Source of the DNA: Chiloscyllium plagiosum
Taxonomy: Eukaryota
Direction: 5' to 3'
Assembly (NCBI RefSeq): GCF_004010195.1
Contig: NC_057718.1
Span: 94,535,205 to 94,599,204 of the forward strand
DNA length: 64,000 nt
Shown here: positions 1-64,000 of the stretch, one piece after another
Numbering within the stretch: position 1 is the first letter of the stretch
Layout: the number at the start of each line of letters is the position of its first letter
The notes under the pieces: generated by a model
What the model saw: the letters and a program-made list of their open reading frames with translations, nothing else
What the model was told of the DNA's origin: nothing
The model's database searches: none
Program-made: the position numbers and the translations under genes

Positions 1-192
1 TGTGTGAGATAAGGCAAGGAATCAGTCTACCCATCAGGCTAAGTGGCTCATAACAGTTTTACTTTCTATATATTTCCATAATTAGTTATTGTAGACACAA
101 ACCAGATTTTCACCAGATGCTAAAGAGAGACATTAATATTCTGTAAAATAGCTATTGCTTTGCTACTCAATAGTCCCCAAATTAACACTGAT

Positions 193-468
193 GGGGTGGC
201 ACGGTGGCTCAGTGGTTAGCACTGTTGCCTCGCAGCGCTAGGGGCCCAGGTTCAATTCCTGCCTTGGGCAACTGTCTGTGTGGAATTTGCACATTCTCTG
301 CGTGAGTGTGCTCTGGTTTTCTCCCACAGTCCAAAAATGTACAGGTTAGATGAATTGCCCGTAGTGTTAGTTGCATTAGTCAGGGGTGAATGTAGGGGAA
401 TGGGTCTGGGTGGGTTGCTCTTCGGACGGTCGGTGTGGACTTGCTGGGCCAAAGGGAATCTAATCTAA
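193..468 (+). mobile_element. HE1-type V-SINE (tRNA-derived), near full length
   Basis: tRNA-like head GGTGGCTCAGTGGTTAGCACTG...GGTTCAATTCC (A/B boxes), V-domain GTGTGGAATTTGCACATTCTC...GGTTTTCTCCCACAGTCCAAA, CTAAT tail. Confidence 0.9.
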
Positions 469-967
469 ATTTTATGAACTGAACAAGCAAAGCAAAAAAA
501 AAGCTTAACATTTCCATGATTTATAGACACTCCTTGTCTTTATTGTCAAACCTTGAGTGGGCATACATTTCCTGTAGGCCAGCATTAATCTCATGATTTA
601 TGAAGTCAGATGGCAGATCCTAATTCACTGGAATAAAAAGAATCTGCATCCCATGACAAGAAAAATGAACTCTCTTGAATAAGCACCGATCTATCATTAT
701 TGACTGACAGTGGGTAAGAAATCACAGTAATTATTCTTACAGAATCAGATATGAGACAATTTGGGGAAAGATGGACTGGATTTTCAGTTTACAATATGCT
801 GGGTGAGGGCAAGGTCTGATAACATGCAGGAAACTAATAACGAAATGTAGATTGCCTGACATTTGTTCAGCCACAGCATTGCATTATTTCAAAAAAGAAC
901 CTACTTGTTACTCACTGCTTGAATGACAAAAACATTCAGTCTTAAATTGGGAATTGTAATTAAATTC

Positions 968-1144
968 CAGTGTCGAGAGTATGGTGCTGGAAAAGCACAG
1001 CCGGTCAGGCAGCATCTGAGGAGCAAGAAGGGCTGATGAAAGTTTTATGCCTGAATCGTCAATTCTCCTGCTCCTTGGATGCTGCCTTTTCCAGCACCAC
1101 ACTCTCGACTCTGATCTCCAGCATCTGCAGTCCTCACTTTCTCT
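968..1144. mobile_element. PLE family A terminal repeat, palindromic mini-element with degenerate hammerhead
   Basis: Arms GTCGAGAGTATGGTGCTGGAAAAG... and ...TTTTCCAGCACCACACTCTCGAC are reverse complements; the centre has CTGATGA...GAATCGTC; same sequence as the tail of the GIY-YIG-bearing copy at 34674-35132. Confidence 0.8.
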
Positions 1145-1254
1145 TAATTCAATTCCATTCACAACCTTGATTTATCGGGCAGGTAGATCAGGAATACAAG
1201 TCTTCAGCATTATAACTGGAATGTTGTCAGGGCCCAAATCCTCAGTCAGTATCT

Positions 1255-2130
1255 ACTGCCTTCTTCATAGCACATCGAGTGGATTGAATTGGCTGTAGAT
1301 TGGTACCTCTGTTACTGAAGACCTGTGAAGGAGGCTTAGATAGATTATCCATTTGGCACTTCTGCTGAAAAATGGTTGCGAACGTTTTGTCTGTTGCACC
1401 CATATCTGGATTCCATCATTACTGATGATGGGGTTATTAAACTCCCTGTTGGCTGTTTAATTGTCCACCATCATTGACATCTGGATGAGGCAAGGCTTCA
1501 GAGTTCATATCTGATCCTACAATCGCTTAACTATGTCTATTGCATGCAACTCCTGCCGTTTAGAACTCAAGCAGTCCCGCCAACAGCTTGACAACTTATT
1601 TTTGTGGGACTTCTGATATTGCTCCTGGCACATCCTCTTGCACTCTCCATTGACCCTTGGCTTGATGGTAATGGTAGAGTTGGGGTTGAACACAATTCTG
1701 CTGTTTGCCAATGGCACGCCCAGATCTGACTTCCTAAATCTGCTTGAAGTCTATCCCCATTTCACACAATATGCACAGAGGGTGACTGCAATGTGACTGA
1801 TGGTCTTTGTTTTCACAAGAACTGTGCAGTGGTTCCTCTCATCAATACTGTCATAGGCAAGTGGATCGGTGAGGATGAGGAAAAGTAAATTTTTCTCCCT
1901 TGTTGGTTTCCTCACCAACTACTGCAAATCCAGTACCCAACAGTGCTGTCTCCTAGGAGTCAGCCAGTGTGCTCAGTAATGGTGCTACTGAGTCGCTTGT
2001 GGAGGTGGAGATTGAAGTCCTCCATCCAGAGTATATTTTGTCGCCTTTCCACTCTCAATACCCAATGTGTGTTCAATAGGGAAACACGCTGATTCACCAA
2101 CTAAGTGGTGGATGGAGATGGTAGTTGAAG
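1255..2130 (-). mobile_element. Decayed CR1-group (L2/Crack-like) LINE, internal endonuclease-RT linker region
   Basis: Minus-strand remnants such as TITIKP...ECKRMCQEQ (ORF 1517-1717) and an ATIFS...KCQMDNLS-like motif; many frameshifts. Confidence 0.6.
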
Positions 2131-2349
2131 GTGCCAACACTTTAATAAAACTCCCATCTGATTGCAAACTGCTTAAAATCATGAGCATCTAACAGACATG
2201 ACTGAAGTGATTCAAACCATACCTTCAAACATACGCAACATGCCCATGTTTGTGCCTGTTATAATTTTTTTTAAGTCACTATAACTTGTTGCCTCTCTGA
2301 CAACTGCAGCCTGTTGCGTGTTATTCCCTGATGTCTGAGCTAAACCTGC

Positions 2350-4620
2350 TAGCTATCCTCTGGTGGACCCAGGCTTACTAGACGTGGGCCGCTCAGAGGC
2401 ATGTGCAGAGTCATTCTCCTCTGGCCTTGGGGGCACTGGGGAGGAGCAGTGACAGTGTACTCTTGGAGTGCCCTGAGGTAATGCCCTCAGCTCCCTGTCA
2501 GTGTGCAGTGGGCACCTCCCTAACCCCAGGAGGAGGACTTGGTTCTGGAGGGAAATCAAGCTGCCTTGTCCCCTTGTCTCCTAGCCATCACTGTGAGTTC
2601 TAATGCAGCGAGACTTGCTCTCAAATGCATGTGACAACTTCAGTCTGACAAACAAAACTGCAACAGTGTAGCAGGCTGCTCCAAGAAAGCCCTACCTGGA
2701 GTCCAAGGTTTTTGTTCATGACTAGAACTTGTCAGCAGTGGATAAGTCTATTTACCCCAGTAACCCACACTGTCTTGAGTTGTATGTGCTTGTGGTGAGA
2801 CACATGCAAGATTTGCCAAAGCAAATGTAGCTTGGGCAGACTTTTAACATCAGTCTCGGTGGAAAGAGGAGTATATCTGTCACCAAACTGCTCATTGGGA
2901 TCGTGCATTGAGTACCAGCAAAATACCAAGAAGCTCAAGCACATTCACTTGCACTACATTTGGGAGATTAGGTGGCAAAACAAAATACCAGACACTGAGG
3001 TGCTCATTCGAGCTGGCCTGCCAGATATCCAAACCGCATTGTGACAGCTATATCTGAACTAGGCTGATCCAGTAACCAGAGTACCTGATACTTACTTACC
3101 AAAGTGCATCTTCTATGGAGAGACTGGGGCTGTGCTCTCATGGTGGTCAAAGGAAGTGCTACAAGGACACTGCAAGGCTTTACTGGGGATTTTTGATATT
3201 GACCTGGAATCCTGGGAGAAAGTTGCCCTAGAATTGCTGCACCTGGCACAACCAAATAAAACGCAGTGCAAAAACAAGCCCACGTCAGATCAATGTGAAG
3301 GTTAGGGCAGAGGAACACCTGAGCTATAGCCAGTCCAAAGCTCAATCACCTGTGGTCTCCTATTGCCCTGCAGCGGAAAGTTCCAGGCACAGACCTACCT
3401 CAGCAGTTACCTACTTACCCACCAAAACCCAACCAAATACCCCAGTGATGAATTGATTACCTTCACCTCAAAGTATGATTAAAAGCGGCCCCTGTATAAT
3501 GTCTACGAACAGAGCAATGGAGTGCAGGTCTACCCAGCAGCCACGGAGTGCTCTACTGTACCTGGTTTTCCCTTACAATTGCCCTCCTCCACACAGAGAA
3601 AGACATTCACTCACATGCGAGAGTTACTTGTGCATGAGACGGATTCCTCCACCTTTTATTCAAGGCTGTGCATGATCTCTAGCCTCTCCTGCCTATCTCT
3701 GCATCTCCATCAGGTTTATTATGGCCCTTTCCACATTAGCATTGGGGATGTTTAATCTCCAGTGCCCTCTTGACTGTTTGATACCTGGGCTGCCTCACCC
3801 TCTGCCAGTTTCTGAAATGTCCCAGAGATGTGCTGACTGGGCTGTGACCCTGAGTCTAACCATGAACACAGACCCATTGAAGTGACTCACTGCTGCTGGA
3901 GAGTGTCGCTGAATAATGTGACAATGCATCTTTGGAGTGGTCCATATCATCAAGCTCAGGGTTAGAGACTGGACTGACTCCAGGCTCTTCCTGCCCTCTG
4001 CTCTGGCTGCAAGGACCAGAAAGTAACTCACGGCTGCACACAGTCTCTTTTCAAATCAATGTATTATACATTTCACGGGCAGGATGGAGAGATCCTCAGG
4101 CTAGTGGCTGGGCAATTAGTGCAGATATTTGAGTATGGTGCTAATAATGCTAAGTCACAGGCTCATTCCCTGTACTCCCAGCACCTATCATCTCAATATC
4201 GTCAGACTCTATGCCCCACAGGATCATCCAGTTTCCATACCAGCTAATTCTGTTGATATCTCTTCTGTAGGGATGCCCTAATAATCTAACGTCACTCACA
4301 GCTCCATCATATTTGCTTGTCCATGGTGCTGTATCTTGCATTCAGACAAAAGAATTGAGCTTCACTTGAATGAGCAGCTCACCCCATTCTCAGCACACAG
4401 GCCTCCGAGCAGCTCCCAGTCAGTGTTCCACACTTTCAGAGCCTCCTGCAACAGGTATGACTGCAGCACCTTGGAATGGCTCCCACACATTGGCTGCAAT
4501 CTTCCCAGGACTTGTTATGACATGGCATTGGTGAGCAAGTTGGGAAAATCGGCTGAAGTCGGCAGTGAGAGATTCCGACGTTCCCAAAGTGTCTCGTTCT
4601 CCAACTCAGTGTTGAGCGAC
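2350..4620 (-). mobile_element. Possible ancient PIF/Harbinger remnant (Myb/SANT-like ORF), interrupted by an RTE
   Basis: Minus strand 4436-4520 reads SWEDCSQCVGAIPRCCSHTCCRRL, resembling the trihelix W-E-x-I-A...C-R-K-R motif; low-complexity PGSTRG-type C-terminus near 2360. Heavily decayed. Confidence 0.3.
2790..3480 (+). mobile_element. RTE-clade LINE, 3' fragment (decayed)
   Basis: RWQNKIPDTEVLIRAGLPDIQ, then RVPDTYLPKCIFYGE...HGGQRKCYKD...FDIDLESWE, the typical RTE C-terminal motifs. Confidence 0.85.
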
Positions 4621-5629
4621 GAGATGGGATTCTCACTAGTGAGTGGCAAGAGGTCCACTTGTATGGATTAGCATGTGTCAAGATCCTCATGATTAGCTAA
4701 TTTCACCTCAATGATTTGCAATGTTCCATTCTCCCACACGCAACTGAAATTAGATGGTTACAATTCCCGCGTGAAAATCAGAGCAGTTACCTAGCTACTC
4801 CAACTCACTACTCTGCACACTTGCTCTCTGTCTTAGATGCCTGGCACCAAGATCTCAGGTTACATGTGATCTTGGTGCCTCCCTCATCACCACTCATCCA
4901 TAACATTGGCTTCCAACATGCAAAGCCTCATCACACTCTCACGACACATCTCCAACCTACTTGCAATAACGTACTGCGATTCCATGCTGCATTTTGGGGT
5001 GCTCCAGCACCCTGAGTGTAATGATGCTGCCAGGGTTCTTTGCCCTCAATATTAAGCCGTTCCTCTGCCTGCTGTATCATAGCCCTGTTTCCAACAAATA
5101 GTTAGCAATGAGCTATAACTGTATGTTATTTGATCCAAATTACTTCCAAGACCATTTGTTGTATCTTCTGTTGCAATGCCTCTAGCTGTGCTTCACTGAT
5201 CCAACAGAGCAGCCTTCCAGAATTCAGAATGGGACAAATGCTTCCTTCCATTAGCTAGCGGGAAAGGAAAGTGCAGGCTACAAAACTGCAGTCGTGAGGC
5301 CTCCGTTGCAACAGGACTTGAGGAAGTTGGGATTGTATTCAAGCCTTCTTGAATGTAGAAAAAGGCCAGAAAGCAGAATGCCAAGTGATCCAGGCAAACT
5401 GACTGCATAAAGTTCTGATGCTTCATGCTTTACGTGTCAATCCCTGAACTCAACCTTAGGTGCCAGAGCAAACAGAGGTGGTACCCTCCCTGTCTATCAT
5501 AGGGACTGGGAGGAAAACCAGATTGAAAAGCTAAGACCAGTTCAGAGAATAAAACATCAGGAAGAATCCTCAGGAATCAGCTAACTGGAATAGTGCAGTA
5601 CACCAGGGTGGTCATGATTACAATCTTAA

Positions 5630-5756
5630 AATAAAACCAAGATCTGCGGATGCTGGAAATCTGAAACCAAAACAGAAATTACTGGAGAAACCCAGCCACA
5701 TCTGTGGACAGAAAGCGGAGTCACTGTTTCAGGTGCAGTGACCCTTCATCAGAAAT
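5630..5756 (-). mobile_element. PLE family C terminal repeat with degenerate hammerhead
   Basis: Minus strand CTGATGA-A-GGGTCACTGCACCT-GAAA-CAGT; homologous to 12962-13210. Confidence 0.7.
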
Positions 5757-5896
5757 GAGTTAGACTAAACCGAAACTAGAGTTAAACTAGGTTAAAAGAG
5801 GGTAACCTTGTTCTTTGGTATCTGTCTGTTGTCTGATGCAATTCCATCTAAGCTGGGAACTAGCCTGAATCTCCATTAAAGATAAACGGTCACAGA

Positions 5897-6450
5897 CTCA
5901 TAGAGTCATAGAGATATAGAACACAGAAACAGACCCTTCGGTCCAACTCGTCCATGCTGACCAGATATCCTAAATTAATCTAGTCCCATTTGCCAACATT
6001 TGGCCCATATCCCTCCAAACACTCCCTATTCAATACTCATCCTTTTAAATGCTGTGATTGTACAAGCCTCCACCACTCCCTCTGGCAGCTGATTCCACAC
6101 ACGCACCACCCTCTGTGTGAAAAAGTTACCTCTTAGCTCCCTTTTAACTCTTTCTCCTCTCACCATAAACCTATGCCCTTTAGTTTTGGACACCCCTACC
6201 CTGAGGAAAAAGACCTTGGTCATTCACCCTATCCATGACCCTCATGATTTTATAAATCTCTGCAAGATCACCCCTCATCCTCTGACACTGCAGGGGAAAT
6301 AAGATAACCCCAGTCTATTCATCCTCTCCTTATAGCTCAAATCCTCTAAACTCCGCCAAACCCTCGTCAATCTTTTCTGAACTCTTTCAAGTTTAACCAC
6401 ATCTTTCCTATAGCAGGGAGACCAGAATTAAACGCAGTATTCCATAAGTC
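5897..6450 (-). mobile_element. CR1 LINE (HER1-type) 3' fragment
   Basis: ORF 6026-6223 TKGHRFMVRGER...RGNFFTQRVVRVWNQLP; (CTATGACT)n tail on the minus strand. Confidence 0.92.
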
Positions 6451-6726
6451 ACTCAGAATCCAACTTGTGTAATAAGCCAATTATTCTCTGTGGAATAAAA
6501 AAATTACCCAAAATCTGTAGAGCAAAGGCAAGTACTCTGGCTACTGAGATGTTATAGTAAGATCCAATATAGTGAAAGTGAAACCTGGATCTGTAGGGCT
6601 GCAGATAACATGTCCTCACTTACCATGCTCTGTATATAGCTCTGTTCCAAAGAGTTGCTGCTGTGCATTCACAAAGTGGTAGATGTCACATTACTGCAAC
6701 ATCCAACACTTAAACATGTTTATACC

Positions 6727-6922
6727 GTTAAAAATCACACAACACCAGGTTATAGTCCAACAGGTTTAATTGGAAGCACTGGCTTTGTCCACAACTACCT
6801 GATGAAGGAGCGGCGCTCCGAAAGCTAGTGTGCTTCCAATCAAACCTATTGGACTATAACTTGGTGTTGTGTGATTTTTAACTTTGTACACCCCAGTCCA
6901 ACACCAGCATCTCCAAATCATG
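6727..6922. mobile_element. PLE family B palindromic mini-element
   Basis: About 60-bp inverted arms (GTTAAAAATCACACAACACCAGGTTATAGTCCAACAGG / CCTATTGGACTATAACTTGGTGTTGTGTGATTTTTAAC) around a hammerhead; further copies at 20772, 23049 and 24290. PLE assignment is by analogy, as no family B ORF is in the window. Confidence 0.7.
6796..6830 (+). ncRNA. Minimal type I hammerhead ribozyme motif, core intact
   Basis: tac-CTGATGA-a-ggagc(ggc)gctcc-GAAA-gcta-gtg: stem I tac/gtg, 5-bp stem II, palindromic AGCT helix III, CUA cleavage triplet. Confidence 0.8.
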
Positions 6923-7099
6923 ACAGTTTATATCCTTCACCTTGATGCTCCTAGCTTCCTAACTTGGAATTATTAGGGAGTGTGTACACAATCTAGTCCC
7001 TTCATTATTTTAAAGACCTCAGTTAAATTGTGTCATTGTTCAGTTTTCTGCAAAGGATATGGACCGATATGTTTTCACCTCATCTGGTGGCTAATGAGC

Positions 7100-7430
7100 T
7101 AGAATAGCACTGTCAAAGTTATCATCTTTGCGATAAGATGGTTAGTCAAAGACTTGTCTGCCATATCAAGTGGGTGTAGCAATGCTGGTAGTGTTTATAA
7201 AGAAGGGACACTCCTGGGGACTCCGACTAACATTTATCCCTCAACCATCAATACAGGTGATCCAATCACTATCGCATTGCTGCTTGTGGAGATTGCTGTC
7301 TTCAAATTGAAAGTATTCTTTCTGACAATATAACAGCTCCGACAGATGCATGGTCATCTGTAAAGAACTTCAGACCATCCAAAAATTGTGAAGCAGTTTC
7401 CATGGTTGGCAAGATTTTTGAATTCTCGTT
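7100..7430 (+). mobile_element. Ancient DeuSINE (SacSINE1-like), decayed
   Basis: ACATTTATCCCTCAACCA...TATCGCATTGCTGCTTGTGG..TTGCTGT..CAAATTG resembles the Deu-domain and 3' region; homologous to 24520-24780. Confidence 0.55.
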
Positions 7431-8678
7431 CTTTTCTAAAGCTTTCTATCCTTCCCTAACCACCTGTTCCCTGCCACAACACAAATCTTCAGGCTAAATG
7501 TTCAGCAGGTTTTCCTTCCAATTTCCAGGAATTAAATCAACAAAAAGGAGCCTCCACATTTTCCATTCTCTGTCACCACTGCATCACGTCTCCCACCACT
7601 AACCTCCACCCTCACGTCACTGGCTCACTAGGCACTAGAGCTCACCCCAAGAAGTACTCACGTTCAACCACAACCATGCGCATTGTGGATGTGGGAATGG
7701 TGATGATAATAGGATCAGAAACGCTTTTACATCAGTGATCTTTTTCCCTTTTTAAAGTGCATTTTGTTGTCACTCTACAATTTATTTCGGTAACTTGCTT
7801 TCGCAAAAATCAGCAGTGAAAACGCAAGTTCTTAGATAAACACACGTTCTTAAGTTGTTGGTCAAAGCGATAATCAAAAGTTTTTGCATTTGGTTCATTG
7901 TAAAATTGCTCCCACAGTGAAGAGAAACCTCAATGAAGCATAATAATAGCAAAGCAATTGTGTTCTTTATTTGATATTTCTGATAACCCTCGATTGCTTG
8001 TAACTTAAAAGAATTCCTATTTAGACAAGTAATGATGGATTGGACTGAATATAATAATCTTGAATATAAAATATGTAAAAAATATCACCTACATGGAAGA
8101 ATTTGAACAGAGAGAACATATGGTAGCGCAAGAGTTCAGATTTATTCACTGAAAGCTTGGGTTAACATGGTGCAAAAAGTTGTCAAGTTGTGGTTCTGAA
8201 AGAAGGGCGTGAGTCAGCTTCTGTCATTTATTTCCCTAATGAAAGGAAATAGTTGCTGGAGAATGTGGCAAAGCAAGATTTAACCTTGTTTAGTCCTTAA
8301 GGAGATCAGCAAGGCAGATATAAGCTAAAACAAACAGAGCTAGGGGCCCTATCTGTTCTGTGTAAAAATAGTGAGAAGGCAGAGAACAAACTATTAACAG
8401 AATGGAAAATAACCTGAAATATAAATATCTCATCGAGCAATTTTCTGTATAGTTCACAACCTCAACACCCCTTTTCCCCCTTTACAACTTGAATAGTCAA
8501 ATCATATTTTAATACAGTTCTTTAAAGCAACATTGTGTGCTTTTATTTTATGTTTGAAAGGTGTGATATACAAAGGTGACTTGAAAAATGTGTATTATTA
8601 TGCAGTAAGTTGTTAGGATTTGCAATGCACCCCCCATAAAAGTAAATTCACCATAATCCTACCAGAGCATAGGGCTGT

Positions 8679-9030
8679 GGGCAGCATGGTGGCTCAGTAG
8701 TTAGCACTGCTGCCTCACAGTGCCAGGGACCTAGGTTCGATTCCCACCTCAGGTGACTGTCTGTGTGGAGTTTACACATTCTCCTCCTGTCTGTGCGGGT
8801 TTCCTCTGGGTGCTGTGGTTTCCTCCCACAGTCCAAAGATGTGCAGGTTAAGTGAATTGGCTGTGCTAGATTGCCTATAGTGTTGAGGGATGTATATGTT
8901 AGGTGCATTAGTCAAGGGAAATGTAAAGTAATAGGGTGGGGGAATGGATCTGGGTGGGATACTGTTCAGATGGTCGGTTTGGACTTGTCGGGCTGAATTG
9001 TCTGTTTCCACACTGTCGGGATTCGATGAG
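8679..9030 (+). mobile_element. HE1 V-SINE, full length
   Basis: tRNA head with GGTTCGATTCC B box, V-domain, CR1-derived 3' end GGGCTGAATTGTCTGTTTCCACACTG. Confidence 0.92.
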
Positions 9031-9034
9031 ACTC

Positions 9035-9185
9035 TCATCAGAGAGAGATGACTGCTGGTGGTTTAACCTAAGGGAGAAAGGTCAAAAAGGAAAGTCTTTC
9101 ATGGTAATGTCAGCCAGTGTGGGAATTGAAACCACACTGATGGAATTACTCTGCTTTGCTAACTAGCCAGCTGAGCTAACCGAAA
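9035..9185 (-). mobile_element. Short tRNA-derived SINE remnant
   Basis: Minus strand CGGTTAGCTCAGCTGG (A box) ... GGTTTCAATTCCC (B box). Confidence 0.55.
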
Positions 9186-9589
9186 GCAGACTCAAACAAA
9201 AAGGGGTCTGACTATTCATTACGTGAGGAGAAATCTTGCAGAGCTGCAGGGCAATGGGACCAGTGAGCCACTCTTATAGAGAACCAACCCTGACACAAAT
9301 GGGCTGAATGGTTTCCTTCAAACGTCATTCTATATTTCCATCAAGTCGTATCTATATCCAAGCTTTATTATTATCAATTTGTTATGTCATTGATCTGAAA
9401 ATCCTTCAAACGTATTTGTTCCTCAGGTATTCCGATTGAGATGGGAAGATTTCTTCCATGCAGTGACAGCGGAAAAATCAACAACCTGTCCCTTATAACA
9501 ACATTTATGATTTTTGATACGTCTAATTTAAAGAGGAATTTTAACCTTCCTTCTTTATCTATAAACTTACAGGATACCTCAGGAGGAAA

Positions 9590-9990
9590 GGTGGTGCAGG
9601 TTTATCTGTACTCAGTGGAGTTTAGAAGAATGAGAGGTGATCTTATGAAATGTGTAAAATTCAAAGGGGTTTTGACAGAGTAGATCTTGAAAGGATCTTG
9701 CCCCTCCCAGAGGATTCTAGAATTAGGAGCCATCGTTCAGAATAAGGCGTCAGCCATTTACAATGGAGTAGAGGAGGAAGCTCCTAGATAGTTGTAAACC
9801 TTTGGAAATAGGGCAGTGAGCTGGGTCATTGACTACATTCAAAGCAGACATAGTCCATATTTTGAACTTGAGGGGAACTAGGGCAATGAGGTAGAAGTTG
9901 CTGAACCCAAAGTCAGATCAGCCACAATTTTATTGAATGGCAAAACAGGTTGGACCACTTACCCATATCCTGCTTCTATTTCTTTAAATT
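9590..9990 (+). mobile_element. Old CR1 3' fragment
   Basis: LYSVEFRRMRGDL motif followed by a CR1-type 3' UTR. Confidence 0.75.
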
Positions 9991-10587
9991 CTTTGTGAAA
10001 GACATTGATCCATTGTTCAAACAGAATGGGAAGGCCCAAGGCTCCTCAAAGGTTGTTTCTCGATCGTCACTTCAATGAAGCCAGTGCAGCTTAACAGCTT
10101 GCTGTAATGGACCAGCAAGAAACCAGGTAGTGGGTAATAATGCAAATTCCATCAGTAACTGGGGGCCAGGGTCTGTTTGGGGTTGGAGGCATCACAAGGC
10201 TGGGGTTGGAGGTTGGATTTTGGTTCGAGGGGATTGGGGTGGGGGAGAGGGGCGGTGGTAAGGAATCAGTGATCCAGAAATGGCAAACCAATATTGGAAC
10301 GGGAGTCAGGTCAAGGACCAGAAGTGATGGTGATCAGGGGTATGGTTAAATAAAAGGTAGCAACCCTCCTCCAAGCACCACCTTCCAAGCAATTTGCACA
10401 CTTCTTTGTTGTGAGATTATGTGTTGTATTTGGTACTGCCAATGATTGCATTACCTTCTGTAAGGTGACCCGCTGTTGGACAGGAGATCTTAAATTGTCT
10501 CGAGATCCTTTAATGTGTGTGCTTTGGAAATGAGAGAAGACTCCTCCTGTCTGTGCCCACCCTAATAGCGCCACAGTCCACTTAGAC

Positions 10588-10960
10588 TCAGAGTTATATA
10601 GAGTTGTACAGCATGGAAACAAATCCTTTGGTCCAACTTGTCCATGCCAACCAGATATCGTAAATTAATCTAGTCCCATTTGCCAGTATTTGGCGCATAT
10701 CCCTCTAAACCCTTCTTATTCATATACCCATCCAGATGCTTTTTAAATGTTGTTATTGTACCAGCCTCCACAACTTCCTCTGGCAATTCATTCCATACAC
10801 CCGCATCACCCTCTGCATGAAAAGCTTGCCCCTTAGGTCCCTTTTAAATCTTTCTCCTCTCACTTTAAACCTATGCCCTCTAGTTTTGGTCTCCCCTCCC
10901 CTCGGGAAAAGATCTTGACTTTTCACCCTATCCATGTCCCTCATGATTTAATAAATTTCC
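10588..10960 (-). mobile_element. CR1 LINE 3' fragment
   Basis: ORF 10753-10944 TRGHRFKVRGERFKRDLRG; CR1 3' UTR. Confidence 0.92.
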
Positions 10961-11964
10961 GTAAATCGTCCTTCTGCTTGCTATGTCTCACTCATATTTC
11001 CAACCAATAATTAGGACTAAGTTGGATTTGTGTATTATTTGATCCAATTATGCCATTACTTCCAAGATAGCTTCTTGTGCTGCCTGCTGTTGTATTTAAC
11101 AGGGCTGCCTCCCAGAGTTCAGACAAATGTTTAAATTCGGGTCAATCAAAATTAATTCAATGCGACCTAATATGGATCACCTCAATGGAAACTTGATACT
11201 GAAGCTTGGTCTTCGCAGGGCAGCACCTAGCGATTGGATTTCTCCACAGCCCTGTTCAGCCTGATTAAAATAGTCATATCTGTATAAAGCCAACCATTGA
11301 CAATCTCCCTCCTGGGCAACTGGAAGTTGACTTAACGTCTCTTTGCATCAATGTTGAGGTCTATAAATATTGGCAAATTAGTCATAGTATGAATTTTGCC
11401 TCATCACTGAAATCATTTACTTTAATCCCTTCACTGGCAAAGTAAGCTTAGACTGGGGGCCTTACACAGGAACCTTTTCAGGCAGGTTCAATTTCCGACA
11501 GTGGGGCGGGGGAGAGTTTAGAAACCAGAAACAGACGGCTTAAGAAACTCCGTATCTGAAATAGAGATGAAAATTCCTGGGAAAGTTCACAGTACATCAG
11601 ATGTGTGACCTGTCGTGCCGTGCTGCTTTCTTCTTAGCCCATTCATCATTCCACTTCCTGCCCTGCTCGTGGTATACAATGCAGGGTTACGTGGCTTCCT
11701 CCAGCCAGCTGGTTTCCACTCCCTATCCCCAGTCCCCCTCCCTCCCTCAGAAAGCATATTCCCTGAGACAGCAATGTCACCCAGTACAACGGAGTTTGAC
11801 TTCCTTGACCCAATCGCAGAAGAGGACTAGGATGGGGTGTGTGTGTGTGGAGGCTTGGTGGGGGTGGGGGTGGAAGTGTGTTAAGGGTTGGGTGTTGGGT
11901 CAGGGAGCAGGGGATGTCTGAGCTTGGATCTCAGAGTCAGGGGCGCTGGTGCGGGTGGTTGGGC

Positions 11965-12405
11965 TCAGGCATGGAGGGACTATCTTATGAGGAGATGTTG
12001 AGCAGATTGGGCCCACACTCATTGGAATGGAGGAGAATGAGAGGCCATCTTATTGAAATAGACAAGATTCTTAGAAAACTTGACAGAATAGATGCAGAGA
12101 GGTTGTTTCCCATTGTGGGAGAGTCTAGCACCAGAGGGTACAATCTCAGAATAAGCGGTCAGATATTTAAGTCAGAGATGAGGAGTAATTCCTTCCTTGA
12201 GGGTGGTGAATCTGACAAATTCTTTAGAGCAGAGGGATATGGAGGCTGTGCATTTTAATAGATTCAAGATGAAAATTTTTAAACAGTAATGGAATCAAGA
12301 GGTGTGTGGAACAAGGAGGAGAGTGGGTAGTTGAGGAATATCAGACCAGCCATTGAATGGTAGAGCAGATTTTGATGGGCTGAATAGCCTATTTCTTATG
12401 GCCTC
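11965..12405 (+). mobile_element. CR1 3' fragment (older subfamily)
   Basis: GMEGLSYEEMLSRLG..SLEWRRMRGHLIE..KILRKLDRIDAERLFP..GESSTRG. Confidence 0.88.
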
Positions 12406-12961
12406 ACAATCAGACAGAGTGATTGCGGTCAGAGGGAGTAAAAATAGGTGACTCATGATAATGTACAGGGGGAAGGGGGACATTTCAAGGCATCCAAAAT
12501 CAGTTCACATTTCCCACTGTGACCTCCATTTTGAGGCTTATGAATTGTTCTGACCTCTCAATGTGTACGGTGAAAGCATGGACTTCTTTGAGCAGGAACG
12601 TGGCTGTTATACTGAATTACATCTAGATCACAGCAAGTTACATTTGTCTTTAAACAAAGAAAACATTAGGGTCTAGGCTACCTTCTTAACACATTTTGAG
12701 GGGGTCTCTGGTCTAGTCCATAACACTAGGAACATTATGGCTTAAATAGTAGAGCAGTTGCTTAACGTACAAGCGGTAGTAGGATTGATGCCCACTTCTC
12801 CACTTTGGCTTTTCATTAATTATGTATGAAAGAATGAATAGATGGATTTCTAGAATTTCAAGCTGTCTAGGGTTATGAGGAGAGAGCAGGAGAATGGCAT
12901 TGTCACCTTGTTCATGGTGGAACGGGCTCAATGGCCTACTCCAGGTTTCTATCCTTCCATA

Positions 12962-13210
12962 TCAAAAATGGAAGTTGCTGGAAAAGCTCAGCAGGGTTGG
13001 CAGCGACTGTGAAGAGAAATCGGAGTTAATGTTTCGGGTCCCATGACCCTTCCTCAGGTGGGTTCTCGGAACTGTTCTGAGGAAGGGTCACCGGACCCGA
13101 AACTTTAACTCTGATTTCTCTTCACAGATGCTGCCAGACCAGCTGAGCTTTTCCAGCAACTTCTGTTTCTGTTGCTGATTTACAGTATCTGCAGTTCTTT
13201 TGGTTTCTAT
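12962..13210. mobile_element. PLE family C palindromic mini-element with two opposed hammerheads
   Basis: About 95-bp inverted arms (GAAGTTGCTGGAAAAGCTCAGC.. / ..GCTGAGCTTTTCCAGCAACTTC); hammerhead cores at 13074-13109 (+) and about 13025-13058 (-). Confidence 0.8.
13074..13109 (+). ncRNA. Minimal hammerhead motif (family C), one change in helix III
   Basis: gtt-CTGAGGA-a-gggtc(accg)gaccc-GAAA-cttt-aac; the opposite copy reads GAAA-catt-aac, implying an ancestral GAAACGTT. Confidence 0.7.
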
Positions 13211-14437
13211 TTTTGTGTGGTGCTTTTCAAATAAAGGCATGTGGCTCGGGAGCGATTGTGTGATGTTTTTGGCACTGCGACATGATCTTAACTGTAGAGA
13301 TGGGGATGGTCGCCAGTCATCAAACATAGATTCATAGAGATGTGCAGCATGGAAAAAACCCTTCAGTCCAACTTGTCCATGATATCCTAAATTAATTCCT
13401 TTTGCCAGCACTTCAGGACTCTGAAGAAGAGTTGCACCCGAAACATTGACTTCTCCACCTCATGGTGCTGCCTGGCTTGCTGTATTCTTCCAGCCTCCTG
13501 CCTGTCTATTCCGTCACATCCTCTGGCAGCTGGCAGAGGGGGCAGCAGAGAGTGAGGATGACTTTCTGAGGGTTCCTCAAGGTTTCGTAAGGAAAGCTTC
13601 CACATCTCCATCCCATTCCCTCCACTTTGACATCTTGAACTCCTCTGCCTGGAAACTCCCAGCCACTAAACTCAGGCCAGGAACTAACCCCCTTGCCTCT
13701 CCTATTCCAACTGTAATCTCCTGATAACATTAACCAGAAATAATTCACCATGCAGATGAGCTTCAAGAGTTAAAATGGATCCAGGCTTTATGCTAGATGG
13801 GCTGTGGGGACACAATTAAAATTGGATCTGGAACATGGTTTTGAAGACACCAAAGGAATACCTTGCGTCAGGTGGAAGGCAGTATTAAATGGGTCCAGAC
13901 CAGAGGCAGGTACAGACTCACTGTCAGAGTTAAAAAGAGGATCTGCTCTGAAAGTAATGGGCAAAGCTCAAGGTGGGTAAGTCACTGAGTCCTTATTGCA
14001 TCAACTGTACACTCACAAATTGCAGATTTATTACGTTCTCAAACAAGCAATGTCATTTCTTTCCTTATTAGTAAAAGCAAACTAACATGGAAATGTGAAA
14101 GACAAACAGCGTGTTCTGTTTTCATTGTTATTTCCTTTCCATTGGTCAGGACAATCCTTGGCTGCTCAGTGCAATTTCCTCTAGAATGACATGATTGCTG
14201 ACAGGAACCCAAAAGCTGCACAGTTGGGCGTCCCTTGAACTGCTGTGTACAGATTAATTCCATGTTACGGGTTGAATCAACGGGAAAGGGTGCCACTCTG
14301 GAGCAGTTTATGACCAGGGACATAGCACCGGATGCTGGAAATCACAGCAATGCCTGATTACTGTCCCAGGTTAACCAGTCCCAGTCCAGGAGCCAAGCCT
14401 TCTGTTTAACTGTTGCCTGGCACTATTTGAGTATGCG

Positions 14438-14575
14438 AGGTAAAAACAATGACTGCAGATGCTGGAAACCAGATTCTGGATTAGTGGTGCTGGAAGAGCA
14501 CAGCAGTTCAGGCAGCATCCAAGGAGCAGCGAAATCGACGTTGCGGGCAAAAGCCCTTCATCAGGAATCAGGAAC
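14438..14575 (-). mobile_element. PLE family A terminal repeat with 17-bp TSD
   Basis: TSD CACTATTTGA(G/A)TATGCG at 14421-14437 and 14576-14592; minus strand attc-CTGATGA-a-gggc(tttt)gccc-GCAA-cgtc. Confidence 0.85.
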
Positions 14576-14592
14576 CACTATTTGAATATGCG

Positions 14593-15092
14593 GATAGTGA
14601 GGACTACAGATGCTGGAAGATTAGAGTCCATAAAAATATGGTGCTGGAAACAGCACAGCAGGTCAGGCAGCATCAGAGGAGCAGGGCAGTGGATGTTTCA
14701 GGTCAGGATCTTTCAAGAACTAGAGGGCATAGGTTTAGGGTGAGAGGGGAAAGATATAAAGGGCAACTTTTTCAAGCAGAGGATGGTACATATATGGAGT
14801 GAGCTGCCAGAGGAAGTGGTGGAGGCTAGTACAATTGTAACATTTAAAAGGCATTTGGATGGGTATATGAATAGGAAGGGTTTGGAGGGCTATTGGCCGG
14901 GTGCTGGCAGGTGGGACTAGATTGGGTTAGGATAAGTTGGACCGAAGGGTCTGTTTCCGTGCTGTACATCTCTATGACTCTATGACTCTATCAGGATGAA
15001 AGGGTCCGACCTGGAATGTTGACTCTCCTGCTCCTCAGATGCTGCTTGATCTGCTGTGCATTTTCCAGCTCCACATTTTATCGACTCTGAGA
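14593..15092. mobile_element. PLE family A palindromic element split at its centre by a CR1 3' end (about 14716-14990, +)
   Basis: Left arm 14593-14714 and right arm 14991-15092 are reverse complements; between them is CR1 RTRGHRFRVRGE... ending in (CTATGACT)n. Confidence 0.8.
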
Positions 15093-15224
15093 CTATGACA
15101 ATGTGAAATGCCAAAGCTGATTTCCTCTTTCATGTTTTTATTCATTCACAAGAGGAGGGTGTCGTTGCCCAGCCCAGCATTTATTATCCATCGCTAATTG
15201 CCCAGAGGGCAGTTCAGACAAACG

Positions 15225-16280
15225 TTTCTCATCTGTCTTTACTCAGGAGAGGGAGGATGTAGGTATAAGATTTCAGACGATGATGGACTGTGAGGCTCAT
15301 GAGCAGTTTGATATAGGGAACGAGGAGGTATTTGAGGATTTTTTAGGAGTTAAAAATGGACAAATCCCAACACAGATAGGTTATATCCCAGGCTGCTGCG
15401 AGAGTTGAGGGAGGAAATCACAGAGGTTTAATTCCTCCTTGGGTACAGGGCAGGTGCCAGAGGACTGGAGTACAGCTAATGTGGTTCCACTTTTCAAGAA
15501 GGTTAAGAGAGATGGATCAAGGAACTATAGCGTAGTGGGTCTAACCTCAATGGTAGGAAACCCATTGAGAAAATCCTGAAGGAGAAAATTAATCTTCATG
15601 CAGAGAAGAGAGGTTTGATTAGGGGTAGACTGCATGGCTTTGTCAGAGGGAAGTCATGCTTAACAGGTCTGGTGGAATTTTTCAAAGTGGTGACCAAGTA
15701 GTGACCAAGATGCATTTAGGGCAGCAAGTCCTTCGATAAGGTTTCCCATGGGTGACTGATAAAGAAGGCTAAAGCATATGGGATCCAGGGTAACTTGGCA
15801 AGTGATAGGAGACAGAGGCTGGTGGGAGAAGGCTGTTTGTGTGATTGGAGCCCAGGGTACAGGGGTGTACCACAGGGATTGGTGCTGGGTCCCTTATTGT
15901 TTGTGATATTCATAGATGATGTAGATGAGAATGTAGGGGGATGACAAGTAAATCTGCAGATGACACAAAGATTGGTTGGGTAGCTGACAGTGAGGTGGAA
16001 GGTTATAGGTTACAGGAGGATATAGACAGATTGGTTAGATGGCAAATGGACTTTAACCTCAATAAATGTGAGGTGACACACTTTGGAATAAATAGTTCTT
16101 TACCACAGGAAGTGGTTAAGGCCAAAATATTGTGTGTTCCAAGAAGGATATAGTTATAGATATAGTTCTTGTGGCTAAAGGGATATGGGGGGAGGGCAGG
16201 ATTAGGATATTAAAGGGATCAACGATCATCCATGATCATATTGAATCGTGAAGCTGGCTAGGAGGGCCGAATGGCCTACT
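15225..16280 (+). mobile_element. CR1 ORF2 RT fragment with internal deletions
   Basis: VPEDWSTANVVPLFKK, HGFVRGKSCLT, GVPQGLVLGPLLF, KSADDTKIG, then a CR1 3' UTR. Confidence 0.9.
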
Positions 16281-17227
16281 CTGGTTCCAAATTTCAGTGA
16301 ATCTGAATGGAGAGTGGTCAGGGGTCTGTTGGAACCATCCATAAATCAGTTAAGGGGATTGGACAGTGGTCTGCAACGTATTCAGGAGGGGTTTCAGAGA
16401 ATACTGTTTCAGGGAGAGAGGCAGGAAGACCCATTGGAGGCAGCAACCTGGAATGGGGAGGCAGCATGGTAAAGAGCAGTTAGTCAAAGGGAGAAGGGAG
16501 GGAACCAGTGGAGGATGGGAGGAGCTGGAATGCTGCAGGAGGAGGCTGACAGACGCTCAACACCACAATGGACCTGAAGGGGGGAGTGTACATCATGGCC
16601 GTAGGCAGGACTAAGCTGTAGCTTAGGGTAAGGATGAGGGTAGCAGGTGTAACACCAGCTGATGAGTGGGGAACATGACAGTCAGATAGCTCAGGTGTAT
16701 AGGGGAAGCTTAGCCTGCTAATCACGGCTCCTTGAAAGTAATGTATGACCAGCATCCCCTTCCAAGATCTCTCGGTTCCTAAATGTCACCTCTGATTGGA
16801 AAATATCTGCGACCGGACCAGAGTGGGCAGAGTTAGTGCTTTGTTTCTGGGTTACAAGTTGGGCTCATCCTGTGAATGATGGGGCAATTGCTGAAGCCAA
16901 CTGCCATTGATCTGAGCGTGTGTGGGCAGTGCATTACAGTGTACAACTGCAAATACTGGTCACAATCAACCACAACCATTTATTGACTTTGTGGATTGTA
17001 GAAAGAAGTCATCCAGACAACTTTAAAAGGGGCACATGTGCGTGCAGAACTAATGCAAGACCTCATTGGCTTCATAGATGCACAGAACTGACTCCCTCTC
17101 AAGTTGGACAATGCAACTATGCAGTATTTGCAATTATGTCTGTTACAGTTGACATAAGGCTGAGTTCAGAACTCTTGCTGTAATTGCAATTTCCTAATGA
17201 CCCTTTGCAATATTGCAATATGCAATA

Positions 17228-18465
17228 CAGGATTTATATGTATTTGGAAAGGCAAGGACTGATTAGGGATAGTCAGCATGGCTTTGTGTATGGGAAATCT
17301 TGTCTCACGAACTTGATTGAGTTTTTTTGAAGAAGTAACACAGAAGATTGATGAGGGCAGAGTGGTGGAATTGATCTATATGGACTTAAGTAAGGTGTTT
17401 GATAAGGTTCCCCAAAGGAGGTTGGTTAGTAAGTTTAGATCCCATGGAATACAGGGAGAAGTTGCAATTTGGATATAGAACTGGCTCGAAGGTAGAAGAC
17501 AGATGGTGGTGGTGGAGAGTTGTTTTTCAGACTGGAGGCCTGTGACCAATGAAGTGCCACAAGGATCAGTGCTGGGTCCACTACTTTTTGTCATTTACAT
17601 AAATGATTTGAATGTGAACATAGGAGGTGTAATTAGTAAGTTTGCAAATGACAGCAAAATTGGAGGTGTAGTGGACAGCGAAGAAGATTAGCTCAGAGTA
17701 CAACAGGATCTAGATCAGATGGGCCAATGGGCTGAGAAGTGGCAGGTGGAGTTTAATTTGGATAAATGCGAGGTGCTGCATTTTGGAAAAGCAAATCATA
17801 GCAGAACTTATACACTTAACTTTAGGATGCGAGCTGAACAAAGAGACCTTGGAATGCACATTCATAGTTCCTTGAAAGTAGAGTCGCAGGTAAATTGGAT
17901 AGTGAAGAAGGCATTTGATATGCTTGTCTTTTTTGGTCAGAGCATTGAATAGAGGAGTTGGGAGGTCATGTTGCGGCTGTACAGGACATTGGTTAGGCCA
18001 CTTTTGGAATATCGCGAGCAATTCTGGTCTCCTTCCTATTGGAAAGATGTTGTGAAACTTGAAAGGGTTCTGAAAAGATTTACAAGGATTTTGCCCGGAA
18101 TGAAGGATCTGAGCTATTGGGAGAGGCTGAATAGGCTGGGCTGTTTTCCCTGGGGCGTCGGAGGCTGAGGGGTGACCTTATAGAGGTTTATAAAATCATG
18201 AGGGGCATGGATAGGATAAATAGACAAAGTCTCTTCCCTGGGGTGAGGGAATCCAGAACTAGAGGGCATAGGTTTAGGGTGAGAGGGGAAGGATATAAAA
18301 GAGACCTAAGGGGCAACTTTTTCACGCAGAGGGTGGTACGTGTATGGAATGAGCTGCCAGAGGAAGTGGTGGAGGCTCGTACAATTGCAACATTTAAACG
18401 GCATCTGGATGGATATATGAATAGGAAGGGTTTCAAGGGATATGGGACAAGTGTTGGCAAATGTA
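17228..18465 (+). mobile_element. CR1 LINE, 5'-truncated RT plus C-terminus (pseudogenised)
   Basis: ORFs 17503-18476: [57 protein letters not shown]; stops and frameshifts. Confidence 0.95.
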
Positions 18466-18469
18466 CATA

Positions 18470-18745
18470 TCCCTAATGCAGGGTGGGATAAACTGCACAC
18501 CCATCATACTCTGAGGGCCATACCTCCTCACAGTTGACCTCATCCATGGTAAAAGGTTCCATTCCATCAATGTACAAGTGATCTATTATCATCAGTCCCA
18601 TTGCTTAGACGGCTGTGCCCGGTACTCAGGGAGCTGCCATGACTACTAAATCCTTAGGAAGTCTCCTGCTCCGGCTTCCTTCAAGGTCCAGCTGCCTTTG
18701 CACATGATGGGTGGGAGAATCGGATAAAGAGGGGCCCCACAGGGA
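18470..18745 (+). mobile_element. PIF/Harbinger (HARBI1-like) DDE transposase fragment, decayed
   Basis: MQGGINCTPI (cf. VQGxIDCTH), then from 18548 GKRFHSINVQVIYYHQSHCLDGCARYSGSCHDY*ILRKS (cf. NRKGFHSLNVQxVCD...CARYPGSxHD..IL), and a GW..DK remnant. Confidence 0.8.
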
Positions 18746-18937
18746 CAACGTACCTAGGTAATGATGTGAGTTTGTGTCGGTGACAAGAGAAAACTGGCTC
18801 AGCTCCCTCGGGAGTAACCACCATGAATTTTAATAAAGCTGACACTTCACCAATTTCTGATAATAGTCAGCCCAAAGGTTCCATCTTAGGATCATCAAGG
18901 TGGTCACTAATAAATCTTGAAGGAAGCTAGGGGAAAT

Positions 18938-19710
18938 TAATTTGATTTGATTGCTGTCACATGTACCGAGATACAGTGAAAAGTGTTGTTTTACATGCAA
19001 ATTGTACCATACTAAGTAGGGAAGGAAGGTCTTATGAGGAAAAGCTGAGGGACTTGAGGCTGTTTTTGTTAGAGAGAAGAAACTGGAGAGGTGACATAAT
19101 TGAGACATATAAGATAATCAGAGGGTTAGTTAGGATAGACAGTGAGAACCTTTTTCCCCGGATGGCAATGGCTAGCAGGAGGGGACATAGCTTAAAATTG
19201 AGGGGTGATAGATGTAGGACAGATGTCAGAGGCAGTTTGTTTACTCAGAGAGTAGTAGGGGCATGGAATATACTGTCTGCAGCAGTAGTGGACTCGCCAA
19301 CTTTAAGGGCATTTAAATGGTCATTGGATAGGTATATGGACGAGAATGGAATAGTATAGGTTAGATGGGTTTCAGATTGGTTCCACACGTTGGTGCAACA
19401 TCGAGGGCTGAAGGGCCTATAGTGCGCTGTAATTTTCTATGTTCTAAGTGCACCAGGGCAGCAGAGCAGAGAACTGAATACAGTGCTACAGCAGAGAGAG
19501 AGAGAAAGAGAGATCAGAATGAACATTTGAAAGATCTATTCAAAAGTCTGATAACAGCGGGGAAGAAGCTGACCTTGAATCTATTTGTACGTGTATTCAA
19601 ACCTTTATATTTTCTGCCCGCTGGAAGAAGGTGGAAGAGAGTATAATCGAGGTGGGAGGGGTCTTTGATGATGTTGGCTGCTTTCCCGAGGCAGTGGGAA
19701 GTGTAGATGC
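18938..19710 (-). mobile_element. Rex1/Babar LINE 3' fragment, interrupted by CR1
   Basis: Minus strand AANIIKDPSHLDYTLFHLLPAGRKYKGLNTRTNRFKVSFFPAVIRLLN; (ATCAA)n tail at about 18940. Confidence 0.82.
19017..19447 (+). mobile_element. CR1 3' fragment (TTCTATG-tail subfamily)
   Basis: ORF 18961-19359 EGRSYEEKLRDL.LF.LERR..RGDIIETYKII...FTQRVVGAWN. Confidence 0.92.
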
Positions 19711-20549
19711 CATTACTCAGAGAGTGGTTGGATTGTGGAACCCATTATTACTGGGAGCAGCTAAGGTAATTAATATAAATCCATTTAAGGAGAAATTGAA
19801 TAAACACTCGAAACAGAAAGGAGAAGCATATGAAAATAGGGTGAGATGAAGTCAAATGGGAAGATGTCTGAGTAGAACAGACACACTGGTGTAGACAAAG
19901 CTGGGTAAATAGAAAGCTCAATGCCCAAAATCAGTCTTTGATTCACGTGAGGAATTGTACTTTGTTCTTTCAGTAATACTGCTGCCAAGAAATTCACTGA
20001 ATCAAGGTTCATTTTTTCTGCTCAAGTCTAACTTGTGCACACACACTCTTCAGGAAGTAACCCCCTACGTCAGGAGTGCAGTAACCCTGCGGAGCGTCCT
20101 ACACTCAGAATGAATTTCCAGTCTGTGCACTAAATATTGGCCAATTATTCAGTCATGAGTGCTGCAGCTGTCAAGTCCAATTCAATCTTTAACGAACAGT
20201 ACACAGTTGGCATTGGCTGCATAACAAACCAAAGAAATATTGATTTTTCACCTCCTCTCAACCCCTACTGATTGCTGACAAACCATTATTTCTATTGAGC
20301 AGTAATTTGGATGTGTTTGAAGTCAGAAATATGGGCATAATTTGAAGAGAGACAGAGACGTGTGTGTGTGTGGAGGGGGGTGCGGTTGGTGATGGCTGGC
20401 CAAACAAAGTGGTTGGATTACAACAGAGGAAAAAAAAAACTTGCTAACAGCAATCTCCAGTATTATTAAAGTAGATGGCTAGAGTTTTGCTGTAAATGCA
20501 TATAGGAATCCATCTGTGCTAAAGAGGTGGGAGGGACCATTGAAAAACA

Positions 20550-20668
20550 ATGATGAAAAGCTAGCTTCTGCCTGAAATGTTGATTCTCCTGCTCCTCGGA
20601 TGCTGCCTGACCTGCACCACACTCTGGACTCTGATCTCCAGCATCTGCAGTCCTCACTTTCTCCTAGC
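20550..20668 (+). mobile_element. PLE family A terminal repeat (degenerate hammerhead)
   Basis: GAAATGTTGATTCTCCTGCTCCTCGGATGCTGCCTGACC...CAGCATCTGCAGTCCTCACTTTCTCC. Confidence 0.8.
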
Positions 20669-20771
20669 TTAATGCTTTGTCAAGTCGGAGTGGGGGAGCA
20701 AGTAGATACAGAAATTAAAATCAGGTGCGATATGTGACCAAAGCTGACACTAACACTCACTTTATACTGAT

Positions 20772-20952
20772 TCGGAGGAGTCGGTGTTGGACTGGGGTGT
20801 ACAAAGTTAAAAATCACACAACACCAGGTTATAGTCCAACAGGTCTATTTGGAGGCACTAGCTTTCGGAGCGCTGCTTCTACAACCACCTGATGAAGGAG
20901 CATTGCCTCCAAATAAACCTGTTGGACTATAACCTGGTGTTGTGTGATTTTT
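20772..20952. mobile_element. PLE family B palindromic mini-element
   Basis: Inverted arms AAAAATCACACAACACCAGGTTATAGTCCAACAGG / CCTGTTGGACTATAACCTGGTGTTGTGTGATTTTT; centre holds partial hammerheads on both strands; flanks CAC(T/C)TTATACT. Confidence 0.75.
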
Positions 20953-21754
20953 CACCTTATACTATTCCCCAAGGTCACAATTACCTGCACACCTTCTTTT
21001 AAAGATGAACAGTACCAGTTAGATAAACAATTCTATAACCTTACCCTGACGATATATATGACAATATCTGCTAATATCAACATGCGTAACCTGATGACTA
21101 ACATTACAAGAGAAATCTAGCCCTACTAATTGTAAGGCAGGAATTATTCAGCAACTATGTACTGGAGAAAGAGTAACGTGCAGGTACGACAGTTTTGTTC
21201 AATGCATCTTTTGTTTCTTTGTCATTATTATCAGATATTTCTTCCTGATCTTTTTATTAAATGAAGTTTTTCATTGCCATGGAAACCCTCAAATGTATTC
21301 GAGTTCAACAAAAGGTTTTGAATCCCATCTAGCTCAAGGACACTGTTGCTATGTCAGATTTACAAAATTAACAAGACTGCACCCAACATTCATAAATGAA
21401 ATTTGGTTTGATGTTCAGCTCATAAACTATTATTATAAGGAGCTATTCATGCAATTGATAAATGATCCAAGACTTAGTGGCTGCATGTGTATTGACAACG
21501 GTGCTTTTAGTACACACCAATTATCATATTATTTTACTCTTTGATTATCAACAAAGACATTCTTTCTTTAAATCTGTGACGCTCAGATGTACATGCTGGT
21601 ACCCATCATTTTCAAGGAACTACATGAGGTTACGTATTGTCAGACACATTTTCCCACATTAAGTCGAAGATAAGTCATGAAATTCCTTTAGCTGAATATC
21701 ATGAAGGCTAATTCCATTGTTTCTAACCCCACCCATGGATACTCTTCCCTGGAA

Positions 21755-22648
21755 TCATAGAATCACTACAGTGTAGAAGCAGGCCATTCGGCCCATCGAG
21801 TCCACACCGACCCTCCGAAGACCCACCCCATCCATGTAACCCTGCATTTCTCATGGCTAACCCACCTAGCCTATACAAGCCTGGACACTATGGGCAATGA
21901 ATGGATTAGAGTGGTGCTGGAAAAGCACAGCAGTTCAGGCAGCATTTGAGGAGCAGTAAAATCGATGTTTCGGGCAAAAGCCCTTCATCAGGAATACATG
22001 CAGAGAGCCTAAAGGGTGGAGAGATAAATGAGGGGAGGATGGAGTTGAAATACTGCTTGTTGAGAGTATGAATTCTCCTGAGGATGGAGTACAGAAGGGA
22101 TCCTTTGCAGTTCTGAGAGGGTGTGGCCCTCAGCTGAGGCAGGGCTGACTGTAGAGAGGTTAGGTGCCGGCGCATTGCTGCGAGCATGGAGCAGAGGATC
22201 TTGAAGGAGAACCGTTGCTGGTGTTTTTGAATCTGTAGTCTGTACTGTTTGTCCTGTTCGGTTCCGAACTCTGCTGGCTTAAAGGTGGTCCGGAGTCCAT
22301 GTGGGATGAGTTGGTTACGGAGGCAGGAACTGAGGAAGCAAATGTGGCTGTAGTAGCGAGTCTGGACATGGTTGAAGAGCTTCAGGGCAGAGGAAATGAC
22401 CTGGGAGTTGCAGTGGGAGGGGGACTCCCTGAGATTCTTGTAGAGAGAGGAGGAAAACTTCTTCAAGGCAGGCATCCTTGCAAGAGGATTACCTACTATG
22501 GGCAATGAAGCATGGCCAATGCACCAAACCTGCACATCTTTGGAGTGTGGGAGGAAACTGGAGCACACCCACAGGGTAGAATTGAACCTGGGTGCTTGGC
22601 GCTGTGAGGCAGTACTGCTAACCACTGAGCCACCATGACACCCTTGCC
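21755..22648 (-). mobile_element. HE1 V-SINE split by a PLE insertion
   Basis: 3' part 21755-21901, 5' part 22495-22648 with tRNA head on the minus strand. Confidence 0.85.
21902..22494 (-). mobile_element. Internally deleted PLE family A (ORF N-terminus fused to hammerhead-bearing terminal repeat), 15-bp TSD
   Basis: TSD ACTATGGGCAATGAA at 21887-21901 and 22495-22509; open frame with HICFLSSCLRNQLIPHGL (PLE N-terminal FLxxC..IPxGL motif); core CTGATGA-a-gggc(tttt)gccc-GAAA-catc. Confidence 0.82.
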
Positions 22649-22924
22649 ACTGACACTCCTCCGTCCTCACTACTTGCCTTTCATGTCCTGTTCAGACCTT
22701 TGATAAGTTTCTAATCTGAAACACCAGCACTGATCAGGTCCTTAACTTCCTCCTCTATGCCCTTAATCCTTCCAATGACCTACTGCTGGCAAGCTACTGT
22801 CCCCGTTACTGAAATGTTTTCCTTGCTTGCCTTCCATCTGTTCAGAAACTACAAGTAATTTTATTGCAAGATGTAAATATTCCTTTTGCAAAGTTGAAAC
22901 TACCACAATCACAAATTTTTACTA

Positions 22925-23390
22925 AGAATCAACCCTGGATGACAGATGGTGGACATTATTTTCAATAAAAATCTGGAATTAAGAGTCTGATGATGATCAT
23001 GATTATTGGGAAAACTCCATCTGGTTCACTGATGTCCTTTACTGGTCTTTGGAGGAGCCGGTGTTGGACTGGGGTGTGCAAAGTTAAAAATCACACATCA
23101 CCAGGTTGTAGTCCAACAGGTTTATTTGGAATCACCAACTTTTAGGAGCACGACTACTTCATCAGGTGGTTTTGGGAGCAGCACTCCGAAAGCTAGTGAT
23201 TCCAAATAAACCTGTTGGACTATAACCTGCTGTTGTGTGATTTTTAACTTTACTGGTCTGGCCTACATGTGACTCCAGACCCACAGCAACGTGGTTGACT
23301 CTTAGCTGACCTATGAACAATCAGGGATGGGCGATAAATGGTGACCTAGCTAGTGACACCCTCATCTTGAGTGAATGAATAAACAAAACA
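22925..23390 (+). mobile_element. SINE sharing its 3' tail with the CR1-group (L2/Crack-like) LINE; contains a PLE-B insertion
   Basis: GGTCTGGCCTACATGTGACTCCAGACCCACAGCAA...CAATCAGGGATGGGCGATAAATG...GAATGAATAAA; tail resembles 44720-44800; copies at 25240 and 56955. Confidence 0.75.
23049..23247. mobile_element. PLE family B palindromic mini-element, 12-bp TSD
   Basis: TSD CTTTACTGGTCT at 23037-23048 and 23248-23259; inverted arms; hammerhead remnants at the centre. Confidence 0.8.
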
Positions 23391-23759
23391 AATAGTTTGG
23401 AAGATATATGTTTGTATCTTGAGCTTATATGGTCTTTGTTTAATTATTAATCATTGATCAATAATTAAATTCTTAAGTTATGACTTCTGTCCAGCTCCGC
23501 CAATGTTTTTTTAATAACTCATTTAAAAGCTGTAACATTTGACAGTAAATACATGCGTTTCTTTTGCAACTGGTTTCAGCTCATTGCTACCCCACACCTT
23601 GTTACACCCAGTTAGTAATATTGACTCCTGTTCCTCAGAAACAGAACCTATACGATTAACAAACACAGGTCCACCAGGCAATCAAACAATTCTGACACAC
23701 ACACAACCTAAACCTACAAATCCATTACTGAAGAAGTCAACAGTTCTCATCTCTTGTAT

Positions 23760-24010
23760 CTGAGGGGTGATAGATATAGAACAGATGTCAGAGGTAGTTT
23801 CTTTACTCAGAGAGTATTAGGGGCATGGTACGTACTGCCTCCAACAGTAGTAGACTCGCAAACTTTAAGGGCATTTAAATGGTCATTGGATCGACATATG
23901 GACGAGAATGGCATAGTGTAGATTAGACAGGTTTCACATTGGTTCCACAGGTCGGCACAACATTAAGGGCCGAAGGGCCTGTACTACATTGTAATGTTCT
24001 ATGTTCTAAG
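23760..24010 (+). mobile_element. CR1 3' end (TTCTATG tail)
   Basis: Closely similar to 19200-19447. Confidence 0.88.
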
Positions 24011-24289
24011 GAATTGAACATAGCTAGCATCCAAAACCATGGTGAAATCACCAATGCATGGTGGTGTAAATGTAATGATTTATTTTCAGAATGATTTGCT
24101 TATTTCTTGTCCAATATGTCCCAAAGGAGTTGGGAGAAATGAGAGAAATATTGAAGGTTTTTTGATCTTTGAAGGTTGATCTCTGAATGTTACTGATTTG
24201 CTGATTGGGGTATTGGTCTCATGCTTAGTGGACATTTGATTTTCTACCCTTAACAGATGTTTTATTTGAACCAACCTTAGCATATGTTG

Positions 24290-24460
24290 TGATATGGAGG
24301 TGCCAGTGTTGGATTGGGGTGGACAAAGTCAGAAGTCTCATGATACCAGGTTATAGCCCAACAGGTTTATTTGAAATCAAAAGGTTTAGGAACGCTTAAG
24401 TTTGTGATTTCAAACAAACCTATTGGACCATAACCTGGTGTCATTTAATATCTGGCTTGA
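24290..24460. mobile_element. Older PLE family B palindromic mini-element
   Basis: ACCAGGTTATAG..CAACAGGTTTATTTGAAATC / GATTTCAAACAAACCTATTGGACCATAACCTGGT. Confidence 0.7.
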
Positions 24461-24519
24461 ATGTCAGGTATGATAACTTTGTAAGACAAGCATCTACAGG
24501 CGTTGATCATGAGAACAAT

Positions 24520-24780
24520 AAGGAGTTGCATTTACATAGCACTTTGATGAATGCCTGATGTCTCAAAGTATTGTACAGCCAATGAAGTAGTTCAGATGTG
24601 CAGTTGTTGTTATAATATAGGAAGTGCACAGCAAGGTGCAACAAGCAGCCATGTGATGATGCGTTTGTTGGGATGTTGACTGATGGACAAAGATTGGCCA
24701 GGGCCCTGGGGAAAGATCGCTAGCTCTCCTTTCAGGATGTGGTAGAGAAGGGCATTGGGCTTGCCACATTGATCTTGTTA
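24520..24780 (-). mobile_element. DeuSINE (SacSINE1-like), decayed
   Basis: Minus strand CCTGGCCAATCTTTGTCCATCAGTCAACATC...CTTCATTGGCTGTACAATACTTTG...GCTATGTAAATGCAA. Confidence 0.65.
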
Positions 24781-25239
24781 AAGGCCCATTAAGGTTGGGT
24801 GGTCAGAGGTTGGTTGGGAATTTTTCCTGTACCCTGAAGCACAGAGCAGCAGCCTGGGGGAACCTTTCCGGCAGAGCTGGAGGCCATCTTACCTGGTTGC
24901 AGCCAGCGGACGGTGCCCTCTCTGCCACGGTGGCTCAGTTGCTAAGGATCTCTCATTGGTCTTATTGTTTCAAGGACCCAGTCGGTGTCCTTCATTGAAT
25001 GGTGAGCCCATTTCCTGCTCATTAATTGGCCAATCCAGGGGAGATCCTGCTCCTCTAATAGCGTGGGATTCCAAACCCCTTCGGACTCTCATGATAGCAG
25101 TGTTCTGAAGCCAATGAGGGGAAAACCAACCTGAGAAATGTTACTCCCCTTTCACAGGAATGTTGAGGCTAATTGCTGGCTAAGATACAATAGTTGAAAG
25201 CTTAACTGTTGCAGTCCTTAAAGAAGAGCATGGAATTTT

Positions 25240-25640
25240 TGTTTTATTATTAATTCAAGGGATATGGGCTTTGCTGGCAAGACCAGCATTAATAGCCCAT
25301 CTTTAATTGACCAGAGAGCAATTAAGAGTCAACTACATTCCTTTGGAGTCACATGTAGGCTAGACCAGGTAAGGAGAGCAGATCACCCTCACCCCTTTCC
25401 CAAGGGACATGGGTGAATCAGATGGGTTTCTTTTATTCATTCCAGGGAAGAGGACATCTTTGGCCAGGCCAGCATTTATTGCCCATCCCTAATTGCCCAG
25501 AGGGCAGTAAAGAGTCAACATCCCAGATTTTTATTGAATTCAAATTTCACCATCAGCCATTTTGGCTTTTGAACCCATGTCCCCACAACATTAGACTGAG
25601 GCTCTAGGGGACTAGGCCACTGAGAATACCACCTCCTCCC
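25240..25640 (-). mobile_element. SINE of the 22925 family, with a second partial copy nested
   Basis: CCAGCATT(A/T)AT..CCCATC..TAATTG.CCAGAG.GCA..AAGAGTCAAC occurs twice. Confidence 0.75.
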
Positions 25641-25775
25641 CTAACAAGCCTATAAGCTCAGCCCTTCCTGTTCCCGATGGCTTGGCTTGACATCAGGCTG
25701 CACTTCACACTATTTGAAGCAGTGTCAGAATTCATATCGCACTACTTTCCTCAGTTCCATTATAATTGAAGATAA

Positions 25776-26680
25776 TGTGACGATACTGTGCCTGTGTGGA
25801 GTCTGCACATTCTCCCCGTGTCTGCGTGAGTTTCCTCCGGGTGCTCCGGTTTCCTTCCACCGTCCAAAGATGTTCAGGTTAGGTGAATTGGCCATGCTAA
25901 ATTGCCCGTAGTGTTAGGAGCATTAGTCAGGGGTAAATGTAGGGGAATGGGTCTGGGTGGGTTGCTCTTTGGAGGTTCGGTGTGGACTTGTTGGGCCAAA
26001 GGACCTGTTTCCACACTGTGGGGAATCTTATCTAATCTTATGGGATGTATTCTCTTTCTCTGAGAGAGCAGCGGTTGTCATAGCAATACCAAGGTGTTCT
26101 CCTTCAGACAGGCAGTCGGTAAACAGCTTGGAGGTCTCCCAAGACTTTTTTTTAAGTAAAGCAAAAGAATCATGAGTGGGTGGGGTCAGGCTCACATAGA
26201 TCCAGAAGATGTTAATTTTGCCGTTTAATTAGTTGGTGATCTTTGCGGGCTGCTGGAGCTAAAGGTTGGAGTTCTCTGCTGAACGAGTGATGTCTTAGAC
26301 AGAAAGGCTTCCTCTTAAAAAATCAAAAAGGGCAAATTGTTTTGACTGGACTGGAGAGAGACAACATGTGAGAATAATTACTGTGTTGGTGCATTGCCTT
26401 TGCCAAAGGTGTGTTTATGGGATGCTGCCTATTTTGGAGCATTTGATGATGAGTGGTTAAATAATATATTATCTTGTTCAGTATTTCAATAGAGTAAAGT
26501 CATGCCACTTCTTCTGTTTGGAGGACGTTAACTATGCTGTAAGACTAAAGTGGATTTTTATTAAAGCTTAGTGGTGGATCAATCAAATCATATCTGGAAC
26601 ACAGCATCTTACACTTGCCTTTTAAAAGGGTTGAGGTTATATCCATAATATACTTTGGAGCTCTGGTCTGGTCCATAAAA
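25776..26680 (+). mobile_element. Probable solo LTR (Gypsy-like), interrupted by HE1
   Basis: Starts TGTGACGATACTGTGCC and ends GGTCTGGTCCATAAAA (decayed ...ATAACA); ATAA flanks both ends (25772-25775, 26681-26684); non-coding. Confidence 0.55.
25792..26040 (+). mobile_element. 5'-truncated HE1 V-SINE
   Basis: V-domain GTGTGGAGTCTGCACATTCTCCCCGTGTCTGCGTG..., CTAAT tail. Confidence 0.92.
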
Positions 26681-27429
26681 ATAACTATTACAATGCTGCA
26701 AGCTCCCGTAAACATGGAACACAAGTCCCTCACAGATGTTGGCAATAAAGAAGAGATATGTTTGAATGAGTTACAATGCAGCTGGCATCATCCTGCTTTC
26801 TCTGCCGCTGCTTTCCCTCCTCCATTGCAACTAAATCAAGCTGTTGATTTTAACAAGTATGGAATTATATTCGAGTATTTGTCATCGAGTTGTTGAGTGG
26901 GATCACTTAAAGCTACCTGGTACTTCCAATGAACAATTTTAATGCTCTGTTTGATTTTGAGATTAATACACAAAATATTATTATTGAAAATGCTTTGCAA
27001 TGAAACTAAATACAGCCAAACACTAAAAAGTACACACAACTCAGACTGAGGATGAAGATTATGGCTACGTTTTTGTTATGTAGCAGGTACGAAGCACATT
27101 AAACTTTTTGCATTTAATCTTACATTCACACTCCCTCAGTCAAAGTCACTAAAGGAAGGAAATTGTCTGTATCTGAATGCTCAGCCCCACTACTGCATCA
27201 TTTTAAACACCTTAGACATCAGCTCTGTGGCGAGGTTGGCAGAGCTAACATTCCCCTTCCCCATGAAAAAGTAAAGAAGAGATTTGATGGACATGTTCAA
27301 GATCTTGAGGGCTCTGGACAGAGTCGATAAGGACAAGCCAATCCCATTAGTGAATGGTCAAGAGTGAGGAAGCACCAATCTCAAGTGATTGACAAAAGAA
27401 GTAATGACCTGCCACACTTTTTGACTTGT

Positions 27430-27700
27430 GACAGTGGTGGGGAGCTGCCTTCTTGAAATTTCTGTGGTCCTTGTAACAGGGACACTCATATGCTGTTGGG
27501 GACGGAGTTCCAGGACTTTGATTTAGGAATAGTGAAGGGGCGGTATTTCTCATCAGGATGGTGTGTGGCTTAGAGGGGAGTCATGGAGTTCCCTTGTGTT
27601 TGCTGCCCTTATCCTTTTCAGTGGTTGAGTTCACAGGTTTACAAGGTGCTGCAGAAGGAGCCTTGGTGTGTCGCTGCAGTGCATCTTCTGATAATGTAAT
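27430..27700 (-). mobile_element. CR1-group (L2/Crack-like) LINE 3' fragment
   Basis: Reverse complement resembles 44490-44730 (GATGCACTGCAG...AAGGCTCCTT..CAGCACCTT). Confidence 0.7.
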
Positions 27701-28499
27701 GTGTTTATACGGTATGCAAAGGTACAGCACAGCAGGTGGTGTACCAGACCAGTGCTGGCTCTTTGGAAGTGCGATCATTTATTCCCATTCCTAATTTTTC
27801 CCCTGTATTCCTTCAAAATTTTTACTTTCAATTAAACTTATCAAAATCACATTGAACGTTACTGAACTCACTGTGGTGTGGGTTTTACGGGATATTATAC
27901 CTGAAGTGGCAATGCTTACGATACCTCTGATAACATTAGAACAATATATTGATAACATGGTATTGAAAGATTCAACAGGCATTGTCATAGATCCTGATAT
28001 ATTATTGCAATCACCAGCACTTCAGAGTCCATGCTATTGCTAAACTATATACAGTTACAAACAGTGGTGGGTCTCCATCAGCATGCCATGTGTTAAATGG
28101 CTGCAATTAAGATGAAGTCTGAGACATATTTGTCGACATGCTGTGACACAGTGATAATACTATGTGGATGCAGGCATGTTGCTTACTAACTATGAAACAA
28201 TATGTAACAGATGGGACTGAATGTACTTCCTGTACCTTCTCAGACATTGATCGATTGAATTGCATTCTCGATCATGTTCCTATATAAAAGCTCGCCCTCT
28301 TCTCATCCACACTTCCTTTTGCCACTCATGTTAAATCTCTGCATCTGGCTATTTATTTGTCTCCATTGGAAGCAGTTTTTAGTCTGTTAAAATCTGTCAT
28401 GGTTTTCAAATCTCTATTAAATCTCCTTTTCACCTCCCACGCACTAACAAGAACAATTTCTGCTTTTCTAGTGAATTATGTTGACCTTGTTTGAAATTC

Positions 28500-28872
28500 A
28501 TTGAAACATATAAAATTCAAACACGCCTGGACAGTCCAGCTGCACGGAGGATGTTTTCCCCTGGTTGGGGGAGTCTAAGCCCAGAGGATATAGGCTCAAG
28601 AAATGGGACGGACCATTTAGACGTGGGGGGGGAAGGTAGAATAATTTCTTAATTCAAAGGTAACCTGTGCAGTCCTCCAGCACAGAGGGCTGTGAAGTCA
28701 TTGTAAGCATTCAAGATAGAGTTGGGTACACTTCTAGATAGTGAGGACATCAAGGCATATCAGGAGAAATTGGGAAAATGGCACTGAGATAGGACATCAG
28801 CCATGATCTTAATGAATAGCAGATGAGGCCCAAAGGGCTGAATGACCTATTCCCACTTGTAGTTTCTATGTT
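28500..28872 (+). mobile_element. Old CR1 3' fragment
   Basis: IETYKI...RMFSP remnants and 3' UTR AAGGGCTGAATGACCTATTCC...TTTCTATG. Confidence 0.75.
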
Positions 28873-28904
28873 GCTAAGGCTGTCTGCATCAAGCAACTTT
28901 ATAC

Positions 28905-31080
28905 AGTCATAGAGATATACAGCATGGAAACAGACCCTTCGACCATGCTGACCAGATATCCAGTATAAATCTAATCATATTTTCCATTATTTGGCCCATA
29001 TCCCTCTAAACCCTTCCTACTCATAGACCCATCCAGAAGTCTTTTAAATATTGTGATTGTACTAGCCTTCACCACTTCTTCTGGCAGTTCTTTTCATACA
29101 CACACCACCCTTTGTGTAAAAAACTTTGCCCCTTACGTTCCTTTAATATCTTAAAACTATGTCCTCTAGTTCTAGACTGCCCCAACCTGGGGTAAAGACT
29201 TTGTCTATTTATCCTATCCATGCCCCTCATGATTTTATAAACGTCTAACCCTAACCCTCAGCGTCCGATGCTCCAGGTAAAACAGCCCCAACCTATTCAC
29301 CCTTTCCCTACAGTTCATATCCTCCAACTCTGGCAAATTTCACATAAATCGTTTCTGAACCCTTTCAAGTTTCACAACATCCTTCTAATAGGAGAGAGAC
29401 CAGAATTGCATGCAATATCCCAAAAGTGGCCTAACCAATGTCCTGTACAGCCGTAACATGACCTCTCAACTCCTATATTCAATACTCTGACCAATAAAGG
29501 AAAGCGTTGCAAATGTCTTCTTTACTATCCTATCTACCTGTAATGTCACTTTCAAGGAACTATGAGCATGCACTCAAAGACCTCTTTGTTCAGCATCACT
29601 TCCCAGGACCTTACCATTAAGTTATAAATCCTGCTCTGATTTGCTTTTCCAAAATGCAGCACCTTGCATTTATCTAAATTAAGCTCCATCTGCCACTCCT
29701 TGGCCAATTGGCCCATCTGATCAAGATCCTGTTGTAATCTGATGTAATCTTCCTCACTGTCCACTATACCTCCAATTTTGGTATCATCTGCAAACTTACT
29801 AACTATACGTCTTATGCTCACATCCCAATCATTTATATAAATGATAAAAAATAGTGGACCCAGCACCGAGCCTTGTGGCACACCACTGGTCACAGGCCTC
29901 CAGTCTGAAAAACAACCCTCCACCACTCCCCTCTCTCTTCTACCTTTGAGCCAGTTCTATATCCAAATGGCAAGTTCTCCCTGTTTTCCATGAGACCTAA
30001 CCTTTCTAATCAGTCTCCCATATGGAACCTTGTCGAACGCCTTACTGAAGTTTATATAGATCACGTCCACCACTCTGCCCTCATCAATCCTCTTTGTTAC
30101 TTCTTCAAAAAAACTCAATCAAGTTAGTGAGCCATGATTTCCCATGCACAAAGCCATGCCGACTATCCCTAATCAGTCCTTGTCTTTCCAAATATATGTA
30201 AATCCTGTCTCTCAGGATTCCCTCCATCAACCAGCCCACGACTGAGGTCAGGCTCACTGGTCTACAGTTCCCTGACTTTGCCTTATCACCTTTCTTAAAT
30301 AGTGGCACCACATTAGCCAACCTCCAGTCTTCCGGCACCTCACCTATGACTATCGATGATATAAATATCTCAGCAAGGTGCCCAGCAATCACTTCCCTAG
30401 CTTCTCACAGAGTTCCAGGGTACACCTGATCAGGTTCGAGGGATTTATCCAACTTTATGCATTTTACGAGATCCAGCATCTCCTCTTCTGTAATATGGAC
30501 ATTTGTCAAGATGTCACTGTTTATTTCTCCACGTTCTCCATCTTCCAATTCTTTCTCTACAGTAAACACTGATGCAAAATACTCATTCACTACCTCCTCC
30601 ATCTCCTGTGGGTCCACATGTAGATGGCTTTGCTGATCTTTAAGGGACGAGATAAGAGTGGTGCTGGAAAAACACAGCAGGTCAGGCAGCATCCGAGGAG
30701 CAGGAAAATCGATGTTTCGGACAAAATCCCTTCATCTTTGCCCGAAATGTCGATTTTCCTGCTCCTCGGATGCTGCCTGACCTGCTGTGCTTTTCCAGAA
30801 CCACTCGAATCTACACTCTGATTTCCAGCATCTGCAGTCCTCACTTTTGCCTACTGATCTTTAAAGGGCTCTATTCTCTCCCTAGTTATCCTTCTGTCCT
30901 TAATATATTTGTAGAATCGCTTTGGATTCTCATTAACCCTATTTGCTGAATTTATCCTGATTTCCCTCCTAGGTATACTGCTGTCTTTAAACTCTTCTAG
31001 GGATTTAATCGATATATGCTATCTCTACCTTTTTTGACCAAAACTTCAATTTCTTTAGTCATTCAGCATTTCTTTAGCTA
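28905..31080 (-). mobile_element. CR1 LINE about 2.2 kb, 5'-truncated, pseudogenised
   Basis: ORFs 29552-30692: [49 protein letters not shown]; 3' UTR at about 28905. Confidence 0.95.
30648..30853. mobile_element. PLE family A palindromic mini-element inserted in CR1
   Basis: Inverted arms; centre ...CCCTTCATC|TTTGCCCGAAATGTCG fuses two hammerhead halves; flanked by CTGATCTTTAA(A)GGG duplication. Confidence 0.85.
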
Positions 31081-31384
31081 ACTGTGAAAGAAGTGTGTCT
31101 AACGAAAGCATGATTTTTAAAAAATTGTTTTTTTTAATGGTCTGAAAGGTAATTAATGAAATCTAATGATATTGTAAATCCTGTCATGGTCAATAATCCA
31201 TTTCTTTATGTCTACTTTCACTCTGTGGTATTAACTAAACCTCACACAACCCATTGGAGAGGAGGGTTGTTATTTTTTTTCCCACATATTTTTGCTCAAA
31301 TGTCTTCTGGGATCTAATATAAGACAGACGGAATGGCGCAGGAATTCCACGTTTAATTCTGTTCTCCCTGAAATAGGAAAAATG

Positions 31385-33480
31385 TTAGAGTCATAGAGAT
31401 GTACAGCATGGAAACAGACCCTTTGGTCTAACCCGTCCATGCCGATCAGATATCCCAACCCAATCCAGTCCCACCTGCCAGCACCCGGCCCATATCCCTC
31501 CAAACCCTTCCTATTCATATACCCATCCAAATGCCTCTTAAATGTTGCAATTGTACCAGCCTCCACCACATCCTCTGGCAGCTCATTCCATACACGTACC
31601 ACCCGCTGCGTGAAAACGTTGCCCCTTAGGTCTCTTTCATATCTTTCCCTGCTCACCCTAAACCTATGCCCACTAGTTCTGGACTCCCCAACCCCAGGGA
31701 AAAGACTTTGTCTATTTATCCTATCTATGCCCTTCATAATTTTGTAAACCTCTATAAGGTCACTCCTTAGCCTCCAACGCTCCAGGGAAAACAGCCCCAG
31801 CCTGTTCAGCCTCTCCCTGTAGCCCAGATCCTCCAACCCTGGCAACATCCTTGTAAATCTTTTCTGAACCCTTTCAAGTTTCACAACATCATTCCAATAG
31901 GAAGGAGACCAGAATTGCATGCAATACTCCAACAGTGGCCTAACCAATGTCCTGTACAGCCGCAACATGACCTCCCAACACCTGTACCTCAATACTCTGA
32001 CCAATAAAGTAAAGCATACCAAACGCCTTCTTCATTATCCTATCTACCTGCGACTCCACTTTCAAGGAGCTATGAACCTGCACTCCAAAGTCTCTTTGCT
32101 CAACAACACTCCCTAGGACCTTACCATTAAGTGTGTAAGTCCTGCTAAGATTTGCTTTCCAAAATGCAGCACCTCGCATTTATCTAAATTAAACTCCATC
32201 TGCCACTTCTCAGCCCATTGGCTCATCTGGTCCAGATCCTGTTGTAATCTGAGGTAACCCTCTTCGCTGTCCACTACACCTCCAATTTTGGTGTCATCTG
32301 CAAACTTACTAACTGTACCTCTTATGCTCGCATCCAAATCATTTATGTAAATAACCAAAAGTAGAGGACCCAGCACCGATCCTTGTGGCACTCCACTGGT
32401 CAGAGGCCTCCAGTCTGAAAAACAACCCTCCAACACCACCCTCTGTCTTCGACCTTTGAGCCAGTTCTGTATCCAAATGGCTAGTTCTCCCTGTATTCCA
32501 TGAGATTTAAAGGATTGGACACTTTGGAGGCAGGAAACATGTTTCTGCTGATGGGTGAGTCACGAACCAGAGGACACAGCTTAAAATAAGGGGTAGGCCA
32601 TTTAGGACAGCGATGAGGAGAAACTTCTTCACCCAGAGAGTGATGGGTGTGTGGAATGCTCTGCCCCAGAAGGCAGTGGAGGCCCAGTCTCTGGATTCGT
32701 TTAAGAAAGAGTTAGATAGAGCTCTCAAGAATAGTGGAATCAAGAGTTATGGAGATAAGGCAGGAACAGGATACTGATTGAGGATGATCAGCCATGATCA
32801 TAATGAATGGTGGTCAGGCTCGAAGGGCAGAATGGCCTACTCCTGCACCTATTGTCTATTGTCTATTTAACCTTGCTAATCAGTCTCCCATGGGAAACCT
32901 TGTCGAACACCTTACTGAAGTCCAATTCAGTGAAGATCAGTGATGATGAGATAGCTATATGCTGAAGTGGCATCCGTTTCTTGACCATCAGCAATACGTT
33001 GATCTTAGATCTACCATGACAGAGTAGAAATTATCTGAAATTAAATTTCTTAGCTCTAAGAGAATGTCTAAAATTGGACTCACTAGTTTGAATTAAATAG
33101 CACTAATCTGTTTAGTAACAAGACAGCGTGCTGCTGGAAAAGCACAGCAGGTATGTCACCATCTATTTCCCTACAGTCTATATCTTCCATTTCCTTTTCC
33201 ACAGTAAATACTGATGCAAAATATTCATTTAGTATCTCCTCCATTTTGTGTGGCTCCACACAAAGGCCGCCTTGCTGATATTTGAGGGGCCCTATTCTCT
33301 CCCTAGTTACCCTTTTGTCCTTAATATATTTGTAAAAACCCTTTGGATTCTCCTTAATTCTATTCACCAAAGCTATCTCATGTCCCCTTTTTGCCCTCCT
33401 GATTTCCCTCTTAAGTATACTCCTACTTTCTTTATACTCTTCTAAGGATTCACTCGATCTATCCTGTCTATACCTGACAT
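31385..33480 (-). mobile_element. CR1 LINE, 5'-truncated, with nested insertions and a deletion
   Basis: ORFs 31270-32022, 32113-32439 (FADDTK) and 33083-33370 (KENPKGFYKYI..LNEYFASVFT). Confidence 0.95.
32507..32867 (+). mobile_element. CR1 3' fragment of another subfamily (ATTGTCT tail) nested in CR1
   Basis: KGLDTLEAGNMF..GESRTRGHSLKIRGRPFRTAMRRNFFTQRV; tail CTATTGTCTATTGTCTAT. Confidence 0.9.
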
Positions 33481-33972
33481 TTGTTAAACTTGAAAGGGTA
33501 CAGAAAAAATTAATTGCCAGGGTCGGAAGGTTTGAGTTTCAGGGAGAGGCTGAATAGGCTGGGGCTATTTTCCCTGGAATGCAGGAAGCTGAGGGATGAC
33601 CTTAAAGAGGTTTATAAAATCACGAGAAGCATGGATAGGGTGAAGAGTCAAGGTCTTTTCCCAGGGGTAGGGGAGTCCAAAACTGGAGGATACAGGTTTA
33701 GGGTGAGAGGGGAAAGATTTAAAAGTGACCGCAGCTGCAACCTTTTCACGTAGAGGGTGGTATGCGTATAGAATGAGCTGCCAGAGGAAGTGGTGGAGGC
33801 TGGTACAATTACAACATTCAAAGATATCTGGATGGGTATATGAATAAGAAGGGGTTTGGAGGGATATAGGCCAATGGGACTGGATTAATTTAGGCTACTT
33901 AGTCGGCATAGATGAGTTGAAGTGAAGGGTTTGTTTCCATGTTATCCATCCCTGTGATTCTATGACTTTGTG
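33481..33972 (+). mobile_element. CR1 3' fragment
   Basis: ORF 33514-33753 LSFRERLNRLGLFSLE; CR1 3' UTR. Confidence 0.92.
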
Positions 33973-34204
33973 ACATGGGGAAAGTAAATGTTACGAAAAG
34001 AAATTAAAATCCAGCAATTCAGGTAGATTGCTAGCTTGCACTCAATTGCTGAGATAAAATACATCACAGCTGTTAGAGTGATATATATAAAAACCCAGCG
34101 AGCTGAAGAGTTAGCTGCACTCCTCTGCCTGTTGGTAGATTACAGGCCATGTTCTTTCTTTGTCATGTTAGCTCTCCTCCCTGTGTGGTTTCCTCATCAA
34201 GCCC

Positions 34205-34515
34205 ATGCTTGACAGGGTAAATGCTGAGAGATTGTTTCCTCTAGTGAGAGAGTCTAAGATCAGAAGGAATACATTCAAAATAAAGGGGTGACAATTTAAG
34301 ACTGAGATGAGGAGGAATTTCTTGTGAGAAATTGTACCTCCTTGCCAGAGAGTCCTTGTGTATTTTTAAGACTGAGATAGATTCTCGATAGGTAATGGAG
34401 TCAAGGGTCACAGGGAATCGGTAGGAAAATGGACATGAGGAATGTTGGATGAGCCATGAATGATGGAGTAGGTTTGAGGGTCTGATTAGCCTACTCTGTT
34501 CCTGTTTCTTATTAT
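34205..34515 (+). mobile_element. Old CR1 3' fragment
   Basis: LDRVNAERLFPLVRES...FKTEMRRNF and a CR1-like UTR. Confidence 0.75.
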
Positions 34516-34673
34516 CTAATTGTCTTATACTGACATGGGGCTGCTCTCCAAGAACGTCTTCATCCATGTTTCATATCACAAGCTGATTTCTGTCAGCTGA
34601 CCATAGTATCAGTTTTCCCACTGTCCACACAGTTAACCCATGACAATGTGAAAAATGACACTCAATGGGGTGT

Positions 34674-35132
34674 CATTTTAACACCCCCTCCCACTCCGCC
34701 AAGGACATGCAGGTCCTGGGCCTCCTCCATCATCACACCCTAACCACCCAATGCCTGGAGAAGAATGCCTCATCTTTCACCTTGGGACCCTCCAACCACA
34801 TGGCATCAATGTGGACTTCACTAGTTTCCTCATTTCTCCTCCACCCACCTTATCCCAGTTCCAACTTTGCAACTCAGCACTGCCCTCATGACCTGCCCTA
34901 CCTGTTCAGCTTCCTTCCCACATATCCGCTCCACCCTCCTCTCCAATCTATCACCATCACCCTCTCCTCCATCTACCTATCTCAGCTACCTTCCCCCAGG
35001 CCCCACCCCCTCACATTTATCTCTCTACCCCCTCGGCTCACAAGCCTCATTCCCAATATTGCCCGAATCGTCAATTCACCTGCTCCTCGGATGCTACCTG
35101 ACCTGCTGTGCTTTTCCAGCACCACACTCTCG
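34674..35132 (+). mobile_element. PLE family A 3' fragment (GIY-YIG C-terminus plus terminal repeat), 14-bp TSD
   Basis: TSD ACTCAATGGGGTGT at 34660-34673 and 35133-35146; HFNTPSHSAKDMQVLGL, then frameshifted LIFHLGTLQPHGINVDF; hammerhead core partly deleted. Confidence 0.88.
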
Positions 35133-36091
35133 ACTCAATGGGGTGTGATTATCAGCCAGTTGTATCACTTGTCGATAGAATGCTTTTTTGTCCTTCACAC
35201 CTCTCTGTGGAAATGCAGTGGTATTGCATTTTTGCAGCTAGTAATTCTATGGAATTCCTGTACAAATATTTATTTGCTCCTCAGACAATAGCAACTCCTA
35301 TGCCCACAGAAGAGATCTGGAGCATTTTGATTCCTTCCTCACGGGAAATTCCAAAGGAAGCATTTACATTTTAATGTCCAGCCAGGTTTAACTTCTGGCC
35401 ATGGATAGTTTTGTGTATATTTGGCAGATACAAGGTGAGAAAAGGTCACCTAACCTCCCGACACCATCTTATTTCAAAAAACAATTGTCCGTTCTGTTTC
35501 AAAAATATCCATTTTTTTCCCCTTAAGTGTTTCGTTATAACTAGGTGGCATGAAATGGTTCTCAAACTCGGTTTAATTGACTTCAAGCTGGCTAATGTTT
35601 TGTTTTATAATTTTTGAGAATTTCTTTTGTGAAGGGTAGAGAGAAAATATAATATGTTAGAACAACAATTTTGAAAGATCTGATGTTTATCAGCAATCCA
35701 TGAGATCATACCAGTAACAATGTAACTCATTGTATTGAACTAAAGATGACTATGTGAAATATGAAATAAATAATCTAACCTGCAAATTGGAATCAGAGTT
35801 GATTCATGAACAAAGACAGCAAAATATTCAACCTTTAGGAATTCTGTGCAATAGAATGTCACTGTTTTAATTTTGCTATCACAAAGTCAGAATTGTAAAC
35901 TATTTCAATATTTCATGACTAAATAGTTTTGATTCTTTGACAGTTTCCTGGTATTAACATTCATTTTTTTAAAAAAAATCACTGCTCTCCTTAAATTCAA
36001 GATTTGATTAAATTATGCTTATGACAGAAAGTTTTAACTAGGATTTGAGATCCCTTGCCATAAGAATAGTACCATGGCTCTATTTAGTTCC

Positions 36092-36825
36092 TCGGGAGTG
36101 TTGCTGAACAAAACAACTTTGGAATGCAGGTTTATAGCTCCTTGAAAGCAGACTCACAGATAGATGGGAAAGTGAAGAAGGCGTTTGGTATGCTTTCCTT
36201 TATTGGTCAGAGTATTGAGTACAGGAGTTGGGAGGACATGTTGCAGCTGTACAGGACATTGGTTAGGCCACTGTTGGAATATTGCGTGCAATTCTGGTCT
36301 CCTTCCTATTGGAAGGATGTTGTGAAACTTGAAAGGGTTCAGAAAAGATTTACAAGGATGTTGCCAGGGTTGGAGGATTTGAGATATAGGGAGAGGCTGA
36401 ACAGGCTGGGGCTGCTTTCCCTAGAGCATCGGAGGCTAAGGGGTGACCTTGTAGAGGTTTACAAAATTATGAGGGGCATGGATAGGATAAATAGACAAAG
36501 TCTTTTCCCTGGGGTGGGGGAGTCCAGAACTAGAGGGCATAGTTTTAGGGTGAGAGGGGAAAGGCATAAAAGAGACCTAAGGGGCAACGTTTTCATATAG
36601 AGGGTGGTATGTGTATGGAATGAGCTGCCAGAGGAAGCGGTGGAGCCTAGTACAATTGCAACATTCAAAAGGCATTTGGATGGGTATATGAATAGGAAGG
36701 GTTTGAGGGATATGGGCCGGGTGCTGGCAGGTGGGACTAGATTGGGGTGGGATATCTGGTCGGCATGGACGAGTTGGACCGAAGGGTCTGTTTCTGTGCT
36801 GTCCATCCCTATGACTCTATGACTG
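36092..36825 (+). mobile_element. CR1 3' fragment
   Basis: ORF 36124-36600 [19 protein letters not shown]...RRLRGDL; (CTATGACT)n tail. Confidence 0.95.
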
Positions 36826-37539
36826 TAGTGGTCAACATTCAAATATCACACATTTTTGCCCAAAGTGAGAGTATCAGCTTGCCAAGGTTGAGTCTGTGAG
36901 GTATTATTCCACCAAAGGGTTGTTGTATTGTCTGTTATGATCCAAAACACTGGTGCAGTCTGGACAATCTTACTGAAAGAAAATTAATGAGCAAGGAAAC
37001 AGGGTGGCTGCTGCAGGAAACCGATGAGTGTTAAGAACACAAGGTTTCAAAGGATCTATTCAAGAGGGCAAGGCTGTTTGTGTTACTCACAGAAGGTTTT
37101 GATTAAAGTTGAGAGCTACATTCTTTTTCTTGCCAATGTAATTGGAGCCCAATTATTCTGCAGTTTGTTTGTGTTCTTGGTCAGGCCGCTGGTGCCAGTG
37201 AGAGTGGGTAGGCTACTTGACATGCTGCCAGGTGAAGAAAATCTTGTTGGTGTTTCCCTTCCCATTTGGGAAAACATCAACAAAGTGAGGGGAGAGAGGT
37301 CAAAAGAAAACATGGCTTCATTGTGGCACAAGGTCATTTTCCTCAGACAGTGATCAGTTTGAACCTTTTTCACTCAAGTGTTGAGAACACTCCTCAAAGG
37401 CATTGGCAATCAGACTTTAAGCGAAATTTTAAGAATACACATTGGAAGCTGAACTTGCAAAAATAAAAGGTTGATCATTTGTTTTCAGTAAAATTCTTTC
37501 CTTTTGCCAGTTGGCTGTGGGAGGAAATCTGCCTTCATA

Positions 37540-38180
37540 GGATCATAGATTCCCTACAGTGTGGAAGCAGCCTATTCGGCCCATCAAGTCCATACAGAAC
37601 CACCGAAGAGCAGCTCAAACAGAGACACCGTCTACCCTCTTCCTGTAACCCTACATTTCCCATGGTCAATCCACCCCGCTTGCGCATCCCTGGACACTAC
37701 GGGCAATTTAGCATGGCCAATCCACCTAGAATCATTGAGATGCACAGCACAAAAACAGTTCCTTCGGTCCAACTCATCCATGCCGACCAGATATCCTCAA
37801 TTAATCTAGTCCCATTTGCCATTATTTGGTTCTCTAAACCCTTGCTAATCATGTTCCATTTCAGATGCCTTTTAAATATTATAATTATATCAGACTCCAC
37901 CCCATTCCTCTGGCAGCTCATTCCATATACGGACCAACCTCTGTGTGAAAGCGTTGTCCCTTAGGTCCCTTTTAAATCTTTCCCTCTCATCTTAAACCTC
38001 TGGTTTTGGATTCCCCTATTCTGGGGAAAAGTCCTTGGATAATCACTCTATCCATGCCCCTCATGATTTTATAAACTTCTACAAGGTCACCCCTCAGCCT
38101 CCGACACTCCAGGTAAAATAGCCCCAACCTATTCAGCCTCTCCCTATTGCTCAAACACTCCAACCCCGGCAACATCTGAT
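37540..38180 (-). mobile_element. HE1 3' part (37540-37728) abutting a CR1 3' fragment (37729-38180)
   Basis: GGCAATTTAGCATGGCCAATCCACCT (HE1, minus strand); ORF 37987-38235 RERLNRLGLFYLE..RLRGDL. Confidence 0.85.
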
Positions 38181-38419
38181 CCCTTTCAAGTAGCCCCAGG
38201 AAGGGGATGAATGTTCCTGTTCGGACGAGAAGCATTGAACTTGTCAGGAGTCACTGTATGGGATACCGCTCCTGGTATTTATCGGCACACAAAACACAGG
38301 CCTCTTGACCCTCCAGATGGTAGTGAGCTCTTCCACAACTGGAGGCTTCAGAGGCCTCCATAGACTGCCATTGGGCAGCTGGCGTGCCAACCTGCTTGCT
38401 AGACATTTGGAAACCATTT

Positions 38420-41015
38420 GAATGGCACGTGGCTCAGTGGTTTACACTGCTAGGTGAAAGTGAGGACTGCAGATGCTGGAGATTAGTGTCAAGAGTGTGG
38501 TGCTGGAAAAGCACAGCAGGTCAGGCAGCATCTGAGGAGCAGGAGAGTTGAGGTCGCGGGCAAAAGCCCTTCATCAAATTAGCACTGCTGCCCCACTGTG
38601 CCAGGACCAGGGTTATAGAGACTCATAGAGATGTTCAGTATGGATCAGACCCTTTGGTCCAACTCGTCCATGCCGTCCAGATATCTCACCCCAATCTAGT
38701 CCCACCTGCCAGCACCCGGCCCATATCCCTCCAAACCCTTCCTATTCATATACCCATCCAGATGCCTTTTAAATGTTGCAATTGTACTAGTCTCCACAAT
38801 TTCCTCCTGCAGCTCATTCCATACACGTACCACCCTCTGCCTGAAAATGTTGCCCCTTAGGTCTCTTTTACATCTTTCTCCTCTCACCCTAAACCTTCGG
38901 CCTCTAGTTCTGGACTCCCCCACCCCAGGGAAAAGACCTTGTCCATTTATCCTATCCATGAACCTCATTATTTTATAAACCTCTATAAGGTCACCCCTCA
39001 GCCTCCGACGCTCCAGAGAAAACAGCCCTAGCCTAATCAACCTCTCCCTATAGCTCAAATCCTCCAATCCTGGCAAAATTCTAGTAAATCTTTTCTGAAG
39101 CCTTTCAAGTTTCACAACATCTTTCCAATAGGATGGAGACCAGAATTGCACGCAATATTCCAACAGTGGTCTAACCAATGTCCTGCACGGCCACAACATG
39201 ACCTCCCAGCTCTTGTACTCAATACTCTGACCAATAATGGAAAGCATACTAAACACCTTCACTATCATATCCACCTGTGAATTTACGTTCAAGGAGCTAT
39301 GAACCTGCACTCCAAGGTCTCTTTGTTCAGCAACACTCCCCAGGACCTTAACATTCAGTGTATAAGTCCTGCTCTAATTTACCTTTCCAAAATGCAGCAC
39401 CTCGCATTTATCTAAATTAAACTTCATCTGCCACTTCTCAGCCCATTGGCCCATCTGATAAAGATCCTGTTGTAATCTGAGGTAACCTTCTTCGCTGTCC
39501 ACTATACCTCCAATTTTGGTGTCATCTACAAACTTACTAACTGTACCTCTTATGCTCACATCCAAATCATTTATATAAATGACGAAAAGTAGTGACTCAG
39601 CACCGATCCTTGTGGCACTCCACTGGTCACAGACGTCCAGTCTGAAAAACAGCCCTCCACCACCGTCTTCGGCTTTTGAGCCATTTCTGTATTCAAATGG
39701 CTAGTTCTCTCTGTATTCCATGAGATCTAACCTTGCTAACCAGTCTCCCATGGGGAACCTTGCCGAATGCCTTACTAAGGTCCATAAAAATCATGTCTAC
39801 TGCACTGCCCTCATCAGTCTTCTTTGTTACTTTAAAAAACTCAATCAAGTTTGTGAGACATGATTTCCCATGCACAAAGCTATGTTGATTACCCCTAATC
39901 ATTTCTTGCCTTTCCAAATACATGTACATTCTGCCCCTCCAACAATTTGCCCATCACCGAGGTCAGGCTCACTGGTCTATAGTTCCCTGGCTTGTCCTTA
40001 CCACATTTCTTCAATAGTGGCACCACATTAACCAACCTCCAGTCTCTGGCACCTCACCTGTGACTATTGATGATACAAATACCTCAGCAAGAGGCCCAGC
40101 AATCACTTTCCTAGCTTCCCACAGAGTTCTAGGGTACATCTAATGAGGTGGTGGGGATTTATCCACTTTTATGCATTTCAAGACATCCAACACTTCTTCC
40201 TCTGTAACATGGACATTTTTCAAGATGTCACCATCTATTTCCCTACATTCTATATCTTCCATGTCCTTTTCTATAGTAAACACTGATGCAAAATACTCGT
40301 TTAGTATCTTCCCCATCTTCTGCGGCTCTACACAAAGGCAACATTACTGATCTTTGCGGGGCCCTATTCTCTCCCTAGTTACCCTTTTGTCCTTAATGCA
40401 TTTGTAAAAACCCATTGGATTCCCCTTAACTCTATTTGCTAAAGCTATCTCATGACCCCTTTTTGCCCTCCTGATTTCCCTCTTTAAGTATACTCCTACT
40501 GCCTTTATATTCTTCGAAGGATTCACTTGATCTATTCTGTCTATACCTGACTTATGCTTCCTTTTTCTGAACCAAACCCTCAATTTCTTTAGTCATCCAG
40601 CGTTCCCGACACATACCAGCCTTTCCTTTCACCCTAACAGGAATATACTGCTCCAAACTCTCATTATCTCATTTCTGAAGGCTTCCCATTTTCCAGCTGT
40701 CCCTTTACCTGCGAAAATCTGCCCCCAGTCAGCTTTTGAAAGTTCAATTCTACTCTTAGGTGACTGTCTGTGTGGAGTTTGTACATTCTTCCTGTGTTTG
40801 CGTGGGTTTCCTTCAGGCACTCCAGTTTCCTCCCACAGTCCAAAGATGTGCAGGTTAGATGGATTGGCATGCTAATTTGCCCATAGTGTCCAGGGATGTG
40901 CAGGCTAGGTGGATTAGCCATGGGAAATGCAGGATAATGGGGGTGGGGTGGGATGCTCTTTGGAATGGCAATGTGGGCTAAATGGCCTGCTTCCATAATG
41001 TAGGAATTCAATGAA
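38420..41015 (+). mobile_element. HE1 V-SINE split by a PLE-A terminal repeat (about 38452-38577, -) and a 2.1-kb CR1
   Basis: Head GGCTCAGTGG...GCACTGCTGCC..GTGCCAGGACCAGGGTT stops at about 38614 and resumes GTTCAATTC..GGTGACTGTCTGTGTGGAG at about 40742. Confidence 0.8.
38615..40741 (-). mobile_element. CR1 LINE about 2.1 kb, 5'-truncated, pseudogenised
   Basis: ORFs 38696-39310, 39374-39565 (FVDDTK), 39693-39929 and 40344-40583. Confidence 0.95.
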
Positions 41016-41092
41016 ATTGCTTTTATAATTACAGAATAGAAGAATAATTTATTGTCACTTGTGCTTTTTTAGGATAAAAATACAGTGAAAAA

Positions 41093-41580
41093 TGGATGTA
41101 GGTTTGCTTGCTGAGCTGGAAGGTTCATTTTCAGATGTTTCGTCACCATACTAGATAACATCATCAGTGAGCCTCTGAATGAAGCACTGGTGGCATGGCC
41201 CGCTTTCTATTTATGTGTTTAGGTGTCCTTGGGTTGGTGATGTCATTTCCTGTGGTGAGGTCATTTCCTATTCTTTTTCTCAGGGGTGATAAATGGGATC
41301 CAAGTCAATGTGTTTGTGGATAGAGTTCCATTTCTAGGAATTTTTGTGTGTGTCTCTGTTTGGCTTGTCCTAGGATGGATGTGTTGTCCCAGTCAAAGTG
41401 GTGTCCTTCCTCATCCGTATGTAAGGATAGTAGTGAGAGTGGGTCATGTCTTTTTGTGGCTAGTTGATGTTCATGTATCCTGGTGGCTAGTTTTCTACCT
41501 GTTTGTCCAATGTAGTGTTTGTTACAGTTCTTGCAAGGTATTTTGTAAATGACATCAGTTTTGCTTGTTGTCTGTATATA
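41093..41580 (-). mobile_element. Penelope/Poseidon-type PLE (family D) 3' fragment: GIY-YIG endonuclease plus terminal repeat
   Basis: ORF 41305-41583 VIYKIPCKNCNKHYIGQTGRKLATRIHEH...GHHFDWDNTSIL. Confidence 0.92.
41131..41170 (-). ncRNA. Minimal hammerhead motif (family D)
   Basis: tca-CTGATGA-t-gttatc(tagtat)ggtgac-GAAA-catc-tga; stem I tca/tga; helix III ACAT, probably CpG-decayed ACGT. Confidence 0.75.
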
Positions 41581-43347
41581 CATTAAAAAAAATTAAGACA
41601 TAGTTCATCCCGAGTTGAATTCATGGCTCCAGGCCTCCTGAGGTTGAGGAAATGCGACACACCACTAGAATGGTACTGATGTGACAAGTGATCATATCTG
41701 TGGCTTGAGTATCAGATACAACACAATACTTGAATGGGAAATGAATAGGAACACTATATTACGCAGGAAGGCATCCGATCTGGGTTGAAAAATCACATAG
41801 CATACGTAACAGCTATAGGGTGCAGCCTCCATTAACGTTTTGTTAGCCCTTTGCTAATGTTACATTGTGATCATGTGTGTTGTTCTTTCAACCAGAGGCG
41901 TGACAGAGACCAGCGAGTGGAAGAAGATGCTGGGAGGTTGCGAGGCAAGACGGGAATACATTTAAACTCATCCCATCAGGGAGAAAACTATGCAAAGTTT
42001 TGAGAACCTACTAATACCGCCTTTCACTCTGGCAAGTTGCAATCTTAAATTCCAGACACCAGTGCAGCCAGAACTCAGTAGGGTCCTTGTTCAAGCATCT
42101 AACTCAGGAGTCCCCATCAAATAATCCCAGTCGCTAGGGACTTCCCTAACATGGCAATTTTCCTGGGATCACATGAATCATGGCCAGATGAGGCTCATCA
42201 AGGTAATTTTGTTTAAATTGTTTGTAAATTCCTGCTTGACCAGAAGAATATTTTTCTCTCCTTTAGTCCCCTTTCCTCAACTGCAATTGCTTCCAATCAG
42301 CCCATGTCTTATCATCCCTGCTGGGAATATTGAATCAGTAAGATCCCAGGGTGAGACCTGGGTGGATAAACCAGAAGTATTACTTTCTTCTTTCTGTTAA
42401 CAGTGGAGGTCAGTCTCTGAATATATGCAGAAGAGGCTGTCAATGTACTTTCAACAAAGAACATAAACCTTCATTTCACAAAAGGCAAGAGAAGACATAT
42501 TTTTAACTTCACAAGAACACTTGGAATGAAGTTGTCATAGATATCAGATGGAAACTTTCAATTCTTTTCTTCCACCAGTAATTTTCCTGACAATCAAAAC
42601 CCTTACCTCTGTGCTGAAGCTCTTTATTCAGCTGTCATCTCTTTCCTCTTGGCAAAGTTCTGTGCATTCACTGAAAGCTGTTCTCCTCAATTTGCAACTC
42701 TCCCTGCGATATATAATCAAGCTGCTGACTCAGTTCACTATTACTGCCATACAAGGGTTCCTTAAAATCATATTCACAACAGCTTTGGACCATGTCTTGC
42801 CCTCTGATACTCCCACAACCTTCTACTTCTGGCGTTTTCTTCAAAGCAACACCGGACATCTTCCCAGTCCTGCTTTGACCGTTTTCTCTACCCTTCAACA
42901 TGTCTGCTGTTACAGACCTTTTCCCTCTGAATGAACCTGTGTTAGAACCTTACACACTCTCTCCTTCTGGGTTATAAAACACAAATCTCCTCAACAATTA
43001 TCTCCTGGTTATGGGGAGGTGGGGCGCTTGCTGGTCATTTTGTTAAAATTATACCCAGCCATCCAGCCAGCAACACCTATATCTGAAAAGCCAATTTAAA
43101 AAAAAAATGCTATTTCTTGGATGTGCTTTCTCTAGCTCATGGTTCAAACTGGCTTTCTGAAATTTTGTTTTTAAAATAACACATCAGACATTTGCAGAAC
43201 TGAAAACTAATATCCCTTTGTCCTCCACGTTAGAACCTAAGTCTCCAAATAGTAATAAATTGAGCCTTCATTGTACTCACCGCATTGATAGCTTTATATC
43301 AGAGAGCTGTTCTTTCTGATCTCTGGTAGCAGTCACCAATCACTGAA

Positions 43348-43512
43348 ATAGAACATAGAACATAGAAAAGTACAGCTCAGAACAGGCCCTTTGGCCCATG
43401 ATGTTGCGCCGAGGGTTAATCCTAATGTAAAATAAAATAACTTAACCTGCGCAGCACTCAACTCACTGCTATCCATGTGCATGTCCATCAGTTGCTTAAA
43501 TGCCCCTAATGT
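43348..43512 (-). mobile_element. CR1 3' UTR fragment
   Basis: (CATAGAA)n tail and CAGGCCCTTTGGCCC hairpin. Confidence 0.85.
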
Positions 43513-43519
43513 GTGAATA

Positions 43520-43606
43520 GATGTCATACACCTCTGAAGCAAGTGGGACTTGAACCCAGGACTCCTGGTCCAGGAGGAGAGACACAATCACTGTGTCACA
43601 AGAGGG
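43520..43606 (-). mobile_element. Short tRNA-derived SINE head
   Basis: Minus strand GTGACACAGTGA..GTGTC (A-box-like) and GGGTTCAAGTCCC (B box). Confidence 0.5.
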
Positions 43607-43626
43607 CCCCAAAACAGCGAAAACTC

Positions 43627-43701
43627 CATCCCTGGGTGGTCTCAAACCACCAACCTTTTCGGTTAACAGCTAAACACGCTGACTAGTTACAGCACAGAGA
43701 C
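43627..43701 (-). pseudogene. tRNA-Asn(GTT) pseudogene
   Basis: Minus strand GTCTCTGTGCTGTAACTAGTCAGCGTGTTTAGCTGTTAACCGAAAAGGTTGGTGGTTTGAGACCACCCAGGGATG aligns end to end with vertebrate tRNA-Asn-GTT; T-loop TTC>TTT and D-arm changes; TTTT 3 nt downstream. Confidence 0.88.
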
Positions 43702-44059
43702 TGGCAAAAGTCTTTTAAGTAATCAAACAGGGGGATGTGTAAGATTTTGATCATTAAACATCACTGACAACCAACTCTGCCATGGTATGAAATTCAGGGA
43801 GATTATCTGCAATTGAAGTCAGACTGAGGTCAGACCCAAGTACGCCTTTCTTTAACTAGGCTGCATACCTGCCCATGGAGTTAAAATTGACCCTGAAAGA
43901 CAGACAGTGAAAATCCCAGTTAAGCAAAAATTGTTGTGTTGAATTTGATTTGCTGGGACCTCATTTGAAGAAATCCACTAAGGGAAAGAAAATAGATCCA
44001 TCTCTTCCTACGAATGTCTTTCTATTGGGAGTTTTAATTGCCTGGTAAAGGATCACCAT

Positions 44060-44800
44060 AGTGACATTTGTATCACATAAATACCAGGCAATGACCATCA
44101 CCGATAAGATAACCTAACCACCGCCCTTGATATTCAATGGCATTAATATCAATAATCCCTCACTATCAACATCCTATTGTTACCACTGACCAGAAACTGA
44201 ACTGGACTCGCATGTGACTATCAATGAAGTGGCTACAAGAACAGGTCAGGGGATAGGAATCTTACAGTGAGTAACTCACCTCATGACTCCCCAAAGCCTG
44301 TCCACCATCTACGAGGCCCAAGTCAAGAGTGTGATGGAATACTCTCCAATTGCCTTGATGGATGCAGCTCCATCATCATTCAAATGATGCACTCATGACA
44401 CCATCAGGACAAAGCAGCCCACTTGATTTGAATCACACACACAAATATTTCCCCCTTCCATCATTGACCCTCAATAGCAGCAGTATGTACCATCTGCAGT
44501 ATGCACTGCAGAAATTCACGAAGGCTCCTTTGATAGCACCTTCCAAACCCTTGACCACTTCTATCGAGAAGGTCAAGGGCAGCAGAGACAAGGAACACCA
44601 TCAATGTGAGTTCACATTTTGTCATTCACACACCTGACTATGTTGTGTTGTTGGGTTGAAATCCTGCAAATTCTTCAGTAATTATCATTGGTCGACCAAC
44701 TGCAGTTCATCACCAACTTCTCAAGGGCAGCTACGGATAAGCTGTAAAATGCTAGCCCAGCCAGTGATGCTCACATCCCATGAGTGAACAAAACAAAATT
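44060..44800 (+). mobile_element. CR1-group (L2/Crack-like) LINE 3' fragment
   Basis: DQKLNWT..ATRTGQGIGIL..VTHLMTPQSLSTIYEAQVKSVMEYSP; 3' UTR ending CACATCCCATGAGTGAAC-A-rich. Confidence 0.8.
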
Positions 44801-45414
44801 GCCATTTATCTCAAAGGGCTTTCTCTGTCAATATAATTGGGCTGAAACTTAGCGGGAGAGGGAACAGAACAGCTTTTTTATTAAATGTATTCTGAAATAA
44901 TAAAAGTAGAAAATAATTTGCTATAAAAGGGAAAATCACAAGTATTGAAGAAAATGAAAAAGAAAATTGACGTGCATTCAGAAAGATAAAGATAAATTGA
45001 TGGCTGAACTAATCACTGGTAGGAGTGAATGAAATGGTATAATTGAACCTGCAGCTTTACTTTATTGCATCATCCTTAGCGATGGTTTTAATGGCATTGG
45101 AAAAGATTCAACTCTATTCTCGTACAAATGTGTTTGAACCACAATCCCCCTTTGGCAAAATTACAGAAAAAAATGTTCCGAACATAGATGTCATGCTGCC
45201 TCTTCCTAATAGATGTGAAATGGCTGATTCTCATTAGATAAGGTATCACACATAAGACTACTTAATCAAATAAGGGAGCCTATGGTCTGCCGAATAGTTT
45301 ATTAATGTGAATAAAGGCTTGGCTAACGAATAGGAGAGTTATGATAAGGGCTATTTCTAGATGGTACTTGGTATGCTGCCACTTTGATCAGTGATGGGGC
45401 TAGAATTTCTTGGC

Positions 45415-45890
45415 AATCCAGAGGAGGCTCACTCAGTTGATCCCAGGTATGGAGGGATTTGTTTATTGAGGAGAGGTTGAGTAGATTGGGCTTGCCCTCG
45501 TTGGCGTTTAGAAGACTGAGAGACGACTTTATTGAAGCATGTGAGAATCTTAGGGAGCTTGACAGGTTGGGCGCAGAGAGGTTGATTCCCTCTCATGGAA
45601 GAGTCTAGGAGCAGAGGACATCTTAGAGAAAGGGGAATCACATTGAAGACACAAATAAAGGGGAATTTTGTCTCTCCGAGGGAAGTGAAACTTTGGAATT
45701 CTATACCTCAGAGGTCTGCCAAGGTGAGGTCTTTAAATATTTAAGGCCAAGATAGACATTTCAAATCAGAAAGGTAATCAAGGGTTATGGGGAAAAGACA
45801 AGACAGTGGAGTCGAGGATGACTAGATCAGCCACAATTTCAATGAATGGCAAAGTAGACTCAATGTTCCAATGGTATACTTCTGGTCTAA
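45415..45890 (+). mobile_element. Old CR1 3' fragment
   Basis: IPGMEG..ERLSRLGL..LAFRRLRDDFIE..LRELDR; CR1 UTR. Confidence 0.82.
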
Positions 45891-45895
45891 CATGC

Positions 45896-46560
45896 ATCCA
45901 TGTAAGCCACCAAAGAATTAAATCAGGTTTGAGGAAGGCAATAGATCTGCCCTAACGGTCAAACATAACCAACAAAATCAGGACAGTATCAGCCAGTGAA
46001 GTGCAATTAACAAGTACCCAGCTAACCAAGCCAGTGAGCCATTGATGACTCCCAGACAGACCATGGATGAAGTTGGGTATTTTTGGACTTGAGAGAATTG
46101 ACTATCACATCACAGTAGACTACTATTCTGGCTAGTGGGAGAAGGACCAGCTGAATTCAGTGGATTGTCAAATGCCCAGAAGCACAATTCAGCCGTTATG
46201 GCCTGCCCGACCTTTCAGGAGTCACAGTGGCCCTCAATTCATGAGTGAAGAATGCAGCTGCTTGATAAGAAAAATTGGGGAAGCCAACACAACATATCAT
46301 CTCCACACAGTACTCAGTAAAACGAGCTGAGGCAGCAATGAAAATCATCAAAGGAGCCACAAAGACATTGAGAAAATCCTGCACAGATGTATATGAGGCA
46401 ATTTTTGAGCAGAAGAGCACACATACTGAAGAATTGGGAAGTAAATCAGCACAGACACCAATGTCATGTCACACACAAACTAATCTTTCAGTAGCAAAGA
46501 AGTTACTGAAGTCAGTAGTAGGATAAAGTGTATGACAAAATCAAGGTGGAATACTAGAAC
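45896..46560 (+). mobile_element. Ty3/Gypsy integrase fragment (decayed)
   Basis: IHVSHQRI (HHCC start), PDRPW, ITVDYYSG*WE, QFSRYGLPD, SHSGPQFMSEE (cf. SDNGPQF), RAEAAMKIIK, SAQTPMS; frameshifts and stops. Confidence 0.85.
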
Positions 46561-46583
46561 GCCAAAATTTAATCAAATCCCTT

Positions 46584-46848
46584 CATGTGGCAGCAGGCCA
46601 TTCAGTCCATCAAGTCCACACCAACCCTCCAAAGACCATCCCAACCAGACCCTGCCCCCCCATATTTTCCATGACTACCAAGCCTGCACATATTTGGACT
46701 GTGGGAGGAAACCAGAGCACTCAGAGGAAATCCATGCAGACACAGGGAGAATGTGCAAACTCCACACACACAGTCGCCCGAGGTTGGAATTGAACCCAGA
46801 TCCTTGATGTTGTGAGGCAGCAGTGCTAGCCACTGAGTCACCATGCCA
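46584..46848 (-). mobile_element. HE1 V-SINE
   Basis: Minus-strand tRNA head and V-domain (plus strand GGACTGTGGGAGGAAACCAGAGCAC). Confidence 0.9.
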
Positions 46849-49149
46849 TCTTGACAAGATTACCCGACCATGATCAGCAAACATTCTTATCGGGAAAAGA
46901 CAAATTAACATTTCTGATTTTTTTTATTCATCAGAACCATAATTCTTCAAGATGTAGGAGTATCATTGCAGCAATGCAGGTTACTTATTAACATATTGTG
47001 TGCTTCAACCCAACTAATTTTCAAAGGCTGAATTACAAATCGTTACTTTGATTGACTGCAACTTTCTTAGGACGTCCCTCTTCTGCCATTATTTCCACAT
47101 TGTTAAATATTATCTTGGCCCCAGGGGTGATCAATGGCTGAATTAAGTTCAAGGTACCTCTGGATTTATGACCCAATGAATTGTGTTAACAGATGCCGAC
47201 TTCCACATTAAATAAAGTTGGTTCACTTCTCACATTTCCCTCTCTCCGGGATTGCTGCATGTCGATGCAAGGGGTATTTTCAGATTTCCTGATCTTGACC
47301 AAATCTTTAGCTGCTGCAATTTTCATTGGGTAACAAGATGGCTGTGAAAACCTTCAGTCTGCCAAACACAGTCTTTCAACTGGGACAGTTTGGGTAAACT
47401 TAGGCCTTAAGTCATGTTACTTGTGATCTGAAGCAGGGCATCAAAGTACGAATGATTAAAGGAATTGTCCAGTTATATTCAAACACTTAAGGCATTTACT
47501 TGTCCTTATTACATCAACTAGATAGATTCCACCAAAATTTATTGACTGCTTTCAGAAACATATGTTGTACAAAAGACATGTGAATGCATAGGACCTTTAT
47601 AAGCCAATTTGAAAGGTAATTAATTAATCATTGCTTGGTATTTGGTAAATTGTTTAATGGTTTGCAAAAATCAGTCAATACAGCCCTAATATTATGCTCT
47701 GAAATTCCTTGGTGTTTGATCTTTGCTTTGTTGTTGTCCATAATCCATTTAAAGCCTGAGTATCATTGCATTTTAAGACGTGAGGGAAAATTTTAACTCC
47801 CTCCAGCCAACGAAAACAGGGCGGAAGGAAGGTTCAAACTCCAGACTATTTTATGCCCTGTTAATATATCAAGGCCATTGGCTTTTTGCGTAGTCACCCA
47901 GCTCTATATTCCAATCAATGTCCCATACGTTAGGCAGGACTTCGATGTTATATCAATTATCGAGTGGATCAATTGTTGGAGGTGAGCATTTAGCAGAAGG
48001 CTCTAAAGTAAATATAAAACTTAAGATTTTTGTTTTTGTTGAAATCTATTCTTTGTATCTAAAATGGTTGTTTTGATTTTGTTTCTAAGATGGTTGTTTC
48101 TGTTAATCTCGGTTTTTTTACACTTAATATGATGGCAGAAAATGGTGACTTTGTACACTTTTCACTGTATCCCTGTACACGTACCCGTGACAATAAAACT
48201 TAATTCTATTGCTAATTCTCTCAGTTACATAGGCCTCAGGCAATATCCCTTTTGAATATGTCAATCACTGTTCCCTTCCCCCACTTTCACCCCATTCTCC
48301 CATAATTCCCATTCCCAGCCTGGTGGCCCCTGGGATGTCCAATCTTACAAAACCCCAAAATCCAGAAAATTGTCTGGATACTGTTTGGAGGGAAATTTTA
48401 ATGACATTTCTTCAAGAAAGGGAACGGCCCTCACACCTCAAACTCCACAAAGAGATCACATTGCTGTTGGAAATGGAAATGGAAATCAAATTTCTACTTT
48501 AAATAAAGCGAGTGAGTTGAAGCCACTGTATAAATCTCAAACAATGATCTAATCCAGTTTGTGTCTAAGGGCAGAGACATATTAATGGAAGATTGTTTAA
48601 TACAGTACATGTTTGGGTTACAACTGGGAGTGGAGACCGTCATTAACTTGTTTTTGGTTGAGGATAATCAAAGAATGATTTTCTCCTTGAAAAGAGTATA
48701 GATCAGTTCCGGGAATATATTGCTTCTAGGTTAGGAGTATCTGGTTAAATTTTGTTTAGTAGTAACATCAGCTGGATCACAAAAGCAGATAAGATGGACC
48801 TAATGGCCTCCATCATTATGCTTTCTCATTCTAAGGTGCTGATGATTAGCAGGCAAGTGGGGCTTGGGTGGTGCAGGCCAAGGTGGTTGAAGACGGGCAA
48901 AACAAACTGACAGGACATACTTTGTTAGATCAATCTCTGATTAAATGAATGGCCTGTCTGGCAGGGAGGGGAGACACTGTGAGTATAAGAAGGCTAAAGA
49001 TAGGGGAGCTTCTAAATGGTCCTTGGCAATTGTGAATGGGGGGCAGAGACCTATGATCAAGAAGGCTGGAGCAAGTTGGTTGGAGGTAGATGAGTGATCA
49101 GGGCTCAGAGGAGGGGTGGGGAGGGGAGGCATATAGGCTTACTGAATTG

Positions 49150-49610
49150 TTTCACTTCTTTTTATTAAGGTTTGGAATGTGGCAGGGCCAGCATATAGTG
49201 TCCAACCCCAATTCCCCTTTGGAAGGTGATTGTGAACCACCTTTTTGAAGTACCTTGTGGAGTAGGGGTAGCCACAGTGGTATTAAGGGAGGAAGTCCCA
49301 GGACTTTGACCCAGTGACAGTGAAGGGATGGTGATATATTTGATTCCTGATGAAGGTCTTTTGTTCGAAACGTCGATTTTCCTGCTCCTCGGATGCTGCC
49401 TAACCTGCTGTGCTTTTCCAGCACCACTCTAATCTAGACTATGATCTCCAGCATCTGCAGTCCTCACTTTCACCCATCTGATATATTTCCAAGTCAGGAT
49501 GGTGAGTGGGTTGGAGGGGAACGTGCAGATGGTGTGTTCTAATGTATCTGCTAACCTTGTCCCTCTTGGTAGAGATCTGGAAGGTGCTGTCTATGGAGCT
49601 AATAACGAGA
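49150..49610 (-). mobile_element. CR1-group (L2/Crack-like) LINE 3' end containing a PLE-A insertion
   Basis: Same tail family as 44490-44800; PLE at 49342-49478 flanked by TGATATATTT duplication. Confidence 0.75.
49343..49378 (+). ncRNA. Minimal hammerhead motif (family A), core and ACGT palindrome intact, stem II weakened
   Basis: attc-CTGATGA-a-ggtc(tttt)gttc-GAAA-cgtc-gatt; GUC cleavage triplet. Confidence 0.72.
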
Positions 49611-49739
49611 TGCAAATACTTAGAAACAAGGCAGTCACTCCTCAATAGTGAGATTCAGAACTTGAGGTTAAAACTGGAAAAGCTTTCTTTGTGACATCAG
49701 TTTGGTGATGTTTCCATCCATCGGTTTCCCTTCTTATGA

Positions 49740-50620
49740 ATTCATAGCCATAGAGTCAAACAGCACGGATGATCCTTTGGTTCAGCCAGTCCACACTGAC
49801 CATGTTAGAACATAGAACATAGAACATAGAAAAATACAGTGCAGTACAGGCCCTTTGGCCCTCGGTGTTGCGCCGATCCAAGCCCACCTAACCTACACTA
49901 GCCCACTATCCTCCATATGCCTATCCAATGCCCGTTTAAATGCCCATAAAGAGGGAGAGTCCACCACTGCTACTGGCATGGCATTCCGTGAACTCACGAC
50001 TCACTGAGTAAAGAATCTACCCCTAACATCTGTCCTATACCTACCACCCCTTAATTTAAAGCTATGCCCCTCGTAATAGCTGACTCCATACGTGGAAAAA
50101 GGTTCTCATGGTCAACCCTATCTAAACCCCAATCATCTTCTACACCTCTATCAAGTCACTCCGAAACCTTCTTTTCTCCAATGAAAACAGCCCCAAGTAC
50201 CTCAGACTTTCCTCATACGATCTTCCTACCGTACCAGGCAACATCCTGGTAAACCTCATCTGCACCCGTTCCAGTGCCTCCACATCCTTCCTATAGTATG
50301 GCGACCAAAACTGCACACAATACTCCAGATGCGGACGCACCAGAGTCTTATACAACTGCATCATGACCTCAGGAACTCAATTCCTCTACCAATAAAAGCC
50401 AAAAATTCCCATGATTATCCCTATTCCTTTTTTTTCTGAACAAGGAAATGGCATTTCCCACCTCCACACATCTGGCACCGTTGCAGTTGACAGTGAGGAA
50501 ACAAAGATAATTGAGAAAGGCGCAGCAATCTCTTTCCTCACTTCCTGTAGTAATCTATAGAAATCTGCACTGTGACCGAAATTGACCGGGGGATTTATCT
50601 ATCGTTATATTTGTACTTCA
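49740..50620 (-). mobile_element. Nested CR1 fragments
   Basis: ORF 50140-50364 [19 protein letters not shown]; (CATAGAA)n tail at about 49806. Confidence 0.9.
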
Positions 50621-50774
50621 CCTCCATTTGTTTACTCCATAATCTCTATTCAAGCAACTGATAAACTGCTTTCCATTTCACTGCTATATACAGTGCTGCC
50701 TTCCTTGAACAAGTATCTTTCCCAATCCCATTGAATCATGAAATGGAAAATAGTGGGAAGACACGAATGCTTTA

Positions 50775-51332
50775 TGATGAAGGCTTATTCCTAAGGCGCT
50801 AAGAATTGTTCTCCTTGGATGCTGCCTGGCCTGACGTGCTTTTCCAGAGCCATAGATGTCGACTCGGACTCTCCAGCAAATGCAGACTGCACTTTGTCCA
50901 TTGCTGAGGGATGAGTCGAAGAGTGTGGTGCTGGGAAAGCACTGCTGGTCAGGCAGCCTCTGAAGAGCAGAAGAATCGATGTTTCAAGCACAAGCTCTTC
51001 AACATGAATTAGGCTTGAGGCTCAAGGGGGCACGAGATAAGTAGGTTGGGCAGAAGATAGCTAGAAATGCGAAAGATAGATGACAGTGGGGAGAAGGTGA
51101 TCAGTTGTTGAGAAGAGTAGAGCTTATATGTGAGAAGAAAGAGAGACAGGGAGGGCAGTTCTTCGATAGGGCATTGCTGAGTTAGAGGGTTGGATTTCGG
51201 ACAATATGATGGGTGGTGAAATGAGAAAGCTAATGAAATCCACATTGATGACATATGGTTGGAGAGGTTAAGGTGGAAGATGAGGCGTTCTTCCACCAAG
51301 TGTCAGGTGTTTAGGTTTTGGTGGTGGAGAAG
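50775..51332. mobile_element. Two PLE-A termini tail to tail; the minus copy carries a GIY-YIG C-terminus
   Basis: ORF 51009-51299 VEERLIFHL; inverted terminal-repeat arms at about 50805-50900 and 50910-51000. Confidence 0.75.
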
Positions 51333-51334
51333 GC

Positions 51335-52095
51335 CCTTCCTGGCTACCTTATAACTCTCAATCGCCCCAATTGAACCTTCACGCCTCATCTTTATATAGG
51401 CTGCCCTCTTCCCTTTAACAAGGGATTCCAAATCCTTATTAAACCATGGCTCTCTCACACGACCCTTTCCTCCCTGCCTGACAGGTACATACTTATCAAG
51501 GACACTCAATAGTTGCTCTTTGAACAAGCTCCACATATCAATTGTGCCCTTCCCTTGAAGCCTACTTTTCCAAGCCATGCATCCTAAGTCATGCCTCACC
51601 GCATCATAATTTCCCTGCCCCCAGCTATAACTCTTGCCCTGCAGTGCACACTTATCCCTCTCCATCACAAGAGTAAAAGTCACCGAATTGTGGTCAATGT
51701 TCTCAAAACTAAACTAGCTCCACCTGTCTGCATTTGGCCCATATCCCTCCAAACCTCTCCCATTCATAAACTTATCCAAGCATCTTTCAAACCTTGTAAC
51801 TGGACCTGCATCCATCACTTTCGCTGGCAGTACATTCCACTCTCTGGGTAAAAAAAGATGCCCCTTATGCCCTTTATAAATCTTTCTCCTGTCACTTTGA
51901 AAATATGTCCCCTAGTTTTGAGTTCCTCCTACCTCGGGAAAAGAGCCTTGTCATTCACCTCATCCATGCCCCTCGTGATTTCATGAACCTCAATCAGGGC
52001 ACCCCTCAACCTCCTGAGCTTCAGTGAAAAAGATCCCAGCCTTTCCAGTCTATTTTTATATCTCAAACTCTCCATTCCCTGAAACATCCTAGTAG
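51335..52095 (-). mobile_element. CR1 fragments (endonuclease-RT linker 51335-51700; 3' region 51705-52095)
   Basis: ORF 51303-51683 MWSLFKEQLLSVLDKYVP..EPWFNK; downstream CR1 C-terminal motifs. Confidence 0.88.
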
Positions 52096-53401
52096 CTCTG
52101 GTGAAGGAATTGAATGTTTAAACTAGAAGCAAATTAAAGCAGATGCTGGAATCTGTACTTAAATAAAAATTGCTGGAGCTCACAATGGATCAGGCAGCAT
52201 CCATGGAGAGAGAGCAAGCCAATGTTTTGAGACTAGATGACTGTCCATCAGAGCTGACTAGCTGAATGTTTAAGCTGGTGGACAGCGTGTCAATCAAGCA
52301 GGCTACCTTGTCCTGGATGGTGTTGAGCTTCTTGAGTGTTGTTTGCTGATAGGGAGCTCTCCTGATCCACCAAATGTGCTGAGAGGGGTGTTTACTCCAT
52401 GACACTAATTGACCTCACTTCCTGTTCACTGCCAGGTTTCCTCATCACAACGTGTTTCAACTAAGACCCTAAAGTGTGTGGCGTGCCTGATTTCAATGGC
52501 ACCCATCAACCATATGTCCTGCCCTGTGGAGCAAAAAAATGCAACAACAGAAAAGTTGGGAAAAATTCAGAAGGTCAGGCAGCGACAATGCAGGAAAGAC
52601 AAAGTTAACATTGCAACTCGATGATCAGTCACCAGTGTTCCAGAACTAACAGCAAAGCTACAAAGTGGATGTCGCTATGGGTTGGTATCACATTCCCATC
52701 ATTTCGCTTTTTTGGTTCCAACCCTCTCCCACATGCCAATATTGGGGTGATGGAAGGGGTTAATATTGAGATCTACGATTCAACAAAAATCTTTAAATTA
52801 GTTTAAAGGCCATCTTTTAAATAAAACAGAACTGGAAATGGCCGGGCCACATGACATTTGTAAATGTTAATCTTACTGCTTCCCCTTTGACTTTTACTGA
52901 TTGAAGCCACAAAAGAAAATAACACTTGTGTTCATATTTTTGACTACAATGTTGGGGAAGTTTTTCTTTTAATGGCAAAGTCAGATCAAAGGTTGTTTAG
53001 AATATGTTTTCTCTGTGTTATTTGTTGTCTGAAACTTTGTAACCTTGTATTTAATGACTTTTACGATAAGACTCAACTAATGAAGTCATTCTGATTTATC
53101 AGTGAGGTAGCTAAATAATGTGTGCTTCATTTATATTGGCTTTTAAGAAATAGCCCTTTCTCACCTCAGTGCTTTTTCTGCCTTCCATCAGCTTGTATGG
53201 GTTAGGATGCAATTACATAACATGGCCTTTGTTGTCCAGGTAACTGAAACAAGCTCCAAATTCAAAACATATTTCAACGTGGCCTCTTATGTGTCAAGTT
53301 AAGTATGAACAGCAAACAACAGATCCCAGGTCTGTGGTGACAGGACTGTAAAGGTACAGGAGGAAATTCAATTACTTTCGAATGGACAAAATTTGGAGAG
53401 A

Positions 53402-54178
53402 ATAGAACATAGAACATAGAACAATACAGCGCAGAAAGGCCCTTCGGCCCTCGATGTTGCGCCAACCTGTGAACTATTCTCAGCTCGTCCCCCTACACTA
53501 TCCCAAAATCATCCATGTGCTTATCTAAGGATTATTTAAATCTCCCTAATGTGGCTGAGTTGACTATATTAGCAGGTAGGGCATTCCATGCCCTTACCAC
53601 TCTGCGTAAAGAACCTGCCTCTGACATCTGTCTTAAGTCTATCACCCCACAATTTGTAGTTATGCCCCCTCGTACAAGCTGACGTCATCATCCTAGGAAA
53701 AGTCTTTTACTGTCTACCCTATCTAATCCTCTGATCATCTTGTGTGTCTCTATCAAATCCCTTCTTAGCCTTCTTTCCAATGAGAACAGATGCAAGTCTC
53801 TCAGCCTTTCCTCATAAGACTTTCCCTCCAGACCGGGCAACATCCTAATAAATCTCCTCTGCATCTTTTCCAATGCTTCCACATTCTTCCTGTAATGGGG
53901 CAACCAGAACTGTACACAATATTCCAAATGTTGCCGCACCAGCGTTTTGTATAGTTGCAGCATGATATTGCGGCTCCGGAACTCAATCCCTCTACCAATG
54001 AAACCTAACACACCGTATGCCTTCTTAACAGCACTATCCACCTGGGTGGCAACTTTCAGGGATCTATGTACATGGACTCCAAGATCCCTCTGCAAATCCA
54101 CACTACCAAGAATCTTTCCATTGACCCAGTACTCTGCCTTCCTGTTATTCTTCCCAAAGTGCATCACTTCACATTTAG
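53402..54178 (-). mobile_element. CR1 3' fragment (TTCTATG tail)
   Basis: ORF 53688-54167 QRDLGVHVHRSLK...[17 protein letters not shown]. Confidence 0.95.
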
Positions 54179-54605
54179 AATAGGATCAAAGATTTTAAAA
54201 TAGGAACATTTTTTGGCAGGGGTGATTGGAATAGTGCCATAGAGGAGCATTATCAACATCTCCCTTGTAGCCTTAAGTTCCTGATCTCAGACCTATTGCA
54301 ACTGGCCCATAGCTGGGAAAGATCGGGACTCTTACTTACACGCTTGCTTACAATCGCTGGGCAAGGTCCATAGAGATTAATAGGACAAGCTCATTTTATT
54401 GTCTATATGATCTCAGGCAGGAGGGTTTCACTCAACAACCTGCAGCTATGGATTTCAGCTAGGTCTCTATCTTATTGCCTGCAAGAAATTTCACATGTGT
54501 GAAATCTCCAGATTATATGAAGAGAGCCCCGTCATGGATGACAGCATTTAATGGTTTACTGAGTTTAAGAAGAGTTCCTGTGTTTAGAGGCAGACAAGAC
54601 TCATC

Positions 54606-54896
54606 GGGGAGTCCAGAACGAGAGGGCATAGGTTTAGGGTGAGAAGGGAAAGACATAAAAAAGACCTACGGGGCAACTTTATCACACAGAGGGTGGTACG
54701 TATATGGAATGAGCTGCCAGAGGTGAAGGCTGGTACAATTGCAACATTTAAGAGGAATTTGGATGGGTATATGAATAGGAAGGGTTTGGAGGGATATGGG
54801 CCAGGTGTTGGCAGGTGGGACTAGATTGGGTTGAGATATCTGGTCAGCATGGACGGGTTTGTATGCTGTACATCTCTGTGACTCTATGAGTCTATG
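54606..54896 (+). mobile_element. CR1 3' end
   Basis: GESRTRGHRFRVR..RGNFITQRVVRIWNELP; CTATGA tail. Confidence 0.92.
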
Positions 54897-55630
54897 TCTG
54901 TTTTTTGCAGCTTGGTTTTCCTGGAACAAATCACTGTGGCTTGAACCTACACATCATGCATGGATCTTGGTGTCTGCCTTAAGATATTAGAAAACCCATT
55001 AACATTGTTCCTGTGTTGCTCTGTTTACATTGACAGCGCTAACTATCTGCTGATTTTGTTTTCGCTGTTTGTGTTGGCAACCAGTTCATGCTTCAATCAC
55101 CAGCCAATTCAAAACATTATTCCAAGGGAGAAATGCTTAACAGCAAAAACAAATGAATATTCGCATGTTTTCCATCCAATTATACAACAGAGAGATTTTC
55201 TCTTTGCAATTAATATGTGCAGGCCACACAATATTACCAAAGTCCACCAATACATGGCCACATATTCTGTGGGTTTGACCCTTGTGTGCCTAAACTCATA
55301 CTTTTACACAACTGAGTCAACTTACAGTCACATATTAAATTGATGTCCCAGTGTCACTTTACTTGGTTCCTGCTATACATACATCTGGCATTGTTTTTGA
55401 CATTCAAGATTTCCGTATCTCACTGGTTGTGCAGTCTAGGCAGCCTCCTTGAATCTGTCACCCACTCCCTTTGACCTCACATCATTCCTTATCCTGTCAA
55501 GACCACTCCTGGCAATTTTCTATTCTGTTCCTTTCCAGTTACATCTTTTATCACAAAAGCCAAAATGGTTAAACCCTTTTAGTGTACTGTTTAAATTTAG
55601 ATCAGGTTGGAATCTGATTGGCAGCAGCAT

Positions 55631-55760
55631 TGTCGAGAGTGTGGTGCTGGAAAAAGCACAGCAGGTCAGGCAGCATCTGAGGAGCAGGAGAGTCGACATT
55701 TCGGGCATAAGCACCACACTCGCAACTCTGATCTCCAGCGTCTGCAATCCTCACTTTCTC
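55631..55760. mobile_element. PLE family A palindromic mini-element
   Basis: GTCGAGAGTGTGGTGCT...TTTCGGGCATAA|GCACCACACTCGCAACTCTG; flanked by CAGCATTGTC duplication. Confidence 0.8.
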
Positions 55761-56074
55761 ATGACATTTCTCACAGCATTGTCCTGAGAAATGAAAGAGA
55801 GAATGATTTTGCTGAATCGAACAGGCAGAATACCAAGTACGTGTTCTCACTAACTGCAAAGATCCAGGTCTTATATGGAGCTTCTAGGTTTTGTACGAAC
55901 TGACATTCTATTCTTATAGTAATGGCAACCTGCATTTATATAGCTCGTTTAACATAGTAAAATGTCCCAAAGATTGATTATCAGGCAAAATACTTGAAAA
56001 CTACATGTGGAGGTAGAAAGTCAAATAATCATAAGTTTAGACAAAGAGGTAGATTTTAAAGAGCACCAGAAGGG

Positions 56075-56165
56075 AAGAGAGAGATAGAGGGAGAGAGAGA
56101 GAGAGAGAAAGAGAAAGAGAGACAGATTGAGAGATAGAGAGAGTGGGGGAAAGAAATAGAGAGAT
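56075..56165. repeat. Imperfect (GA)n microsatellite
   Basis: GAGAGAGATAGAGGGAGAGAGAGAGAGAGAGAAAGAG... Confidence 0.9.
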
Positions 56166-56954
56166 TTAAGGAGGAAATTTCAGAGTTCAGGCAGAAATAG
56201 AAGTTTGGCCAAAATAGTTGAGAATCCAACATACCAAGAATGTCAAATAATAAGTTCCTGATGGACTTTGATTGCTCCACTCCATTAACCAATAAAGGTA
56301 ATTCAATAATTCAATGCAATTCATTACCCAACTCTCAAACTGCTACACGCCCCCCACTCCATAATCCATGGCACAACACCAAAACATAAATGATACACCG
56401 ACCTATGCCACAAACACTGGAATATTCAAATACGTCTGTCATTAATACTAAGTTTAAAAGTTAACATTGATCGGCAAGTTCCAACTAACGCCAGCTTCTA
56501 ATGGTTTATTAAGATCTGGCAGGGTTGAGAGCTTTGTCAAAATGAATGATATCCAAACCAATATGAAAATCCTCTGCTTGGAAATGAGAATTGAATGTTC
56601 AAGAACCATCCAACAAGTCTGTCAACACGTGAAGAGAAATGATATCGAGCTCTGATGGAGCATTTCCATCTGTCTTCTTTTGTTTCAAACTGTGGACAAG
56701 TCAGCTGTACATTGTTTGCTGACACAGTTTAATTGAAACACAACAATCATACCCTTTCTGGTAACTGACTGCAACCTCAAACATTACAAAGCTGTTAATA
56801 TCACAACTGCAAGCTCTTTTCCTATTGAAGACAACTTAAACACACGGCTAACAAGATGATGGCAGGAGATAGTTGAAACACCTTTGGAAAACAAAACCAG
56901 GAATGTTAACTTTCCCTGATGGATGAGGAGAACAGGAGACTGGTTAAAGTTTTC

Positions 56955-57330
56955 TTTCAATTAATGCATGGGTGCAAGCTTTACTGGCTAGGCTGGCATT
57001 TATAACCCCCGCCCCACCCCCACCCACCCTCACCCCCCCCCCCCCATCTCCCCAGTAATTGTCTGGAGGTTACTGAGAATCAACCATATTGCTGTGGGTC
57101 TGGAGTCATGTGCAGGCCAGACAAGGTAAAGACAACAGGTTTCCTTCCCAAAAGGACATTAGTGAACTAAGTGGGTTTTTACAACAAATCAACAGCGATC
57201 ACACTATCATAGTTCAGCCAGATTTTAATGTTATTGACATCAAATTTCACCATCTGTTATGGTGGGTTTGGAGCCCAGTGCATTAGCCTGGATTACTAGG
57301 CCAGACATATTTCCACCACATCCCCTTGAT
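56955..57330 (-). mobile_element. SINE of the 22925 family with a C-rich tract
   Basis: TTGCTGTGGGTCTGGAGTCA..TGCAGGCCAGAC..AAGGACATTAGTGAAC; C-rich tract at 57005-57050. Confidence 0.78.
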
Positions 57331-59114
57331 CTATTCACTTCTAGCTCCATTTCTCCTGATCGTCTGCTGGTTTCCGTGGCAACCATATGAACATACACAA
57401 ATTGCTGTTTTTTTAAGCCCATTGCTGAGCAAACACCCCCAACATTGAAGTCAGTGAAGTCTTCTGTTGGTAACTTAATAGACCCAGCTTCCTGCAGCCA
57501 GGAGGAGGAGGTGGACCCGAGAGTGTGGCTAGGCCCCTGCTGCCTCGGACTCTTATCTTTCCTTTCCCCACCTACTCAAATTTAAGCCCCTACGCTATCA
57601 TGTGACTCTATCAACCAGTTAAAACCCCCAGTCTTTGCCCTTCATCCTCCATTGTCTCTTTCCCACTCACTAACCTTCAGTGAAACTCTTTTGCTAAAGT
57701 TGCTCTGGGCCTCTGCTAAAGGCCCATGAGCAGGATTTGTGAAGTGATCTACCCAAGCTAGGAATTGAAATTGACCTTAAAACTACCAGTGTAAACCCCG
57801 TCAGTGAATTCCTCACAGGCCACTTCTAATTCCTCCGAACACGTCCCTGCAATTCCCGTGAACCTGCTGCAAGTACATCAGTTGATAAGGTCAATTCATT
57901 TTTAGAATGACTGAATTGCAGGAACCATTTCCTCTACGCAGCATGAGTCACGATACACACACTAGGTGGGCTGGGCTTTCTGAGTGCCAAGATGATACAC
58001 GTCAGAGCAGCTCAGACACACAGGGGCCAGGGAAAGGGCAGCTTGCCAACTGCACTCTTGTCTTTAGTTATTTCTCCAACATCAGCAGTCACTGCTTTTC
58101 CTCTGCCTCAGCCTGGCAGTGGCTGCTGTGTTTTCAGGTTAGAGTAACCTCCATTGCTTCCAGGGCTTGTAAGACTTGCTCAGAACGCATTCACAGTTAT
58201 GAGAATACTCCCTTACGCGAACCTCTTTCCATGTCACTTTCTCTTAGACTCTCAGATCACCGTTGCTCTGGCAACACTGCAGGTGCTCAGCCTTTCTTGC
58301 CACCACATGGCCTCAGCCTCAGATACTCGCACAGCAAGAATCAACTGATAGCCCAGAGTCACTCCCTTTGGGGGAAGATGAAGAATTTACGGTTATCAAT
58401 GCCATCTCGGACATCCTCACTGGGACAGGCATCGTCAGTTAATTATTCCTGTGAAGCCATTAGTGAGTAAGGGAAGGATGTCAAGTTAAGGAGGAAATGA
58501 CATGAGAGGTGAAATGAGAGGTGGAAAGGCCGTGGTAATGAACAAGAGCATGCCAGTGTTGGAGAAGGCACAATTACACATTGTTAGGAAGTTGTAATGG
58601 AGTCAGCTTTCTATCTAGACTGCATCATAGGGTTGGGATTGTGGGGGAAGGGGGGGAAGGTTCCACATGCCATCAGCCAGAGCATATTATGAATAGTTTG
58701 TTGCGAAGGGCTGCTTTAAGAGGTGGGTCATGTGTTGTCCTGCGAAAGAATCTGCAACTTCTCTTCACACTGTTACTCTGGCAGTGAGGGATTTGGCAAT
58801 TGTAGTGGCACCACCAGCTCTTGGCACCAGTGACACTTCTGATTGAGGCAATGGTTCCACCTAACAGTCAATAGTCCGCTGGCCTTGCCTCTTATGTCCA
58901 AGGAGGTTGGGATAAGCGATACACATTCTACATCCACAACGTGGTTCTGATGCAACTCAAGCACAGATACCAGTTCAATCTTCATTATTTGGTCCCTGTG
59001 TAAATAAACTATTGGTTAGGCACACACAATGACTCCATTTCCTGAGAGGAATGAAGCAGACCTACCCTCTTGCTTGTATCCCACGGTCCTAGTAATGTGT
59101 CGCAGGTTTGCAAT

Positions 59115-59310
59115 TTAAAACAAAATCTGAAGTTTGTGAAAGAACTCAGCAGGTCTGGCTGCATCTGTGGAGAGAAAGCAGTTGTTAACATTTTGGGTCT
59201 TTGGACCCGAAACCCTGCTTTCTCTCCATAGATGCAGTCAGATTAGCCGAGCATTTCCAGCAATTTCTGATTTTGTTTCTGATTTCCACAATCTGTTGTG
59301 GTTTTGTTTT
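59115..59310. mobile_element. PLE family C palindromic mini-element (older)
   Basis: CATCTGTGGAGAGAAAGCAG / CTGCTTTCTCTCCATAGATG arms; centre TTTTGGGTC..GACCCGAAAC. Confidence 0.7.
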
Positions 59311-59368
59311 GTGTAATTTAAAAGACTATACAATTCATGGACTCGTTCTCTTAGCCAGTGTGCTTTTC

Positions 59369-59410
59369 TGCAAACATTTCGTCACCTTGCTAGATGACAC
59401 CATCAGTGCA
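59369..59410 (-). ncRNA. Hammerhead-like motif (family E) with CUGAUGG core variant
   Basis: tgca-CTGATGG-t-gtcatc(tagcaa)ggtgac-GAAA-tgtt-tgca; second, more decayed copy at 61631-61672 (+). Confidence 0.6.
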
Positions 59411-60361
59411 TCTTCGTTAAAGTGTTGGTGGCCTATCCTGCCATGTATTTATATGTCTCTGTTGGTACTTCCAGTTCTGTATCTGACTCGTTTGTATACG
59501 GGATCCAGTTCATTGTGTCAATTGATTGAATTCCAGTTGGAGTGCCATGAATTCTCTGGTGTCTCTCTGTTTAGCCTGTGCTAGGATGGTTACATTGTCC
59601 CAGTTGAATTTGTGTCTGTGTGGTTGGAAATGAGAGAGTACTGGTCGTGTCTTGAAGTGTTGTTCGTGCACTCGTATGGTCAGTTTTCTTCCCGTTTGTC
59701 CTACATGGTGCTTTTCACAGTCTTTGCAAGGTATCTTGTTAGATAACATTGGTCCTGTTGAATGTGGGTGTCCGGTCTTTGTGAGGAGCTGGTGGAAGGT
59801 ACTTACTGGTTTGTGGGTCACTAAGATTCTCAGGGTCTGAGTAGTCAGGTAGATATCTCTAATATGTCTTCGATGTATGGTATGGTATAGTCGCTATCTG
59901 TCTAGTCGTGCGGTGTTTTCTTCTTTGGATTTAGTCCCGTAGGTACCAGAGGAGAGTGCTCTTGGGATACCCGTTTCATTTAAATCCTTTGAATAGATGT
60001 TCCTGTTCATTCTCCTGGAGTTGTGCGTTGCTGCAGTGTGTCCTTGCTCATTTAAATAATGTCCTAATGCAGCTCCGTTTGTGGGTGTTAGGGCGGTTGC
60101 TGTTATAATTCAGTATTTGGTCAGTATGGGTGTTCTTACTGTACACACTGGTCAGGAGTTCTCTGGTAGATGTGCGTTCCACCAATACGTCCAGGAAGGA
60201 GAGTCTGCTGTTGTTTTCCTCTTCTTTAGTGAACCTTATTCTGGTGAAGATCTTTTTGATGTGGTGGTGGGCTTCTTCCAGTTGTGATGTTTAATGATGA
60301 CAAAGGAGTCATCTACATACCAGATGGTGGGGAGGGCAGCATTCCGTTACTGCTTCTGCTA

Positions 60362-61112
60362 TCATAGAGTCATGGAATCTTAAAGATATACAGCACAGCA
60401 ACAGACCCTTCAGTCCAACTCATCCATGTCAACCAGTGTCCTAACCTAATCTGGTTCCATTTGCCAGCACTTAGCCCATACCCCTCTAAACCCTTCTTAT
60501 TCATATACCCATCCAGATGCCTCAGGCGACTGACTGTGTTGAGTTTGCACGTTCTCCCCGTGTCTGCGTGGGTTTCCTCCGGGTGTTCCGGTTTCCTCCC
60601 ACAGTCCAAAGACGTGCAGGGTCAGGTGAATTGGCCATGCTAAATTGCCTGTAGTGTTAAGTAAGGGTAAATGTAGGGGTATGGGTGGGTTTCGCTTCGG
60701 CGGGGCGGTGTGGACTTGTTGGGCCGAAGGGCCTGTTTCCACACTGTAATGTATTGTAATGTAAAGTGCTGTACTTGCACCAGCCTCCACCACTTCCTCT
60801 GGCAGTTTATTCCATAAACACACCACCTTCTGTGTGAAAATGTTGCCCCTTAAGTCCCTTTTAAATCTTTCACCTCTCACCCGAAACCTATGCCCTCTAG
60901 TTCTGGCCTCCCCTACCCCAGGGAAAGACCTTATCTATTTACCCTATCCATGCCCCTCATGATTTTGTAAGCCTCGATAAGGTCACCCCTCAGCCTCCGA
61001 CACTCCAGGGAAAACAGCATGTATTCTGAATATTCTGCCTCTCCCTATAGCTCAAACCTTCCGACCCTGGCAACATCCTTGTAAATCTTTTCTGAACCCT
61101 TTCAAGATTCAC
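60362..61112 (-). mobile_element. CR1 3' fragment inserted in the PLE RT, itself carrying an HE1 (about 60521-60765, +)
   Basis: [24 protein letters not shown]; separates PLE PMGSP from AEAV. Confidence 0.92.
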
Positions 61113-63194
61113 ATCGGGGACCCCATTGGTGTGCTGTTGATTTGTTTGTACATTTGTCCATTGAATGTAAAGTGAATTGTGAGACATATGTCTAGTAGTT
61201 TTAATACGCTGTTCTTGTTGATGGTGCTGGTGTCATTGGGTGTCCATTTTGTTCAATAATGCGGCAATGGTATCCTTGGCTAGGTCGATGTCAAAAGATA
61301 TGAAGAGTGCTGTTATATCAAATTAAATCATTATTTCATCCTCTTCTATTATTGTGTTTCTGATGATGTTGAGGCACTCCTAGGATGAGTGGATGGAGTG
61401 GTTGGAGTATTCTATCAAGTGTTTAAGTTTTTTTTGCAGCTTCTTGGCTAACCTGTAACAGAGACACACCAGAGAATTCCTTGAAGCCTGGCATTCCAAC
61501 TGGAATTCAATCAATAGACACATTGAACTGGACCCCATATACAGACCAGTCAGATATAGAACCAGAAGTACCAACAAACAGAGACAGAGGAATCCCTGGC
61601 GGGACAGGCCACCAACACTTTTATTGAAGATGCACTAATGGTGTCACCTAGTGAGGCAACAAAATGTTTGCAGAAAAACACACTGGCTTGGCAAACGAAT
61701 CCATGACTACATCCACAACCTGAGCTATACATCTTCACAAGAACACTGTACAATTCAGCTGCTCTCTCTAGTTCTAAACCTATCTTACGTGAATGAATTG
61801 AAAAGGCGATTTTAACCCTTTAATCCCTCATTCAGACCAGCTGAGGGTCTGGTTCCTTTGTTCAAACATGTATTCATGCATTGGCGGTGTACCCAACAGT
61901 GATGGTACACAACTCAAGTTTTACAACAAAGACCGTGGCTTTGTATTATTTCTACAGATAACAGTGGAATTTGATTTCCAATCAATTCCAATTTCCAATC
62001 AATAGGTTATGTATTTTTTCACTCTACCTAACAATGCTCAAAGAGTTTATATTCCAGATTAGCACATGTGCCTGCATTATCCAATCACATTCAAAATAGC
62101 ACACATTATGAGATTATCTGATCATATAATATGATGTTCACATGCATGTACATACTTGTGATTATTGGAAACTCTTTAATGTCTCTTCTCCCTCCATACA
62201 CCCATCCAGATGCCTTTTAAATGTTGTAACTGTACCAGCCTCCACCACTTCCTCTGGCAGCTCAATCCATACATGCACCACCCCGCTGCATGAAAAGGTT
62301 GTCCCTTAGGTCCTTTCTCAGTCTTTCCCCACACTTACTGCAATAGCAGCTTACATCACACTGAGAAAATTCTGGATTACAATCTTCTAACATGTCAATA
62401 CCAGGATGTCACTGTTTCTTCCCATTGTAATGACACATCCTGACTTTTGATTCTAACACATCATTGGACTACAAACGACACATTCTTCTTGTTCGTTGTG
62501 AGATTATTTATATTAGATAAAATCGATCTGTCTTTAAATTGAGCTTCTCAAATTAAAAGTAAAACAGCAAAAGACAAGAAAATAAATGAAATGAAATATA
62601 TGAAGAACTGCTCAATGATATACTGGAGTAAAGAAAGAATTGGCAAGTGCTAACAGCAGGAAAACGAGAAAGAAGAAAACAAATTGCCTGCGACCAGCAG
62701 AAAGGAAACAGCAGATGCTTGTTCAGGAACAGGACAAAAGCCAGGCAGACCCATCAGATTTAGTTCCTTTTGATCAGTTGAAAGATTTGGAATTACATCA
62801 CATTCTCTCATCTGGTCCTTCCTGCTCCAACCGTGAGAAAAAAAACAAAGGCCTGCACTTGTAGGCCTCATGAAGGTGAGGTAAACAAGGCCTAAAGATA
62901 CTTGCAGTCTCCTGACCCTACTTCCAGTGGACAGTCTATCAGGGTTAATGGAGGTGAATTGACAGTCTCCTGTTGGCCTTCAGTTTCTCGGTGTGACAAA
63001 AGAGGTTCACTTGACCCACAGCGGGTGTTCCAGACATGCCTGCAGAACGTCACTTCATGCTCGGACAGAGGACAGTGGGCACGCTAAGGCCTTACTGTAG
63101 AGGAGGAGGAGGAGGCCTCACTGACCCCTGACCCACCACCACTTCCACGGTGCTTCCTCATTTTAACTGATATTCAGTGTTCATTGCTCAAACA

Positions 63195-63978
63195 ATGGAG
63201 TTTAGATGTTCTTGTAACTGTACGAAGGCATTAGTGAGACCACATCTGGAGTATTGCGTGCATTTTGGTCTCCTTGCTTGTGGAAGGATTTAACCATATT
63301 GGAGGCAGTTCACAGAAGGTTCACGATGGATTTCAGATTTGAAAGAGCTTTTCCTATGAGAAGAGATGAAGCAGCTTAGGCCATTATTTACCACAGTTTA
63401 TAAGGATGAGAGAACCTCTAATGGAGGTACATAACATTCTAAGGGGAATTGACAAAGTAGACAGAGAGCAGATGTTTCCCCTTGTGGGGCAATCTGGAAC
63501 ACGAGAGTCATAGTTTTCAGCCAGGGAGCGGCAGACTTGAAACAGAGATGAGAAAGAATGAGTTCTCTCAAAGTGTCATGATTCTGTGGAATCCACTGTG
63601 AACACCAGGACATTGAATAAATTTAAGCAGAAGATAGGCAGAGTTCTAATTAGTAATGGGTTAAAGGACGGGAAAGTGGAGTTGAGGCTGAGATAGGACA
63701 TAGAACATAGAACATTACAGTGCAGTACAGGCCCTTCGGCCCTCGATGTTGCGCCGACCTGCAGGACCAATCTAACCTATGCTATTCCATTCTCATCCAC
63801 ATGTCTATCCAATGACCATTTAATTGCCCTTGAAGTTGGCAAGTATATTACTGTTGTAGGCAGTGCGTTTCATGCCCCTACTACTCTCTGAGATGAGATC
63901 AGTTATGATCATATTAAATGGTGGAATAGGGTCGAGGGGCTGAATTGCCTACTTTGCTCCTAGTTCTTCTATTCTTAT
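63195..63978 (+). mobile_element. Old CR1 3' fragment with a nested minus-strand CR1 tail (about 63698-63890)
   Basis: [20 protein letters not shown]..; (CATAGAA)n at 63699. Confidence 0.85.
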
Positions 63979-64000
63979 GTTTGAAGAAGGTTTGTTGGGA

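Follow-up and report, generated by a model that had tools for sequence, protein, structure and literature searches.

In 2014, Cervera and De la Peña (PMC4209133) reported minimal type I hammerhead ribozymes (min-HHR) from the Penelope-like elements of metazoans, as thousands of motifs in several families per genome, with about 4,000 in the coelacanth and about 9,000 in Xenopus. These motifs follow the type I scheme CUGANGAH...GAAAN-palindrome-NUH, with an extra nucleotide after A9 and a G10.1-C11.1 pair, and have a short helix I, a palindromic 15.2-16.2 step and no loop III. Several families coexist in a genome, mostly as single truncated copies and in some cases as opposite-strand pairs. The alignment given there contains both ACGU- and AGCU-type tetramers, with C-G in most rows and G-C in Chrysemys. 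The motifs in the 64,000-nucleotide stretch of Chiloscyllium plagiosum DNA analysed here (hereafter the window) share this layout; stem II of our family A, with 4 bp, lies at the short end of the published range, and its stem I has 2 bp plus a mismatch. This kind of motif is ordinary here except for its shark host; a search of the paper's text and a supplement file, in the parts covered, found no shark name.

Two further systems are close. The Poseidon element PAc of Anolis carolinensis (Frangieh et al. 2024, PMC11167929) has, like the elements in the window, a reverse transcriptase (RT) with a C-terminal GIY-YIG endonuclease, a hammerhead in its pseudo-LTR, two reverse-transcription starts that give an optional tail, AT-rich targets and a main template of uncut RNA; PAc differs in being intact and showing activity in vitro, whereas all copies in the window are truncated. 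The non-LTR retrozymes of animals (PMC7229834; bioRxiv 10.64898/2026.07.22.740005), which the latter study found also in its one chondrichthyan genome, likewise consist of Penelope-linked repeats with type I hammerheads. They form tandem arrays, in contrast to the dispersed or inverted copies of the window, where no head-to-tail array of hammerhead-bearing units was found and all tandem units were 20 nt or shorter.

Detection of hammerhead motifs

A relaxed hammerhead descriptor gave 5 matches in the window, compared with a mean of 0.015 and a maximum of 1 in 200 dinucleotide shuffles, and a strict descriptor with Watson-Crick helix III gave 1 match, compared with none in any of the 200 shuffles. 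The motifs are real. CTGANGR...GAAA motifs with stems were present at every place where the initial annotation had reported them, with position C3 at 49347 (+), 21991 (-) and 14564 (-) for family A, 6799 (+) for B, 13077 (+) and 13057 (-) for C, 41167 (-) for D, and 59406 (-) and 61635 (+) for E. In total we counted about 35 motif arms across the window, in agreement with the earlier estimate of more than 20 traces: 23 A/C-type matches, one further C copy at 5752, eight B arms, one D motif and two E arms. A further copy of an A/C-related subfamily, absent from the earlier list, lies at 13417..13510 (+), with a complete 12/12 core (CTGAAGA) and damaged stem II and helix III.

With Rfam covariance models, a search that the initial annotation had suggested, no hammerhead appeared among the 7 matches in the window at E values up to 10. 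This weighs against membership of the Rfam families, not against likeness to hammerheads. Two metagenome pattern scans returned no match each.

Core, stems and helix III

Among 16 scored copies, all 12 core positions were intact in 7, covering families A, B, C and D; the core, which had been described as fixed, is not fixed in the genomic copies. Departures include G at position 9 in both E arms and GCAA for GAAA at 14564. Core, stems and palindrome were all kept in a single copy, B at 6799. The row of the C copy at 52250 was parsed one base off in this scoring, and this copy is not intact under either parse. The nucleotide lying after position 9 and before 10.1, which the initial annotation had noted, and the G10.1-C11.1 pair were present in 5/5 best copies. 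Pairing was found in 34 of 35 cells (pairs 1-4 of stem II, pairs 1-3 of stem I) with varied pair types, across five hand-picked copies that form three lineages. Within family A the covariation signal was weak, both CpG decay and a shift in the alignment acting as confounders, and we did not take pair counts as covariation. A cross-family MAFFT alignment misplaced D and E and was left out of the analysis.

The loop-less palindromic helix III, which had been claimed for all five families, can be read literally in four copies only: B 6799, with AGCT, and the A copies 49347, 14564 and 1033, all three of which are damaged elsewhere. The centre of the A tetramer reads CG in 5, CA in 5, TG in 4 and CC in 1 of 15 copies, which justifies reconstruction of the palindrome for A. 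For families C, D and E, the initial annotation had reconstructed it, and we only infer a palindromic 15.2-16.2 step there; related shark proteins read Thr at this place, which fixes C15.2 and not G16.2. Helix III CpG survived in 5/15 A copies, the same as CpG in the neutral tail (5/15), so the A palindrome appears to decay like neutral DNA. With 15 of the 16 scored copies broken and the palindrome decaying in this way, the copies are relics and not working ribozymes; the very large and diverse ribozyme population proposed earlier is therefore only partly borne out, by the high copy density.

Insertions of families A, B and C

The A insertion at 49342..49478 (+) begins at the 5′ strand of stem I and has a 12/12 core, the ACGT tetramer and 3/4 stem II pairs; its exact 10-bp duplication is borderline against chance. 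At 14438..14575 (-), the A copy with the altered GCAA core keeps its palindrome and is flanked by a 17-bp duplication (16 matches). An internally deleted A insertion at 21902..22494 (-), with a 15-bp duplication, fuses an ORF N-terminus (22475-22026) to the terminal portion of the pseudo-LTR with the hammerhead, whose helix III has decayed to CA; its motif is thus preceded by an ORF N-terminus and not by a GIY-YIG domain. This N-terminus is linked to the protein P0006 indirectly, via P0065, and an Atlas search with it returned nothing. A frameshifted C-terminal ORF remnant, a pyrimidine-rich pseudo-LTR and a partly deleted hammerhead make up the insertion at 34674..35132 (+), which has a 14-bp duplication; a second copy with this same remnant and a pseudo-LTR lies at 50906..51335 (-), with a decayed hammerhead (C3 51005). 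Two inverted A pairs were found at 30647..30853, joined inside the hammerhead with a duplication of 13/14, and at 970..1144, beyond the coordinates of the initial annotation, with a duplication of 12/13.

The sole fully intact hammerhead, B at 6796..6830 (+), has a stem I of 3 bp, a stem II of 5 bp and AGCT as helix III, and its predicted cut site follows position 6827 (CUA). It belongs to the first of four B inverted pairs (6727..6925), which has the long tail on its + arm and a candidate duplication of 8/9, within the chance range. The second pair (20768..20952) contains two incomplete hammerheads, the long tail on its - arm and a duplication of 11/12. The third (23049..23247) has a decayed hammerhead (C3 23165, -) and a perfect 12-bp target-site duplication, and the fourth (24290..24445) is old and keeps the 3′ half of the motif only. 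In all four, exactly one arm bears the long tail, and the junction of the palindrome lies within about 40 nt upstream of the predicted cut site. Family C is represented by an inverted pair at 12953..13211 with two core-complete motifs, in each of which helix III is broken (CA and CT), and by a decayed C-type copy at 5630..5756 (-).

Families D and E and the coding remnants

Family D is one insertion at 41098..41585 (-), in which a GIY-YIG fragment (frame 41592-41305) is followed by the hammerhead at 41170-41131, with a 12/12 core and helix III decayed to CA. Its Pfam GIY-YIG match (E 5e-4, 20.7 bits) falls below the curated cut-off of 22.6 bits, and its identity to shark RT-bearing proteins reaches 92%. 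Family E is also one insertion (59338..61744), flanked by a duplication of 12/13, and its two motifs are the two arms of this insertion. A 5′-truncated RT-thumb-GIY-YIG coding stretch (61415-59460, -), broken up at 60340-61110 by other repeats, precedes the hammerhead at 59410-59369, and the inverted pseudo-LTR arm at 61457-61744 contains the second motif. The coding stretch maps in order onto the RT, thumb and endonuclease of P0006 (residues 284-697). By inspection of the E frames and of P0001, P0002 and P0006, D and E have no CX2-5CxxC linker before GIY-YIG, an absence shared with the Penelope/Poseidon clade (criterion of PMC8557442).

E was considered as a G9 core variant and rejected, as both arms belong to one insertion and the letter A dominates the contig depth at 59400 (position 9), with 3354/3601 (93%) and 1037/1195 (87%) depth units, to which related families contribute. 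The stem II C-G pair over E accounted for 98% and 96% of contig depth. At 59376 (position 15.2), no other letter was listed in the contig depth over E and the palindrome was not restored; this fits either a real T, with a U-G wobble in helix III, or seeding that favoured T-bearing contigs. A related shark protein has Thr at this spot. For 57000-62000, no RNA data set was listed. In poly(A) single-cell libraries, about 2% of run X21 yielded 7 reads and X22 none, with no pile-ups of read ends.

The statement that the motif lies directly 3′ of a GIY-YIG ORF in A, D and E was correct for D and E, where the distance is about 100-140 nt, and not for the three A copies quoted, which have no GIY-YIG upstream. 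Only the A copies at 35057 and 51005 have a C-terminal ORF remnant, about 230-250 nt from the motif. We presume this remnant to be the endonuclease (GIY-YIG) end; no GIY-YIG was detected in the A coding remnant by Pfam, homologue search, pairwise BLAST or Atlas. Families A and C may belong to the Neptune clade, for which a CX2-5CxxC linker and RT phylogeny are the criteria; the A copies of the window contain neither linker nor RT.

The five families do not stand as independent units. The tails of A and C are homologous (score 45, compared with a maximum of 28 in shuffled sequences, 0/300), and the proteins of D and E share 50% identity, so the sequences indicate at most three lineages. No coding remnant of B or C lies in the window; their Penelope status therefore rests on insertion anatomy and, for C, also on homology to A.

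Insertion anatomy and reverse transcription

Duplications of 11-16 matches flank 7 of 19 tested insertions and the whole E insertion, compared with 10 or fewer matches in 300 random intervals. Penelope-like elements with an endonuclease (EN+) are characterised by truncation at the 5′ end, an inverted pseudo-LTR arm and an optional tail of 30-40 nt at one end, and 4/4 B pairs, the A pairs, the C pairs and the E insertion follow this pattern. The one-sided tail of the B pairs is the layout given in PMC8557442. The window contains no full-length or tandem pLTR-ORF-pLTR copy. Sequence upstream of the predicted cut site was reached by 13 of 16 usable A alignments, by 8/8 B arms (better of two references) and by 5/5 usable C arms; 13421 and 52139, which aligned to neighbours, and 13077, itself the reference, are excluded from these counts. 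Since the majority of copies extend across the predicted cut site, the RNA from which they were made was likely uncut, in line with uncut RNA as the main template of the anole element (PMC11167929). Ten of the 16 usable A alignments start 6-34 nt upstream of the predicted cut site.

Origin and role of the motifs

We consider it highly probable that these copies are dead, 5′-truncated end-pieces of several Penelope-like families, whose pseudo-LTR contained a minimal type I hammerhead that likely cleaved tandem RNA. The central proposal of the initial annotation, that Penelope-like pseudo-LTRs contain minimal hammerheads of the dimer type, is supported: its listed traits are all typical according to PMC4209133, and the insertions have Penelope anatomy. 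By analogy with published elements, a tandem pLTR-ORF-pLTR transcript would unite two motifs, whose self-complementary A15.1-U16.1 tetramers (ACGU or AGCU) would pair as a shared 4-bp helix III, with cleavage 3′ of GUC in A and D, of GUU in C and E, and of CUA in B. Cleavage of the parent RNA was likely slow, took place between two motifs that exchange strands, and was probably helped by the element's own protein. Target-primed reverse transcription would have produced the copies, beginning in the tail at about 55-105 nt 3′ of the cut site, on RNA uncut at that hammerhead or re-ligated; the copies would then have been truncated or inverted and have decayed ever since. Nearest-neighbour energies for the intact B copy were -14.7 kcal/mol for the active dimer, -8.3 kcal/mol for each monomer and -30.4 kcal/mol for a non-hammerhead duplex, so the active dimer is not favoured in this model.

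It is possible, at well below even chances, that in the parent elements the motif was kept mainly as a structural or protein-binding RNA near the reverse-transcription start, with cleavage rare or dispensable. This would share its origin with dead pseudo-LTR end-pieces and is compatible with them, differing only in the target of selection. Most copies span the cut site and the dimer is energetically disfavoured; moreover, the anole element remains able to insert when its hammerhead is mutated, none of the RNA-seq reads starts or stops at its cut site (PMC11167929), and Naiad elements spread without canonical hammerheads (PMC8557442). However, the catalytic core and the NUH triplet are kept across three lineages with differing stems, and the anole ribozyme cleaves with protein, C3G/G8C giving partial rescue (PMC11167929). 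Rather improbable is that B, and perhaps the shortest A copies, were non-autonomous mini-elements of hammerhead plus tail mobilised in trans. The four B insertions are indeed all palindromes of about 150-200 nt without coding sequence, and the A starts 6-34 nt upstream of the cut site would suit such a unit, but autonomous Penelope-like elements normally show heavy 5′ truncation and 5′ arms in inverted orientation (PMC8557442), longer A copies with ORF remnants exist, and the junctions differ among the four B pairs, which therefore represent separate events and not one amplified unit.

Retention of B 6799 by the host for cutting a host transcript is very unlikely. It alone among the 16 scored copies has all features intact, yet one survivor in 16 needs no selection, and B helix III decays more slowly because it contains no CpG. 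The copy sits in an inverted pair, so that in a transcript its tail would base-pair with the other arm, and no partner on the same strand lies close by. The search for a host exon was negative: Pfam gave no match in 150 of 194 non-repeat ORFs, a scan that left out 5 ORFs over the 21909-22691 ORF and 39 beyond 51300. The probability that a short pattern was merely matched by chance is negligible; the silence of Rfam and the reconstructed letters required by the C, D and E family motifs would allow it, but it is refuted by the excess of descriptor matches over shuffles (5 against a mean of 0.015), and the motifs keep a fixed position beside Penelope coding remnants and tails, with contig depth over E restoring A9 and the stem II C-G pair.

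Dead Penelope-like end-pieces reveal no new ribozyme type, and nearly all copies in the window are dead. They add the Penelope-like families of a carpet shark, with a high density of about 35 traces per 64 kb, to an established class of RNA, and provide natural material for the question of what role the hammerhead has in the Penelope life cycle, given that uncut RNA is copied. The A starts 6-34 nt upstream of the cut site (10/16) and the B joins within about 40 nt upstream of it tentatively suggest that the hammerhead fold sets a reverse-transcription stop or template switch in shark Penelope-like elements, a reading we regard as speculative and on balance unlikely. If true, the ribozyme would yield mini-insertions of 150-200 nt with duplicated sites, and palindromes, throughout the genome, a role beyond cleavage.

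Hammerhead motifs are non-random

The hammerhead motifs of the window are real and non-random. A loose pattern scan found CTGANGR...GAAA motifs at the places named in the initial annotation. Five sites in the whole window (positions of core C3: 6799+, 13077+, 21991-, 41167- and 59406-) matched a relaxed descriptor consisting of a stem II of at least four pairs, a NUH triplet and a stem I of at least two pairs, whereas 200 dinucleotide shuffles averaged 0.015 matches and never exceeded 1. When A9 and a Watson-Crick helix III were demanded, only 6799+ remained, and none of the 200 shuffles yielded a match. Profile searches of the window gave 23 A/C-type matches and, beyond these, a C copy at 5752, eight B arms (halves of inverted pairs), one D match and two E arms, about 35 traces where more than 20 in 64 kb had been estimated. 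The suggested Rfam check did not recover the motif, hammerhead being absent among the 7 Rfam matches in the window at E up to 10.

Every trait ascribed to this minimal, dimer-type hammerhead of Penelope-like elements is named in the available text of PMC4209133, which counts approximately 4,000 motifs in 6 families in coelacanth and 9,000 in 8 families in Xenopus. The initial identification is right in kind; intactness and diversity were overstated. In the accessible portions of the literature on Penelope elements, shark and cartilaginous-fish genomes and hammerhead ribozymes, our search turned up no account of these shark families; the supplement of PMC4209133 may bear on sharks, one chondrichthyan genome is included in bioRxiv 10.64898/2026.07.22.740005, and "shark" in the accessible part of PMC6155905 denotes only the shape of the motif.

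Decay of the copies and pairing of the stems

Sixteen copies were scored from C3 onward, copies with either half of the motif (5′ or 3′) missing being excluded; one row was parsed one base off and is broken under either parsing. All 12 core positions were kept in 7 of the 16, and core, both stems and the palindrome (helix III tetramer 15.1-16.1) together only in B 6799, the one copy for which a fixed core with paired stems and palindrome holds in full. The helix III dinucleotide in the A alignment (15 copies) was CG in 5, CA in 5, TG in 4 and CC in 1, indicating CG as the ancestral state. A tail CpG outside the ribozyme gave similar counts in A copies (CG 5, CA 5, TG 4, CT 1), so the palindrome that would form the dimer is being lost at the rate of background CpG; these sequences give no sign of selection on it after insertion. 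The palindrome claimed for all five families stands for A and for B 6799, and is a reconstruction in C, D and E. Threonine at the helix III spot in P0001 and P0004, predicted shark proteins reading through related motifs, fixes C15.2 and leaves G16.2 free.

With each of the five families represented by its best copy, 34 of 35 cells paired (stem II pairs 1-4, stem I pairs 1-3); a single stem position showed as many as four pair types, and G10.1-C11.1 occurred in 5/5. These copies were selected for their quality, and the five families cannot be treated as independent: homology links the A and C tails (score 45 versus a shuffled maximum of 28 in 300), and the proteins of D and E share 50% identity. 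The observation behind the proposed stem covariation is varied pair types between families, in hand-chosen copies of related lineages. Within A, 73% of cells paired versus 67.7% in shuffles (3/500), a signal that we discount because its main two-sided component comes from a column affected by both CpG decay and a shift of register.

Coding remnants upstream of the motifs

The position directly 3′ of a GIY-YIG ORF, asserted for A, D and E, agrees with D and E and fails for A at 21991. The D motif is preceded by a GIY-YIG fragment that stays under the Pfam cut-off (E 5e-4). The best matches of this fragment come from Stegostoma, Chiloscyllium and Hemiscyllium; they are predicted proteins, several of them bearing an RT domain, and would put the host in the carpet-shark group. 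The region 41080-41340 (-) is linked to the predicted proteins P0001, P0004, P0012, P0013, P0018 and P0003. Among predicted shark proteins, several include Penelope endonuclease sequence or translate across the hammerhead, some under host-gene names; they are probably gene-model artefacts or exonised repeats.

On the minus strand, the E insertion (59338-61744) preserves remnants of RT, thumb and endonuclease in their proper order, broken up by other repeats; it also has an inverted pseudo-LTR arm and a target-site duplication of 13 bp containing one mismatch. One interrupting LINE/SINE-like block lies at 60340-61110. Since both E motifs belong to this single insertion, their shared G9 and T15.2 stem from one event. 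Over the E positions, A made up 93% and 87% of depth at position 9 in contig sets X1 and X13, and the stem II C-G pair was restored in 98% and 96%, depths that include a contribution from related families. At 15.2 the contigs listed no alternative letter, which speaks against the palindrome reconstruction, with a possible seeding bias.

A frameshifted ORF end, putatively a Neptune-type GIY-YIG C-terminus, precedes the A copies at 35057 and 51005 by approximately 230-250 nt; none of four tools confirmed the GIY-YIG identity. The single insertion at 21902-22494 (-), bounded by a 15-bp duplication, fuses an ORF N-terminus, some 150 codons long, to the hammerhead and the final 50-60 nt of the pseudo-LTR; within it, the 21991 motif follows the N-terminus. 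The host site is a SINE-like repeat. Among the shark homologues of this N-terminus is the distant P0065 (E 9e-4), whose sequence runs on into a stretch that matches the pre-RT region of P0006, an RT-endonuclease protein (E 8e-8). Given this chain, 21902-22494 reads as an internally deleted Penelope-like derivative, not as a motif behind a GIY-YIG domain. Two A-type copies, each from a different subfamily, share a strand at 14438-14722 (-) with a spacing of about 150 nt; the younger one's duplication lies between them, and the motif is broken in both.

Insertion anatomy and predicted cleavage

According to the accessible text of PMC8557442, Penelope-like elements are typically 5′-truncated and carry an inverted 5′ copy, as well as a tail of 30-40 bp on one side. 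The window resembles this in the four inverted pairs of B, each with a long tail on a single arm, and in the inverted pseudo-LTR arm of E. Target-site duplications of 11-16 matches bounded 7 of 19 insertions tested, against a maximum of 10 matches in 300 random intervals. Ten of 16 A alignments start 6-34 nt upstream of the cut, and 4/4 B junctions fall within about 40 nt upstream of it, the B references themselves extending only about that far. Reverse transcription could stall or switch template at the hammerhead; steep ordinary truncation, with very short copies missed by the search, could produce the same picture of start points.

The predicted cut falls inside 13 of 16 usable A alignments, 8/8 B arms and 5/5 usable C arms, which argues that their RNA templates were uncut or re-ligated. 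This agrees with the Poseidon element PAc of Anolis carolinensis, for which the available text of PMC11167929 reports uncut RNA as the main template, cleavage that requires the element's protein, and a ribozyme dispensable for in vitro insertion. For tandem transcripts, the available text of PMC4209133 proposes that two minimal motifs share a helix III made of the palindromic tetramer, and reports monomers uncleaved and dimers weakly cleaved. The constrained B 6799 dimer was modelled at -14.7 kcal/mol, each monomer at -8.3 and a non-hammerhead duplex at -30.4, the catalytic core being left unscored; these energies are in line with weak unaided activity. Beyond the observed anatomy and decay, we infer that tandem RNA of the parent elements would have been cut slowly, as a dimer, with protein help.

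Tails and surrounding repeats

In the A tail, at 49380-49430 (+) and the corresponding part of all A and C tails, CTGAC leads into a pyrimidine run that closes with CAG, an arrangement that to us resembles a branch point and 3′ splice site; the end of the A tail common to C is TTTTCCAG. Introns are known in Penelope pseudo-LTRs.

About 36% of the window is self-repeated (many places within 6000-62300), largely as 3′ ends of an RT-encoding LINE, presumably CR1-like, and a SINE-like repeat. A tRNA-like match at 43627-43701 (-), at 28.6 versus 29 bits just below the Rfam cut-off, is possibly the head of a tRNA-derived SINE.
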